From NCBI GenBank assembly GCA_965153285.1, contig OZ229122.1: 64,000 nucleotides of DNA, one strand, 5' to 3'. This DNA is from Podarcis tiliguerta. Its lineage: Eukaryota. A program made the translations under genes and the position numbers. This document shows, in pieces, positions 1 to 64,000 of this stretch (positions are counted from its first letter, which is position 1; every line of letters starts with the position of its first letter). The notes under the pieces are model-generated. The model did no database searches, was not told where the DNA came from, and worked only from the letters and a program-made list of their open reading frames with translations.

Positions 1-302
1 ACAAAGCTTTCTGAAGGGTCCCAAGAGAGAGTGTGAAGTTGTTAAATCTAGCATTGCTCAAGGGTGCAGCGATGGTCAATGTGGCGTCAGTTTCCTTCCA
101 GGTACTGGCCAATAGCTGTGGTTGTGCCCGTTTTCAGAGCTGGCAAGACTGCGAACGCAAGCCATTACCCACAAAGGTAAGGTACCCCCAGACAAATCCA
201 CCCTTCCCCACATCCAAACCATAGTACAGCATTTCCTCGTCGCCACAACTGGTGCAGCCAGTAGACCTGCCTGCCAGGCTGAGAGCCTGATGCCCCTCTT
301 AC

Positions 303-651
303 CTGTGGACTGCATGCTCTCTTGAATTGCTTCTACTTCAGCCAGCTCCATGCAGACCCCTTGGCCGTGCATGAGTGTGTGCAGAGGCTTCTCCACTCCC
401 TGCGGCGGGTAGCACCGCAGCCCAGAGCCGCAGCGCGGCGTGTAGACCCCGCAGGGCATTCCTTTGGCCAAGGCGCAAGTGGCGCAGCACCCGCAGCCGG
501 GCTCCTGCACCAGCTCCTCGCACCCGGTGGGCGCCCTGCAGCGCGCCAGCTTCTCCTCGGAGCATGGCGGGCACTGGATGGCGTCGAGGCTCACAGAAAA
601 GCCCACCTGTACCAGGAGCAGCAGAGTGATGGGCGCAGTCCCCGAGTGCAT
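303..651 (-). CDS. IGFBP4: Insulin-like growth factor-binding protein 4, coding exon 1 (signal peptide + IGFBP N-terminal domain); gene continues left of the window
   Basis: ATG at 651 (ctgcctgccATG). Translation [38 protein letters not shown]...[12 protein letters not shown]...[41 protein letters not shown] has the GCGCCxxC IGFBP motif and IGFBP4-type sequence. Phase-1 GT donor at 302-301. Neighbouring TOP2A fits known synteny. Confidence 0.95.
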
Positions 652-804
652 GGCAGGCAGGCAGGTGTTACAGGGCAGCAAGGGACCGACAGGCCAGGCG
701 ATTGCAAAAATAAAAATAACTGTGTTGCTGGCAGAGCAGAGAATCTGATCTCCAGTAGAAAGGGGGACTCTGTACTGAAGGGGGGAGAAGCTCTTTCTTT
801 GGAC

Positions 805-810
805 TTTATA
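805..810 (-). promoter_or_regulatory. Candidate TATA box (TATAAA) upstream of IGFBP4
   Basis: TTTATA on the plus strand about 155 nt upstream of the ATG. Motif only. Confidence 0.3.
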
Positions 811-1452
811 CCACTCTCTGGCCACACCTCCCTGCTGGAGGGAGAGGCAAAGGAGAACAGCAGCAGCAGCAACCAAGGCAGCTTGCCCCACAGCTGAGAA
901 AAGACCTCATTTGCCCTGAGGAAGGAAGCACAAAGAGCTTGCAGCTGCTGCAAAGACGGAAACCTGTGCCGGGACTGGAAAATAGCAGCAGCCCTCCAGC
1001 CATGCTTCTCCTATTACTTTGGTAAGTTACGAGTGCGCCTTGCCAGTGCCTGTTTGGTTTCTCTGCAAAAGGGAGGGTGGGGAGGCTGGGCTGGGGGGGG
1101 TGGGGGTGGGGGGAGAGAGAGAAAGAATAATGCCACAATTATATTATGCATGCCTCGTCTGAGGTTGTGGCCACACAGGCGTTGCATTGATTAGGCTCAG
1201 AACATGAGAATGGTCATGCCGGGTCCGGTGTTGTGGTTAGGTAATTTTAGATTTTGGATTTTAATGGGACTCTGGGAAGAGGAAGGGGGTTTTAAATTTG
1301 TTCTGTTTTGCTTATTTTAAAATGTGGTGGGCCACTTCCACTGGGCTTGGGGAACCTCCTGATCGTTCTGCTGAGTGGGGCCTTCAACGCCTGCCCTAAA
1401 GTCCTGTCCCGATAGCACCACTGCCTGTGTGATATGATGGATCCATCTAGTC

Positions 1453-1587
1453 CAGGCATAGGCAATCTCTGAACCTCCAGATGTTTGGGACTACAGTTCC
1501 CATCATCCCTAGCTAACAGGACCAGTGGTCAGGGATGATGGGAATTGTAGTCCCAAATATCTGGAGGGCCGAGTTTGCCTATGCCTG
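1453..1587. mobile_element. hAT-type MITE (hairpin-like)
   Basis: TIRs caggcataggcaa...ttgcctatgcctg; 8-bp TSD atctagtc/atctagtt. Related copies near 3070-3200, 3370-3505, 12650-12768, 16020-16375 and 25845-25956. Confidence 0.8.
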
Positions 1588-2238
1588 ATCTAGTTTCTTA
1601 AGAGTAGCCAGCTCACAAGCAGGCTCTAAAAGGGACGGCCAGCTCCTGTTGTTTATTCCCATCATCCAGGAATCGGAGGTATACTGCACTTGGCTGTGGA
1701 AGTTCCATTCTTAGCAGCTGTGGTGTCTAGTGATTGATAGATGTATATTCCAAGAACTTGTCTAGGCTCTCTCTCTCTCGCTCTCTCTCTCTATATATAA
1801 CACCTATGCTAGTGGCCATTGCCAGATACTGCAGAAAATGGATTCCTGTTTTTGCAGGTTACCTGGACAAGAGAAAAAGGGAATTCACAAATAAAGTATC
1901 CATTGGTTTTCCTTGCTTCCACATGAGGCGTGTGCAGATGGGGACCTTGTGCATCTCCTGCATTCTAGCAGAAAATGGGGAACAAGATGGGCAGATCTAC
2001 TACACATGTGCTTTGCTTCCTTTGCGAGAATGTCTGAAGCCGCTCTAAGGCAATTCTGTATTCATAAAGAAGCATTTATTCATTATATATCTGTAAGGTC
2101 CTTTGCCTGTCCTTCAGCATAAGGTCCCAGAGTGGGTTACAACAATGCAATACACAGTTCAAAAAACAAACAAAAGCCTTCCCACTGGAAGAGAAGAGTC
2201 GAAATTCGGCAAAAGAGGTGGGTCCCATGGAGCAAATA

Positions 2239-2469
2239 CAGTGGCACCTTGGTTTACAAACTTAATCCGTTTCAGAAGTTCGTTCTTAAACCAAAGCGTT
2301 CTTAAACCAAGGCTTGCTTTCCCATCGCAGCAGGGGACTCAATTTACAAATGGAGCACACTCAACAGGAAGCGAAACATGTTCTGCTTCCAAGGCAAAGT
2401 TCACAAACCAAAACACCTACTTCGGGGTTTGCAGCGTTCTTAGGCTGTTCTTAAAGCAAGGTATCACTG
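2239..2469. mobile_element. Tc1/mariner-pogo (Tigger-like) MITE
   Basis: Ends CAGTGGCACCTTGG...CAAGGTATCACTG flanked by TA on both sides. Confidence 0.75.
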
Positions 2470-2704
2470 TACCTTAAGTGTTGAAGATCTGGGTAAAGAG
2501 GTACATCTTCACCATACAGCAAAAGCTATACAACAAAGACACTAGATGCACCTCTGTAGGGAGGATGGGTGCAACATTTAGGGGCTGCCACAGAGGAAGC
2601 CACAATTCCCTTCACGTCTGAGGGTTCGCCTCTGCTGAACTTAATCCCCAAGAAGATCAGTAGGGATGGAGTTGGAGGTATTTGGGGGCCAGTAAATCAC
2701 TGAA

Positions 2705-3053
2705 GGGACGCAGGTGGCGCTGTGGGTTAAACCACAGAGCCTAGGGCTTGCCGATCAGAAGGTTGGTGGTTCGAATCCCCGCGACGGGGTGAGCTCCCAT
2801 TGTTCTGTCCCAGCTCCTGCCCACCTAGCAGTTCGAAAGCACGCCAGTGCAAGTAGATAAATAGGTACCGCTCCAGCGGGAAGGTAAACGGCGTTTCTGT
2901 GCGCTGCTCTGGTTCGCCAGAAGCAGCTTAGTCATGCTGGCCACATGACCCGGAAGCTGTACGCCGGCTCCCTCGGCCAATAAAGTGAGGTGAGCACCGC
3001 AACCCCAGAGTCGGTCACAACTGGACCTAATGGGCAGGGGTCCCTTTACCTTT
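2705..3053 (+). mobile_element. Sauria SINE, full length
   Basis: gggacgcaggtggcgctgtgggttaaacc head with B-box ggttcgaatcc; tail gtccctttaccttt; TSD aaatcactgaa/aaatcactaaa. Confidence 0.85.
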
Positions 3054-3584
3054 CAAATCACTAAAGACCATATTTCCCAAACTTGGGTCTCCAGCTGTTT
3101 TGGGACTACAGTTCCCATCAGCCCTGACCGCTGGTCTTGCTAGCTAGGGATGATGGGAGTTGTAGTCCAAAAGCATCTGGAGACCAAAGTTTGGGAAACA
3201 CTGCTTTAAACACTAAAGCAAGCACCATTTCCCTTTGTTTGTCCACTGGATAATTCCAGAGAAGAGAGGATATTCTCTCTTTCCACCTTTTCCCTCATTG
3301 TGCAAACTTGTGGTGTGTGTGTACCTCCCATTTAGGGCAAACACACACATTTCCAAGCCACTGTAGCCCAAGGGTAGGGGCCTGTGGCTGCTCAGATGTT
3401 GCTGGACTCCAACACCCATCAGCCACAGCCACCAAAGCCAATGGTCAGGGATGATGGGAGTTGGAGTCCAATAATGTCTGGAGGGTTCCGGGTTACCCAT
3501 CCCTGCTATATCCTGATGGGTTTTTCCCCAGCTTGGGACAAGAATAAAGAAAGGTGAGAAGTAGTAATGGAACAACTGAGGAAT

Positions 3585-3710
3585 GGCTCAGTTGGTAGAG
3601 CGTGAGACTCTTAATCTCAGGCTTGTGGGTTTGAGCCCCATGCTGGGTGAACGATTCCTCCATTGTAGGGATTTGGTGTAGACGTGATCCCTTCCAACTC
3701 TATGATTCTG
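3585..3710 (+). mobile_element. tRNA-Lys-derived SINE with CR1-like tail
   Basis: ggctcagttggtagagcgtgagactcttaatctcagg resembles tRNA-Lys(CTT), followed by cccttccaactctatgattct. Confidence 0.6.
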
Positions 3711-4656
3711 TTAATTCTTTTCAAGTCCACTGTTTCCCTTCTCTGAACTGCACCACCCTGTGGGGTCTTCAGACATATTTGTGTGATTTGAACTTTAGAT
3801 GATATATAGAGAAGCTAAAAAAAAAATTCTCATATTGACAATACTTCATTTTAAAATAAAAAAGCATACTTCCCTGGGGCTCAAACTTGCCTCAGAGTTA
3901 TGTCTCTGACCTAAGTGACCTTAGTGGCAATTTCAGATGTGTAGAAACTGGTTGTGGGCACTTGGTGATGATCAAGGAGAGGCATGCTGCTCAAGACTCA
4001 AAAGTAGGCTGTTGTTACTACTTCACTTGTTCTGGCTTTGAAAATAAATTCCAGGACAAAAACCTGGTGAGACCTGATTTATAGACCACCGTAGGTTTCT
4101 ACAGGTGTATGTGAGCTTCTGACTTTAGCAGAACTCCTCTGTCCAGCACAGAGTTCTTTGTTGCCTTTCATAGGTTTCATAAACAAGAGCAGTGTGTTGT
4201 TACACCCACCCACACAGCAACACATGTCAAGCTTACCTGCTTAACACATGACTTCCTGCCTCTGTAGTCAAATTAGGCACTCTCATTGTGGGTCCGTTCT
4301 CAGAATTTCTCTTGTTAGAATATGTGCAGCTGACTGACACTTTCCTAAGTGCAGTGAGTGTTCCACACAGTTATTTTTTCCACTGTTATTTCTTCAAGTT
4401 GTCTACTGTCATTTCTCAAAAGCTAATAAACACTTTAAAAAATAATAACCAAAGCTTGCATACGCCTTTCATAACTTAAATTGATCCAACTAGGAAATGA
4501 TACCATGCCCACTTTTATCAAGAGTATGTAACAGGTTGAAAACACATACTGTAATCATAATGTTAAACAAACTGATCTCATGCATATTTTACTCAGAATA
4601 TATTCAAAGGAGTTTACTCTCTGATCAAACATACATAAGACTGGCACTGTCAAAGT

Positions 4657-4710
4657 TTCCTTCCTTCCTTCCTTCCTTCCTTCCTTCCTTCCTTCCTTCC
4701 TTCCATCCAT
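4657..4710. repeat. (CTTC)n microsatellite
   Basis: Direct reading of ttccttccttcc..., ending in ccat units. Confidence 0.9.
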
Positions 4711-5220
4711 CCACCCTGTTGGACAATTTAAGACTGTTGAATCACAGAGTGATAACCTGGAATTCAAATGCTTCAAAGCTGAAGGGCAGTCTTTGACAGT
4801 GTCTTCATGCATAAGGCTTAAAGTAGCTTTTCCTCTGTGAACTAAATGTATATCCTGCATTGTCCAAAATGCACATTTGCATCACAAATGACTCTCCTCT
4901 ACTTTACCTTCTTTAGGGACAAAAGAAGCATAATGTCAACTTCAGCCTCATATGAAAAGAACCTGTGATCGATCTCCTTGCCTGCCTTTGCTGCTAAATG
5001 AGAGTTGGAATATGGAAGAAACCAGCGAGAGTTATTTAGGCTGTGTACACCTTACCATATCCTCTGGTTCCAGTGAGTTCCCGCAGCTGGCATTTGAACA
5101 CAGTGTTACCCACAACCCTGTAGTTTCTTGAGAAATACTGTTATTTAGTGCATTTTCCCTCAAACCAGCTTCAACCCGAAAGGAAAACTTAAGCCACACT
5201 CACTTTGCAATTGAGCTTTT

Positions 5221-5472
5221 AAAAGGTAAAGGGACCCCTGACCATTAGGTCCAGTCGAGACCGACTCTGAGGTTGTGGTGCTCATCTCGCTCTATAGGCC
5301 GAGGGAGCCGGCGTTTGTCCACAGACAGCTTCCGAGTCAGGTGGCCAGCATGACTAAGCCGCTTCTGGCGAACCAGAGCAGCACACGGAAATGCTGTTTA
5401 CCTTCCCGCCGGAGCGGTACCTATTTATCTACTTGCACTTTGACGTGCTTTCGAACTGCTAGGTTGGCAGGA
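5221..5472 (-). mobile_element. Sauria SINE, 5'-truncated
   Basis: Reverse complement of the body and tail of the 2705-3053 element. Confidence 0.8.
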
Positions 5473-6350
5473 AATTGAGCTTTTACATCCTGCTTTTTCT
5501 TAAAAGACTGTTTAAAAGACTCTTTTTTTGTGAAGGGGGAGAGATTAAAGTCACTTTAAAGTAACTTCTTTCCCCTCCGCCAAGTTTACATTCCTCCCTC
5601 CCTCAGTTTAATAACTTGTGGCAACCCTCCTAATGACCTTCCATTAATACAAAATATTCTCCAGTAATTTCCCTTTCTTCTTTGCTTGATCAAGCCAAAT
5701 CTGATATGGTACCTCAAGCCAGCAGTCTATCCAACTGGCAGGCACAACGGGGAAGACAACTCATGCCTGGTATCTGTCTGATAACATGTTTTTCATGTAT
5801 CATGTATTTACACACTGCCAGCCTTCAAGTCTTCGTGAATGGCGCCCTCATGAGGTTTGAAAGATTACTGCTTATTTTGGGGACAGATGTGAGCAGGCCC
5901 CACTAGCTCAGCAATCTCCAGATGTGCCTGCAATTAATCAGGGTGTCCCTGATTAATTCAGAGCCTCCAAGTGTCCCTGTTTTCCAGGGACAGTCCCAGA
6001 TTTACAGAAGCCATCCTGGTTTTGGATTTGATCCTGGAATGTCCCGCTTTTCCTTAGGATGTCCCTATTTTCATCAGAGAAATGTTGGAGAGTATGGAGT
6101 AAAGCGACCACCAAGCCAAGAAAATAGGTATCTATACAACCTTTAGAAGTGTTTTTTTTATGTTTAGTGTTTTATTATGTTTTTATATGTGTTGGTAGCC
6201 ACCCAGAGTGGCTGGGGCAACCCAGTCAGATGAGCTGGGTCTAAATAATAAAATGATAATGGTGGAATAGGGTGTCTCTATTTTCACTAGAGAAATGTTT
6301 GAGGGTATGTTCATTTCTCCATTTTTTTCCTTCAAGATGAAGAGTTTTGC

Positions 6351-6712
6351 CAGGGGTTGGCAAGGCTTACCAGCCATGGGCCGGATCACTCCTGTGGAGA
6401 TCGTCCGTGGGCTGGACTGGCGCAGCGTGACACTGGAAATTGCGTCTGTGCATGTCTGCGGTGCTGGAAATCGCTTTTGTGCATTCCCAGACGCCAGAAA
6501 TCACACCTGCAGAAGCGATTTCTGATATCTGCGTGTGCGCAGACGCAATTTCCAGCGCCGCTCGGCGAGTCCCCGCGCTGCACTGCACCGGTTTAGCACA
6601 GCATGCGGGGAACTCGCTGAGTGGGCGGCTTGGTTTGGGGGCAGCTCGGGGGCCGGTAAAACGGTCTTCGTGGGCCGGATCCAGCCCATGGGTCGCACGT
6701 TGCCGATGCCTG
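6351..6712. mobile_element. GC-rich hAT-type non-autonomous transposon
   Basis: Ends caggggttggcaa...ttgccgatgcctg; 8-bp TSD agttttgc/agttatgc; internal short repeats. Confidence 0.7.
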
Positions 6713-6831
6713 AGTTATGCAGTCCAAAAGCTTAAAAGTCATAAAGCATCTCAATCCAGTAAGCCATTCATATTCCAGAGTCTGTGTTACTTAAAAGGTT
6801 TCCATTCAGTTATTCCTAAGATACGAAATGT

Positions 6832-7020
6832 AAGAGTCGGTGTGCTGTAGTGGTTAGCGGGTTGCACTTGGACTTGGGAGACCAGGGCTCAAATTCCCAC
6901 TTGCCCATGAAGCTCAATGGGTGACCTTGGGCCAGTCACTCACTCTCAGCCTAGCCTACCTCACTGGGTTGTTGTGAGGATAAAATGGGGAGGGGGGGAG
7001 AACTATGTATGTCTCCTTGA
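6832..7020 (+). mobile_element. Squam3/MIR-like tRNA-derived SINE
   Basis: gtgctgtagtggttag...gtgaccttgggccagtcac..ctcagcctagcctacctcactgggttgttgtgaggataaaatgg. Related copies near 14882-15020 (+), 16730-16895 (-) and 25050-25190 (-). Confidence 0.65.
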
Positions 7021-8589
7021 GATACATAGATAGAACCATGTAGGACGACAAAAAGACTTCCAGTGTCTCTTGCACTGTGGCCAAAATGCATCCCTCAGCA
7101 TTAGAGAGAAATTGTGTATTGCAATAGCCTATCACATAGAAATGTGTTAGAGAAAAATTAACAAAAGACTCTTTTGGCAGGCCGAGAATGCAGCAGGTTG
7201 ACTTCAAGCTTCAGCAACGGCATCCAAATGAAAAGGAAGCCAGCTGGGCTGGGCTAACATCTGTGCACCAGAGGCATGGTGGTTTTGAATTCTGCAACCA
7301 GATAGGAAGCGATGCTACAAAAGAGTCCCAGATAATTGTTTTCATCCAGAGATTCCCAGAGCTGAGTCAAGCAAGCACTTTGCGCAAGCACAGAAGATTA
7401 TAAAATGACCAGATGCAACAACATGCTTTAAAGGGACCACTCCCTCCCACAAGGGAGTGTTAATGTCATTTTCAGTCCAGTTGGCCAGACCTTCTCTGGC
7501 TACTTTAAGCAGCCAGAATGGGCAAGGGTCAAGTGCACACAGATGGTCAGCTGTATACTTCTAAGGAATTCTGACCACATCTGCAGGCCTCACAAATGGA
7601 GGAAAAGATATCCACAGAAGTTGGACAAGCAGATGTGAATGATGTCTCCACTGGTGTTCCATTCAATGTAAAATCAGGGCAGGGTGCAAGCAATTTTATT
7701 TGGAAAGAGTCTCACAGCGGGCAGAGGAGGACTTCTCCAGGAGGCCAGAAGGTAACAAATGGAAACCTCTCCAAGCGGCAGGTGCAATGGCGGCAGTTAT
7801 CTCCACAAAATAGGTCCTAAAATGTGCTTTAGTCTGTGTTTAGTCAGATTCAGTTTGAGGTTTTCTCCGCCATCTCTCCAGCAGCATTTGCGTGCTTTGG
7901 AAATCTGTGAAGCATAGCACTTATTCTAAGTAGCGATATCTAAATGTGCCCCAAGATTCCTAACTCTCCTTCAAAACAAGCTATTTGTTAATACACTTCA
8001 GGGGTGCTGTGAACTGACAGAGCAGAAGGTGAGGTCTGGGAATATCCCAGGGGTGAGCTAGACCAGTCTGGGTATCGGACAAACACTCTTTCTGCATTTC
8101 TGTTTCCTGCATTGTCACAGATGTCCACCTGAGGGCACCAAAGCAGAGAGGGAAAGTGAAAAGAAATGGCAGCTGTAAATCAATTTCTGCCAAAATCTTT
8201 TTGGGCCTGGTTTGCCAACAGACGTCAACGCCCACCCACCTAATTTTCCATCCTTTGAGCATCCCTCAACCCTGAAGCACTAAGATGTGACATGCTCCAC
8301 CTGCCCAAAAGGCCTTGTTTTACCTGCCCAGAGAGAGTGGTGCCCATTGCCTCACAGCACCACCACCACCTCCCAGACCTATTTAGTCAGCCGACTTCAA
8401 AATGTACCATGTCTAGCAACAACTTTTAATAACTAGGGGGGGGGGGGGACTGGGGAGGGAAGCAATGGCAGGGGTGGGGAATTATTGAAGAGGAAAAATT
8501 GAAACAGCATGGACTAATGGATCAAAACTAAAATATCCTTAACTGCTGTAAATGGGGGACATTGCCCAGATAAGTTATATAATTTAATA

Positions 8590-8783
8590 CAGTGGTACCT
8601 TGGGTTAAGAACTTAATTCGTTCTGGAGGTCCTTAACCTGAGGTACCACTTTAGCTAATGGGGCCTCCCACTGCCACCGTGCGATTTCTGTTCTCATCCT
8701 GAGGTAAAGTTCTTAACCCGAGGTAATATTTCTGGGTTAGTGGAGTCTGTAACCCGAAGTGTCTGTAACCCGAGGTACCACTG
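8590..8783. mobile_element. Tigger-like MITE
   Basis: CAGTGGTACCTTGGGTT...AACCCGAGGTACCACTG flanked by TA. Confidence 0.8.
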
Positions 8784-10139
8784 TACATCAATATCTCGCA
8801 CTTTCTTGAAAATGCTCAGGCCCGGGGACATTCAGGTTTTGTTTTCATTTGCCATTTTAAGTCTCAGAACAACCCTGCAAGGTGAATTAGGCTCAGATGC
8901 AGGTCTTTTCCACACTTGCGCTTGTCCTGTGCTGAAAATAGTTGTTATTGTTGGTGGTATTGTTGTTCGATTGATACCCCACCCATCTGGCTGGGTTTCC
9001 CCAGCCACTCTGGACGGCTTACAGCATATATAAAAAATTGTAAAACATCAGACATTAAAAATTTCCCGATACAGGGCTGCCTTCAGGTGTCTCCTAAAAG
9101 TCAGTCGTTCTTCTTCTGGGTTCTTCTGGGTTTCCCTGGCAGGGCAAACAGAGAGGTGTGGATAAGTTAATAGTGACAGACCGCAGGTCAACCAGCAAAC
9201 TGCAAGGCACAACAAGTCTGCCCCTCACAACCCCCACAGACTGACTGTTGAGGTTATTTTCTGCAGTGCAGACTGGTCCATTAAAGCATTAAAGGAAGAC
9301 AAACTACCCTGCCCTCAGCCCTCCTCTGGTCAGCTTGGCAGGGATCTCTTTCTCTGCAGGAAAAAGCTCCTGTTTGGGCTTCTTGACCGCTCTTGCGGTT
9401 GTTTTGTGTGCTTTTGGCCTCTTTGCCTCTTCCTTCGCCTTGTTTGTTGTTGTCTTTCCTTCACTGAAACATAAGACATTTTAAAATTTCTAATGAAACG
9501 TCTGTGGGTGTGGAACTTTTCATCAGGCTGGATGTTAAGCAGAGGGCGGTGGGTGGGGAGAGAGAAAGCTGGCTTGATGCTGAAGCCACAAAGTCTGCGT
9601 TTTGCCACACTCTGAAAACGGAGTGGAGGAGGAAGACAGCAGGCGAGAATGGGGCGAGGCTGTCATAGGTGCTAGGCAGATTTCACATTGCACTGGGGGA
9701 CATAAGCTTGCTGTGCCTTGGATTCAAGCAGAGATCAGGCATGGCTCTGTCTCTCTGGCTTCCCAGCTTGCTTCCTCCTGCCTCTAGCTCTCACACCTCC
9801 ACTCTGGCCCTTTGTCTTTCAACCTGCCAGAAAGTTGAGGGAGAAGAGCCCACCCATGTGTCCTCTAGCACAGAGCCACTTCCTTTGTTACCTTACTGAC
9901 TCATACTATGCCTGGCTATTTCCGCAGTTGAATCCCGGTTGGGTCCAGGAACTCAAGCATGCAGCCTACCCGCTTCCCCACCCCAAATCACAACACTATG
10001 TTGGGATTATGCCTCCCTTGACCTCCTTAAGATGTTTCAAAGAGATGCTAGAAAACAGTGGTTTTATATTCAGCTGCTAACCAATGCAGAAGAAGCATTA
10101 TGCCTTAAAGAAAAAAGAGATTGCCACCAAACATGTATT

Positions 10140-11571
10140 TGTTGTTGTTGTTTAGTCATTTAGTCGTGTCCGACTCTTCACCAGAACATGCCAGGCACTC
10201 CTGTCTTCCACTGCCTCCCGCAGTTTGGTCAAACTCATGCTGGTAGCTTCAAGAACACTGTCCAACCATCTCGTCCTCTGTCGTCCCCTTCTCCTTGTGC
10301 CCTCCACCTTTCCCAACATCAGGGTCTTTTCCAGGGAGTCTTCTCTTCTCATGAGGTGGCCAAAGTATTGGAGCCTCAGCTTCAGGATCTGTCCTTCCAG
10401 TGAGCACTCAGGGCTGATTTCCTTAAGAATGGAGAGGTTTGATTTTCTTGCAGTCCATGGGACCTTCAAGAGTCTCCTCCAGCACCATAATTCAAACGCA
10501 TCAATTCTTCAGCAATCAGCCTTCTTTATGGTGCGGCTCTCACTTCCATACATCACTACTGGGAAAACCATAGCTTTAACTAGACGGACCTTTGTCGGCA
10601 AGGTGATGTCTCTGCTTTTTAATATGCTATCTAGGTTTGTCATCGCTTGTCTCCCAAGAAGCAGGTGTCTTTTAATGTCGTGACTGCTGTCACCATCTGC
10701 AGTGATCAGGGAACCCAAGAAAGTAAAATCTCTCACTGCCTCCATTTCTTCCCCTTCTGTTTGCCAGGAGGTGATGGGACCAGTGGCCATAATCTTAGTT
10801 TTTTTGATGTTGAGCTTCAGACCATATTTTGCCTTCTCCTCTTTCACCCTCATTAAAAGGTTCTTTAATTCCTCCTCACTTTCTGCCATCAAGGTCGTGT
10901 CATCTGCATATCTGAGGTTGTTGATATTTCTTCCGGCAATCTTAATTCCGGCTTGGGATTCCTCCAGCCCAGCCTTTCGCATGATGAATTCTGCATATAA
11001 GTTAAATAAACAGGGAGGCAATATACAGCCTTGTCGTACTCCTTTCCCAATTTTGAACCAATCATTTGTTCTATATCCAGTTCTAACTGTAGATTCTTGT
11101 CCCACATAGAGATTTCTCAGGAGACAGATGAGGTGATCAGGCACTCCCATTTCTTTAAGAGCTTGCCATAGTTTGCTGTGGTCGACACAATCAAAGGCTT
11201 TTGCATAGCCAATGAAGCAGAAGTAGATGTTTTTTTCTGAAACTCTCTAGCTTTCTCCATAATCCAGCGCATGTTTGCAATTTGGTCTCCGGTTCCTCTG
11301 CCCCTTCGAAATCCAGCTTGTATTTCTGGGAGTTCTTGGTCCACATACTGCTTAAGCCTGCCTTGTAGAATTTTAAGCATAACTTTGCTAGCATGTGAAA
11401 TGAGTGCAATTGTGCAGTAGTTGGAGCATTCTTTAGCACTGCCCTTCTTTGGGATTGGGATGTAGACTGATCTTTTCCAGTCCTCTGGCCACTGCTGAGT
11501 TTTCCAAACTTGCTGGCATATTGAGTGTAGCACCTTAACAGCATCATCTTTTAAAAATTTAAATAGTTCAG
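10140..11571 (-). mobile_element. Bov-B/RTE LINE, 5'-truncated and disrupted (reverse transcriptase fragment)
   Basis: Minus-strand ORF pieces WPEDWKRSVYIPIPKKG, GVRQGCIL, NLRYADDTTL and LRLQYFGHLMRREDSLEKTLMLGK are typical of RTE/Bov-B. Frameshift near 11235, stop at 10509-10511, (CAA)n tail at 10140-10152. Confidence 0.92.
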
Positions 11572-12821
11572 GTTTTACTGGAGCATAAAAATATGGAACA
11601 CATAGTTGTGGTCTCTGAATTTAATCAACAGAAGTCCATGTTCACGAAGGTGGGCAGCAGCAAGATAATGTTTGCTAGGGCATTTTTGGAATGATAAATG
11701 TGTCAGGTATTTTTAATTTTTCTTTCCTCTTTTTAATATTTTGTTTTTTGAGAAAGAGAGAGGTGGGATATATTTTTCCCATGCAGTGGCAGAGAGCAGA
11801 CGGACATCCGGGGGGCGGGGCGGGCGTTCTGGGGGTGGGGGGCCCAGCACGGGCGGGGGGACAGCCGCAATGGAACCCCACCAGGATTGCGCTGCCAGGG
11901 GTGGTGCGCTCCCCCTGCCCCCCTCTTCCTCTGCCAGTGTTTCCATGCACTGAAGAAACTTCCACAAAAGAAATATGCTCTTCCTTAAACAGTCATTGGA
12001 GTGAACTCTTCCCCAGTTCCTCTGCCCTTCCTCTCAGAAGACAGAAGAGTTTGTCAGGCAGCCTTGAGCTGTTTGCAAAAAACCCAAACAGGCACCCTCA
12101 TTGCATCAGAACTTTATCAGCCACTGGGACGGTGTTTAGTCTGTAGGGTAACATGCTCATTGACAGAGGCAAAGGGCAGAGAGATGAACTTTTGGGGGAC
12201 TAAATATTAGAACCATAGAATTGTAGAGTTGGAAGGGACCCCAGTGGACATCTAGTCCAACCCCCTGCAATGCAGGAAATTCAGCTAAAGCATCCGTGAT
12301 GGATGGCCACCCCCTTCCCGGTTCTAACCTGCTATTCATCCATCACTGATACCATTCCACACCACTTCTCTTTCTCCTGCCCCAACCCCAAATATTGCAT
12401 TGCTCCTTGAACTTTTGTGAGACAGAAATCCACATCATGATTCCCCCCAAGCCTCAAACAGACCCTTTAATGTGAGTGACCCTTCTCTCTGTTAAATCAG
12501 CCCTTTATGAAGAACAGTGAGGACTGGAATCTTCACTCTGAAAGGAGTATACATGGTTTGCATGCAGTAGGTCCCGAGTTCATTCCGGTTCTCCAAGTAG
12601 GGTTGGAAAAGACCCTTGCCTTGCCTGAAACCCCAGAGAGCTTTCTCTCTGGGTTTCCCAAACTTGGGACTCCAATTGTTTTTGGACTACAACTCCCAGG
12701 ATTAGTGGTGAGGGATGGTGGGAATTGTAGTCCAAAAGCAGCTAGAGACCCCAGTTTGAGAAAGCCTGATATAGACAGTAGTGAGCTGTATTGGTCTGAC
12801 TTAGTATAAGGCAGATTCCTA

Positions 12822-13204
12822 GGGATGCGGGTGGTGCTATGGTCTAAACCACTGAGCCTCTTGGGCTTGCCAATCAGAAGGTCTGCGGTTCGAATCCCCA
12901 CATTGGGGTGAGCTCCTGTTGCTCTGTCCCAGCTCCTGCCAACCTAGCCGTTCGAAAGCATGCCAGTGCAAGTAGATAAATAGGTACCACTGTGGCGGGA
13001 AGGTAAGCAACGTTTCTGTGTGCTCTGGTTTCCGTCACGGTGTTCCATTGCGCCAGAAGCGGTTTAGTCATGCTGGCCACATGACCCGGAAAGCTGTCTG
13101 TGGAGAAACGTCAGCTCCCTCAGCCTGAAAGCGAGATGAGCACCGCAACCCCATAGTCATCTTTGACTGGACTTAACTGTCCAGGGGTCCTTTACCTTTT
13201 TACC
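12822..13204 (+). mobile_element. Sauria SINE
   Basis: Same head, B-box and cctttaccttt tail as 2705-3053. Confidence 0.85.
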
Positions 13205-13662
13205 TACCGAGGTACCAGGGAAGCAGTTAGGGCTCTCCTTTAATTCTGTGTTTTATTAAACCCATGACTTAGAGCAGCTCCCCAAACTATGATTGATATT
13301 TCATGTTTTTTTTAAAAAAAAAATAGCAATCATGCAATGCAGCCTTCACCATCATGGCCCCCTCCAGATGTTGTGGACTCTTATTTATTTTATATCTATA
13401 CACCACATTCTCATAAAATATCAAGCTGGGATATGGTAATTTAAGCTTTTGATGGGTGGGGCTGCTGGGAGTTGTAGTCCAGTACATGTGGAGGGCACTG
13501 GGATGGCAAAAGTTGATGCAATGTATGGAAACTCATCTAACACAGATGTCCACAAAGCCTTAAGCACTGGTGGACTAGTAGGAAATGTGTGCTTTCCCCT
13601 GTGTTTTCCTGCTTCTGGTGCACTGGTGTTTAAAGCCACATCGACCCCTGTGTGTGACATCT

Positions 13663-13812
13663 GCCGGGATAGCTCAGTTGGTTAGAGCGTGGTGCTGGTA
13701 ATGCCAGGCTTGCAGGTTCAATCCCTGCATGGGACAGCTGCATATTCCTCCTTTGCAGGGCGTTCAGCTAGGTGCTTCTCAGGGTCCCTTCCAATTCTTC
13801 TATGATTCTATA
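13663..13812 (+). mobile_element. tRNA-Ile-derived SINE with CR1-like tail
   Basis: gccgggatagctcagttggttagagcgtggtgctggtaatgcc resembles tRNA-Ile(AAT); tail ggtcccttccaattcttctatgattcta. Second copy near 18736-18885. Confidence 0.6.
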
Positions 13813-14167
13813 GATTGTTGTAGGCATTAAATGAGGAGGAGAGCCATGTAGGCCACCTTAAGTCCCTGGGTGGGTGGATGCGAGGAGAGGTGGGATAGAA
13901 ATGCAACAAACAACTAAAACTCAAGAGCAGCAGCTGAGCACAAGAACCCTCTACCCTCCTGCTATTTCCAACAACTGGTATTCAGAACCGTTACTGCCTT
14001 TGTGGACACAAAGCCTAAGCATCATGCTGATGGAGAGAGCTGACGTTCCCATGTTGACGTTTTGCCTGCCTTTTCCCCCAGAAAAGGAGACGGCTTTGTA
14101 TCTGTGGCCACCGATTGCTCTGTGCGGTGCCTTCAGCAGTACCAAGCAGTGCTGTGGTGTGAGATGC

Positions 14168-14218
14168 CAGCTGATTGGCAGAGAGCGCCTGGTGGGCGGG
14201 CATCCTAAGCAGATAAGA
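14168..14218 (+). promoter_or_regulatory. Candidate proximal promoter of the multiplexin-like gene
   Basis: E-box cagctg 14168-73, inverted CCAAT (ATTGG) 14174-78, GC box gggcgggg 14194-14201 and AGATAAG 14212-18, all 120-170 nt upstream of the ATG. Confidence 0.45.
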
Positions 14219-14334
14219 GCTTGGATCAGAAGTGCCAAAGGTTGGTCTGGGGAGAGAGAGGAGTGTGCTTGAGTTTGGGAAGCGCTGGGAAGGACACAGA
14301 CAGAATCGCAGGATCATAGAACTGCAGAGTTGCA

Positions 14335-14482
14335 ATGGGCGCTCTCAGGGCAGCCCCGTCTTTGCGTTGGCTCTGCATCGTCCTGGTGCTAGCAGGGCTG
14401 GCTCCCCTCACTGCTGCTCAGTACTGGTGGTCTTGGGGTCGACAAGAACCCACAACTGTGATGATGCCAACAACCCCCAAAG
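14335..14482 (+). CDS. Multiplexin-like exon 1 (signal peptide)
   Basis: [28 protein letters not shown]|[21 protein letters not shown]; donor G|gtaggt, phase 1. Confidence 0.8.
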
Positions 14483-17400
14483 GTAGGTGCAAAAGGCTTT
14501 CCATTGCTCTTCTATGCGGTGAAGGGGTTGGAAATGTAGGAGGCTCCAGAAAGGTTAATCTCAGATGTTTGGAGCAGAGAGGGCTTGGAGTCACTGCTTG
14601 GTTGTGTTGTAAATAGATCAAGGTGGGGGGGGGGGAAGGACTAGGAGTTTGCAACGGGAGGTATTCGGACTGCAGCTGTTTGGGGTTCGAGCGACCGCCA
14701 TAGTTGTGTGGCAGGCAAGATTTCAACAGGTGCTGCTTTCCCCTGCGTGGAGATGCAGTGAGATGCACAGCTTTTGCTACCAAAAGTTGCACAGCATCTG
14801 TGTACATGGGGTCTGCCTGTTGAACTGCTGCCTTTTCTGCAGCTGTGAGAGCTACAGGAGCCTTGCCCGGGGAAAGTTGGGGAGAGTGCTGTGTGGTGGA
14901 TAGCACTCTAAACTCTGACAGGGGAGGCTTGGGTTCAAATTTCTGCTTAGCCCTGATGCTTCAAGAGCAGTATTGGCCAGGTTGGTCTCTGGCCTGATCT
15001 ACCTCACAAGGTTGTTGTCAGCCCTATCCTGAGCACAGAAGAAGGAAGAATTGCAGAAGGAGGAAGAATGTACGATAAGAAAAGTTAGGAAATATGATTT
15101 GACTGTGATATGGTTCTATGAAATAATGATATTGGGAAATGCTACATATAACTACTAAGAAATTCAGATGGAAGGGATTTGAGGAAGTCAAATAATATGT
15201 TTATGAAGATGGATTTTAATTAATTGTTATTGTAGTGATGATTTGTTTTATTTTATGTTCCATATTCTTTTTTCTTTTTCTTTTTTTCTTTTTCTTTCTT
15301 CTTTTTTAGTATTGTTAATTTTTTTCTTTTATGTTTATGTATGAAAAATAATAAATATTATTGTGGAGGGGGGAAAAGGAGGAAGAATTGGATGTACTTA
15401 CTTTTACTTACTTACTAAATTTGTATGCCACCGTATACCTGTAGGTCTCAGGGCGGTTCACAGTTGGATGCCGCAATAAGAAATAAAACAAACATGGCAT
15501 TCTCCTAACTTTGGCTTTTCTTTCCTGATAGCTCAGTTGGTAGAGCACGATACTCTTAATCTCAGAGCCCTGGGTTCGAGTCCCATGTTGGGTGCATTGC
15601 AGGGGGTTGGACTTAGATGATCTTTGTGATCCCTTCCAGCTCTCATGATTCCGTGATTCCGCTGCTCTGGAAAACGGGTGTCAGAAATGGAGCGGTTTCC
15701 TTTTACATTTAGGATGCTCTGATGTGGTGGTAGTCTCTAACATTGTTTCGTTTTGCCTTCCCAGCCACGGAAGCAGATGTGGAGGAACCCACTGAGAAAA
15801 TGGTCCTGAACACCCCCACCCTTTGGGACACACCAGGGATATTTACAGAGGAGGTGGCAGTCTCCTCTGAAGCAACAACACCAGACCTGGTAAGCAGTTA
15901 CCGTGGGATGGCTGGATGAGGCCAGGGCATTCCTAGCACCCATGTTCGTGGCGAATCATGTAGCAAATATAGTGGAACTCTAGAATTGGAGGGAGCTTTG
16001 TAGGCCATCAAACTGGTACAGCAGGCATGGGGAATCTGTGGAGCTCCAGATGTTGCTGCACTACAACTCCCAACATCCCTGGAGATACTGGATGGGGATC
16101 CTGGGAACTGGAGTCCAACAACAGCCAGGCAATCCACAGGTTCCCTGTCCCAGCACTACAGCACGAGAAACCTCTGGCCCTCCAGATGTTGTCTGGCGCT
16201 AGTTCAGATCAGCCTCAGTCAGTGGCTAAGAATGACAAGTTATACAGTGGTTCTCAACCTGTGGGTCCCCAGATGTTGTTGGACTACAACTCCCGTCATC
16301 CCTGAGCTCTGGCCTTGCTAGCTAGGGGAGTTGTAGTTCAACAACATCTGGGGACCCACAGGTTGAGAAAGGCTGCTTCCGGAGGGTCACAGGCTCCCAA
16401 CACCTGATCTGGTGTAACCCTTTGCTTCATGCAAGTGAGCAGGGTTGGGGTTTTTCCACCTGGGAAGGCTCCTGTGCCTTTAAGAGCAGTGTGGCAAGCA
16501 GAGAGTTGACTATACTTCTATAGCCATCACTATATTTCTATACAGAATAAAGCTTTCGCCTCCTAGATTTCTGGCTTCCTCACAGCTTCCTCATAAAGCA
16601 AGGGTTTGACAGTGTGCCTGTGACAGATGTGTAAAATCATTATGAAGGGAGAGCGCAGCTGCAAAGGCGTGTGTTGGTAACTGGGTGCATATTTGTTTTA
16701 TTTTACTTCTGTTTGTTGCCTTTCTATCCTACCTTTTGTATTCCAAGGAGCTCAAGGTGCCACAAAATATTCTCCCCCTCCCTTCCTCATTTAATCCCCA
16801 CAACAACCCAGTGAGGTAGCTTAGGCTGAGAGGCAGTGACTAGCCCAAGGTCACCCAGTGAGCTTCATGGCTGAGTGGGGATTTTGAACCCTGGCAAGTA
16901 ATAGGAGCAATTTATTATTTATTTTATATTGTAAAATTTATACACCTCTTGATGGTAAAAAAAAAGGGGGGGGGGAGAAACACCTTAAATCGCTTTACAA
17001 AATAACACTTTGCGTTTATGTAGCGTGTTCAAATCACTCATACCTTTTTGCGTGATTTCCGTAATCTTTTGTTTAGTTAGCCACCACCATCATCCCCCCT
17101 GTAATATAGGTTGTTGGAAGAGGACTATGGTTATCAAGTTGTATGCTCTCTGTGCGCGCACACATGGAATCCTGGGAACTGTACTTTGTTAAGGGTGCAG
17201 GCAATGCTTTTTTCTGGGGGTACGCATACCCCTAAACATTTTGTGAATCTTTGAACTTTTGTCCATTTACTGTATTTATTTTTCCCAATTTGAACTATAA
17301 AATTGTGATTTTCTTGAGTCAAAATGAGAGTAAACATTTTTTTAGGGGTGGGGAAGCCCTAGGCAAAGAGAATTGAAGCTCTGTGAGGGGTAAACTACAC

Positions 17401-20400
17401 TTCCCAGGGCTTGGGGTGGGTGCGCTTTAAATGTATGGTGTGTGTATGTTCATGTCCATAGCGCAATTTGAACTTTCAGGCCAATAGCCAACGTTTCTGC
17501 ACTAGCCAGAGGTGATGTGTCTGACTTTGCATGTGAAATAACTTTGTTTTTGAATCTGGGTGAGTGAATTCACAAGTGAGTGGCTTAGTGTGTAGCAGAA
17601 ATAAAAACAAAATTGTACCCAGAGTGGTCACCCTGCGTACATTCTGGCCTCCGGAAGGGCATAAAGAAGCTTTTGCTAAAAGAACAACCCAGAATCATGA
17701 CAAACAACCCTATCTTTTTCATTTCCAAACACTTGTGTAAGAATTTGTCTAGTGTCCAAATTTGTCTCGTGTCGGGGGCCTAATCTGGCCCGTGTGGCAG
17801 TTTATTTGCTGGGGTAAAATCCTAAAAAAAGGTCAACAACATTGGTTGGCCCTTCGGTCGGCCCCCACGGCCCTTTACTTCATCAAATCTGGCCCTCTTT
17901 GCAAAAAGATTGGACACCACTGGTCTAGTGCAATATTAAATGTTCCATAATTATGAATATGCTTCATGTTCACACTTCACCTGCAAGAATGGGAGAATAT
18001 ATGGGGGTGGGGGGGTGGAAAGAGAGAGAGAAGATTCATCTTTTGCAAGTCCTTCACTCCCTGAGCAGAAAAGATTTTAGAAGTATATTCATGAACACTA
18101 TTCAGTGATCGATGACCTGAAAGCTGCATGCCTTTGAGTGAAGCTGCAGCTTTCAGCACATGTCGTCTCATTACTACCTGAGAAGGGGCGTATATAGGAG
18201 ATTGCAATCCTGTATGTAATAATTAATCTGTAGGAGCAACCACCTCCTCATTCCATTCAGTTATAAAAGGGGAGGGGAGCCCTTGGCTGTGAGCAATGAA
18301 GCAAACATGAAGGACACACAGCAATCAAACAGTTCCTCTATTAAGTTCACTGATGGAACTGGCATGGAAATAAGGAATTGGAAAGTGATAACCAGTGTAA
18401 CATGGAGATTCTGCTCTTTACTGTGCAAGTCCATTGATTCATCTGGCTGAGTATTATCTCCCCCAGGGAGAGGACCTGTAGTCTAACAACATCTGGAGGA
18501 CCACGGGCTCCCCATCCTTGGTCTATATCTGGTGTGGGGAGCCTTTGACCATCCAGATGTTGCTGACTACAACTACCACCATTCCTGTTTGCCGAGGCTG
18601 GTGGGCATTGTCCTTCATCAACATCTGGAAGGCCAGGGTTCCCCATCTTTGATCTACACTGGCAGGAACCGTCCAGGGCTTCAGAAATAAGTCTTTCACC
18701 ATCTTTACCTGGAGATCACCAGCAATTCAATCAGCGCTGGATAGCTCAGTTGATTAGAGAGTAGTGCTGATAATGCAAAGGTGGCAGATTTTATCCCTGT
18801 ATGAGACAGCTGCATATTCCTACTGCCGTTGGACTAGATGATGCTCAGGTCCCTTCCAACTCTAAAGTCCTATGATTCTGTGATTGTTAACCTGAGATCT
18901 TCTCATACAAAGCATGTGTTTTACCTCTGAGCTATAGTCTCTCTGCCCTGCCACCCTGTAGTTTGAGGAAATAGGGACTGTTTACATGCGCACCTATAAG
19001 GTAAAGGTAAAGGTCCTGACCATTAGGTCCAGTTGTGGCCAACTCTGGGGTTGCGGCGCTCATCTCGCTTTATTGGCCGAGGGAGCCGGCGTACAGCTTC
19101 CGGGTCATGTGGCCAGCATGACTAAGCCGCTTCTGGCGAACCAGAGCAGCGCACGGAAACACCGTTTACCTTCCCGCCGGAGCGGTACCAACTGCTAGGT
19201 TGGCAGGAGCAGGGACCAAGCAATGGGAGCTCGCCCCATCATGGGGATTCGAACCGCCAACATGCTGATTGGCAAGTCCTGGTCTCTGTGGTTTAAGCCA
19301 CAGCCCCACCCGTGTCCCGTTGCGCACCTGTAACGTAGCACATAAACAGACTGATCAGTTATCCTTTAACCACCATGTTGTACTCATAGCCAAAGTGCTT
19401 CAAGAGAGGCATCTGCCTGCAAAGGGAATGCAAGACGAGACGGACCTTTGGTCTAATCCAACAAGGCAATTCTTGAGTTCTAGGGGTTGTGAGCGCCAGC
19501 TCATGAACATACGTGTGGCTGTGTTTCCACGCACACACCCTGTAAAGTACACCGTCCTCCTTTGCAGGTTAGGTGCACTTGCTGCCCCACAGCCTTTCAG
19601 CCTTCCCCCCCCCCCCTTGGCATCTCAGCATGAAAGGCTTATGGCAATTCAGGCCAGACGGCTGCTCATCTGAGCATGCTCCCGATGTGGGAGATGCAGA
19701 CCAAAGTCCCAAGGCCAGCTCCCCCACCCTGAGACACACAATCGCTTCCTTTTCTCTCTTGGTTCCTTTCTCTCCACTTTATCAGCAACCAAGGTCCTGT
19801 CAGACACAACAAATCCTTGGATTCAGTACATGTACAGGGCTTAATTGGCCAAAGGGAAATGGCTAGAAAGGGACCAGCCCAAGCAAGCGTTGTGTGTCCT
19901 GCTTTTACAGAGGAGAGTCCTCTGTTTTGAAAGCCTGTCAGGAGATGCTCCTCTGTTTGATGGTGTCTTCCACTGGAAAGTGCCCTTCTGTTTCCTAATT
20001 TCTAAACATTACTTTTTTAAGTGTAGGTTTTTGACTTTATTTGGGCTGCTTGGCTGGGATGGCGTTGCCTGTTTGGGCAGGGATGACAACAGATGTTTCC
20101 TGCTGGGGTTTTTTACCTCTAGATTATTTGTTTGGGGAAAGTGTGGTGCTTTGCCTGTTTTGGATGGTGGTGGTTCTGAGCATCACTTTTTTTTTATCCT
20201 GCCAAATGGGTAGTTTCTGGTGCCCCCCAACAGTTGGTGTAGAATACAATGGCCAGCTTCCACCTGAGAACATGTGACATTATTAAAACAGCTGACCTGG
20301 CTGCCCAATTGCGCCCTCCCTGTGGAACGCCCTCCCACCAGATGTCAAAGAGAACAACAACTACCAGACTTTTAGAAGACATCTGAAGGCAGCCCTGTTT

Positions 20401-23400
20401 AGAGAAGCTTTTAATGTTTGATGTATCACAGTATTTTAATATTCTTTTGGAAGCCGCCCAGAGTGGCTGGGGAAACCCAGCCAGATGGGCGGGGTATAAA
20501 TAATAAATTATTATTATTATTATTACTGAGAGAGGTTCAAGCTTCTTGTGTTAATTTACAAGGCCCTGAACAACTTAAGCCCAGGGTATTGCAGGGATTG
20601 CCTTAACCCTTATGTTATATCTCAGTAGAGGTTTGGGGTTTGTGTGTGTGATTTCTTTTGTAAAAAAATAAATTGGAATCTTTTTGAAAGTGATACAAAA
20701 CAGTACCAAGAACAAGGCAAAAAAATTAAAAAATACAGAACAATCAAACCAGATGTTCCTGATCCCAGTCACTGAGATCATCTGCAAGAGCATCGTCGGT
20801 CATTCCGTAAGATGGTGAGGCTTGTTTGACAAGATACTGAGCCTTTAGTGTCATCTGTGATGTTTCTACATATTTAGAACGGGGATTTTTGTATGCTGCT
20901 ACATTTGCTATAGAATTACTGTTCTATTATTGCTGCTATTATTAAATTATTCTTGCAGTCTGTTGGTTTGGTGATGCCTTGCCCTGATTGTCACTTTCAG
21001 TATAATTTTGTGTGTATGTGAAAAGGTGGCATACAGATAAATTGATTATGACTTGGAATTTTTTGCTTGCTTTGCGGTTAATATTAGTTAGGCATAAGCC
21101 CAGTTCTAGGGATGTGGGTGGCGCTGTGGGTTAAACCACAGAGCTTAAGACTTGCTGATCAGAAGGTTGGCGGTTCGAATCCCCGTGACGGGGTGAGCTC
21201 CTGTTGCTCGGTCTCTGCTCCTGCCAACCTAGCAGTTCGAAAGCACATCAAAGTGCAAGTAGATAAATAGGTACCACTCTGGCGGGAAGGTAAACGGTGT
21301 TTCTGTGCGCTGCTCTGCTTCGCCAGAAGCGGCTTAGTCATGCTGGCCACATGACCCGGAAGCTGTACGCCGGCTCCCTCCCTGTACGCCAATAAAGCGA
21401 GATGAGCGCCGCAACCCCAGAGTCAGCCACGACTGGACCTAATGGTCAGGGGTCCCTTTACCTTTACCTAAGCCAAGTTCTGGTGTCTCTCTCCTCTCCC
21501 AATCCCATGTTATTAACGCTGTATGAATAGGAAAGTGGGGGGAGCACTCTCACTGCCACCCCTCACTGCCTCTCATTGCCATTGCTGCTCCCCCAGCCCC
21601 TCACATGCCGAGAGGACTGAACCTCTGCCACGGGGAGCCTTTTTTCTACCCCACAGGCTCTCTAGATCTTCCACTGCAGGAGTGGTTAGAGTTCAACAAC
21701 AAACTTTTATTCTCAGCTATAATTGATCTCGCAGATGAAGAATGCTTTCATTTTTATAAATCTTTATTATCTGAACAGTGAATCTTTGTATGAGTGAATG
21801 CTTTGTTATCCAGTTGTAGCTGTGCTGGGTCTTTGTACTTTTGTCCTTCCAGACCGTAAGGCTTTATAGTTTACATTTCTGGTTCTTCTTTTTCCCATCC
21901 TTTTTTGTTATGCTTACCCTTTGTTTGCTAATAAAAAATAAAATTAAAAAACAAAACAATCGGGGTGCTAGGAAACACGGCCCTTATTACCTCTCACATG
22001 ATAATTGTGTGAGGGGGGGGGAAACCTGAAGAGGACTATAAGGATTCAAAATTAATATATATGGTCTTAACCCCTTCATGCATTAATTAGACCAGGGTTT
22101 CCCAAACTTGGGTCTCTGGCTGTTTTCGGACTACAGTTCCCATCATCCCTGACCACTGATCCTGCTAGCTAGAGATGATGGGGGTTGTAGTCCAAAAACA
22201 ACTGGAGATCCAAGTTTGGGAAACATTGAATTAGACTGAAGCATGTTGGTTATATGAGACTGGTTATCCCACAAACTTTATGTCAGGCTGTGGTGTGCCC
22301 ACAAATTCCATTTTTCCCCCTCCCAGGCTACCTCTGCAGCTGACAAGGAGGAAGTGTTTCCTGGCATAGATTTTCCCTTTCAGGACATCCTTGAAGGCAG
22401 CACTGAGGATGAAGATGATGAATTTTTACACAGCCTAGTAACAGCACCGGGGAAGGAGGTGTCAACTGAGCTGGTACACTTCTGTTCTTTTCTGTAGCAA
22501 GTGGGTTGTTGTAATCTAAATATTTTCATCTGCCCCTGAAGGCTGGCTCACGCGGCAGCTGCTACCTACCTAGTTTTAGGGCTTATCCACATCTCTGCTC
22601 TTCCCAGGCATGGTCCACGCTTTAGAAAAGCTCAGTGTTCAAGCGCCTTCTTTTTTCTCTCTTTCTCTTTTGCTCCAGATGTTTCTCCATGGAAACCTGT
22701 TCTTTAAAGTTCAATCGAAACAAATGGCATTCCATGGAAAAACCTCTGTAAATGACTAAGCAGAGGGCCAATAGCAATGCCAGGAGTGAAGAACGCAACA
22801 AATTAAAGAATCAGCTACCATTTTGAAAAAACAGAGAGATGTGTGCGTTGTGTAGCTCCTAGGTCTTCCTACACCATTAGGAGATAGCAGCACTTTGCTT
22901 TGGAGGGTGGGAGGCCTGCTCAGTGGCAGGGAGGAGAAGACTTGGCATCTTAGTTGGTGTCTTACAAAATATGATTTCCTGTCACCATCTTGTTATCTCA
23001 GGAAGATGCAAAACCCTCAATGTCTTCAGTTCACCAAACCACAATCCGGGGAGACTCTGAGACAAAAGAGGTACATTTGGGGTTTTGTTCTGGAAAAAAC
23101 AGTGCCACGTCGAAAGAAAGGAATAGGGGGTGTGGGGAGTTAAAGGGATAGTGACCATAAATAAGTTCAATGGAACTTATTTCTGAGTAAACATACATTA
23201 GTTTATTGCCTTCTGGTGTGGGGGGTTGCTATGGTGAATATATAGCACTAAAGTGCCACGTGGAACCACCATTTTAATTCCCACTTTTTTTTTGCTGAGG
23301 CACTGAAAATCCTCTGTTAGAGAATCCTTGCTTTCCTTCAGAGACCTGCAATTCTCAAGGTTCATTGTGGAGACAGAGTGAAGCCAGTTTTAACCTGCAG

Positions 23401-26400
23401 TATGGCTGCAGGTTAATCAAAGTGGCTGGTCTTGAATAGCAACCATCATCAGAGATGCACTGTTTAGAGAATTCTCAGTTTGTTCATTTTGCCCGGTTAG
23501 AAAACACTTTTCTTTAAATATCCCAGAATGTCTACTAACGGCTCCTTTGCACACCTTTCAGGCACAGCCTGTGACTGAAAAATCATGGTGGCCTCTGGCG
23601 ACTGTTACAAAGGAGCATCCTCAGAAGGCTGAAGTGAGTCAATACAGGGTTTTGGTAGTCCATGGGCTTTGGTAATCCATGCCATATTTTTGTGAGACAT
23701 CATCACCAATACAGTTAATCTCAGCCATTCCTCTGTAGGTATATTGCCCAGGATTTTTTGAAATATTTCAGGACCTCCCTGGGTGGGGATTTAGGAAGAT
23801 ATACTGAAAGACATTGTACTGGTTATTTGGAAGGCCCACCCGCCCACATGACACAGTCATTGACACTGAGACATTGACAGACACAGCTTTGCTCAAAAAC
23901 AATATGGCGTATTTTTCAGGATTCTACGAGTGGTTAATTTATAGAGAGTGAAATGCCAGGCCTTGATTCTCTGACCAAGCTCCATGACTTCTGACTGACA
24001 CTCCCCTCATCAAATCCCAGATTGATATGAATGGTTATCTTGATAGGTCTTATTATATTTTCATTACAAATGTGCACCTTAACAATGTAAACAGGCAGGG
24101 AGGTTATCTGTTTTTTGTCATTGTCTTGTGTCTCAGGAGGACCCACATGTCTCGACTCCTGATGTTCACCAAACCGTGGGCAGGGGAGACTCTGTGGCAA
24201 AAGAGGTATGTAGGGAGTTCACTATCAAGAAGCCAATGCCACTGTGGAAGAAGGGGGAAAGGGGGAAACAACTAAAGGAAAAGCAGAACCGTCATGTTTG
24301 CAATACCAACTTCCTAGAAAGTATATGTGTATGTTTTGCCGGTAAGGTTTACTGGTAGGTTTGGTTCACATTTTAACACAAACTCTACCTAACCTTCACT
24401 TTGCAAAGCAATACACTCAAGATGGCGGGGGTGGCAGCTTTCAGCCTGAGGGCTGCATTCCCTTCTGGGCAAACCTCTGAAGGAGTCATGGCCTCCCCAA
24501 AAATTCCAGGGACTGTAGGAGATCCATATTCCCCTCAGAGAGCTACCAATCCCAAAGTGGTTTAACAATCAGCCCCTCTTCCTAGGGAACTATGGGATTT
24601 CTAGCTCCATGAAGGGAACAAGTCTCCCAACAACTCTCAATGCCCTTAACAAACTACAGTTCCCAGAATTCTCTGAGGGGAAGCCATGACTGTTTAAAGT
24701 GCTATAATACTGCTTTAAACGTATACTGCAGCTGGAGCCTTGTTTTTGTCAGATACTGTCCCTTCCAGATCTGCAGTTGCATGGAAAGTAACAATGCACC
24801 TTGGCAATGTAAAATGGCAGGGAGGTTATTAAATTTCCTAACTGTTGTCATCTTGTATCTCAGGAGGAACCACAACTCTTGACTCCTTCTGTTCACCAGA
24901 CCGTGGTCAGTGGGGACTCTGTGGCAAAAGAGGTATGTAGGCAGTTCATGATCAAGAAGTCAATGTCGCGGTGGAAGAAGGAGCCTAGACAGAATTATGG
25001 CAGCCTGACAGAGAGGCCTGGAATGGCAGCACTATTTCTTTTAAATCAATATTGTGACATTTATATCCCACTTCTCTTCCGCAAAGTTCAAGATGGCATA
25101 TGTGGTTCTCCTACTCATTTTTTTCATCCTCAAAACAATCCTGTGAAGTAGGTCAGGCTGACCCATGTAACTTGGACCAAGGTCACCCAGTAAGATAAAA
25201 TATTGTCTTTCCAGTTCTACAGTTACATGGAAAGAGGGAAAGAAGAAAGTTTTTTTAAAGTCTGGAATAATCAGGTGGAAATGACGCAGAAGGAAGGAAC
25301 TCTGATGGGATGAAATAATAGGGTAGATTTAGAAAGTTGGGGGTGAGTTGTCACACACACAGAGAGAGAGAGGGGGGGGGTCTGCTTTAAAGTCTCTGAT
25401 ATGGCCCTGGAGGGCCTTGAGGTATGTCTATATTAGGGTTGCCATATTTCAAGTAAAAATCTGGACACAAAAAATGGTTAAACTTTTTTAGGGCAATCAC
25501 CTGATAGCATCTCCACCACTGCCAAGCCTAAACCAGAGCCTGGGTTGCCAGAACCTGAAGCAGAACCACCCAAGCATATTTAAACAAAAAAAAATCCAGG
25601 ACATTTGCTTTAAAATGTAAAATTCTCGCCAGATGGGCATGTAGGACCCGCAGAAGAGGACATGTCCAGGAATTCCTGGACGCATGGCAACCCTAGATTC
25701 CTGACCTGGTGAAAAAGGTTTTAAATGTGTAATTTATTTAATTTTTTTTCGGCTTTTTGACAGGTGATTACGAAAGAGGAAACCTCATCCATTTCCCCTC
25801 CCAAGACAGTCGCTGCCTCCATTATTGGGGTAAAAAAGGGGAAAGTTGATGTTTGGGACTACAATTCCCATCATCCCTGACCACTGGTCCTGTTAGCTAG
25901 GGATGATGGGAATTGTAGTCCCAAACATCTGGAGGGCCGGAGTTTGCCTATGCCTGCTCTATGGGTTATGACTTTCCTCTCTGTGTTCCATTGGTGAGAG
26001 GTGATCTACCACTAACTACTTTTTCTGTTTTTCTTAGATGTATAATCTTTCCCAGTGTGTCTGTCCAGCAACACCAGGCCCTCGTGGTGCAAAGGTGCGC
26101 ATCTAAGCTTTCTCCCCCTGTGTTGGGTTGCTGTGGTAATGGCAAGTCCAGGCCAGTCTGCAGCTGAGGGTGTGTCTAGTCTACAAAAGGCATTTTCAAA
26201 CACCGCCTTGAAGAACATGCATAAGGCAAATGAAAACCTATTGGGCATCCCGAGCCATAAAGAAGGCCACATCTATACTACTGTGGTTGCTACCTCCCCC
26301 CCCCCAACCAAATAACCTGTGCCTTTTGAGGGTGGCACAATAACCAGGCATCCAAAAGCTGCAACTGTCCCCCATCTCTGTATCTCCTTGCTGAGAAGCA

Positions 26401-27264
26401 TTCGTGCTGTTGAGCTGTACTGATCTATTGTTTTGGAGCTGTTAGTCCAGCCTTCACTAAGGGGCATCCTGGCGCTGGGACTGATGAGAGTTGTAGTCCA
26501 AAACATATGGAAGGTAGCACCTGGTTGGCCGAATGCTGTGTTGCTATGGGGACTCTAGCTGCTAGACAGCAGCCCAAATAAATCTCAGGTGGGAAGGATG
26601 CTATTGCACTTAGGTCCTGCTTGTGGGCTCCTCCTAGGCACCTGCCTGGCCACTGTGAGAACATGATGCTAGACTAGATGGGCCATTGACCTGGTCCAGC
26701 AGGTCTCTCCTTATGCTCTTTGCCTACAGTGAGCTGAGAAATATTTCACTCTGTATGGAAGAATCATAGAATCGTAGAGTTGGAAGGCACCCTGAAGGTC
26801 ATCTAGTCCAAGCCCCAGCAATGCAGGAATCTCAGCTAAAGCATCCATGACAGATGGCCATCCAACCTCTGCTTAAATACCTCCAAGAGTACTATGGAAT
26901 CCAGTTAAGATGACTTTAAAGCCCTAAACAGCCTCGGTCCAGTATACCTGAAGGAGCGTCTCCACCCCCATCATTCTGCCTGGACACTGAGGTCCAGTGC
27001 CAAGGGCCTCCTGGCAGTTCCCTTGCTGCGAGACGCCAAGTTACAGGGAACCAGGCAGAGGGCCTTCTCGGTAGTGGCACCCACCCTGTGGAACGCCCTC
27101 CCACCAGATGTCAGGGGGGGGGAACTACCAGACTTTTAGAAGACATCTGAAGGCAGCCCTGTTCAGGGAAGCTCTTAATGTTTAATAGGTTTTTGTATTT
27201 TAATATTCTGTTGGAAGCCGCCCAGAGTGGCTGGGGAAACCCAGCCAGATGAGCAGGATATAAA

Positions 27265-27303
<39 letters not shown>

Positions 27304-30300
27304 TTGTCCCTAAAGGAACAACCATGGCCCCATCTCCAGCCATACATTTAAGTTTCCCCAAAATATGTGTGCATAAGCTTCTCCCAGAAGCCATTCAAAA
27401 TAAGTGTGCCCAAAGCAGACAAATAAGTGAGTTGCCTGCTGGCATTGGCTCCAGTCTGCCTATCTAAGCAAGTCCAAGACTCCAGAGGTTTCTAAGAGAG
27501 AAGGGGAGCGCTTTGCACAGCAGGAGACTGAGTACAGACCTTTGCTGTAGATCTTGACTGTTGCCTGAATCCAAAGTGCACGCCTCTCATCCTATGTTCT
27601 TTCCTACGGCAGGGAGACAAAGGTGACCAGGGTCCTCCAGGAGAAAGAGGACTTCCTGGGGAAAGGGGGCTAGCAGGCAACCCAGGCCAACCTGGACCTG
27701 CAGGACCCCCGGGACCTCCAGGCCAGTCCCTTCCAGGAGCTCCAGAATGTGGTGGTGCCAATGGTGGAAATGAAAAGGTGAGACTGGGCCGGGGGAGAGA
27801 ATTGAGGTCACTTCCTGATGAGTTGTTTGTTGAGCATTCATCCCGATTGGCTTCCACAAAGTTTGTGGAGAGGTTAGACAGCTCTGATTTATTTGGGGGG
27901 GGGGTTATGACGTCACATCAAGCGGCTATCGTCACACACCTTCCTGTGTGTTTTCCCATCACTTTGGTTATCACAAAAAAGACTGATTTGGGGTGGGGGG
28001 AGTGTGGTTGTTATGCAACAGCACCAAATCAACTTTAATTGGGCAACCGGAATGTGCCAATATGTGATTGATCCACAGCGGAAGATAGCAACACTTTGGA
28101 AGCACAGAGGCCAGGGGGGTTTCCAGGCTATGTGCATTAAAATCTTTTTCCAGCGCTTTGAAGTATCATCAACTTTATGAGCAAATGCTTTCAGGCTTTC
28201 AGGGAGGTTTCTAACACTTTGGCCCATGCTTTTCCCAGGCATAGGAGAGATGTCCAATCCAGATTGGGACTGCAGCAAGGGGAAAGTATTAAAGTCCTCC
28301 CTGCCAGGTTCCCAATGCCTGCCGTTTATTTATTTTTTAAAAGCCTTTCATGCAGCTGCTATTTTTTGGGAACAGCTTCTCTTCTGCTTTGGCCCTACGA
28401 CACTCACACATGCATTATATCAGCACAAGGTAGACATGGAATTGCAGCCCTGTCATGTCTTGTTTATCTTTTAAACCTAGTTCTTACTGAAGCGATAAGC
28501 TTTTATCGGGACTACAGATTGTGGGTGGGAGCTCGCATGGTTGAATACAAAGAAATTCCCTGCACACTGCGCCAGACTTCTCCCTTACATGCTAGCTTTC
28601 TGCATTTGGGGTTTTTTTGTGGAGGGAAATATTATCGCGTTGCTCCCACCTCCCATCTGAAGTGATCCAACTCCGACCCAGGTATATCCTCTCAGGAAGA
28701 ACTACCGGTAGATCTTAGCTTTGGTTTCCTAAGAAGTCAGAAATCTTGACAAATGCATTAGCAACTTCCCAAAGATGCTGAGCGATATTTTCTCTGCCTC
28801 TTAAAAGATCAACAACACACCTTGTGCCTCTTTTGTCATTTTCCCTAGGGGGTCAGCATCATGGAAGGGCCCCCTGGTCCAATGGGCTACCCAGGTCTTC
28901 CTGGGCCTCCAGGATACCCTGGTCAGGAAGGACCCCAAGGGCCCCCTGGCCTTCCAGGGCACGAAGGTCAGCAAGGTACGCCAGGCCTCCCTGGCACACC
29001 AGGCCAGCCTGGCCCACCAGGATCCACAGGGCCTGCAGGCATTCCGGGGCCAGTGGGGGCAGAGGGAATTCCCGGAGCCATGGGCCCTGAAGGGCATCCA
29101 GGACTTCCAGGCCACATGGGGCCACCAGGACCACCAGGCACTCCTGGGCAGAAAGGGCCTCCAGGACGAGAAGGGCTTCCAGGGAAGGACGGGCCAAAGG
29201 TAAGCAGCGCTGAAAGTGGGGTCATAGGTGAACTGTCAGAGGTGGGCGGCCTAATAGCAGGAAGGCAGGATGGAAGGGAAAGAAAAGCTAAATAAGATGA
29301 GCAGGAACAGGGACATGAACTTGCAGGCCTCCTCCTACCTACGCCCTGTAACAATGACAGGTATTTTGCTAGCTGGTAGATAAATGCCTGAATTTCCAAA
29401 GGAATTTGGGTGGGTCTCTGCTTGCCTTGAAGCAGACTGGGTGGGTGGGTGGGTTGGTGTGAGTCAGAGGCGAGGGACACCAAGCCTACATTTCTCTTTA
29501 TAAAAATAATAAAAATAATAATGAAAATGTTGGTGCAGTGGTACCTCAGTTGTCGAACGTTATCTGTTCCGGAAGACCGTTCGACTTCCAAAACATTCGA
29601 CAACTGAGGCGCAAAGGGCCATCTGCAATTTCCATTGAGAAAACTGAAAAACACACAGCAGAAGCCATTCAGCTTCCGAGGTGTGTTCGAAAACAGAAGC
29701 AATTACTCCTGGGTTTTCGGCGTTCGAAAAACAAAACACTCGGCTTCTGAGATGCTCAGAAACCGAGGTACCACTGTACTTACAAACTTTGGCTTTCTGT
29801 TTTAGGACTTGTGATAATGTTTGTGGTTTATTCTTGCAGGGTGAGAAAGGTGAGGTTGGCCTACAGGGCCCTCCTGGCAATCCAGGTATAAAAGGTGAAA
29901 TGGGGCTTCAGGGTGCACCTGGGCCCATGGGTCCTCCTGGTGAGAATCAGGTGAGTGGAAATGCACTTTGCTCTGAGCTAGCATGCTCTCTGATACCCAT
30001 CTGGGATTGCTTACTTATGGCACACTAAGGCCGTGTACACATTCCTACTTACTCTGCATCCAGTGCTCTCCCACCACTGGTTTGTGAAGACATATACACA
30101 CAACACTAACCACAATCCACACCTGTCCTGTAGTGTCTTGAGGAACATTGCATTCTGACGTGTTTTCCTCCCACAAACCAGCTTCCATCTGATCATGAAA
30201 GCCATATGAAGGCATTAGGGTTGCCTGACCTCCAGGTCTGACCCGAAGTCCTCAGGTTTGCCTGCCCTCCATCCAGGTGGCAGGTGGAGGGTTTGAATGT

Positions 30301-33300
30301 CCAGGTGAATGGGAGTGCCTTTAATAATAAAAATTATTATTAATAGAACTATGTATTCAGCTTGCAGGCTCTAGCCCAGCAGGAGCTGGCTGCAAATTAT
30401 AGCACAGACACTCTGAGCGATCTGCCCTCCTTCTCCTCTCCCCTCTCCCAATTAACTTCTGTCTCCATGATCCACCGGGGGCCTCCCCCCAGAACATCAA
30501 ATAAATAAATAAAAAGGAGTATTCCCTGGATGCCTAGAACCAGGTTTGGGGCAAGTGCTCTTTGGTTAGAGGAACCCCAGCAGAGATTTAAAATCGCAAA
30601 ATATGCAGCAAAGTAAAGAGTGGAAATATAGGCTATTAGATTTTTAAAAAATCCCTTCTAAGTTGCTTCCAAAATTCCCCTCAGTGGCAGCCTTTGGTCT
30701 CTCAAATTTCAGTAGCACCATGTGCAACACTAAAATTCCGCACGCATCCTGCCTCTTGCACTCCATTCTAAAGCATTGTTTTAGCGCCCCCTGCAATGCG
30801 GGGCCCAGTGTGACCCTTAAACCGCTTCTGTTCCCTCTTCCCTTAGCACAGAAAGAGACCACATGTAAGTGGTTTACTTACAATCTCTTCAACAGTCATA
30901 TTCATGTGTTTTTCCATACATCAGCAAGAAAACACAGGCAGTAAAACATAGGTTCCAAAGTGGTGAATGCTTCTAAATTATTTGTATAGAAACACAAAGA
31001 TAGCTTGCTTACGCCACATGGCCTTAGCTTGAAGCATCCAACTTAGACCTCCTTACAGGTAGGATTCACATGATAATCCTTCGACCCAAGGTAAGGGGGA
31101 GTGACCTAGCCAAGCCTGGCAAGACAGCTTGCTCTATGATCTTCAAGCCTTCGTGCATTAATTAGACTTAAGCATGTTGGTTATATGAGGCTGCTTATCC
31201 CACAGAAGTGGGGTAAGATGGCCCCAAAGGCAAGCTTGTGTATAACTTAACTTTCATCGAAACTTTCAAGACATTATGACCACAGACATGAGCCTGCCAA
31301 AGCATAGGGTGATCCTGGTTACATTTTAGAAGCTAAATGGAACCTAGAATTGTGATAGTTATGAGGCTTCCGTTGCTTCCTATTGATCCTTGGGCCCTTG
31401 CCCCTCCATGCGGGACTGCTTTTTATTCTTCCTTGCCCCTTCCATTTCCGCCTTCCACTCCCCCAGTTGTTGCAAAAAAGAGAGAGGAGAAAATCCTTTT
31501 CCTTAACGGACGTTGAAAACTATACATATGTTTTATAAATATAAACAGGTATGTGCAAAAATTGTTCTTAATTGGCACATAAACACCAAAGTCTGCCAAC
31601 AACACAGGTCCAAAGGATCTGTCACTTGTGCATGGGCAGTTGTTGGGGGGGTGTTCCTTATGGGTTGCATCAATGCCCTTCTCTTCTCTCTTTGTAGTGC
31701 AACACTCGTGCAAGAGTTCCTGGGCCTCCAGGTCCTAAGGTGAGTATGACGCCTATCAAGTAACATGGCAGAGATGGGGGGGGGGGAGCAGTGGCCTTCC
31801 AGATGTTCTTGGGCTCCAGCTCCCTTCAGTCCCAGCCATCAATGTCAATGGTGAGCGATGATGGGGGTTGTAACCTGACACCTGCAGGGCTGCAGGTTCC
31901 CCAGCTCTACTTACACTAGCATGCTTTCGAACTGCTAGGTTGGCAAGAGCTGGGACAGAGCAACAGGAGCTCACCCCGTTGCGGGGATTCGAACCGCCGA
32001 CCTTCCGATCAGCAAGCCCAAGAGGCTCAGTGGTTTAGACCACAGCGCCACCCTTTCCCCCCATCCCTGTCATACCAGCAGGAGAAACAAGGTGGTGCAG
32101 GAAGGGCATCCAAAATCTCTGTGTGGGGGCAACCACTACAAATACAATGGCGTGTAGTTAAGTTGTGGACTAGAGCTGACTTTGGATACCCTGGAAATTC
32201 TTTTCCTTCCTCACTTTCACCACCCTCTGCCCCCAGTTACAAGGGGAAGAGTGGAGAGATGGGTGGTGGGCTGCCTCTCCTTCCTTTCTCTTTGGGTGAT
32301 TCCCTTTCTTCAGAAGGATGCGGTAGGAGCCCTCGCTCACGGAGCCCACCTCAAAGTTTTCATCATGAGCTGAAAGGATGGAAAAATTGGGAAACCCAGA
32401 GAACCCATGGTCGCAAATTCTATTCATCCCTGTTTGTAGCTGTGTTTATTTTTGCTCACATCCTCTTGCGAAATGTGTCTCTTCCTCCCGGAAAAAAAAC
32501 ATCCTTTTGTGTGTTTCTTCAGCATTTATATTCCTGCCATCTTATCTTCTCCCTGCTTCTCTGGTCTCTGTTTTGCCTTGTATCAAAAGCAGAGCGGGTG
32601 TGAGTCAGAGTTGAGGGACTCCAAGCGTACATTTTTCTTTTAAAAATAAATAAATTAGTACTTACAAACTTTGGATTTCTGTCCAGCTGTCTCTCCCTTT
32701 CCCTCCACCTTCCTCTGCTTCTGCCTTGCCTCTTGCGTATGTTCGCATCGGTGCTTTAAAACACAGCAAGGTTTGCTCCAATTCAGCTATAAAATGGGAA
32801 AGTGCCGGGACAAAAAAAAATCCCTGCAGTTCTGAAGCATGGACCTGTGCCTGCAGAGTGCAGTGCAAAAGGAAGTATAGCTAAGCCCTTAGTTTCATGC
32901 CTGCAAGGGGCCTGTCAAATCAGTTAATCGTGGATTAATCCTGGAATTCTAGAGCTGGAAGGGACCCTGAGGGTCATCTAGTCCAACCCCCTGCAATGCA
33001 GTAATCTGAGCCAAAGCAGACATGCAAGGTGGCCATCCAACCTCTGCTTAAAAGCCTCCAAGGAAGGAGAGTCCTCTCTTTGCAAAGAGCAGTGCAAAAT
33101 AGGCAATCGTAAGAACTTTTGGGTATCAGCATGAGTTTGTGTGTGTGTTTGACTACAAGGCCACAGACTTCCTGAGTTCATACTTTTAAGGTGCAGGGAA
33201 GCTGCCTGCAACTTTAGATCTGCTTTGCTGGGTTGTAGCAAAAGCCCGTTTACTGCTCCAGCCATGTATTCCCCTGTAATCATTTCAGAAGCAAAGAGCT

Positions 33301-36300
33301 GCAACCAAACCTAGAGGACAAAGCAGCAGTTAGCCTCATCACACCCTGAACAGAATCAGCAGCACAAGTTTGTACACTGGGCAGGGGAAGCTGCTGTGAA
33401 GAAAGGCCTGTTTTGAACCTAGAGACTCTAAATACGGGGTGATTTAGAGTCCTCACGAACCATCAGCTTCAGGCAGTGCTGCCCACAGTGTCCTTTGAGT
33501 TGGCGAGCCACCCTGCCTTCTTCCCGAAATTGGGTGTGGTGGGGAAAGAACCATCCCCAGGAGTGTCGTTCTCTAACTTAAGAGCTCCTGATCCTATCAT
33601 AAGCTTATGAATAGGCTTGTCGCTGTGTCCCTGGCTGTACCTATAAGTGTGTCATGGTGATTTGACCTCCCATTTGGTTTCTTTTCTTCCCCCTTGCAGG
33701 GTGAAAAAGGAGAACCTGGAGAACGGGTACGTAGTTGTGCAAAGAGGACCCACATCTTCAAAGCACTGTGATGCATTCTTCTTCTTCTTCTTCTTCTTCT
33801 TCTTCTTCTTCTTCTTCTTCTTCTTCTTCTTCTTCTTCTTCTTCTCATTCAAAGGCCCTTCATTGTGTTTTCTTACCCAGGATTGCTGCAACTGCCCTGG
33901 AGCAACAAAAGCTGACTCTGACTCCTGGACACCTTTTACCTACCAAGAGGTACACTGAAATATGTTTGCCAACACCCTGCCATTTAGGATTGGTGGTCTT
34001 AACACTGAGTGCATGGGGCAGTGTTTCCTCCAAGGATCAGTTAAGGGGAAACTTGTGCTTGGTATCTGCTACAAGCCTTTGTCTGTGGAGGAACAAAAAG
34101 CAAAGGCGGAAGTCAGTGGAGGGCAAAAGGTATTTTAGTGGGCTTCCAGTGCTAGTCTGGATTGTCATGGGCCAGGGGTCAGCAAACTTTTTCAGCAGGG
34201 GGCTGGTCCACTGTCCCTCAGACCTTGTGAGGGGGCAAGACTATATTGGGGGGGGGGCACAAATAACCCAGAGATGCATTTTAAATAAAAGCACACATTC
34301 TACTCACGTAAAAACACCAGGCAGGCCCCACAAATAACCCAGAGATGCATTTTAAATAAAAGGACACATTCCTCTCATGTAAAAACATGCTGATTCCCGG
34401 ACTGTCCAGGCCGGATTTAGAAGGTGATTAGGCTGCACATCTGGCCCCCAGGCCTTAGTTTGCCTACCCATGTCATGGGCCATATTGGAGGAGGTGTTTC
34501 CCCAGGATCTCCTCTTAGGGTGCATACAGGTTGTAGAAAAAACACCCCAAAACTCAACCAACAATTCTGTCCCACTGCTTCTCCTCATACCCAAGAGTTC
34601 CATCATATTGATACATGCATGTTCCAAAGCAATGCCAATTTTAATATTTAGGCATGGCTTAGTAAAAAAAAAAAATGTTGCCACCGTTCCTGGCCTATTT
34701 ATTTATTTACTTACTATTTCACATCACAAGATTTATATGCCGGTTGACTGTAACAAAGCCTCAAAGTAGTTTATAGAAAGAGCCAAAAATGCAGTGTCAA
34801 TAGACTCTCCCAGCTTGTACTAATGGTGGTTGTGTTCCAAAGTGTGACCTGCCATGGGTGTAAACATCCTGAATTTCTGCAGTCAATGGGGAAAGAGGCA
34901 GGGGTGTGTGTGGCTTATGTATTAAGTAAAAATGACATGGGTGGGCAAGATGTGCCCGTGAGCAATATCAGGATATTGAGTTGGCGTCTTTTTCTTCTCC
35001 TCCTCCTCCAGAATGGCAAAGGAGACCTTGAGATATATGGCTCGATTGCCAGCCGTGTAAGCCAGCCATTTCATCTTCTCCAACAAACCTTGGTTTGGTT
35101 TTGGTTGTGTTTTTTTTTTTAAATTGTATCTTGCCTTCAGAATGTGCTGTCTTCCCAATCTTGGCCTTTTCCCTTAAAAAAAAAACCAGAACAGATAAAA
35201 AGAAGCAATTTTGCCTAAACTGGGAGTAGGGAACCTTTTTCAGTCTGAGGGCTGGCTTTCCTCGTGGCAGCCTTATGGGGTCCATGTGGTAGGTGTGGCC
35301 AGAGGCAAAAGTGGGTGGAGCAATGGATGCGACTCCTACCTTTGAACAGGTGGATACATTCCAGCCATGCAAAAGTCACAAGTTTCAGCACACATGCATA
35401 CAAACCATCCCTCCATCCAAGCTAGCAGGCAGGGCTAGCCCAGGACGCTAGAGACAAAACACAAATTGCTGCCTCTGTCCCCTCTGCTACATGCTTGCAT
35501 GCTGCTGTGCACCCACCATGCACCTGCCTGGCATGTGACCGCTGTCACATGCATGAATGGGCATGCAGCTGCGAGTGTATGGGGGGGGGAGAGAGAAGAT
35601 CATGAGCGGTGTGCTCCTTAGAGGTTGGATCTGCTGCCCCTCCCAGCTGTCCAGAGCTTGCTGCCTTGAGGCTACTGCTTCATCCTGCCTCATGGGTAGG
35701 CTGGTCCTGCTAGCAGGAGGCGTAATCACAGTTCAAGGCACAGTCCAGCCAGGCAAAAGCACTCGAGAAGGGCTTGGTGATGGAGTACAGGCAGAGAGCC
35801 CCAGAGGGCTCTGCATTTGACCTCTTGACCCCCAGTTTCCACCCACCACCCCAGACTAAATGAGCATTGTATGGAACCAAAGATCCCAGGCTGACTTCCT
35901 TAGAGTATTGGAGTCCCCCTGAGTCTTGCACGAGAAACAGTTGTGCAAGCAGGCAAGCTATTCGCCAGCCCATTCAGACGTCAAGGTGTGAAATGTAATG
36001 GTGTTTGCAAAGTTCGGTTTCAGAATGCAGGTAACACCCAGTGTCTCTGTTCCCTTCTCTGCTTCTTCTAGGGTCCTCCAGGCCCCGCAGGAAATCCCGG
36101 CATGCCTGGGCCCCCAGGCCCTCCTGGACCACCAGGAGTTATTTACCTTAATGTAAGTGATCCTCATCCACTACCCCCCACCAAAAAAACCCACCTCAAT
36201 GTTAGGGGAGATGGAGCAGCCACATGGTATTTAGAAGAGTGACTTGTGGAAAGTTAGGGATCTGTCTCTTCAGCTGTTTTTTAAACATCACATACATGGG

Positions 36301-38322
36301 ATGGGGTTTTTCTTGCTTTGTGGGATTTTGTATCTAATACTGAAAGCTATCCCCCTTTCCGCTTTAACCTGTGTTTTTTCCTTCCCCTGCCTCCCATCTG
36401 TCTCTTTCCAGAGGGTGATCCCTATCCCACCCAGGAGGCATTGCAAGCAACCGGTGAGTTGGCAGGGCCAAATGGCTGCTTTTTCGCTGCTCTCTAATAC
36501 GTCTTGCAAAGACAAGTAGCTCCAGGTTCCACCAAAAGCATCGTTCAGCAATCCAAGCCTCTGTTGCATGAGAGGACAGCCAAAGGAATATTTCCTGTGT
36601 AGAATGAACAGAAATGTTTGGTTCTGGTGTAGCAGCAGCCTTGGCTAAAATATTAGTAGTATTAGTAGTAGTGGTATTTATTACATACCGTATTTTTTGC
36701 TCTATAAGACTCACTTTTTCCCTCCTAAAAAGTAAGAGGAAATATGTGTGCGTCTTATGGACCAAATGCAGGCTGCGCAGCTATCCCAGAAGCCAGAACA
36801 GCAAGAGGGATTGCTGCTTTCACTGCGCAGCGATCCCTTTTGCTATTCTGGCTTCTGAGATTCAGAATTTTTTTCTTCTTGTTTTCCTCCTCCTAAAACT
36901 AGGTGCGTCTTGTGGTCTGGTGCGTCTTATAGAGCGAAAAATATGGCAATTGGCAAATACATTTCATTAATTAATTGCTCTTTACAAAATAAAAAAGGTA
37001 TCAAAGCAGCTTGCAATAATTTAAAATACAAAGTACCATAAGATGAACCACAACCAAAATTTACAGAAATGGTTGGGTACAACAGACAGTGCTGGTCTGC
37101 AGACAAAATTAATGCTGCTGACCCCTGAACTTGGTAGACGCTCCCCACACATAAGACGCAGCCCTGTGGGTTAAGGGTGCCTTGCTCAGCAAGAAGGCCG
37201 ATTTAAAAATCTTTTGATTCAATTTTTCACTGAGTCCCACCCCAAACTGGGCAAAGTGTTTTCTGCACACTCCATTCGCCTCTATAACTTGGCTCATGTG
37301 GTGCTCATCTCTGTGCTCTTTGTTTTCTTCCAGTTGAGCCAGGACCCATCTTTGGATTCAGGTGCGAGCCGTTTTCTTTCTGGCTAATAATGTGCGACTT
37401 CTCTTGCGTATCTGCTCTGCTGCGATTTGATGTGGCTTGCATCTCTATCCAGCATATGGCCAACCGGCAGCCACTTTGTGGGGGGGCGTGCGAGGATATA
37501 GTCTGCAGAGGGTTTTTCTCTGACTCTGCAATCTGTGGTTCCACCGGTTCTTTGCTGAATTCAGCCTGTGGATGACACAATATTAGCCCAGGACTTGCAT
37601 GTACACTTCTAGTAGACATTTAGCTCTAGCCAGTCCCTTCTTCACCACCTTTACAAGGGAAGAGAAACTTGTGGAAATGTATGCAATGTGCCCTGTTTGG
37701 GTGTTTTCTGAGAGTCTTCCTTGCCACCACTGGCAGCATACTGGTCTTGGAATTTGAGCTGTGAGTGTGTTGCCAAGTCAGTAAGGAAGAATTGTTGTCT
37801 GCCAGCCATTCTAATTTAGAACCATTAATATGCAGCACTTCAGGATGTTGTTTACAGACTCTCCTCTTTGGGGGTGGGGAGCTTTTTCTTGTACAGTTGA
37901 TGGAATATTTGCTTCCTGGGATGGATGGTGGCTGGTTAGTTCATTCTGTCCTTTTTTCTGCTGTGCAGATGATGGGCTGTCTTTGAAGGATTCTTCCAAT
38001 GAAAACCAGTATGGGTTTAAGGTAGGTCACCTTCATTCTTCTCCTTTCTGATACTCCCTCCAATAGTTAGTCCAGGGTAAAGAGCTGAACAAGTACAGGT
38101 AGAGGGAACCAGGCAAATGGCCTTCTCAGTGGTGGCACCTACCCTGTGGAACGCCCTCCCATCAGGTGTCAAGGAAATAAACAACTACTTGACTTTTAGA
38201 ATACATCTGAAGGCAGCCCTGTTTAGGGAAGTTTTTAATGTTTGATGTTTTATTCTGGTTTTTTTTCTGTTGGGAGCCACCTGGAATGGCTGGGGAAACC
38301 CAGCCAGATGGGTGGGGTATAA

Positions 38323-38361
<39 letters not shown>

Positions 38362-41300
38362 TTCCTCCACCACCAGCTCCTCTACACATGAGATTTAGAA
38401 ATTCACTTCAAATAATCTGGATTTCTTCACACCCTCAAGGAAATCTCCTTCAGCTATCTCATTTCTCAGCTATCAGAGAAATGTTTTTCTCTGTCCTGAG
38501 ACAACATGCTTCTTATCTGAAAGTCAGGGGTTGCAGGTGCTCAAACAATATACAGCTACTAAGTGTTAGGTTAGTAGCCACTAGATTCTACAATAATAAT
38601 CTAAGGATCACTGAAGCGGCTCGGGAGTTCCCCTTTTGTTAAGGTGAGTAGCAAAAACCAAACAAATACATTTTGCTAGTATAAACCTAAAACTTCTGTA
38701 ACTCATCAAAATGACAATAGTTGAACTAAAAATGTAAAGCATGGCATAAATCACCCACCTGATGAAGTCTAGCCCTGTGCCAAATTTCAAAATGATCCAC
38801 TGAAAATCGCCAATGATACAGTAAGTTAAAAAGTGCTGAAAATTGACACATTGACCCCTTTTACTCCAATTTTTATACAATCTTGTCATATATTTGTTTC
38901 CAATTTGGGTGGGAAGCTATGGAGTAATTCAAGCTCCTTGAAGACATGTTTTCATTGGTTTCATGACGTTCTGAGGAGCACTTCAAACATTATTATGGTT
39001 TTATTGCCCCATTAAGGCCTATAATAGCCACTATTGGCAAAATAATATGATGTGTGTGGCGTATAAATACTGAAGCAATATTCATGGACCGTTCTTCAGT
39101 GTTTGCAGAGGGAGCCACCTAGCGAATAGGATGTGTAATGCCTGTTGTTTCAGTTGTGGGACCGACCAGGAGACACCAGCTGTTGGGCTGTGATCACATT
39201 TGGAAGCCTGATAAGTTACTGTGGGCACCGCACAGATCCCCCAAGAACATGATGTGCACATTCTCACAACCACACACATCCTAAAACACACACACATTGC
39301 TACCCCACACATCCCAGCACATACACAGAAACACACACACCAAAGACACTCCACCCAGGCATAAACAGTTTACTCACTGAAGGATTCCTGTAGCAATATG
39401 GCAAGGCTCAGGTGTTTCATAAGACATTACAGGGCCAAAACAATGTGGAGCATCTTTGCAGGTCCAGGCACTTCACTGAGGCCTGAGAGACCAAAGTAAA
39501 ATGTAGGGGCACGGATGGCAAATTTTAAGCAAGCCCAGCTTGTGATGTGGCACAACTGTTGTCGCAGCATGTTTCTCAAAGCATCGGCCTTAGCTTCCTG
39601 TTTCCTGGCTTTGTGGAGCTTGAGAGGCAGCATGAGATAGCCTTACCTCTGGTCATCCTTAACCAAAAGGTCTCTTGATCGCTGAATTGCAAAGCCTTCC
39701 ACCAGTTGAGGGTAAGTGTGCTTTTAATAAAGGCACCTGCTCTTCCTTTACTTTCCAGCACTCCACGTGGATCTTCAAGTCAAAAGAGCTGATGTTCAAA
39801 TCGGCCTCCTCCATTCCTGAAGGCAGCTTGGTCTACGTCAGTGAAGGGAATGAAGCTTTCTTCCGAACCCCCAAGGGATGGAGCAGGCTTCTGGTAGGAA
39901 AACATTGGGACACTGATGTGCATGACTCTGTAGATGTGCAGGACTCAGACTCACTCAGTATCTGATACACAAGCATCTGGTTGGCCACTATATGAAACAG
40001 GAGAAGGGACAGCCACTTACCAGGGATGATGTTGTAGTGGGTTTATTGCATCAGCAGGAGGTAGGACTGCTCTGGACTGTTTAGACCCTTTGCCCTGATC
40101 CAAGAGGGCTGCTCAGCTGCTCTCTTTATTTTTAAAAATCAGGATGAGATTAAGTTATGCTTGCTTGAGCTACCTGGGCAATGCTTGCCCTGATGGCATT
40201 TTTAAAAAAACTTTTCGCACATGAGAACAAATGCTCGTTTTTTTACACATTTCGGTCCAGCCTTATCCCTGTTATGTTTCTATTGTCTCTTGATCAGCTG
40301 GAGGATTCAGAGTCTTTACTGGTTGGAGATGACCCTTCGGTGTCTACAGACAGAAATCAGGTGTGGACTTCTTCCAACTTGTAATGCTTTGCCACTGCCT
40401 GTTCAGCAGGTCTCCTGGGTTTTGCTGTGGTATAAGTTAAAGGGCTGAAAGTGGGGAGAGCAAAGAAACCGAAAGCCCATAAAATATTATACCCATTTGG
40501 GTGGCGCACTTGCAGAAGAGCATAGTTAACTGTTGGATAAAGTAATGATGAAATTAAGTGATATAAACCCCTTTGAGTAACAAATTTCATCTATTTGTAA
40601 AGCACCTCGTCTACACACCAACAACTCCTTACTCCAGCCTCAGCAGGCCTATTTAATTCTTCTCAACAACTGCCCCACCACAGCTACGGACAGGCAGAAA
40701 ACTCTTACTGGGAACAGGCTGCATGTGCTGCTAGCACCTTCATCACCTTCCTAGTTCTCTTGCACTCCGTGCATAGCTAGTAGAAGGGGCAAATGGTGTC
40801 TGGGTGGCAATATTTGCTGCAGTTTATGTGTGCATGCATTCTAAGGGCTCGTTGACACAGTATTTGAGTTTCAGCTGAGTCACATTAAAAATTGTTTTGT
40901 TTCACCGTGTATCCTGTCTTCCTAGGTCCAAAACGACAAGAGCCAAGCAACCATCCAGACTGTACCACCTAGCATCCCCCAGAGGATCCCTTCAGTAAGT
41001 TCAACAGGAGAGGAGTGTAAGGCAGTCAAGCTGCTGGCACAACAGCTTGCCTTTTCTTCTTCTTTTTGAGTGTTGTCTCAGGCAAAGAATTTAGCAGCAG
41101 TGGGTGGGGAGGGACACAGGTGGCGCTGTGGTCTAAACCACTGAGCCTCTTGGGCTTGCTGATCAGAAGGTCAATTGTTCAAATCCCCACTATGGGGTGA
41201 GCTTCCGTTGCTCTGTCCCAGCTCCTGCCAACCTAGGAGTTTGAAGGCATACCAGTGCAAGTACAGTGGGACCTTGGTTCTCAAACTTAATCTGTTCCAG

Positions 41301-43531
41301 AAGTCCGTTTGACTCCCGAAACCATTCGAAAACCAAGGCACGGCTTCTCATTGGCTGCAGGAGCTTCCTGCACTCAATTAGAAGCCGCGTCGGATGTTCG
41401 GCTTCCAAAAAACGTTCGCAAACCAGAACACTCACTTCCAGGTTTGCGGCATTCAGGAGCTGATTTGTTTGGGGGCCAAGCTGTTCAACAACAAGGTACC
41501 ACTGTAGATGTATAGGTACTGCTGCGGCAGGAAGGTAAACAGCATTTCCGTGCACTCTGGTTTCCTAGTTTCCTTCATGGTGTTCTGTTGCGCCAGAAGC
41601 GGTTTAGTCATGCTAGCCACATGACACGGAAAGCTGTCAGTGGACCAACGCCTACTTCCTCGGCCTGAAAAGTGAGATGAGCGCCACAACCCCATAGTTG
41701 CCTTTGACTGGACTTAACCATCCAGGGGTCCTTTACCTTTACCATTTTTTATAGACCTTGCTGTACCAATCTCTTCTTTCTGGTGGCCCCCTTGAAGATA
41801 TGGTGCAAAACCTGGCAAGGCCATAACAAGAACCTGACTGGTTGATTGACACCACTCCTCTGGTTGATCTACTCCACCCTGTTGTCCTCCTTAGGTGTCA
41901 GGTGTTTAACTAAAATCCCTCAATTTTTCTAGCTCCGCCTAGTGGCCCTCAACATCCCCCTGACTGGTAGCATGAATGGGATTGGTGGCGTTGACCTGCG
42001 GTGCTATCGGCAGTCACAGGAGGCGAAGCTGCGTGGAACTTTCCGGGCCTTCCTGTCATCATCCACTCAAAGCCTAGTCTCCATCGTGAAGAGAGCTGAC
42101 AGGAACCTGCCTATTGTCAACCTTAAGGCTAGTAGCAACATCCTGTTGAATTCTTGATTTGATGCAGACATCTTTTCTGAGGAGAGCACTGGTACCTGAT
42201 GAAAAAGGCATGTGGTGCTTGCCTAGCAACTGCCCAACTAATTCTCATGATAAGTGATGACCCTAGCAGGCACTCCTATGTTTTTGGGAAGGGAAGGATT
42301 CTTGTGCCTTCCGCTGCTGTGGCTGAGGCACTTGGGTTGTAGAATAATGTTGTGGGGCCTACAGCCTCTGCTGACTGTTTTCTAGCTTGAAAAGCATTGT
42401 TTCTGTTGCAGGGCCAGCTGCTGGCAAAGAGTTGGAATTCCCTCTTCAGTAGTGCTGCTCGTTTCAATTCCCCAAAGTCGCCCATCTACACATTCAATGG
42501 GCGCAATGTCATGACGGATCCTATGTGGTGAGTAACATGTGGGGAGAGAAAGCATCTGTAGGGATATGTGACCATATGGGAGGTACAAGCAGGGCATCCC
42601 AAACTATATATAACTATATTCACCAGTTCCCCCATAAGTGCGACTGTACCTAATTGGGGAATATCTAGGTGGGGAAAATATTCAGGAGGCCCAGAAGGGG
42701 CAAATTAATGGGTAATGAGGTCCAGCATATTAGATTTCTGGGGAAGGTTTTTGAAGCACACAGGTGAGGAGTTCAGAACCTACATCTTGCCTATTGCATA
42801 CCTCCCCTGCTCCACAGCTTGTCTCTCCATGTGCTTTTCTTCTCCACTTACCACGAGTAATGGAAGGAACCATGACCATGGACTCAGCTATACAGCTGCA
42901 AATAAAATGTTTTAAGTGTGCTGTAAAGCACAATACACAAATCTGACACTAGATGGTGACCATGAGCTATGGCACATTCAATATATTTTTCAAAACTTTT
43001 TTTTAAATAAGCATTTTCACAGCATTTTTTTAAATATGTGTGTAGATTCCACCTATCTATGAAAAACACCTGGGCAGAGGAGCTGCTGGGAGGTGTAAAT
43101 GGAATCTGCAGGAAACACTGGGCTGGGCTTCCCTTTTGCTGTTAAATTCAGACCCAACCTCTTTCTATGCTATTGGGATGATAGTTCCACATTTAAACAC
43201 ATGCATCCACAGCCATTGTGTCTAGTTTGGCCCTTGGTAATAATGGATTGAGACAAGACAGGATGGGTGCTTTTTTGTGCCATGCAGTTGACTTCAGCTA
43301 TCCACTTTTGTATGTCCTTCTATTTCTATGTTCAGGAGACAAAAGGCAGTCTGGCATGGTGTCAAACAACTGGGAGGCCAGGCCGAAAATCAAGACTGTC
43401 AGGAGTGGCGAACAGCCTCCAGCCAGTCCAAAGGCCTTGCCTCACCTCCAGCCGGAGGCAAGTTCCTCACAGCGGACACACATAGCTGCTCAGACTTCCT
43501 GATTGTTCTGTGCGTGGAAAATGCCTTCTGA
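14335..43531 (+). CDS. Multiplexin-type collagen (collagen XV/XVIII-like, endostatin-bearing); whole gene model of 26 coding exons, about 869 aa
   Basis: Phase-consistent chain of exons (listed below) totalling 2610 nt with no internal stop: signal peptide, mucin-like stalk, Gly-X-Y segments, trimerization domain, endostatin domain. Confidence 0.85.
15525..15660 (+). mobile_element. tRNA-Lys-derived SINE with CR1-like tail
   Basis: tagctcagttggtagagcacgatactcttaatctcag..ggttcgagtccc followed by gggggttggacttagatgat..cccttccag. Confidence 0.6.
15765..15889 (+). CDS. Multiplexin-like exon 2 (Thr/Glu/Pro-rich)
   Basis: Acceptor ttttgccttcccag; [42 protein letters not shown]; donor gtaagc; phases 1 to 0. 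Confidence 0.75.
18998..19318 (-). mobile_element. Sauria SINE
   Basis: Reverse-complement copy; TSD tgcgcacctataa/tgcgcacctgtaa. Confidence 0.85.
20310..20526 (+). mobile_element. LINE (L2-like) 3' end with (TAT)n tail
   Basis: ttttagaagacatctgaaggcagccctg...gccgcccagagtggctggggaaacccagccagatggg..ttattatt. Same family at about 6145-6255, 8940-9100 (-), 26915-27303 and 38105-38361. Confidence 0.65.
21109..21466 (+). mobile_element. Sauria SINE
   Basis: Full-length copy; TSD taagcccagttct/taagccaagttct. Confidence 0.85.
22093..22228. mobile_element. hAT-type MITE
   Basis: TIR cagggtttcccaaac...gtttgggaaacattg; perfect 8-bp TSD aattagac. Confidence 0.85.
22327..22473 (+). CDS. Multiplexin-like exon 3 (acidic)
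   Basis: Acceptor tttttccccctcccag; [49 protein letters not shown]; donor gtacac; 147 nt, phase 0-0. Confidence 0.7.
23002..23070 (+). CDS. Multiplexin-like exon 4 (69-nt repeat copy 1, IRGDS)
   Basis: ttatctcag|[23 protein letters not shown]|gtacat. Confidence 0.65.
23562..23633 (+). CDS. Multiplexin-like exon 5
   Basis: Perfect branch point TACTAAC at 23533-39; ctttcag|[24 protein letters not shown]|gtgagt. Confidence 0.7.
24137..24205 (+). CDS. Multiplexin-like exon 6 (69-nt repeat copy 2, GRGDS)
   Basis: gtctcag|[23 protein letters not shown]|gtatgt. Confidence 0.7.
24864..24932 (+). CDS. Multiplexin-like exon 7 (69-nt repeat copy 3, VSGDS)
   Basis: atctcag|[23 protein letters not shown]|gtatgt. 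Confidence 0.7.
25434..25695. mobile_element. hAT-like non-autonomous element (TAGGGTTGCCA ends)
   Basis: tagggttgccat...atggcaacccta inverted ends. Confidence 0.65.
25764..25829 (+). CDS. Multiplexin-like exon 8
   Basis: ctttttgacag|[22 protein letters not shown]|gtaaaa; 66 nt. Confidence 0.65.
26038..26094 (+). CDS. Multiplexin-like exon 9 (CxC motif, start of COL1)
   Basis: ttttcttag|[19 protein letters not shown]|gtgcgc. Confidence 0.8.
27613..27777 (+). CDS. Multiplexin-like exon 10 (Gly-X-Y)
   Basis: [55 protein letters not shown]|gtgaga. Confidence 0.9.
28849..29199 (+). CDS. Multiplexin-like exon 11 (37 uninterrupted Gly-X-Y triplets)
   Basis: ttccctag|[15 protein letters not shown]...GKDGPK|gtaagc; 351 nt. 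Confidence 0.93.
29536..29776. mobile_element. Tigger-like MITE
   Basis: CAGTGGTACCTC...GAGGTACCACTG|TA. Confidence 0.75.
29840..29950 (+). CDS. Multiplexin-like exon 12 (Gly-X-Y)
   Basis: ttgcag|[37 protein letters not shown]|gtgagt. Confidence 0.92.
31698..31739 (+). CDS. Multiplexin-like exon 13
   Basis: ctttgtag|[14 protein letters not shown]|gtgagt. Confidence 0.85.
31920..32052 (-). mobile_element. Sauria SINE 5' fragment
   Basis: Reverse complement of the tRNA-like head (ggggattcgaacc; ccacagcgccacc). Confidence 0.7.
33700..33726 (+). CDS. Multiplexin-like exon 14 (27-nt microexon)
   Basis: cccttgcag|GEKGEPGER|gtacgt. Confidence 0.8.
33776..33845. repeat. (TTC)n microsatellite, about 23 units
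   Basis: Direct reading; lies inside the 154-nt intron 14. Confidence 0.95.
33881..33949 (+). CDS. Multiplexin-like exon 15 (CCxC interruption)
   Basis: tcttacccag|[23 protein letters not shown]|gtacac. Confidence 0.75.
34173..34472. mobile_element. hAT-type non-autonomous transposon
   Basis: caggggtcagcaaac...gtttgcctacccatg with perfect 8-bp TSD tcatgggc; internal repeat of cacaaataacccagagatgcattttaaataaaag. Confidence 0.8.
35012..35056 (+). CDS. Multiplexin-like exon 16
   Basis: Strong polypyrimidine tract; ccag|[15 protein letters not shown]|gtaagc. Confidence 0.75.
36072..36152 (+). CDS. Multiplexin-like exon 17 (last Gly-X-Y segment)
   Basis: ttctag|[27 protein letters not shown]|gtaagt. 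Confidence 0.9.
36412..36453 (+). CDS. Multiplexin-like exon 18 (PIPxRxHCK motif)
   Basis: tttccag|[14 protein letters not shown]|gtgagt; resembles collagen XV ..FPIPVRPHCKMP (recalled sequence). Confidence 0.85.
36688..36946. mobile_element. Tc1/mariner-pogo MITE (CCGTATTTT ends)
   Basis: TA|ccgtattttttgctctataagac...gtcttatagagcgaaaaatatgg; internal hairpin. Confidence 0.7.
37334..37361 (+). CDS. Multiplexin-like exon 19 (28 nt)
   Basis: ttcttccag|LSQDPSLDS+G|gtgcga; its phase 1 matches the next exon. Confidence 0.55.
37969..38021 (+). CDS. Multiplexin-like exon 20
   Basis: ctgtgcag|(D)[17 protein letters not shown]|gtaggt; 28+53 = 81 nt restores phase 0. Confidence 0.6.
39759..39893 (+). 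CDS. Multiplexin-like exon 21 (collagen XV/XVIII trimerization domain)
   Basis: [45 protein letters not shown] matches the PEGxLxYV...xxRxxxGWxxL pattern. Confidence 0.92.
40298..40360 (+). CDS. Multiplexin-like exon 22 (hinge)
   Basis: gatcag|[21 protein letters not shown]|gtgtgg. Confidence 0.7.
40926..40994 (+). CDS. Multiplexin-like exon 23 (hinge)
   Basis: ttcctag|[23 protein letters not shown]|gtaagt. Confidence 0.78.
41111..41743 (+). mobile_element. Sauria SINE interrupted by a MITE
   Basis: SINE head 41111-41263, SINE resumes at 41505 and runs to its cctttaccttt tail. Confidence 0.8.
41264..41504. mobile_element. Tigger-like MITE nested in a Sauria SINE
   Basis: TA|CAGTGGGACCTTGG...CAAGGTACCACTG|TA at the SINE site gcaagTAgat. 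Confidence 0.85.
41933..42127 (+). CDS. Multiplexin-like exon 24 (endostatin domain, part 1)
   Basis: [65 protein letters not shown]; predicted GC donor AAG|gctagt. Confidence 0.93.
42412..42527 (+). CDS. Multiplexin-like exon 25 (endostatin domain, part 2)
   Basis: [38 protein letters not shown](W)|gtgagt; 116 nt. Confidence 0.93.
43336..43531 (+). CDS. Multiplexin-like exon 26 (endostatin C-terminus and stop)
   Basis: RQKAVWHG...QDCQEWRT...GLAS...[16 protein letters not shown]. Confidence 0.93.
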
Positions 43532-43968
43532 GAAGAGCGCAGCTTCAGATCAGCAAGGAACAGCAGAAGGAGCCAGTTGCTTCAAAGGCTGGATCAGGAT
43601 GACCCTTAAGACACATGAGGTGGAAAATGCAGGTACTCACGCTTCCACCCCAGCTGGGAAAGAATGTTTGAGAGGAAAGAAAAACCTTGCATCGCCTGCA
43701 CCTCAGCAAGCTGCCATGTGTGCTGATATGTAGAATCAGCAGCTCACGCAGGCAGGTGCAAAAGGGGCTTCTGCTTTGTTACAATGTGTGTACCTGGACT
43801 TACATGTGCACCACCAGCACTCATGTACAGTATGCTCATATACACACTGCTGAGAGGTTTAGGAACTTTTGCTGGAGTTATGACGTGTGCTTGTTATGGA
43901 TGTGTGTTAACCCTTATGCCCACAAGAAGCTCTCACATGAAGAAACAAAGAAAGCTTGGTTTATTATA

Positions 43969-44772
43969 CAAGGTGTGACCGGAATATTCGGTGAATGGTC
44001 ACAGAAATTGGACAGTGATAAATATTCAAGCATACATACCTTACAGGCCTTCAAAGTAGGCCCCCTCTGATACAATGCACCATTGACAACATTAGTACAG
44101 TAGAACTGTTGGAAGAAGTCCTCTTTTCGTACTGCTTTCAGTTCCCTTGCAACTTGGACGTGTGAAATGTTGAAAAATCTGTGCCCTTTCAGTGCAAATT
44201 TCAGTTTTGGAAAAAGAAAGAAATCTGGTGGGACAAGATTAGGAGAATATGGAGGATGGGACAACTCAGTAACCTCAGTAATGATTTCACACGGAATATG
44301 CAATTCTTCCACCATCATTCAGACGGACAAACGCCAATCCCACATCAATAACGCACGAACTTTGTCAACATTTGCCGCCGTTCTGCTCGTTGACAATCTG
44401 CCACACCGAGGGTCATCTTCGATGGTTTGCCGCCCTTCACGGAAACACTTAAACCACTCATACACTGTCTTTCGAGTTACCACTTCATATCCGTACACAA
44501 TTGTGAGCATTTTGTGGGTTTCCGATGCTGATTTACCCAATTTGAAACAGAATTTCATATTGACTCTCTGCTCCATTTTCAATCACAACGCACTGCACTA
44601 TTAACAGCTACTAAACGCTACCACATGAACATAGGCCTGTTAACAAATGCCGAGACACGTGCACATATGTTAGCTGAAATACGGATGAATGCCTCCCACA
44701 TGTCTCCGCGAATCCAGCAGTTCCCATTATTGCAAACAGGGGTGATTCACCTTACTTTCTGGTCACACCTTG
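43969..44772 (-). mobile_element. Internally deleted mariner transposon (transposase relic)
   Basis: Imperfect TIRs CAAGGTGTGACC(G/A)GAA...GGTGAAT at both ends with TA TSD. Minus-strand MEQRVNMKFCFKLGKSASETHKML..VYEWFKCFREG..EDDPRCGR (HTH) and HPPYSPNLVPPDFFLFPKLK; most of the catalytic core is missing. Confidence 0.9.
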
Positions 44773-45640
44773 TATAAAACAGGAGCAACAGAATATATAA
44801 AAATGCTGCTTTAGACAGCAAAGTTACAGTCTAAGCAGGTAGCAAATTACAATACATACACACTTTGATTAGAGATTCCCTAACTATTCTAAAGGCCTAC
44901 AGAAGCATGGGCATGACAATTTTGTCATAAACCCACACTAGAAGCGGGGCGGGGAGGAAAGCATACCTGTCTCTAAAGCAAAGCAGACGTGTGCAGAGTC
45001 CTAAATATCTCTGGGTTAAGTGCTGTCCTGTTGGAGCTGTGAGAGCTAACAGGCCTTTGAATCTAGGTTTTTAAAATACCTTTATGCCATGATCTACGGG
45101 GATAAACCACACCATAAATTCAGATTCACACACCCCTCTTTACAGCTTCGGCACATCTCTCAGAAGATATGTGTGTGTGCATGCATTTGTGTACACGCAC
45201 TCACAGAGATACGTGTGCGTGCACATAGATTTACAACCTGTTCTCTGTTTAGCAAAAAAAGGTGGCAGAAGGGATGTATTGTGCACAGGAATTTTTATGG
45301 AATGTTGTGGCTTTTCCCCCACAGTGTTCCTGCATGGGTAAACATAGATCTCACAAAGAAAAGGCAGCATCTAGGTTGCAGACACATTTACATTTTTGGA
45401 ACTATTGAATTCTACAGCAGGGAGGTGTTAACATCTGTGGGACAGCTCCTGCACACTCCTGCACTAGCAAAATGACCTGCAACCAAAGCATTTCTGGCAG
45501 GTCGAGCATCCTCTTGAAAACAGCCCAAAGAACTGCAACAGCGACCTTTCTAGGCAGCTTGATCTGTTCCTATACTGTGTTTATAAGGCTGATACTACAC
45601 TGTTACTTATCGCAAATACTAGTAAGGCAAACCCATACAG

Positions 45641-45913
45641 TAGGGTTGCCATCCATCTGGGAAAACCTGGACATGCCAATCCAGGCGGATTTTACATTTT
45701 AAAGGAAATATCTGACTTGGAGGGGGGGGCTCGGGCTTAGGCAGATTGGACTCGGGCTGCTCTGCACACCGCAGCCACTGCCAGCCCAAGCCAGGCAAAG
45801 AGGCACACGGGGAGCAGCAGAGGCCTTGTGCACCCACGTGTCTCTTTCCCAGGCTCAGGCTCGCAGTGGCTCAGGCTGCCCTCTTTTTTGCTCTTCAATA
45901 TATGGCAACCCTA
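45641..45913. mobile_element. hAT-like non-autonomous element
   Basis: tagggttgccat...atggcaacccta; 8-bp TSD ccatacag/tcatacag. Confidence 0.75.
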
Positions 45914-46068
45914 TCATACAGTCACCTTCACACATGACATTAGGGGTTCTTGCACTTCTTGGTCTGAAAAGTTGGTAGAGTGTTCATTTAACTTCAAAAT
46001 CCCCGCCCCCGCCCCCCCATGGGAGAAAGTTTGGTTGCTTGTTTCTTTTTAAAAACTGATTCCAGTTT

Positions 46069-46074
46069 AATAAA
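46069..46074 (+). terminator. Candidate polyadenylation signal of the multiplexin-like gene
   Basis: First AATAAA I found downstream of the stop at 43531; another near 46756. Confidence 0.35.
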
Positions 46075-48299
46075 GATGCTATTTTGAATAACCTTCTCCA
46101 GCTTTCCCTAAACCTGACAAAGTTGGTTGATTTGAGCATATAGAACATCAGTTATGAGCATGATAAAGAAATGAATGAGAGGCTCTTTATGATCTACTGG
46201 GATCAGATAGTCCAGCTAAACTCAAAATACTCTCAAGAGTGACAAGAGGATCAATATATGTAGAAAATTCCCTAATTGCCACGAGGTTGTCATTCTAGCA
46301 ATGTGGAATTCATTTGTCCTGGACTCTGAACACCACCAGTGCAAATCTGGAATCATTCCATTACATCTACTAAACTTAACTGGTGAAAGGTGCCATCCGT
46401 GTAACACTTTAATTCTCTCCCCCCCTTTGATTAGTTGCAATGCAGTTACTTATTTTATTATGAAAAACAGATCCTCATTGTCCTATAATTTCCTCCCTAC
46501 AATCCTATTTCCTCTCACCTTCAACTTTTGAATCTATTCCTTGTTTCCTGACTCCTGTTTTAAGTCATTTTACTGACTGTACATTTGTTTACAATATATC
46601 AAAGTAAATTAATTTATGTTAGCACAATATATTTTTCAAGAAGTTTTTTTTTAAAGGATAGCTTAGTTGGTTAGAGGGGTTTTTAATTCCATCCATCTTT
46701 TGACATGTTTCTTCACACTGTAATAAGTCTCCATGGTGGAGAAGGTCCGATGTGAAATAAAAATTGTTCAATTGTCATTCTCTTTTGCTTCTGTGTCATG
46801 CCTTTTCAACTGTCAGCATCCAACTACTTGTGGACTTTTATATCGCACAGTAAACAAAGTTGATCAGCATAACACAACCATAAAACAGCATAAAAATACT
46901 GTCCAATGGAGTCTCACAGACAGGTCTCTCCTGGGGATTTGTGGTAGCCCAGAGCTTACTGAGGGATGTGCATTTTCTATGTATTTTAGAAATTATTGGC
47001 ATGAAGGAGCCATGACAGTGGGCTTGTCCACACTTGCCTTGGGAAAACCCACTCTTTACTGCTGAATCAGAGCACACATCAATTGGGCTTTCCGTGCATT
47101 AATGTATCCTCTGATTCAGCGATAAAGAGTGAGTTTTCCCAGGAGAAGTGATGGAGCAAACGGAAAACCACTTGGTCTCGTGCTTTCTAGGAGTGAGACA
47201 AGCAAAGCGTGGACAAGTCCTGTCTTACACCAAAAGAAAGGAAACATTGGGCAAGACACAAATCTCCTAGAGCAGTAGTCTTGAACTGATGGGTCAGGAG
47301 GACCTACTATTAGGTTATGGCCTGATCTAAGGTGGGTCACAACAGCAGTGTTACCATCATGCAAAATATGGCTTAAAAAAGCCATAAGAAATGGGTCCCC
47401 AAATGCATGTTTGGCTTGAAGTGGGGTCCTGAATTTGAACAGGTTGAAGGCAACTTAGAGATATGCATGTGCATATCATTTGTGATGACCCAAAGCTTAG
47501 CATACCCGGAGTTACTCATTTTTGGTCACCACACATGAATGAGCATTTCCAAAACGAAAACTACAGGGGTTTTGAATGGACAGGATTCCTTCGTTGAAGT
47601 CAACTGGGCAGCTTCCCAGTCACCAAGACAAATCATACAAAGCAAATTTTGGGGTGCACCTTTAGTTTCCTACCAAGTTTAACAATGAGGCTGCTTCAAA
47701 CTTTACTGGTGAATAAGGAGCTGAGAAAAACAGTAACTGACTTCAGAATGACATGGAAATGTCCATCATTACATAAGTCACGATGATGGTGGGAATGATT
47801 TGCTTTAAGATTATATGTATTGTTCAGCAAGTCAGGCCGAAAGGCAATAACGGGCCAGGGCCAACCCACCCATGAGGCAAGGTGAGGCGACCGCCTCAGA
47901 CAGCAGGATCCACAGGGGCACCAGAGCCAGGCTCCAAGAAATGCATCACCCACTGCTGCTGTGGCGCACTCATTGAAGGCCAGATTTGCTCCCCCTCCAT
48001 GCCACCTCTACAATTCCCTTTTGGTCAATAGGAGGCACTGCTCGTCTCCTCCCTCCGTTTTCCGCCTTCCCCCCTTTTTCCCTTGAGGTGGGGAGGGGAG
48101 GGCGGTGGGCGCCATTTTGTGGTTCGCCTCAGGTAACTGTGGCCCGTCAGGCTCCATGTCCACTACGTCACACTGACTTTAAATGCATGAGGGAGAAAGG
48201 GGGAAAAATCATTGCACTGTTATATACTGAGTGCCAGCAAACATCTAACAAACAATTAACGAAGAATAACGATAACTTTTAACGAGCGCCTACAAAACA

Positions 48300-48879
48300 A
48301 AACGTGCAATTCAAGCTATCGCGCTGGCGTCGGGTTCATTGGCCCAACCCCACGCCCATCAACGCCATTCCACACGTCTATTGGTGGAACTGAGCGGTGC
48401 GCCTGCCCTCGCTTTTAAATCTGGGAGATAACAGTTTGTGCTTTTGAAGAGCGGTGTGCTGTTTTTCGGCTTCTTTTTTTTTTTGTTGTTCATTTGGTCG
48501 AACGCTCAGACTTTCGTTCCGATTGGCTGCGCGAACTCTGCTTCCCCGCCTCCTTAATCCGTATTTCCCAGTGCCGAACGGCGATTGGCCCGGCAGCTAA
48601 AGCAGGCCGGCGGGGATTGGTCGTGTCCGTTTGAGCGGGCTGAGGCGACGCTTTTCGAAAGCGCGCTCTCTCTTAGTGAAGCGTTTCCTGCCGCCTTTGT
48701 CCGGCCTCATTTGCAGCCGCTTGGCTGAGGGAAGGTGGTTGGCTCTGCTCACAGCGCTCGGTGACTGCCAGTCTGAGAGACTCGGCCGCTGCTCCCCTCT
48801 CAACGGCCGCTTCCCACCCCCCACAATCCCCGCTAGCTCTGTTGTTTCCTAGGCACCCCTCGCTCCGACCGGGTCCACC
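48300..48879 (+). promoter_or_regulatory. TOP2A CpG-rich promoter/5' region with five inverted CCAAT boxes, a GC box and a CHR-like element
   Basis: ATTGG at 48338, 48380, 48522, 48584 and 48616; ccccgcc 48544-50; TTCGAA 48654-59; locally CpG-rich. Confidence 0.75.
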
Positions 48880-48912
48880 ATGGACTTAGACGACTCCTTT
48901 TCCCCGCTCAAG
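48880..48912 (+). CDS. TOP2A: TOP2A exon 1
   Basis: ccaccATG; [11 protein letters not shown]|gtgagt. Confidence 0.85.
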
Positions 48913-51900
48913 GTGAGTCTCCCCCCCTCAACCCCCCTCCACCTTTATTTCACACACCCGCCCTCTAACCGTCTTCCCAGGCCCACGTAACTCAGTATCG
49001 ACTGAGGGGTTTTCATTCAGGACAGCGCCATTGAAATTAAGCGGGCCTTAAATAGTGGCGGCCTTTAACCTCGAGCGTTGGGCCTTTCTAATTCATTCTT
49101 AATCCCGACCTTTTTACTACTTCTCTATTAAAAAAAACCCACCGTCCGCATAGATGCCTCCAATTCCCTTGTTTCCTGTTTTTTTTATTTGTTTATTTTA
49201 GCTTAATATGTGTTACAACAATCCCATCATAATCCACGGTTCCTTATCTCTCAAAAAAAAAAAAAAACCCTCAAAAAATACGTACTAGTTTGGAGGTCTA
49301 TCCTACAGAGACATCATGATGGGGACAGGCTTCTCATGGGAGGGGGTGCAGAACCTCAATTCATGGAGCTTTTAAATTGTTTTTGTGGATCTAGGGGGGG
49401 CAAATTCCTACCCAAATTCATAACAACGTTTGATTGAGGGTGTTTTTGTAGCTTCAGTATATTGCTGATGCTGGACTTAATACGTTTTCTTTCTAGGCAG
49501 AGAAAATATAAACTCGTTTGAATGTGGGGATTAGCATCCCAAAACGTAAGACTATGTTAATGGCTCTGTTGGATAACATCAGAGATCCATCTATTCTAGC
49601 TTCCTCTTTTTAAGAGTGGCCAGCCAAATATCACAGGCGTGACATGGCGACAACTTCTTTGTCTGAACAGTCTGATGTTCAGAGATAGATGACTTGAATC
49701 TCAGGCTTTTGTCTGTAAAAGGCGAGCACAATCTTTTATCCCCTTTCTCATCCCAGTTTCAGGTGTATGGGATGCTAGGAGAGGGCTTGTACCTTTGGTG
49801 GGCTGGTAAACTAGGTGAGGGGGCTTCCCCTGCATGTAGACAGGCTCAGGAGGAAGGTGGTTTCTGCATGTGCTGTAGAAGGAAGTGAGGGGTAGATGGG
49901 GCTACTCAGCGTGGGAATGAAGCCCCTCTAGGAGAAGGAAAACTGATCCTAAACCTCTGCTGCCTTGCGGGATATTTTTGGGAGACGAAAAGGCTAAGGA
50001 GTAAATCCTGCACAAGTCCCCAAGGAATCTGGATGGTGCCTTGTCTGCCTCCTTCCAGCAACTCCTGTCAGCCAAGCAGGTGTCAAATGTATTGCTCTGT
50101 TTTCCTTTGGACCACATCAGCAAGACCAAGAGGGGTCTAGTCATATTTCAATTTGGTTATGTAGTTTTTAATGTGTTTTATTTATTTTTATGACTACCTT
50201 GCTTTATTTGAAATTATGTAAATCTGTTTATATTGTAAGCCGCTTTGAGCATTGTTTTAACTGTGGAAAGGCGGCATACAAATAAAATGGTGATGGTGAT
50301 CTGGGCAGCCCAGGACCTCCATAAACACTGACCAGATTTGCTCCCTGCAGAGGTCACTTCAGTGCTTCTAACTCAACAGTTTGACTTCACCTCCCAAATG
50401 TGCAGTCCATTGTCTCTTGAGACAGATGCCTACAATATCTGTTTGTATTCCTTCTTTCAAAACTAGCTTGGTGGTAAATTCATGTCTTGTGTGTTTTTAT
50501 TTCCATCCTAGTATTGTTGTTATTACAGAAATCCACAAAGTTAGCTCATTTATGCAGTGACTTACAATGTTTTCATTTTGCTTCCATTCAGCCAGTAGAT
50601 GCAAACCCTAAAGTGGGTAAGATCACAGATGGAGATTCAAAAAAGAGGCTATCTGTTGAAAGAATATACCAGAAGAAAAGCCAGCTGGAGCATATATTGC
50701 TTCGGCCTGATACCTACATTGGCTCTGTGGAACAAGTGACTCAGGTAAAAAGCTTTTTGTTTGGGGAATTAAGGGATTGAATGAGAGGGAGCTTTTCTGA
50801 TTCCTTTGTTTTACTAATTGCAAATAAAGTTCTAGTATCACAAAGCAGAGCTTATACTGTTCTAATTTGGGGAGTTGAGAGGGTGATTTTTCCACAACTG
50901 TATTCCAAGGTCGTGGCATCTTAGGACACTTCCAATCAGGCCACATGGCTTATGGGAATCACTGGACAATGCTGACCTTGTTCTCACTGAATGAGCAGAG
51001 TAAAAGTATCTGTTTTTTTACTGAATATCTTCTTATTTTTAACTATCTTTTCAGCAAATGTGGGTGTTTGATGAAGATGTTGGACTGAACTGCAGGGATG
51101 TTACCTTCGTACCTGGCCTTTATAAAATATTTGACGAAATCCTAGGTATGGTGAGAGCAGCATCTTTTAGTCCCAGTGGATTGAATTACAGAGGAATTGC
51201 AATTGATGTTAAGTTGGCTTGGGGAATTTTCTGGCTTATCCTCGAGCTCAGTGCTTTAGCAAGTTGCTACCATAGCCATAAAATGGGAATTGCAGTACTG
51301 TAGTGAATGGCACAACCACAAATGCAGTTAACTTGTGATTACTGGGACTGGTTCTTAATGCCAAGCTAAGAAATATCATTAAGTACTTCATTTTTTACTA
51401 ACAATCTTTGTTCGTGTTTTCATTATTATTATTTTCAGTCAATGCTGCAGATAACAAGCAGAGAGATAAGAACATGTCATGTATCAAAGTTATGATTGAC
51501 CCGTAAGTCCTATTCAAATCCTTTCTAGTAAACTATTTTAAGAATTGCAGGCTTAGATTGCCCCCTGTTGTCTGTTGCTCATTTTTGCAGAATTTGTATA
51601 TAAATATGACTTTCATGTCAGTTATTTATGATGGGCTTAGTTTTGAATTCTGTATTTGTAAACAAACCCAATAGTGGCTTTGCAGCTGCAAATCATAAGG
51701 TGAATAAGAATCTTGTTCGGGGTCTTTAGAGATGAGAAATTTCTGGAGCAGTGGGCAGGTGGTCATTGCTTACTAACGCTTGTGTAGAATAGGAAGCTAA
51801 TTCCATTAACGGGGTTTTTTTGTGTTCCTGATTCATAAAGAGTTTGGTTTCTTTTTCTAGAGAGAATAACACAATCTCTGTGTGGAACAACGGAAAAGGG

Positions 51901-54900
51901 ATTCCTGTTGTAGAGCACAAAGTAGAGAAAGTCTATGTGCCGGCTCTTATTTTTGGACAGCTTTTGACCTCCAGCAATTACGATGATGATGAGAAGAAAG
52001 TCACAGGTAGAGGAAAACCTTAATAGAAAATATTAACCAGCTGGGAAATTATGTCTTAAGGGACTAGCCCTTTTGAAAAACCTGTCTCTTCACTACAGCT
52101 TTGTCTCTTTCATTATGTGCAGAAGAGTGGTTGAAGGGTAAAGAAGAGTTGATTTAATATGCATTATTTAAAGATAGGTAACCCATGTTTTATAGTTCCC
52201 CGGTTTCCTGAAATCAGTATACTGGACAAGTTATGCTAACTTCCTACTGTTGAGCTAAAGGCAAGAGTTGAGGTTTAGATGAGGGAACTGAAGTTTCAAA
52301 GTGCCTCATGGTACCTACCCTTAGCAGCATAGAACAATACTGATATTACAGGGAAGGATATAGAAATGGGCCACATATGTGGGCTTTCTTGTTGGAAGAT
52401 GGGAACACTCCATTTAAGGTTTGAATGCTGAGTTTTAATCCCACTTGAAACAACAAGCAAATCTTTAAGATTGTAGCCTTGTATATCCCTTTTTGGGAGT
52501 AAGCGTCTAGTGCCCTCATTGGGACTTATTTCTGAGTAAACATGCCTAGGATTGGGCTGTATACCTCCTAAACTCTGCGAAGCTTCATGGTGTGTAACTA
52601 ACTTGATTTGTTTTATACATTGTTTTAGGTGGCCGAAATGGTTATGGAGCAAAACTCTGCAACATCTTCAGTACCAAATTTACTGTGGAAACTGCATGCA
52701 GAGAATATAAGAAGCACTTTAAGCAGGTACATGGAACCTTGTAAGGATAGGTATTGTGCGCTTTTAAGATCCTGGGCCCAAATGTTATTTGGGTACATAC
52801 ATGGACACATGTGCACATTAAACCAACTTCTAAATTTACTCCACATACAGTGGTACCTTGGGTTACATACGCTTCAAGTTACAGACTCCTCTAACCCAGA
52901 AATTGTACCTCGGGTTAAGAACTTTGCTTCAGGATGAGAACAGAAATCAGGCTCCGGCGGTGCAGCAGCAGGAGGCCCCATTAGCTAAAGTGGTGCTTCA
53001 GGTTAAGAATGGACCTCCGGAACGAATTAAGTCCTTAACCCAAGGTACCACTGTATTGTAAAGGTTCAGGCATCAGCTGGTCTGCATTTTTAACTGTTGT
53101 GCTTGTACATCTTCAGTACCTAACTGAAAATTGCAAAAGTGACTAAGCTAAAAGTAGAGCCCACAAAAAATTATATGCTGTTCTTTGATTAGGAACTATC
53201 AGCTGTAGCTAAAGAAATTCATCTAGTTGTTTCTGTACATAAAATTGTAAACTGTTTTCTTCCTCAGACTTGGACTAATAATATGTCTCAGGCTGGAGAG
53301 ATGAAATTGAAGCACTTTGCTGGTGAGGACTTCACATGCATCACCTTCCAGCCTGATCTGTCAAAATTTAAAATGACCACACTGGACAAAGATATTGTGG
53401 CTCTAATGTCTCGGAGAGCTTATGATATTGCAGGATCAAGTAAAGGTGTCAAAGTTTTCTTGAATGGAAAGAATCTACTTGTGAGTGAATGACTTTCACT
53501 GTTTTTCTTCCCCTTTTTGGCAATGAGGTGTTCGATTGGGATTTGGGGAAACCAGTCTTAAAATGTTTTAGAATTAATTGGATGGCTATACCCATCTTCA
53601 CCTAACACGTTAACAAATGAGGTAAAAGCTTTCTGCAAACATTGCAACATACCTATCTCATTTACAGATCAACGGATTCCGCAGTTATGTAGATCTGTAT
53701 ATAAAGGACAAGGTGGATGAAACTGGCAATCTACTGAAAGTAGTCTATGAAGAAGTGAATGATCGGTGGGAAGTCTGTGTAACAATGAGTGAAAAGGGCT
53801 TCCAGCAAGTCAGCTTCGTCAATAGCATTGCTACAACAAAGGTAACCAGCTACAGCTCTGTAGTCTGAATATGTTTAATCTGTCTTGTTTATGGCGAAAC
53901 AGTATTGCTAAATTATAGGAAAACAAATCATCCGTTTAAGAGGGGAGAGAATCTAATATGGTAGCTATTGGATTTGGAAATGAGACCTTAAACCTAACAA
54001 GTCTCCTTGATTTATTATAGAAGCATTGTAAATGTTTTTACTGTATTACATAATACAGTAAATACATAATATTATTGGGGCCATTAGCTTACAGGCCAGA
54101 TCCATTCTTGAAGCTAGTTTGGAGCTTTTATTCCTCAGCCAATCTACCTCTATCTAATTAATTACTAGATATAGCAAGGGTGGAGAACCTGTGGATGAGA
54201 TCCTGAGCTTCCCCATAGGCCATTTTGACAAGTTAATGAGGCTGTCTGCTTGTCAGTCACGTGACTGTTGCATGTCCATGAAGTCAGATGAGTGACCTTC
54301 AAAGGAAAGGATTTGGAGTATGTTCCAATCATTTCCTTCTTTTGCAGTCCAGCTTGAACTCAAGTCAGGCTGATCAGCAGGAATTGGCTCCATCCAGAAG
54401 CTCTAATTTCAAAGGTGCTGAATACAAATCCTGCTTGCCAAGGCACACACTTTAAGACTCCCCAAACTCATGATATGTTGTGGTAGGCTCTCCTTGAAAC
54501 TTTTATTAATTCTTGGATTTCTTTTTGTTATAGGGTGGTAGACATGTAGACTATGTTGCTGACCAGCTTATCACCAAACTCATTGACATGGTAAAGAAAA
54601 AGAACAAACTTGGAGTGTCAGTGAAGCCTTTCCAGGTATAAATCTCAGATTTCCCTGTTTAAGTGTAGGCTTCTTAGACCTCATTTCAAAAGTTTGCCTC
54701 TTTGCTGTCTTACAGCACCCTACAATTCTAGTTGCAGATTAGACAATAGTTTTAACAGAAAAATTCCTTAAATAAAATTATGACTAGATGCTAAGTTAGA
54801 TGGACCTCTTGTACCTTTAATTGTTATATAGAAAATGGAACATTGTTATATAAAACTTACCTGATACAACTTTTGTTACCTGTGCCTGAGAAGCTCAACT

Positions 54901-57900
54901 TTGTAAAAATGCTGCTTCCTACATGCTAGTTATTTCTGTTATATTCTCCCGTTTTGTTTGAAGGCATCTTGCTTCACACACCCTTCCCCACTATCACTTT
55001 TTAAATAAACTTGATTATCCTTCTTTTGGAAAACATAACCTGGGAATAGATTCTACTAAATGCCAAGTTAGTCAACTTAATTAACAACATGGGTACATAT
55101 CACATTTGCAGGTGGGGAAATTTGAGAGATGAGGTTGTCCAATAAACATTAGTAGTTTATAACACCTCCATTTAATTCTAGGTGAAGAATCACATGTGGG
55201 TCTTTGTAAACTGCTTGATTGAAAATCCAACTTTTGACTCCCAGACAAAGGAGAACATGACCCTTCAAGCAAAGAGCTTTGGCTCAACATGCAAGTTGAG
55301 CGAAAAGTTTATCAAGGGGGTAAGTGCTGTAGGGTGCATTGTGTTGTCATTGTTTAATTGTTTTGGAGTTACCGTATTTTTCGCCCCATAGGACGCACCG
55401 GCCCATAGGACGCACCATGTTTTTTGGGGGGGGAAATAAAGAAAAAAAAATTTATTTCCCCCTCAGGCGCTTGTGGGGCCAGGAGCGGGGAGAAGCGCTC
55501 TTCTCCCCACCGCCTGCATGCAGAACAGGTCCGGGGACAGCGGGAAGACGCGCTGCGCCTCCCAGCTGTCCCCAGAGCTTGCGGGGCAGGCAGCGGGGAG
55601 AAGCGCTCTTCTCCCCACCGCCTGCATGCAGAACAGGTCCGGGGACAGCGGGAAGACGCGCCGCGCCTCCCAGCTGTCCCCGGAGCTTGCGGGGCTGGCG
55701 GCGGGGAGAAGCACGCATCTCCCCGCCGTCAGCCTCTAAACCACATAGGGAGACAGCGGGATGGCGGCGTTCCGCCTCCCCGCTGTCCCCCGACCTTGTG
55801 GGGCTGGCGCTGCGGCTCTCCTGAAGCCTGGAGAGCGAGAGGGGTTGGTGCGCACCGACCCCTCTCGCTCTCCAGGCTTCAGCGAAAGCCTGCATTCGCC
55901 CCATAGGACGCACACACATTTCCCCTTCATTTTTGGAGGGGAAAAAGTGCGTCCTATAGGGCGAAAAATACGGTATCTTGAGCTGGAATTGGGTGCAAAA
56001 CAAACTGAGAAGCAAAAAAGACTTCAGCCTTCTGTTCTGTATCATATTTGCTTCTACGGACAGCTTTTTCTTTCTTTCTAGGTAAGCAGTTGTGGCATAG
56101 TGGATAACATTTTGAACTGGGTCAGATTTAAAGCCCAGGCTCAGCTGAACAAGAAATGTTCTTCTGTAAAATACAGCAGAATTAAAGGGATACCTAAACT
56201 AGATGATGCCAATGATGCTGGTATGTATTGCAGTATGGTTACAAGCATAAAAGCCTTTTGATACTTTTTAGAAGTTAAATACCCTTCTGTACAGGAACCC
56301 AGATTCCTGACCAGTGGTGGCAACTGGCCTGACTGATGATTAAGGACTTAGAGAGAGAAAGGACTGACAGCTTTGCTAACACATAAGCTGCAGTTTGGAA
56401 AAGAGCCAAATCCTTTCTTTTTTGCATATAGAGTTTTCTTTCATCATGGGTAAAGCTGCTGTCTGTTGTCTTGCCCAATACTCTCTGCTTTTGCTAATTT
56501 TGCCTGACTGAAACATGAGACAGATCTACTCTTGCAATCAGAAACTTGACAGCCAGTCCTGATTAAACAGGATGAGCATGTAGGTAAATGGAGTTGTCTG
56601 GATTAAGGTGCTCAATTCTCATTCCAGGGAGCAAGAATTCTACCAGCTGTACCCTTATTCTGACAGAAGGGGATTCAGCTAAAACTCTAGCTGTTTCTGG
56701 TCTTGGAGTTGTGGGCAGGGACAAATTTGGAGTGTTTCCTCTGCGTGGAAAGCTGCTGAATGTTCGGGAAGCCTCCCACAAACAGGTGAGTTGGCAATAC
56801 TTTGCAAACTCCATCATGGATCTTACTTGGCCTTGATTTGCTTTAGGTATTGTATATAAAAGCTGTCAACTGTTTTCTAAATTGTAACAGGAAAGAGATT
56901 GCGTTTCCAACCTTGTCACAATGGAAGCTGTTGACAAGGACAACTTGTGCTCTGCTCAGTAGATACTCACTGGATTGTGAGGTGCAAAATCTGCTTGGTT
57001 AAAGTGCTTTTAAAATGAGTTAAGCACTTTGAGCCTAGCAACCTACGGCTCAGTTATCTCCAACCATTTCAGACTCAGGACCCACTTTTAAACTAAACAT
57101 ACATTGGGGGGGGGCCCATTTCTTAAATATTTTACCATATATTTGCCTGGTGGTGGTGCTCCTATTGCAACCCACTAGTGGATCCCAATTTGCCCGTTGT
57201 GGATCAGTCTTCTAGACAAAAAGGGGTTGAGCCAAGTTTAAAAGCAAGATATCAATATCTGTCTAAATGGGCAGCAGGATCCATAAATTGATAGTTCATG
57301 CACTGAATCTTAGGGACGCGGGTGGCGCTGTGGTCTAAACCACTGAGCCTCTTGGGCTTGCCGATCGGAAGGTCAGTGGTTGGAATCCCCGCAACGGGGT
57401 GAGCTCCCGTTTCTCGTTCCCGGCTCCTGCCAACCTAGCAGTTTGAAAGCACGCCAAAAAGTGCAAGTAGATTAATAGGTACCACTCTGGCAGGAAGTTT
57501 CTGTGCGCTGCTCTGGCTTCGGTGTTCCGCTGCGCCACAAGCGGCTTAGTCATGCTGGCCACATGACCCAGAAAAACTGCCTGTGGACAAATGCCGGCTC
57601 CCTTGGCCTGTAAAGCAAGATGAGCGCTGCAACCCCAGAGTCGCCCGCGACTGGACTTAACTGTCAGGGGTCCTTTACCTCTCCCCCCCCCCCCCCCCAC
57701 ACACACTGACTCTTAAAGAGAAAAACCGATCCTTTTCAGATAATGGAGAATGCTGAAATCAACAACATTATCAAGATAGTTGGCCTGCAATATAAGAAGA
57801 CCTATGATGATGAAGAATCACTAAGGACTCTGCGTTACGGGAGAATAATGATAATGACAGATCAGGTCAGTCTTTTTCTCATGGGCAAGCATATCTCCTG

Positions 57901-60900
57901 CCAACAGTAACAGTACAAATATTTTGTTTGCACATGTGGCTGATAAAATAGTTAAACTATAAGGATTGGGGGTATATGAGGTGTTAGTGGAGGGGTAGTA
58001 CCACTGGTGGGGGACATGTTGTGCTCCTTCTGGGGTAGTTTTGTCCACCTTTGGTCCCTACCCTGCACTCAGCTTCTAAGAACCACAGGTGAAAGCTATC
58101 AGCATGGAACAGTATCTTTAGTTACCACACCTCTGTATTGCTTTATAACTCAAAATTTCTAAATAAAACAAATTTTAATTGTTAATTTTATTATGAAAAT
58201 TAAAAAATGAATCAACAATAAAGGCACACTTCTAGTTACATCCCAAATGTCTGATGGAGCACCTTTAAAAGAAACCTGAAGAAAGACTGGAGGTGGGCCC
58301 TTTAAGGGAGTGTTTTAAACACCTATCAATGGAGTTGTTCCATCATGTAGCCCACCTTTTGCTACGTTGGACCTGCTCTCCTTTATTTAATCCTTTCCAT
58401 GTACAGATCCAACTGAATATGTAAGAATGTCCCTTGACTCAACCATAGTGAGTTAGAACTATTCCAAGGCCAAGTGTTTGATCATACTGGTAATCGTAGT
58501 CAGTTGTTGGCTAGCATTGGTCTCTGAAAAGATGGGTGCTGCATGCTCTTGAGTTCTACTTTCACATTGCCAGTGGCTAAAATTTGTCTTCTGAAACACT
58601 TTAGGATCAAGATGGTTCTCACATCAAAGGCTTGCTTATTAACTTCATACACCATAACTGGCCATCTCTTCTGAGACACCGTTTCTTGGAAGAGTTCATT
58701 ACTCCCATTGTAAAGGTAAGCTTGCTCTCCCCCCCCCCCCCTTCCTGAGTGACCACTTGAGCCAGCTGAGAATATTTCCCCCAAATTCCACTGGTTAAAA
58801 TCTTAGGTCTTAAAATGCTTTCCCATTGTTACTTATTACTTCAAACTAGGTTTCCAAAAACAAAGAGGAGATTTCTTTCTATAGCATTCCTGAATACGAA
58901 GAATGGAAAGCCAGCAATCCTAACTACAAAAACTGGAAGATCAAGTACTACAAAGGTTCGTTTAAAACTATTTTTAACACAGCTAACTTGAATCATATGA
59001 GAAGTGTTGGGAGTATGCTAGACAGTTAAGACTAGTAAACAGCCTCCGAGGAAGCATGAAATATTCCATGTAAACTCTGGCAGAAAAAGCAATTGAAGGG
59101 CTTTATCTATAACCACATTTCCAGATTCTATGTAGAAAAGGCAGAGAATGTGAAGGGGATATCTTGGAGCACTTAACTTACCCTAAGCAACCCCAAGGTC
59201 AGCTGAAAGTTCTCTTGGCAATACCTTTGCTATACTGGCAGTGACCATTTTGTGAGGGGGCTCCCCCGCATGTCAGCCAAGCACACATAGGCTTGCCCCA
59301 TTTCGCCTTCCATTTTGTCCAAAAGGACCCGCACATTGCTAGTCATGCAACAACTGGATTCACCCAAAATAGTCTCCGCCTGTAGTAACAAACAGTTGGT
59401 GTTCTGTTTGGAACTCCCTTATCCTGGGGGCAGGGGTCTACCAGAAACCTAATATATTTTTAAATATTGTATGGACTGGCGTTTTGATTGCCAAAGTTTC
59501 AACAAATAAGGTACTTACCTAACATTTTTGTGTCTGCTAGAGAGAGCTATGATAAGCTTACACTAGACATACCTGAAAAAGGAATCCCGCTATTGTACTT
59601 AAACCACTTTCCCTGCTGCAGTTCTTTCGAAACAGCTTTCTTCTTCCTCTTTGTAGTGTTCCATATTGGGTTGATGCACTGTTTAATATTGGACCTGGAC
59701 TGCAGTTGTAGATGATACAAAGAAAATAAACTGCATAGCATGGCACCTAGTAGCTATGGGATACTAACTCTGCAGCCTTTGGTTTGGTTTTTTATCTCAG
59801 GGGTGGCTAACCTATCCTCCAAATGATGTTGGTTTCCCATCAACCCAAACCAGCATTGCAATGATCAGGATGGTGCAAGTTTGGAATCCAACAATATGTG
59901 CGAAAGGTTAGCCACCCCAGATTTATGTAAATGTGCTTTGCTTCAAGATATATATAGAGAGAGACTTGTACACACAGTGGAGAATGTCTTAAGTTGTCTA
60001 GGTTTTATTTGAGGATCTTGGTGGTGTTATCTCTCCTTAATCTCTCTAGGTCTGGGTACCAGCACAGCAAAGGAAGCGAAAGAGTACTTTGCAGAGATGA
60101 CAAGGCACCGAATACCTTTCAAGTATTCTGGCCCTGAAGATGATGCTGCGATTACTCTGGTAACAAAATTGCTCCTATCCACTATTGCTTGGGGATTACA
60201 CCTGCAAAATAGTTAGGCAATAATCATCTGCTTTTAGAATGTTGAGTGATCCTACCAGAAATAAGCCTTTCTCTTTTTTAAAGTTGGAACTATCTGATAT
60301 ATCCATATATGTCCCTGGACAAATGGTTCAAGAATTCTGCTCAATATTGATCCAGAGCAGATTTTAACATATAGTTAGAGTAAAAAAGACTTAGACACGT
60401 TGCAGGATTTCCAAAAGAAGAAGAAAAAAGACCAGAGGCAATTAATATTTCATCCATCAAATCTTTCCTGCTACTGAAGGCAAATGTGCATAATGGTCAC
60501 AAATCAGATACATCTGGATTAGCACTATCCATAAGATAAGTTGCAGCAGGTTTAACGTAAACTTAAAATAACTTATAATAAGACTAAAACCTTAATACTA
60601 AGCATACTATGTAAAGAACACCACACCAGAAGGAAAGAGAAAGGGTGAAACCCAGGCTCCTTCTGGCCTATTACTATAGTCAGCATGACCTTGAGTGAAT
60701 AACAGAACAAGTTTAAACCAGCTGTTCAGCTGCTCTGAAGGAATATCCCAAACATCAGGAGCCTTCTGCTTGTTTCTAGGCAGAATAGAAACTTGCGTGT
60801 CAGCTAGAAGCTTCCAGCTTGCATCATGCAGAGAAGCTTCCAGAGTCAATTAAGAATAAACAAGAGCACTACACTTTAGATAGCCTGGAAACAAATGTTC

Positions 60901-63841
60901 AGAAACTTCTGGTAGCTGAATCTGGCCATTTCCCATCATTAAACACCAGCAAAGCTTGGTGGTGTTTGACTTAGCAAAGTTTGGAGAATGTCTTTTGGGC
61001 ATGTGATAGCCCAGCATTGGGGGGGGGGGGGGCGGGCAGGGGATTGACTTCAAGATTTTATGGCAGTTAAATTGACAGTGAAGTGAGGGGAAACCCCATC
61101 AGTTACCACAGCTGTACATATTTGCATTATGGTTGGCTGCAATGTAGATAAGCCCTCTAACTCAACAGCCTTCCAGGGTGTCTGATTGTATTTGTCCATA
61201 TTCATGAATTCCTTATCTGGAATGTCTCTTGATTTAAGCTGGATCCGTCATTAATTTGACTTTACTAACTCCTCTTAGTGGACTTTGGTACTGTCCAGCT
61301 CTGAGAGAGAGTTCTAGACTGGCAACGTAAGCCTGTGGGTAATTTAGTGGAAACTGAGAAGAATTTAAACGGCTTCAGTAAGTGGCAATATTTTTCTCAC
61401 TCTCCATCCCAGACTAGTCTGAGTTAATCATTTTGTTAATGTCCTAGGCCTTTAGCAAAAAAAAGGTTGATGACAGAAAGGAGTGGCTGACAAACTTCAT
61501 GCAAGATCGAAGGGAGAGGAAGCTTCATGGCCTTCCAGACGTGAGTTGCCATTAGAGGAGCATGGGATTCTCACTACATGGTTTGGGGGAGGACTAGTTC
61601 AATGGCAGAACACATGCTTCACACTAGAAGGTCCAGGATGAATCCCTAGCATTGGCAGGTTGCAGGAAACTTGAGAGATTTCTGCCTGGATCCCTGGAGA
61701 GCTGCTGCTAGTTAGAGGGAACAGACCAGATAAAAGGCACCTTCTTAAAAGACTACGGTTTTTGACAGTCAAGCATTATTTCAGCAGTTGGCCAGGGGGT
61801 TAATGCACTGTGGGTAAAATGCAGGACAGTAGAGCAGTCACTTTTCTTTTCACTGCTTTGGAGCTAATGAAAGTTTGCTTCCAAATGCAAATAACAGTTG
61901 GGGGGGGCGTGATTTTCCTTAAGATTGCAGCTGGTTAAAGGGACGGAGGGTTAAATTATGTCACCATAGCCCCGATCAGATCCGTCTGTGTTTTTGCTTT
62001 AAAAACTGTCACATTTAACACCATGTGTTGCTTTGCCCCTCAGTGAAAGGGTAAGGAGGAAGGAGCTTGTTTTATGGTGTGGTAATGGATTAGAATGAAA
62101 GTAAAGGAGGAAGGGCTAAAGTGTCGCTAGTATATAACAATTGAAGTTTCCTGCAATTCTTCCTGTGCCCTCTTGAGCTCAGAGTTTGTTGCATGCATGT
62201 TCATCACTGTACAACAACAAATACCCAGTCGCCAGGGCGAAACACAGACCAAGCTTTTCACAGCGGTTGTCATATTAAACGTAAGACCTCAATGCAGGCA
62301 GTTAACATTTTCACTTGGGAGTCAGCAGTGATGAGCTCAAATGATGCCTGCATTTCTGGATCTGCCCTTTGCTAGCAGTTCTCAGTACCTATATATGTTT
62401 GCATCAGGGTATATTGTTTCCTTTGTGCTATGATGGGGATGACACTTGAAGGCTACTATAGTAGAGGCAGCAGTTTTGAAGGTTTGATAACTTAATCTTG
62501 CTTTGTCACTCGTAGGTTTACTTATATGGCAAAAGTACAAATTACCTGACCTACAATGATTTTATCAACAAAGAACTTGTCCTCTTCTCAAATTCTGACA
62601 ATGAGCGATCCATCCCATCACTGGTTGATGGTAAGTTATCTGTTATACTTCTTCATAATCTAGATCAAGTTTCCTATTATTTCAAACATAGTTCCCCTTA
62701 TAAACATAGCTGTCATTATTTTATTAGCAGACCCAGGCAACAAAGGCAGGTTCACTCCTGCTTGAAGCAGAATTCAGAGTACAGTATTTGAAAATGTAAA
62801 CTACTTTAATTATTTGCTGTGATATAAGGTGTGTGTGTGGGTGTATAGAAAACCAGTGGCAAGAGAACAAAAACAGCTTACTGCACTTCTGTGTGCACTT
62901 AAGTATTCAAAGTGATGCAGCATTGGAGGGCGTTTGGGTTTTTTTATCCTACTTTTCTACGAATTTATCCAAGCAGCCTGTACAGTAAAAAACAAAATAC
63001 ATCATAGGAGTAAAAACAAAATTAATATATATATATATATATATATATCAATAACCACTAAAATGTGGGAGCAGCATTTGTCTATAGGTACCAAACTATC
63101 AAGAAAGTTTCCAGGGAATCTGTTGAGTGCTGAACTGGCATCCTTGCCTTAACTGAGAGGTGCTGGTTATCGAAGGAAAGAAGCCTATTGCTTGACTTGA
63201 AGCAACCTGCTTGTTGTTCTTTTCAGGACTGAAACCAGGTCAGAGGAAAGTTCTGTTCACATGCTTCAAACGAAATGACAAGCGGGAAGTGAAGGTTGCC
63301 CAGTTGGCTGGATCAATAGCTGAGATGTCGTCTTACCACCATGGAGAGGTAGTTAAAATGCGGGTGGTGACTGGGCAAGAAATGGCCATGAGCTGCCAAG
63401 GAAGCAGTACTACTGCTCAAACAGTGTTTACATAATCAAACTTGTATTTGTTGTTGCTTTATAGTTATAATGATATTGATGTTATTAAATGTCAACCCTG
63501 CTGTGTCCCAAATGGTCTGAGCAGCATGCACAAACGCTTAAAGCGTCTGTCAGTTTCTGTTCTTCTGGCCGATGTTTGTGGCCAGTGTAATCTTGCCTTT
63601 GCAGCACCATTTCTTCAGTCCCAGGATGGTGGCCTTGTCCCTCTTTTAAAAGGAGATGCTTTCAGCTTCAGTTTGTTATGTTTTGGTTTCAGAACTCCCT
63701 GATGATGACCATCATCAATTTGGCTCAGAATTTTGTGGGCAGCAACAATCTCAATTTGCTTCAGCCCATTGGCCAGTTTGGCACCAGGCTGCATGGTGGG
63801 AAAGACTCTGCCAGCCCTCGATACATCTTCACAATGCTCAG
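48880..63841 (+). CDS. TOP2A: DNA topoisomerase II alpha, coding exons 1-20 (partial; continues right)
   Basis: Continuous spliced frame: ATPase ([22 protein letters not shown]), TOPRIM ([30 protein letters not shown]) and catalytic SASPRYIFT. Short exon 1, SASPRY and the IGFBP4 neighbour indicate the alpha paralog. Confidence 0.96.
50592..50744 (+). CDS. TOP2A: TOP2A exon 2
   Basis: PVDANPK...[32 protein letters not shown]. Confidence 0.93.
51055..51145 (+). CDS. TOP2A: TOP2A exon 3
   Basis: [30 protein letters not shown]. Confidence 0.95.
51439..51502 (+). CDS. TOP2A: TOP2A exon 4
   Basis: [21 protein letters not shown]. Confidence 0.95.
51861..52006 (+). CDS. TOP2A: TOP2A exon 5
   Basis: [48 protein letters not shown]. 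Confidence 0.95.
52629..52726 (+). CDS. TOP2A: TOP2A exon 6
   Basis: [33 protein letters not shown]. Confidence 0.95.
52848..53053. mobile_element. Tigger-like MITE in TOP2A intron 6
   Basis: TA|CAGTGGTACCTTGGGTT...AACCCAAGGTACCACTG|TA. Confidence 0.8.
53268..53480 (+). CDS. TOP2A: TOP2A exon 7
   Basis: [12 protein letters not shown]...[10 protein letters not shown]...RRAYDIAG...NGKNLL. Confidence 0.95.
53668..53841 (+). CDS. TOP2A: TOP2A exon 8
   Basis: [11 protein letters not shown]...[26 protein letters not shown]. Confidence 0.95.
54534..54635 (+). CDS. TOP2A: TOP2A exon 9
   Basis: [11 protein letters not shown]...VKPFQ. Confidence 0.95.
55182..55319 (+). CDS. TOP2A: TOP2A exon 10
   Basis: [46 protein letters not shown]. 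Confidence 0.95.
55372..55973. mobile_element. GC-rich Tc1/mariner-pogo MITE with 108-bp internal tandem repeats
   Basis: TA|CCGTATTTTTCGCCCCATAGGACGCAC...GTGCGTCCTATAGGGCGAAAAATACGG|TA; repeat units start at 55485, 55593 and 55701. Confidence 0.85.
56082..56220 (+). CDS. TOP2A: TOP2A exon 11
   Basis: [46 protein letters not shown]. Confidence 0.93.
56628..56785 (+). CDS. TOP2A: TOP2A exon 12
   Basis: [46 protein letters not shown]. Confidence 0.96.
57313..57702 (+). mobile_element. Sauria SINE in TOP2A intron 12
   Basis: Full head and tail; TSD cactgaatctta/cactgactctta. Confidence 0.85.
57740..57865 (+). CDS. TOP2A: TOP2A exon 13
   Basis: [20 protein letters not shown]...[12 protein letters not shown]. 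Confidence 0.95.
58605..58715 (+). CDS. TOP2A: TOP2A exon 14
   Basis: [37 protein letters not shown]. Confidence 0.96.
58850..58955 (+). CDS. TOP2A: TOP2A exon 15
   Basis: [20 protein letters not shown]...WKIKYYK. Confidence 0.95.
60050..60159 (+). CDS. TOP2A: TOP2A exon 16
   Basis: [35 protein letters not shown]. Confidence 0.95.
61448..61540 (+). CDS. TOP2A: TOP2A exon 17
   Basis: [31 protein letters not shown]. Confidence 0.95.
62516..62630 (+). CDS. TOP2A: TOP2A exon 18
   Basis: [38 protein letters not shown]. Confidence 0.95.
63227..63348 (+). CDS. TOP2A: TOP2A exon 19
   Basis: [41 protein letters not shown]. Confidence 0.96.
63693..63841 (+). CDS. TOP2A: TOP2A exon 20 (catalytic Tyr codon 63822-24)
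   Basis: [49 protein letters not shown]. Confidence 0.96.
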
Positions 63842-64000
63842 GTTAGCAACTCACTGTCCAACTTCTGCCTTCTTGGCTTTGGCTGGGTTGTTTTGAAAGA
63901 TATAATGTGGTTTTAACATGTTCCTAAATCTAATCACTATGATAATCTTGATGTAGCATGCCCTACAGCAGGAGGTTTAGCAAGATGGTCCTCTATCCTT

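Follow-up and report, generated by a model that had tools for sequence, protein, structure and literature searches.

A probable third multiplexin gene of jawed vertebrates, located between IGFBP4 and a TOP2 gene in a lizard genome

To our knowledge, only collagens XV and XVIII are counted as vertebrate multiplexins. What, then, is the endostatin-bearing collagen gene that runs for about 29 kb, from an ATG at 14335 to a stop codon at 43531 on the plus strand, in the DNA analysed here (a window of 64 kb with zero N)? Judged from its sequence, it is very probably an intact third multiplexin gene of jawed vertebrates, a paralog of COL15A1 and COL18A1 that lies between IGFBP4 and a TOP2 gene and belongs to a lineage older than the crown jawed vertebrates.

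The exon model was guided by homology, with orthologous proteins aligned to the window by tblastn among other methods. It comprises 25 exons and 24 introns, and its 2502 nt encode 833 amino acids with zero internal stops. The acceptors are all AG, and the donors are GT at 23 introns and GC at one (at 42128). Exon 18 was placed where it is because the reading phase must be restored. The intact multi-exon frame that a first-pass annotation had described at 14335–43531 is thus retained, but with one exon and 36 residues fewer than the 26 exons and 869 residues proposed there.

Table 1. Exons of the predicted collagen gene and its neighbours in the window
Feature	Position	Strand	Characteristics
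Exon 1	14335..14482	+	Start codon, signal-peptide-like hydrophobic stretch; GT donor, phase 1; 43–47% identity to Sceloporus, Elgaria and Anolis N-termini
Exon 2	15765..15889	+	Acidic Ser/Thr/Pro-rich N-terminal region; 59% identity to Rhineura (tblastn); AG acceptor, GT donor, phase-consistent
Exon 3	22327..22437	+	Acidic (EDEDDEF); donors weak, alternatives 22458 and 22473; 22437 chosen to fit orthologue alignment
Exon 4	23002..23070	+	69-nt repeat exon, copy 1, RGDS; direct-repeat family D1; phase 0-0
Exon 5	24137..24205	+	69-nt repeat exon, copy 2, RGDS; 86% identity with copy 3 across 131 nt, intron flanks included
Exon 6	24864..24932	+	69-nt repeat exon, copy 3, SGDS
Exon 7	25764..25829	+	Ser/Thr-rich (VITKEETSS...); 59–73% identity to squamate orthologues
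Exon 8	26038..26094	+	CxC motif (CVC), then start of first collagenous run
Exon 9	27613..27777	+	Collagenous, 13 triplets
Exon 10	28849..29199	+	Collagenous, 37 triplets, 351 nt; Pfam Collagen E = 1.4e-20; 71–76% identity to orthologues
Exon 11	29840..29950	+	Collagenous, 12 triplets
Exon 12	31698..31739	+	42 nt, [14 protein letters not shown], Cys-bearing interruption; found by orthologue-peptide scan; tag/TGC acceptor, AAG/gtgagt donor, phase 0-0
Exon 13	33700..33726	+	27-nt collagenous exon (GEKGEPGER)
Exon 14	33881..33949	+	Non-collagenous interruption, CC.C motif; 70% identity to Rhineura
Exon 15	35012..35056	+	Short linker ([15 protein letters not shown])
Exon 16	36072..36152	+	Last collagenous run, 8 triplets
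Exon 17	36412..36453	+	Clade-specific linker (RV.P.PPR.HCK), conserved Cys
Exon 18	37334..37361	+	28-nt micro-exon (LSQDPSLDS); best splice-plus-homology candidate
Exon 19	37969..38021	+	Linker ahead of trimerization domain
Exon 20	39759..39893	+	Multiplexin trimerization domain; Pfam Collagen_trimer E = 2.3e-8
Exon 21	40298..40360	+	Hinge
Exon 22	40926..40994	+	Hinge
Exon 23	41933..42127	+	Endostatin part 1 (first Cys); GC donor; Pfam Endostatin profile 1–70, E = 6e-23
Exon 24	42412..42527	+	Endostatin part 2; Pfam Endostatin profile 65–105
Exon 25	43336..43531	+	Endostatin part 3 (three Cys) and stop codon; Pfam Endostatin profile 106–169
IGFBP4 exon 1	330..650 (approx.)	-	Upstream neighbour, points away from collagen gene
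Type II DNA topoisomerase gene	50478..64000	+	Downstream neighbour, same orientation; exon translations match TOP2; runs off window

The predicted chain opens with a signal-peptide-like start and an acidic Ser/Thr/Pro-rich region of about 230 residues, which contains two RGD motifs in tandemly repeated exons. It continues through a CxC motif, Gly-X-Y runs and a linker to a trimerization domain, a hinge and endostatin. The Gly-X-Y triplets fall into four runs (27613–27729, 28867–29199, 29840–29947 and 36072–36143) separated by Cys-bearing interruptions. Pfam matches and alignment bear out the earlier reading of the collagenous segments (Collagen, 28.9–29.2 kb), of a trimerization domain at about 39.8 kb (PF20010, 34.4 bits; cut-off, 23.8) and of an endostatin domain with all four Cys. 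The last of these (PF06482) is complete: its three exon pieces span profile positions 1–169 of 170 (E-values between 6e-23 and 6e-8), and in the alignment all four Cys fall opposite Cys of collagens XV and XVIII. The trimerization domain gives weak PDB matches to collagen XV (3n3f, the best) and collagen XVIII (3hon).

The chain has no TSPN domain. Collagens XV and XVIII carry an N-terminal TSPN domain, as do the long isoforms of invertebrate multiplexins. A tblastn comparison of COL15A1 and COL18A1 N-termini with the 64-kb window gave nothing below E = 0.4. Seven members of the clade described below, from shark to bird, match only Collagen, Collagen_trimer and Endostatin in Pfam, with no match to Laminin_G_3; in the same comparison Laminin_G_3 is matched, if weakly, by true COL15A1 proteins from shark and frog. 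Because some invertebrate isoforms also lack TSPN, we treat the domain as a variable feature of multiplexins. Two small motifs are kept from sharks to lizards: the CxC, six residues ahead of the first Gly-X-Y run, and R.HCK in the exon 17 linker. The CxC was seen at this place in no COL15A1 or COL18A1 compared, and the linker motif is absent from both. The N-terminal endostatin histidines of collagen XVIII bind zinc; where aligned COL18A1 sequences read H.H......LHL, the lizard protein reads PQRIPSLRL.

It is possible in principle that the lineage is real and that the copy seen here is silent or becoming a pseudogene, its frame having stayed open by chance so far. The clade does evolve fast, with C-terminal identities of 64% to gecko and 80% to Rhineura; the donors at exon 3 are weak; and the last six residues, present in geckos, turtles, birds and coelacanth, are missing here as in the other non-gecko squamates compared. 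Yet each of the 25 exons is open and bounded by canonical splice sites across 29 kb, no conserved Cys has been lost, the Gly-X-Y register is undisturbed, and full-length orthologues are kept across squamates. Moreover, assembled contigs encode pieces of orthologues uninterrupted across the equivalents of the exon junctions, and are most simply read as spliced transcripts. Decay of this copy is therefore unlikely, and an intact gene is the preferred reading.

The flanking genes had been named as IGFBP4 and TOP2A. The first name is upheld: a stop-free segment on the minus strand (79–906) scores 180 bits against the PDB IGFBP4 N-domain and 99 bits against IGFBP5. Downstream a TOP2 gene is present, but its alpha form is assigned from the IGFBP4 neighbour, since the exon at 53193–53489 scores almost equally against PDB TOP2A and TOP2B (114.9 and 113 bits). 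Human COL15A1 adjoins TGFBR1. The COL15A1 of a songbird does so too (PMC10630373), whereas the present gene lies between IGFBP4 and the TOP2 gene.

An alternative is that the gene is the lizard orthologue of COL15A1 or COL18A1, which has changed its place in the genome, become shorter and diverged. In NCBI the Anolis orthologue indeed bears the plain name "collagen alpha-1(XV) chain", with no "-like" added, and a first quick tree joined the new clade to the COL15A1 groups (SH-aLRT 94). A query with frog COL15A1 returned no sauropsid COL15A1, an observation of little weight since it returned few mammalian ones either. The careful maximum-likelihood tree, built on the C-terminal region (89 rows by 264 columns; support given as bootstrap/SH-aLRT), tells against relocation. 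In it the lizard sequence falls in a clade of its own (100/98), outside both the COL15A1 clade (88/92) and the COL18A1 clade (100/99), the latter holding shark, ray-finned fish, amphibian, tuatara and mammal sequences; invertebrate multiplexins are the outgroups, and the tree gives no clear branching order for the three multiplexin clades. Forcing the tetrapod members and tetrapod COL15A1 into one clade costs 97.8 lnL units and is rejected by the AU test (p = 5.5e-11), the groups having been set after a first tree had been seen. Frogs and cartilaginous fishes own both this gene and a separate multiplexin, and COL15A1 is present in a songbird and COL18A1 in tuatara. A relocated orthologue is thus exceedingly improbable, and the separate paralog that the first-pass annotation had suspected, for which it had called for a phylogeny of this region, is favoured instead.

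How old is the paralog? The third clade consists of a chondrichthyan branch (99/90; nine proteins, including chimaera) and an osteichthyan branch (100/99). Annotated proteins similar to it measure 750–870 residues in squamates, turtles, birds and frogs and exceed that length in sharks and rays; chimaera, bichirs, coelacanth, caecilian and platypus complete the range. As had been anticipated, their database entries bear only automatically assigned names, for example "collagen alpha-1(XV)/(XVIII) chain-like" or "uncharacterized LOC", and we found no paper in the literature that describes a third multiplexin. A recent duplicate, specific to sauropsids or tetrapods, might be imagined, in that the full-length members retrieved are mostly sauropsid and the sequences from bichirs, coelacanth and platypus are either short or long-branched. 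However, the nine chondrichthyan proteins form the sister branch, in a union supported at 100/98, and have the CxC, the R.HCK linker and a low triplet count in common with the rest. Heterodontus, Rhinoraja and Narcine each have a third-lineage gene beside a COL15A1-type gene, and Leucoraja and Rhinatrema each have one beside COL18A1. A late duplication is consequently very unlikely. Since chondrichthyans, bichirs and coelacanth belong to the clade and several cartilaginous fishes also own a COL15A1- or COL18A1-type gene, the split predates the crown jawed vertebrates, a timing that fits an origin by whole-genome duplication.

The proposal that the gene was kept in reptiles and lost in mammals holds in part. 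No therian or teleost member was found among the proteins retrieved, in searches of poor recall that returned few mammalian COL15A1 and few amniote COL18A1 sequences. But retention extends far beyond reptiles, and the platypus has a member, whose grouping with COL15A1 is rejected (AU p = 4.2e-5). Taken together, it seems somewhat more probable than otherwise that jawed vertebrates ancestrally had three multiplexins, which arose in the early vertebrate genome duplications, the third of them residing in the Hox-linked IGFBP/TOP2/RAR paralogy region. Without TSPN, with a CxC knot and at about half the usual length, this chain would be a collagen type outside the 28-type mammalian catalogue, surviving in cartilaginous fishes, bichirs, coelacanth, amphibians, sauropsids and monotremes and independently lost in therian mammals and teleosts.

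The product would be a secreted chain of about 833 residues. By family knowledge, three such chains may join at the trimerization domain and form a short triple helix with interruptions, with the CxC and CC.C motifs forming interchain disulfides and the endostatin domain holding two disulfide pairs. The molecule may reside at or close to basement membranes, and cleavage in the hinge could free an endostatin-like fragment.

What is known of endostatin biology comes almost entirely from mouse and human. If our interpretation is correct, the collagen catalogue gains a structurally distinct multiplexin of chick, Xenopus, lizards and sharks (its expression being presumed) that is missing in therians, and many vertebrates own an additional endostatin-type domain, their second or third, that has no human or mouse counterpart. 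What knock-outs and expression studies of COL15A1 and COL18A1 have shown in non-mammalian models would then need re-reading, because of possible redundancy and of mis-assigned orthology such as that of the Anolis gene. The therian loss would also provide a natural case in which to ask which basement-membrane function was given up or otherwise covered.

Compared with its relatives, the new protein resembles collagen XV in its interrupted triple helix, its family of trimerization domain, its C-terminal four-Cys endostatin-type domain and its lack of the N-terminal zinc-binding histidines. It differs in having no TSPN, in its CxC and R.HCK motifs and in a longer C-terminal non-collagenous region (about 300 against about 255 residues), which is 40–43% identical. 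It has 77 triplets and its clade 57–98, whereas most full-length COL15A1 and COL18A1 proteins compared have 117–185. With collagen XVIII it shares the multiplexin architecture and a hinge between trimerization domain and endostatin, and its first endostatin exon is closest to the solved collagen XVIII endostatins (69 bits, against 44 for collagen XV). In contrast to collagen XVIII, it is much shorter and lacks the TSPN, DUF959 and frizzled N-terminal variants and the H-x-H...H zinc site; C-terminal identity is 36–37%. The same C-terminal domain pair is found in the invertebrate multiplexins (Drosophila Mp, C. elegans CLE-1 and the amphioxus and Ciona homologues), in which collagenous segments are less numerous than in mammalian XV and XVIII (PMC7852327).

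The plus-strand gene between an IGFBP4 exon and a topoisomerase gene belongs to the multiplexin family as a new, hitherto undescribed member; it does not represent a novel type of molecule. Its domain content and its intactness can be read directly from the sequence. Pfam scans of single stop-free stretches recovered a complete Endostatin domain in three pieces, covering positions 1–70, 65–105, and 106–169 of the 170-position profile (E = 6e-23, 6e-8, and 2e-15, respectively), together with the multiplexin Collagen_trimer domain (E = 2.3e-8, over the curated cut-off) and Collagen repeats (E = 1.4e-20). The gene also contains four Gly-X-Y runs, each 8–37 triplets long, and none of similar kind was found elsewhere in the window.

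Exons were placed by tblastn with orthologous proteins, followed by a simple search for splice sites and phase; three short exons missed by the first tblastn chaining were added afterwards (see table). The resulting model has 25 exons and 2502 nt, and encodes 833 residues in a frame with no internal stop. All acceptors are AG, and the donors comprise 23 GT and one GC (AAG/gctagt), the latter in the intron that follows the first endostatin exon. The sole in-frame GT alternative to this GC donor would disrupt the alignment with every orthologue; weak alternative donors are present at exon 3. The joined model was assembled locally to check the frame and to make alignments and trees, and searches used single exons or database proteins. 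The gene coordinates and domain order proposed in the first-pass annotation are confirmed by the homology-guided model and the Pfam domains; its count of 26 exons and 869 residues is not, since the extra exon and 36 residues were not recovered. Exons 13 and 14 are separated by a short intron with a long CTT/T-rich microsatellite, which in the three frames reads as poly-Ser, poly-Leu, or poly-Phe.

Features of the multiplexin locus and its surroundings
Feature	Position	Strand	Basis
IGFBP4 exon	~330-650	-	solved IGFBP4 N-domain, 180 bits vs IGFBP5 99 bits
Reverse-transcriptase-like open stretches	10155-11620	-	by eye
Start codon (ATG)	14335	+	
69-nt exon, RGDS	23002-23070	+	
69-nt exon, RGDS	24137-24205	+	
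69-nt exon, SGDS	24864-24932	+	
Gly-X-Y runs	27.6-36.1 kb	+	
42-nt exon	31698-31739	+	targeted scan
27-nt exon	33700-33726	+	three-frame reading
Microsatellite	~33760-33840		
28-nt exon	37334-37361	+	targeted scan
GC donor	42127/42128	+	
Protein end	43520-43531	+	
Stop codon	43529-43531	+	
Transposase-like stretches	43917-44582	-	by eye
Type II DNA topoisomerase exons	~50.5 kb to window end	+	sequence match

The 64-kb window contains no N. For one topoisomerase exon the scores against TOP2A and TOP2B are nearly equal, at 114.9 and 113 bits, respectively; the label TOP2A is therefore taken from the neighboring IGFBP4. The human IGFBP4–TOP2A interval is not known to contain a collagen gene, and the region is part of the Hox-linked paralogy group. 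Between IGFBP4 and the collagen gene lie long open stretches with a reverse-transcriptase-like YADDT motif, judged by eye to be a LINE remnant. Just past the collagen stop lie two stop-free stretches that look like a mariner/Tc1-type transposase (PPYSP..P.DF.LF).

The predicted protein begins with a hydrophobic, signal-peptide-like stretch, and its 232-residue N-terminal region is 29% Ser/Thr/Pro and 17% Asp/Glu. Three tandem 69-nt exons of phase 0-0 carry RGDS, RGDS, and SGDS; the second and third copies are 86% identical over 131 nt, intron flanks included. In other squamates two exons of this type flank the 'VITKEETSS' exon, whereas here all three lie upstream of it, and the local exon order has therefore been rearranged. 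RGD in the N-terminal region occurs in several squamates and in frogs, and is absent in geckos, turtles, and sharks. We hypothesize that the RGD exons bind integrin.

A CxC motif stands six residues upstream of the first collagenous run. The four runs total 77 triplets; the interruptions between them include one lone Cys and a CC.C motif. The final run is followed by the linker RV.P.PPR.HCK, the trimerization domain, a hinge, and an endostatin domain with four cysteines. The protein stops at '...VEN(A/T)F', as do those of Rhineura and Anolis; in the same alignment the gecko, turtle, bird, frog, platypus, bichir, and coelacanth proteins have five or six extra C-terminal residues, mostly '..Y.HMW', a pattern that points to truncation within squamates.

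A HMMER scan of the first endostatin exon against 1.84 billion representative proteins placed, among the best 150 hits, a top group at 68–78% identity, followed by a fall to about 65% or less. Relatives of 750–870 residues occur in geckos, iguanians, anguimorphs, one amphisbaenian, snakes, turtles, and birds. Frog and caecilian models range from partial ones of 450 residues up to 1145, chondrichthyan proteins (shark, skate, ray, and chimaera) span 930–1400 residues, and bichir, coelacanth, and platypus are represented by short entries. The nearest relative is that of Rhineura, with 80% identity across the C-terminal region and 74% over the full length, and no exact match to the window protein was found among the entries returned. 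All the names are automatic: 'collagen alpha-1(XV) chain-like', 'collagen alpha-1(XVIII) chain-like', 'uncharacterized LOC', and even '(I)', '(II)', '(VIII)', or '(X)-like'.

Phylogenetic analysis used everything past the last collagenous run in 88 proteins plus the window model. The proteins covered the new group, COL15A1, COL18A1, teleost col15a1a/b and col18a1a, one lamprey sequence, and invertebrate outgroups. Under LG+C20+F+G4, the careful IQ-TREE analysis (264 columns) recovers three jawed-vertebrate clades, whose branching order it does not resolve. The COL18A1 clade (bootstrap/SH-aLRT 100/99) is made up of shark, skate, ray-finned fishes, amphibians, tuatara, and mammals; that of COL15A1 (88/92) unites cartilaginous fishes, frogs, mammals, and the teleost a/b copies. 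The new clade (100/98) splits into chondrichthyans (99/90) and an osteichthyan branch (100/99) of coelacanth, bichirs, frogs, platypus, turtles, birds, and squamates, the window protein included. Support for placing the lamprey sequence with the new clade is weak (86/62). Teleost col18a1a falls inside the COL18A1 clade, and the other teleost rows (col15a1a/b and automatically named 'XVIII-like' proteins) all group with COL15A1 (20/20). Many 'collagen alpha-1(XVIII) chain-like' teleost proteins of ~1250 residues (P0278, P0284, P0295, P0297, and similar database entries) group with col15a1a in the COL15A1 clade; the automatic NCBI names are therefore misleading.

A very unlikely alternative is a COL15A1 or COL18A1 that has moved. 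Nesting within COL15A1, the outcome that the first-pass annotation set against a separate paralog, is rejected: with groups named after a quick tree had been seen, the AU test found forced grouping of the tetrapod members with tetrapod COL15A1 to be 97.8 lnL worse (p = 5.5e-11). The new type also occurs beside the COL15A1 type in Heterodontus, Rhinoraja, and Narcine, and beside COL18A1 in Leucoraja and Rhinatrema, and COL18A1 is present in tuatara. A further alternative is that sauropsids have no true COL15A1 and that the new gene is misnamed COL15A1 there. COL15A1 and TGFBR1 are neighbors in human. A songbird study links the two as shared candidate genes, with COL15A1 SNPs on chromosome 2 (PMC10630373), which disfavors this alternative. 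The trees and AU test, the paired paralogs, the songbird COL15A1, and the tuatara COL18A1 together show that the gene is not a relocated COL15A1 or COL18A1.

The first-pass annotation had proposed a paralog kept in reptiles and lost in mammals. Its observation of the gene is confirmed, and its interpretation as a separate paralog is supported with two corrections: retention is wider than reptiles, and a member exists in platypus. That protein (P0336, 464 residues, named 'collagen alpha-1(XV) chain-like') sits at the end of a very long branch (0.84) within the new clade, and forcing it into COL15A1 is 60.8 lnL worse (p = 4.2e-5). The gene therefore survived into monotremes, where the copy is perhaps under relaxed constraint. 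No therian or teleost protein of the new clade was found in word-indexed searches or among the best 150 hits of the exhaustive scan; because the recall of word-indexed searches is poor, this blank is absence of evidence.

No account of a third vertebrate multiplexin turned up in literature searches, which also gave nothing useful on bird gene lists that put a gene named COL15A1 close to IGFBP4 and TOP2A. A 2020 review of collagen XV gives the vertebrate multiplexins as XV, XVIII, and the zebrafish a/b copies only (PMC7852327). An origin in whole-genome duplication is a candidate that would fit the age of the clade and the three-clade pattern.

All structural cysteines are conserved and the gene is intact across many lineages, which argues for a functional gene. 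Weaker support comes from unnamed assembled contigs, probably spliced orthologue transcripts, whose proteins are continuous over the positions corresponding to exon junctions 21/22, 22/23, and 23/24. By analogy with collagens XV and XVIII, the chain would be secreted and would form a homotrimer through its trimerization domain, with a short, flexible, disulfide-stapled triple helix. It may associate with basement membranes, and cleavage at the hinge could possibly free an endostatin-like fragment. A complex prediction with three copies of the trimerization exon returned a score of 0.02, which speaks neither for nor against trimerization.

A TSPN domain, carried by collagens XV and XVIII, was not found in the window, where true COL15A1 and COL18A1 N-termini as queries gave nothing below E = 0.4; it is undetectable in new-clade members, even in shark and skate proteins of 1230–1300 residues. 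In the alignment, the window endostatin lacks the N-terminal zinc-binding histidines of collagen XVIII endostatin. Traits common to the new clade are the CxC ahead of the first collagenous run, the R.HCK linker, and a C-terminal non-collagenous region of ~300 residues. Full-length members have 57–98 triplets, in contrast to the 117–185 of most full-length COL15A1 and COL18A1 proteins compared.

What the first reader, a model, noticed from the sequence alone, without database searches (positions are those of the whole stretch)
22920..24985. Tandemly triplicated 69-nt exon supplying RGDS integrin-binding motifs
Seen: exons 23002-23070 (..[13 protein letters not shown]), 24137-24205 (..[13 protein letters not shown]) and 24864-24932 (..[13 protein letters not shown]) are paralogous. 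So are their intronic flanks (ggcagggagg...tctcag upstream of all three; gtatgtagg.agttca..atcaagaag.caatg downstream of copies 2 and 3). All keep AG/GT and phase 0-0. Known: GRGDS is the fibronectin integrin-binding motif, and Ser-Gly near acidic residues is the GAG attachment signal. Inference: in a non-helical stalk the RGDs should be exposed, giving up to six per trimer. One Arg/Ser difference may swap an integrin site for a possible GAG site, and symmetric exons would allow tuning by alternative splicing.
Basis: partly seen in the sequence, partly recalled or inferred. Interest (0 to 1): 0.72.

Follow-up and report, generated by a model that had tools for sequence, protein, structure and literature searches.

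The report
RGD exon copies in lizard collagen
A little-studied third member of the collagen XV/XVIII family in lizards carries three copies of one small exon, two of them encoding the RGD tag, which likely lets the protein grip cell-surface integrins at several points, though many other lizards and snakes lack the tag.

Summary
The three 69-nt exons are real, paralogous, phase 0-0 and spliced in (contigs of 4 of 4 runs laid; RNA status guessed by the tool). They are not strictly tandem: an unrelated 72-nt exon (23562-23633) lies between copies 1 and 2. They sit in the acidic Ser/Thr-rich stalk of a short multiplexin gene between an IGFBP gene and a type II topoisomerase gene of a lacertid lizard, a third paralog distinct from this genome's COL15A1 and COL18A1. 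The exon family is squamate-wide (1-3 copies). RGD is in 10 of 23 aligned copies and in 6 of 14 squamates (all lacertoids and iguanians examined), absent in snakes, an anguid, a skink, a cordylid, geckos (KGD), turtles and quail. Its conservation is good but not exceptional (7 of 65 other stalk triplets equal or better). Lacerta agilis has RGD in all three copies, so copy 3's Ser-Gly is a recent Arg-to-Ser change, and it fails the collagen XV GAG consensus. No skipping of these exons was seen. Verdict: constitutive, lineage-variable stalk repeats; integrin binding plausible but untested; the GAG swap and splice tuning are unsupported.

The parts
14335..43531 (+). Host gene: short multiplexin (collagen XV/XVIII-like third paralog), 26 coding exons, 869 aa: leader, acidic Ser/Thr stalk, interrupted collagen, trimerization domain, endostatin-type domain
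   Evidence: Exon model 809/869 identical and colinear with Lacerta agilis XP_033024914.1; Pfam PF01391, PF20010, PF06482
22327..22473 (+). 147-nt exon before the repeats; holds the Glu-Gly-Ser + acidic-run motif (22393-22428) that is the best-conserved part of the stalk
   Evidence: 3' end shown by splice joint; motif present in 19 of 19 sauropsid stalks; triplet with 1 parsimony step
23002..23070 (+). Repeat copy 1, RGDS (RGD codons 23047-23055)
   Evidence: 1 of 23 residues differs from Lacerta
23562..23633 (+).
   Evidence: GT..AG joints on both sides in 4 of 4 runs; present in the Lacerta model; no similarity to the copies
24137..24205 (+). Repeat copy 2, GRGDS (RGD codons 24182-24190)
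   Evidence: 2 of 23 residues differ from Lacerta
24864..24932 (+). Repeat copy 3, SGDS (Ser codon 24909-24911); RGDS in Lacerta agilis
   Evidence: 5 of 23 residues differ from Lacerta
24073..24254 (+). Duplicated unit around copy 2, intron flanks included
   Evidence: 80.5% over 190 columns to 24795-24981
24795..24981 (+). Duplicated unit around copy 3, intron flanks included
25764..25829 (+). 66-nt stalk exon after the repeats; in other lizards a further repeat copy follows it, here none
   Evidence: joint; ortholog order
26038..26094 (+). 57-nt exon with two cysteines, start of the collagenous region
   Evidence: tblastn of ortholog stalks
39759..39893 (+). Collagen trimerization domain exon
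   Evidence: PF20010, 35.2 bits against cut-off 23.8
41933..43531 (+). Three exons of the endostatin-type domain (41933-42127, 42412-42527, 43336-43531)
   Evidence: PF06482

Best explanation
These are three spliced-in copies of one small exon in the non-collagenous stalk of a third collagen XV/XVIII-family protein, and their RGD tags likely act as integrin-binding sites whose number rose by exon duplication in lacertid lizards. Shown: paralogy, inclusion, gene identity, distribution of RGD. Inferred: the chain is secreted and forms a homotrimer through its C-terminal trimerization domain; the stalk (19% Asp+Glu, 22% Ser+Thr, 9% Pro) is unstructured, so three stalks would display 6 RGD here, 9 in Lacerta agilis, 6 in Rhineura and 3 in iguanians; copies come and go freely because nearly every exon of the gene is phase 0-0; copy 3 here is a decayed, redundant RGD rather than a new glycan site.
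For: Single contig joins all five stalk exons at GT..AG in 4 of 4 runs, 2 studies; the Lacerta RefSeq model has the same exons. RGD in 10 of the 14 copies of the six lacertoid and iguanian species, at least one in each. In all three iguanians the 5' copy keeps RGDS and the 3' copy has lost it, the pattern expected if one site must be kept. RGD is one of only four invariant triplets in those six species (24 of 87 columns invariant; set chosen for having RGD). The Arg codon differs synonymously between copies 1 and 2; Arg is 3 of 227 stalk residues. Both geckos have KGD there. Osteopontin shows that RGDS-Val in an intrinsically disordered protein binds alpha-v integrins (PMC10340489, passages).
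Against: No stalk RGD in 8 of 14 squamates and 0 of 5 turtles/bird (models may omit exons). Unbiased parsimony on the 5' copy of 8 species: RGD costs 3 steps and 7 of 65 other triplets cost 3 or fewer, including Val-His-Gln in the same exon. Between copies pN is close to pS (0.30/0.37, 0.26/0.45, 0.15/0.12; few sites). Copy 3 lost the Arg here. An RGD in an acidic matrix protein can be inactive because of its flanks (phosphophoryn, PMC4232355, abstract). No binding or exposure evidence was obtained.
Confidence: 0.48

Rival explanations
1. The repeats are spacer or O-glycosylated stalk modules; RGD is a passenger inside a moderately conserved block (constrained by splicing signals, glycosylation or composition) and binds no integrin in vivo.
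For: RGD no better conserved than Val-His-Gln beside it or the acidic-exon motifs; lost in several independent lineages; copy number and order vary; symmetric exons in disordered regions often arise by internal tandem duplication (PMC3632108, abstract); inactive RGD precedent.
Against: One intact RGD persists in every lacertoid and iguanian examined (6 of 6), with asymmetric loss in iguanians; 7 of 8 lacertoid copies intact despite 30% nucleotide divergence between copy 1 and the others.
Confidence: 0.44
2. One reading: copy 3's Ser-Gly carries a glycosaminoglycan chain in place of an integrin site, and alternative splicing of the symmetric exons tunes the mix.
For: Ser-Gly-Asp is there; multiplexins are proteoglycans (PMC7852327, passages); the change tallies of runs X3 and X6 leave no substitution that would give Arg at 24909-24911, so the related organism A appears to share the Ser (inferred, tables 1 and 3).
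Against: Lacerta has Arg; the site fails D/E-X1-2-S-G/A; no skipping joint among the 15 joints listed (11 hidden) and no break in the contigs across the repeats, although a minor unspliced form did break the X3 contig at the next exon; none of 22 isoform comparisons in 8 species removes only a repeat exon.
Confidence: 0.05

Closest known systems
Multiplexins: collagen XVIII (COL18A1, endostatin) and collagen XV (COL15A1, restin)
   Same: Interrupted Gly-X-Y domains, C-terminal trimerization domain PF20010 and endostatin-type domain PF06482; acidic non-collagenous N-terminal region.
   Different: Separate gene: G000 also holds COL18A1-like (C1, 56.05 Mb) and COL15A1-like (C13, 3.45 Mb) loci; own clade in the tree; 869 aa with no TSPN domain; RGD repeats in the stalk (the collagen XV review has 0 occurrences of RGD).
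RefSeq 'collagen alpha-1(XVIII)/(XV) chain-like' models of sauropsids, e.g. Lacerta agilis XP_033024914.1, Rhineura floridana XP_061444266.1, Anolis carolinensis XP_062813991.1
   Same: Orthologs; the Lacerta model already contains all three repeat exons and the 72-nt exon.
   Different: Automatic annotation only; copy 3 is RGD in Lacerta and SGD here; non-lacertids have 1-2 copies in another order.
Osteopontin and other SIBLING proteins
   Same: RGDS followed by Val in an acidic, disordered extracellular chain.
   Different: No homology tested or claimed; monomeric, single RGD; analogy only. Phosphophoryn shows such a motif can be silent.
Fibronectin GRGDS
   Same: Five-residue match in copy 2.
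   Different: Fibronectin presents it on a loop of a folded type III module with a synergy site (recalled); here there is no folded module.

Membership tests
Multiplexin (collagen XV/XVIII family) | Multiple interrupted Gly-X-Y domains | tested here: met
   (PF01391, 5 stretches in the Lacerta ortholog; 74 bits for window exon 28849-29199)
Multiplexin (collagen XV/XVIII family) | C-terminal trimerization domain | tested here: met
   PF20010 35.2 bits, cut-off 23.8
Multiplexin (collagen XV/XVIII family) | Endostatin/restin domain | tested here: met
   PF06482; solved endostatin and restin structures at E 1e-44 to 1e-47
Multiplexin (collagen XV/XVIII family) | N-terminal TSPN domain | tested here: not met
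   Leader runs straight into the low-complexity stalk in the window model and all sauropsid orthologs; no such Pfam hit, though Pfam also missed the TSPN-like N-termini of two shark proteins. Hence filed as a variant, not a canonical member.
COL15A1 or COL18A1 ortholog | Groups with either gene; no other copy in the genome | tested here: not met
   Both genes exist elsewhere in G000; the window falls in a 21-row frog/turtle/bird/squamate clade, support 98/92
Multiplexin proteoglycan / GAG site in copy 3 | D/E-X1-2-S-G/A consensus | tested here: not met
   No match in the window stalk; 13 of 19 sauropsid stalks match, all at the acidic exon upstream, none in a repeat (consensus from PMC7852327)
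Multiplexin proteoglycan / GAG site in copy 3 | Chain actually attached | not testable with these tools
   needs enzyme shift or glycoproteomics
RGD integrin ligand | RGD tripeptide in an expressed, non-triple-helical extracellular region | tested here: met
   secretion inferred from a hydrophobic leader read by eye, no predictor run
RGD integrin ligand | Motif exposed and flexible | tested here: inconclusive
   Composition fits disorder; the structure model failed throughout
RGD integrin ligand | Motif conserved above background | tested here: inconclusive
   7 of 65 triplets equal or better in 8 species; 6 of 14 squamates keep it
RGD integrin ligand | RGD-dependent binding or adhesion | not testable with these tools
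   bench assay needed
Alternatively spliced cassette exons | Skipping isoforms exist | tested here: not met
   contigs drop rare forms, so low-level skipping is not excluded

The most novel reading that the evidence does not exclude
Tetrapods other than mammals keep a third, undescribed multiplexin that lost the TSPN domain; in squamates one stalk exon acquired an RGD and became a selected, exon-encoded integrin-binding module whose copy number (0-3 per chain, up to 9 per trimer) sets adhesion strength, turning a basement-membrane collagen into a multivalent integrin ligand in lacertids.
Probability: 0.3. Interest if true: 0.65.

Novelty: new variant of a known kind. Interest (0 to 1): 0.4.

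Why it matters
Vertebrates are usually credited with two multiplexins; this is a third lineage known only from automatic annotation in the sources searched, and its stalk offers a natural series (0, 1, 2, 3 RGD per chain across squamates) for asking whether a linear integrin motif is gained, multiplied and lost under selection. If RGD proves inert, the finding reduces to ordinary exon duplication in a disordered linker.

Tried and rejected
No RNA holder is on record for this stretch; the runs laid are guessed to be RNA, come from a related organism (A) and are contigs, so they give no inclusion levels. Reads were laid only on 22300-25840, so splicing of the rest of the gene rests on the Lacerta model. 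A search for short fragments with the Lacerta stalk found none (222 candidates, 0 hits), so no further lacertid, teiid or varanid copies were obtained; the Rhineura-stalk search gave only already known proteins. AlphaFold2 on a 14-row alignment failed (mean pLDDT 33, even in the endostatin domain): no evidence either way on disorder. The ESM Atlas gave only collagen clusters below 0.9. No remnants of a fourth copy or of duplicated neighbouring exons were found in 14000-44000, so the order of duplication events is unresolved. dN/dS across orthologs was not possible (proteins only). A search for a source on Ser-Ala glycosaminoglycan sites gave no usable listing. Earlier-finding look-ups were empty. 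The placement of shark and lamprey proteins is unstable in the tree (they group apart from the tetrapod third clade, long branches, midpoint root), so no age or 2R origin is claimed; Tiliqua was dropped from the tree (short domain). No complex prediction was run.
Full report
Observation. The three exons are at the stated places, 69 nt each, AG/GT-bounded, open in frame 0. Pairwise identity is 47, 48 and 59 of 69 nt and no shuffle of 1000 reaches these scores; the intron flanks of copies 2 and 3 are also homologous, those of copy 1 only weakly, though the quoted 10-mer precedes all three (4 matches in the window, 0.25 expected). Copies 2 and 3 form a unit of about 190 nt at 80.5% identity, found nowhere else in G000 by DNA search. 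Copies 1 and 2 encode RGDS, copy 3 SGDS.

Expression and splicing. Four of the 14 listed runs (X1, X3, X5, X6; two studies; RNA status guessed; organism A, a relative) were laid on 22300-25840. In each, one contig shows GT..AG joints 22473>23002, 23070>23562, 23633>24137, 24205>24864, and a joint 24932>25764 is present in all four. This proves inclusion in a spliced form, corrects the upstream exon end, and reveals a 72-nt exon between copies 1 and 2 that is unrelated to them. No skipping joint is among the 15 listed (11 hidden). In X3 the contig ends 30 nt into the next exon, exactly where an unspliced contig of depth 4.9 joins, so minor forms can break these contigs, and none did across the repeats (inference). 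Contigs drop rare forms, so low-level skipping is not excluded.

The gene. A 26-exon model (14335-43531, 869 aa) is colinear with and 809/869 identical to Lacerta agilis XP_033024914.1; the closest hit of the first search was Podarcis muralis at 98% over 65 aa, so the source is a lacertid lizard. It has collagen repeats, a trimerization domain and an endostatin-type domain but no TSPN domain; the mature stalk of 227 residues is 19% Asp+Glu, 22% Ser+Thr, 9% Pro, 7% Lys+Arg. It lies between an IGFBP-domain gene and a type II topoisomerase gene (weak TOPRIM_C hit; the names IGFBP4 and TOP2A are recalled from sequence and gene order). G000 has three endostatin-domain loci: C1 56.05 Mb matches collagen XVIII best, C13 3.45 Mb matches collagen XV best, and this one is distant from both (69 and 44 bits). 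In a 43-row tree the window lies in a clade of frogs, turtles, birds and squamates (98/92), apart from the collagen XV (98/94) and XVIII (97/92) clades. 20 of 24 internal exons are phase 0-0, so symmetry of the repeats is the norm of this gene, as is common for disordered regions (PMC3632108, abstract only).

Conservation of the repeat. Orthologs show the same exon family in 1 to 3 copies. Most lizards with two copies have the order copy - (72-nt-type exon) - 66-nt-type exon - copy; lacertids have copy - 72 - copy - copy - 66, without the last copy. Of 23 aligned copies from 13 squamates, 10 have RGD: window 2 of 3, Lacerta 3 of 3, Rhineura 2 of 2, Phrynocephalus, Sceloporus and Anolis 1 of 2 each. 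Elgaria, Tiliqua, Hemicordylus, three snakes and two geckos (KGD) have none, nor do four turtles and a quail (which adds Paroedura: 6 of 14 squamates). These are annotated models and may omit exons. On the 5' copy of the 8 species that have it, RGD needs 3 parsimony steps against a column mean of 2.0, and 7 of 65 other triplets need 3 or fewer (species tree recalled): top eighth, not an outlier. Among the six RGD-bearing species RGD is one of four invariant triplets, but that set is chosen by the trait. Between window copies pN is near pS, lower in the 3' half (too few sites for a test).

GAG swap. Lacerta has Arg where the window has Ser, and copy 3 is among the faster-changing stalk exons (5 of 23 residues against 1 and 2). 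The review of collagen XV gives D/E-X1-2-S-G/A as the consensus (PMC7852327, passages and section 6); the copy-3 site fails it and the window stalk has no match. The match in 13 of 19 sauropsids is instead the Glu-Gly-Ser-Ala plus acidic run of the upstream exon (Ser-Thr here), and that exon, not a repeat, is the stalk exon skipped in annotated isoforms of Rhineura and Gopherus flavomarginatus. None of 22 isoform comparisons in 8 species drops only a repeat exon; one Anolis isoform starts downstream of its RGD copy.

Mechanism. Most likely the exons are constitutive stalk modules multiplied by intragenic duplication, and RGD serves as an integrin ligand in lacertoids and iguanians (0.48): a homotrimer (inferred from PF20010 and from collagen XV) would show 6 sites here and 9 in Lacerta; osteopontin is the functional analogue (PMC10340489, passages). 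The near-equal rival is a spacer with a passenger RGD (0.44); phosphophoryn shows that an RGD in an acidic matrix protein can be silent (PMC4232355, abstract). The splice-tuned integrin/GAG switch is unlikely (0.05).

Novelty. The gene and exons are in RefSeq as 'collagen XV/XVIII-like'. Nine paper searches (listings only, apart from the four papers named) showed no paper on a third vertebrate multiplexin or on these RGD repeats; the review speaks of two human multiplexin genes. The library lacks most subscription journals and no supplements were opened, so gene-loss tables may list it. Absence in mammals other than human was not tested beyond the lack of mammals among the named hits. Rating: new variant of a known kind, interest 0.4.

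Noticed in passing
window 14335-43531: The host gene itself is a third multiplexin paralog present in frogs, turtles, birds and squamates, without TSPN in sauropsids; no paper on it surfaced. Probably of more general interest than the repeats.
   Followed up: partly
window 22393-22428: Glu-Gly-Ser plus acidic run is the most conserved stalk motif (19 of 19 sauropsids); it meets the collagen XV GAG consensus in 13 of 19 and its exon is skipped in annotated isoforms of Rhineura and Gopherus. Lacertoids, a skink and geckos have Thr or Ser instead of Ala after the serine.
   Followed up: partly
window 42127-42129: The intron after the first endostatin exon begins GC, not GT (GC-AG intron by the model); the matching introns of the genome's COL15A1 and COL18A1 begin GT.
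   Followed up: no
G000 C1:49.89-49.98 Mb and C1:56.05 Mb: A tandem IGFBP-domain pair lies 6 Mb from COL18A1, echoing the IGFBP gene beside this third paralog; suggests a paralogon, but COL15A1 is on C13, not beside the other pair on C12.
   Followed up: partly
protein P0051: A Limosa gene model fuses endostatin exons of this gene to topoisomerase II, indicating the same neighbour in birds and an annotation error.
   Followed up: no
protein P0028: A 295-aa ortholog-like protein is labelled Lysinibacillus fusiformis in nr, probably contamination by vertebrate sequence.
   Followed up: no
proteins P0086, P0091, P0110: Skate, frog and lamprey relatives have their own independent Thr-rich or tandem repeat expansions in the N-terminal stalk, so this region expands by repeats in many lineages.
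   Followed up: no
window 10152-11620 (-) and 43914-44604 (-): Broken reverse-transcriptase frames of a LINE-type element and a mariner-like transposase fragment flank the gene (identity recalled from motifs, not tested).
   Followed up: no
window 24500-24740 and 25450-25700: Interspersed repeats inside the introns around copy 3 draw many unrelated contigs.
   Followed up: no
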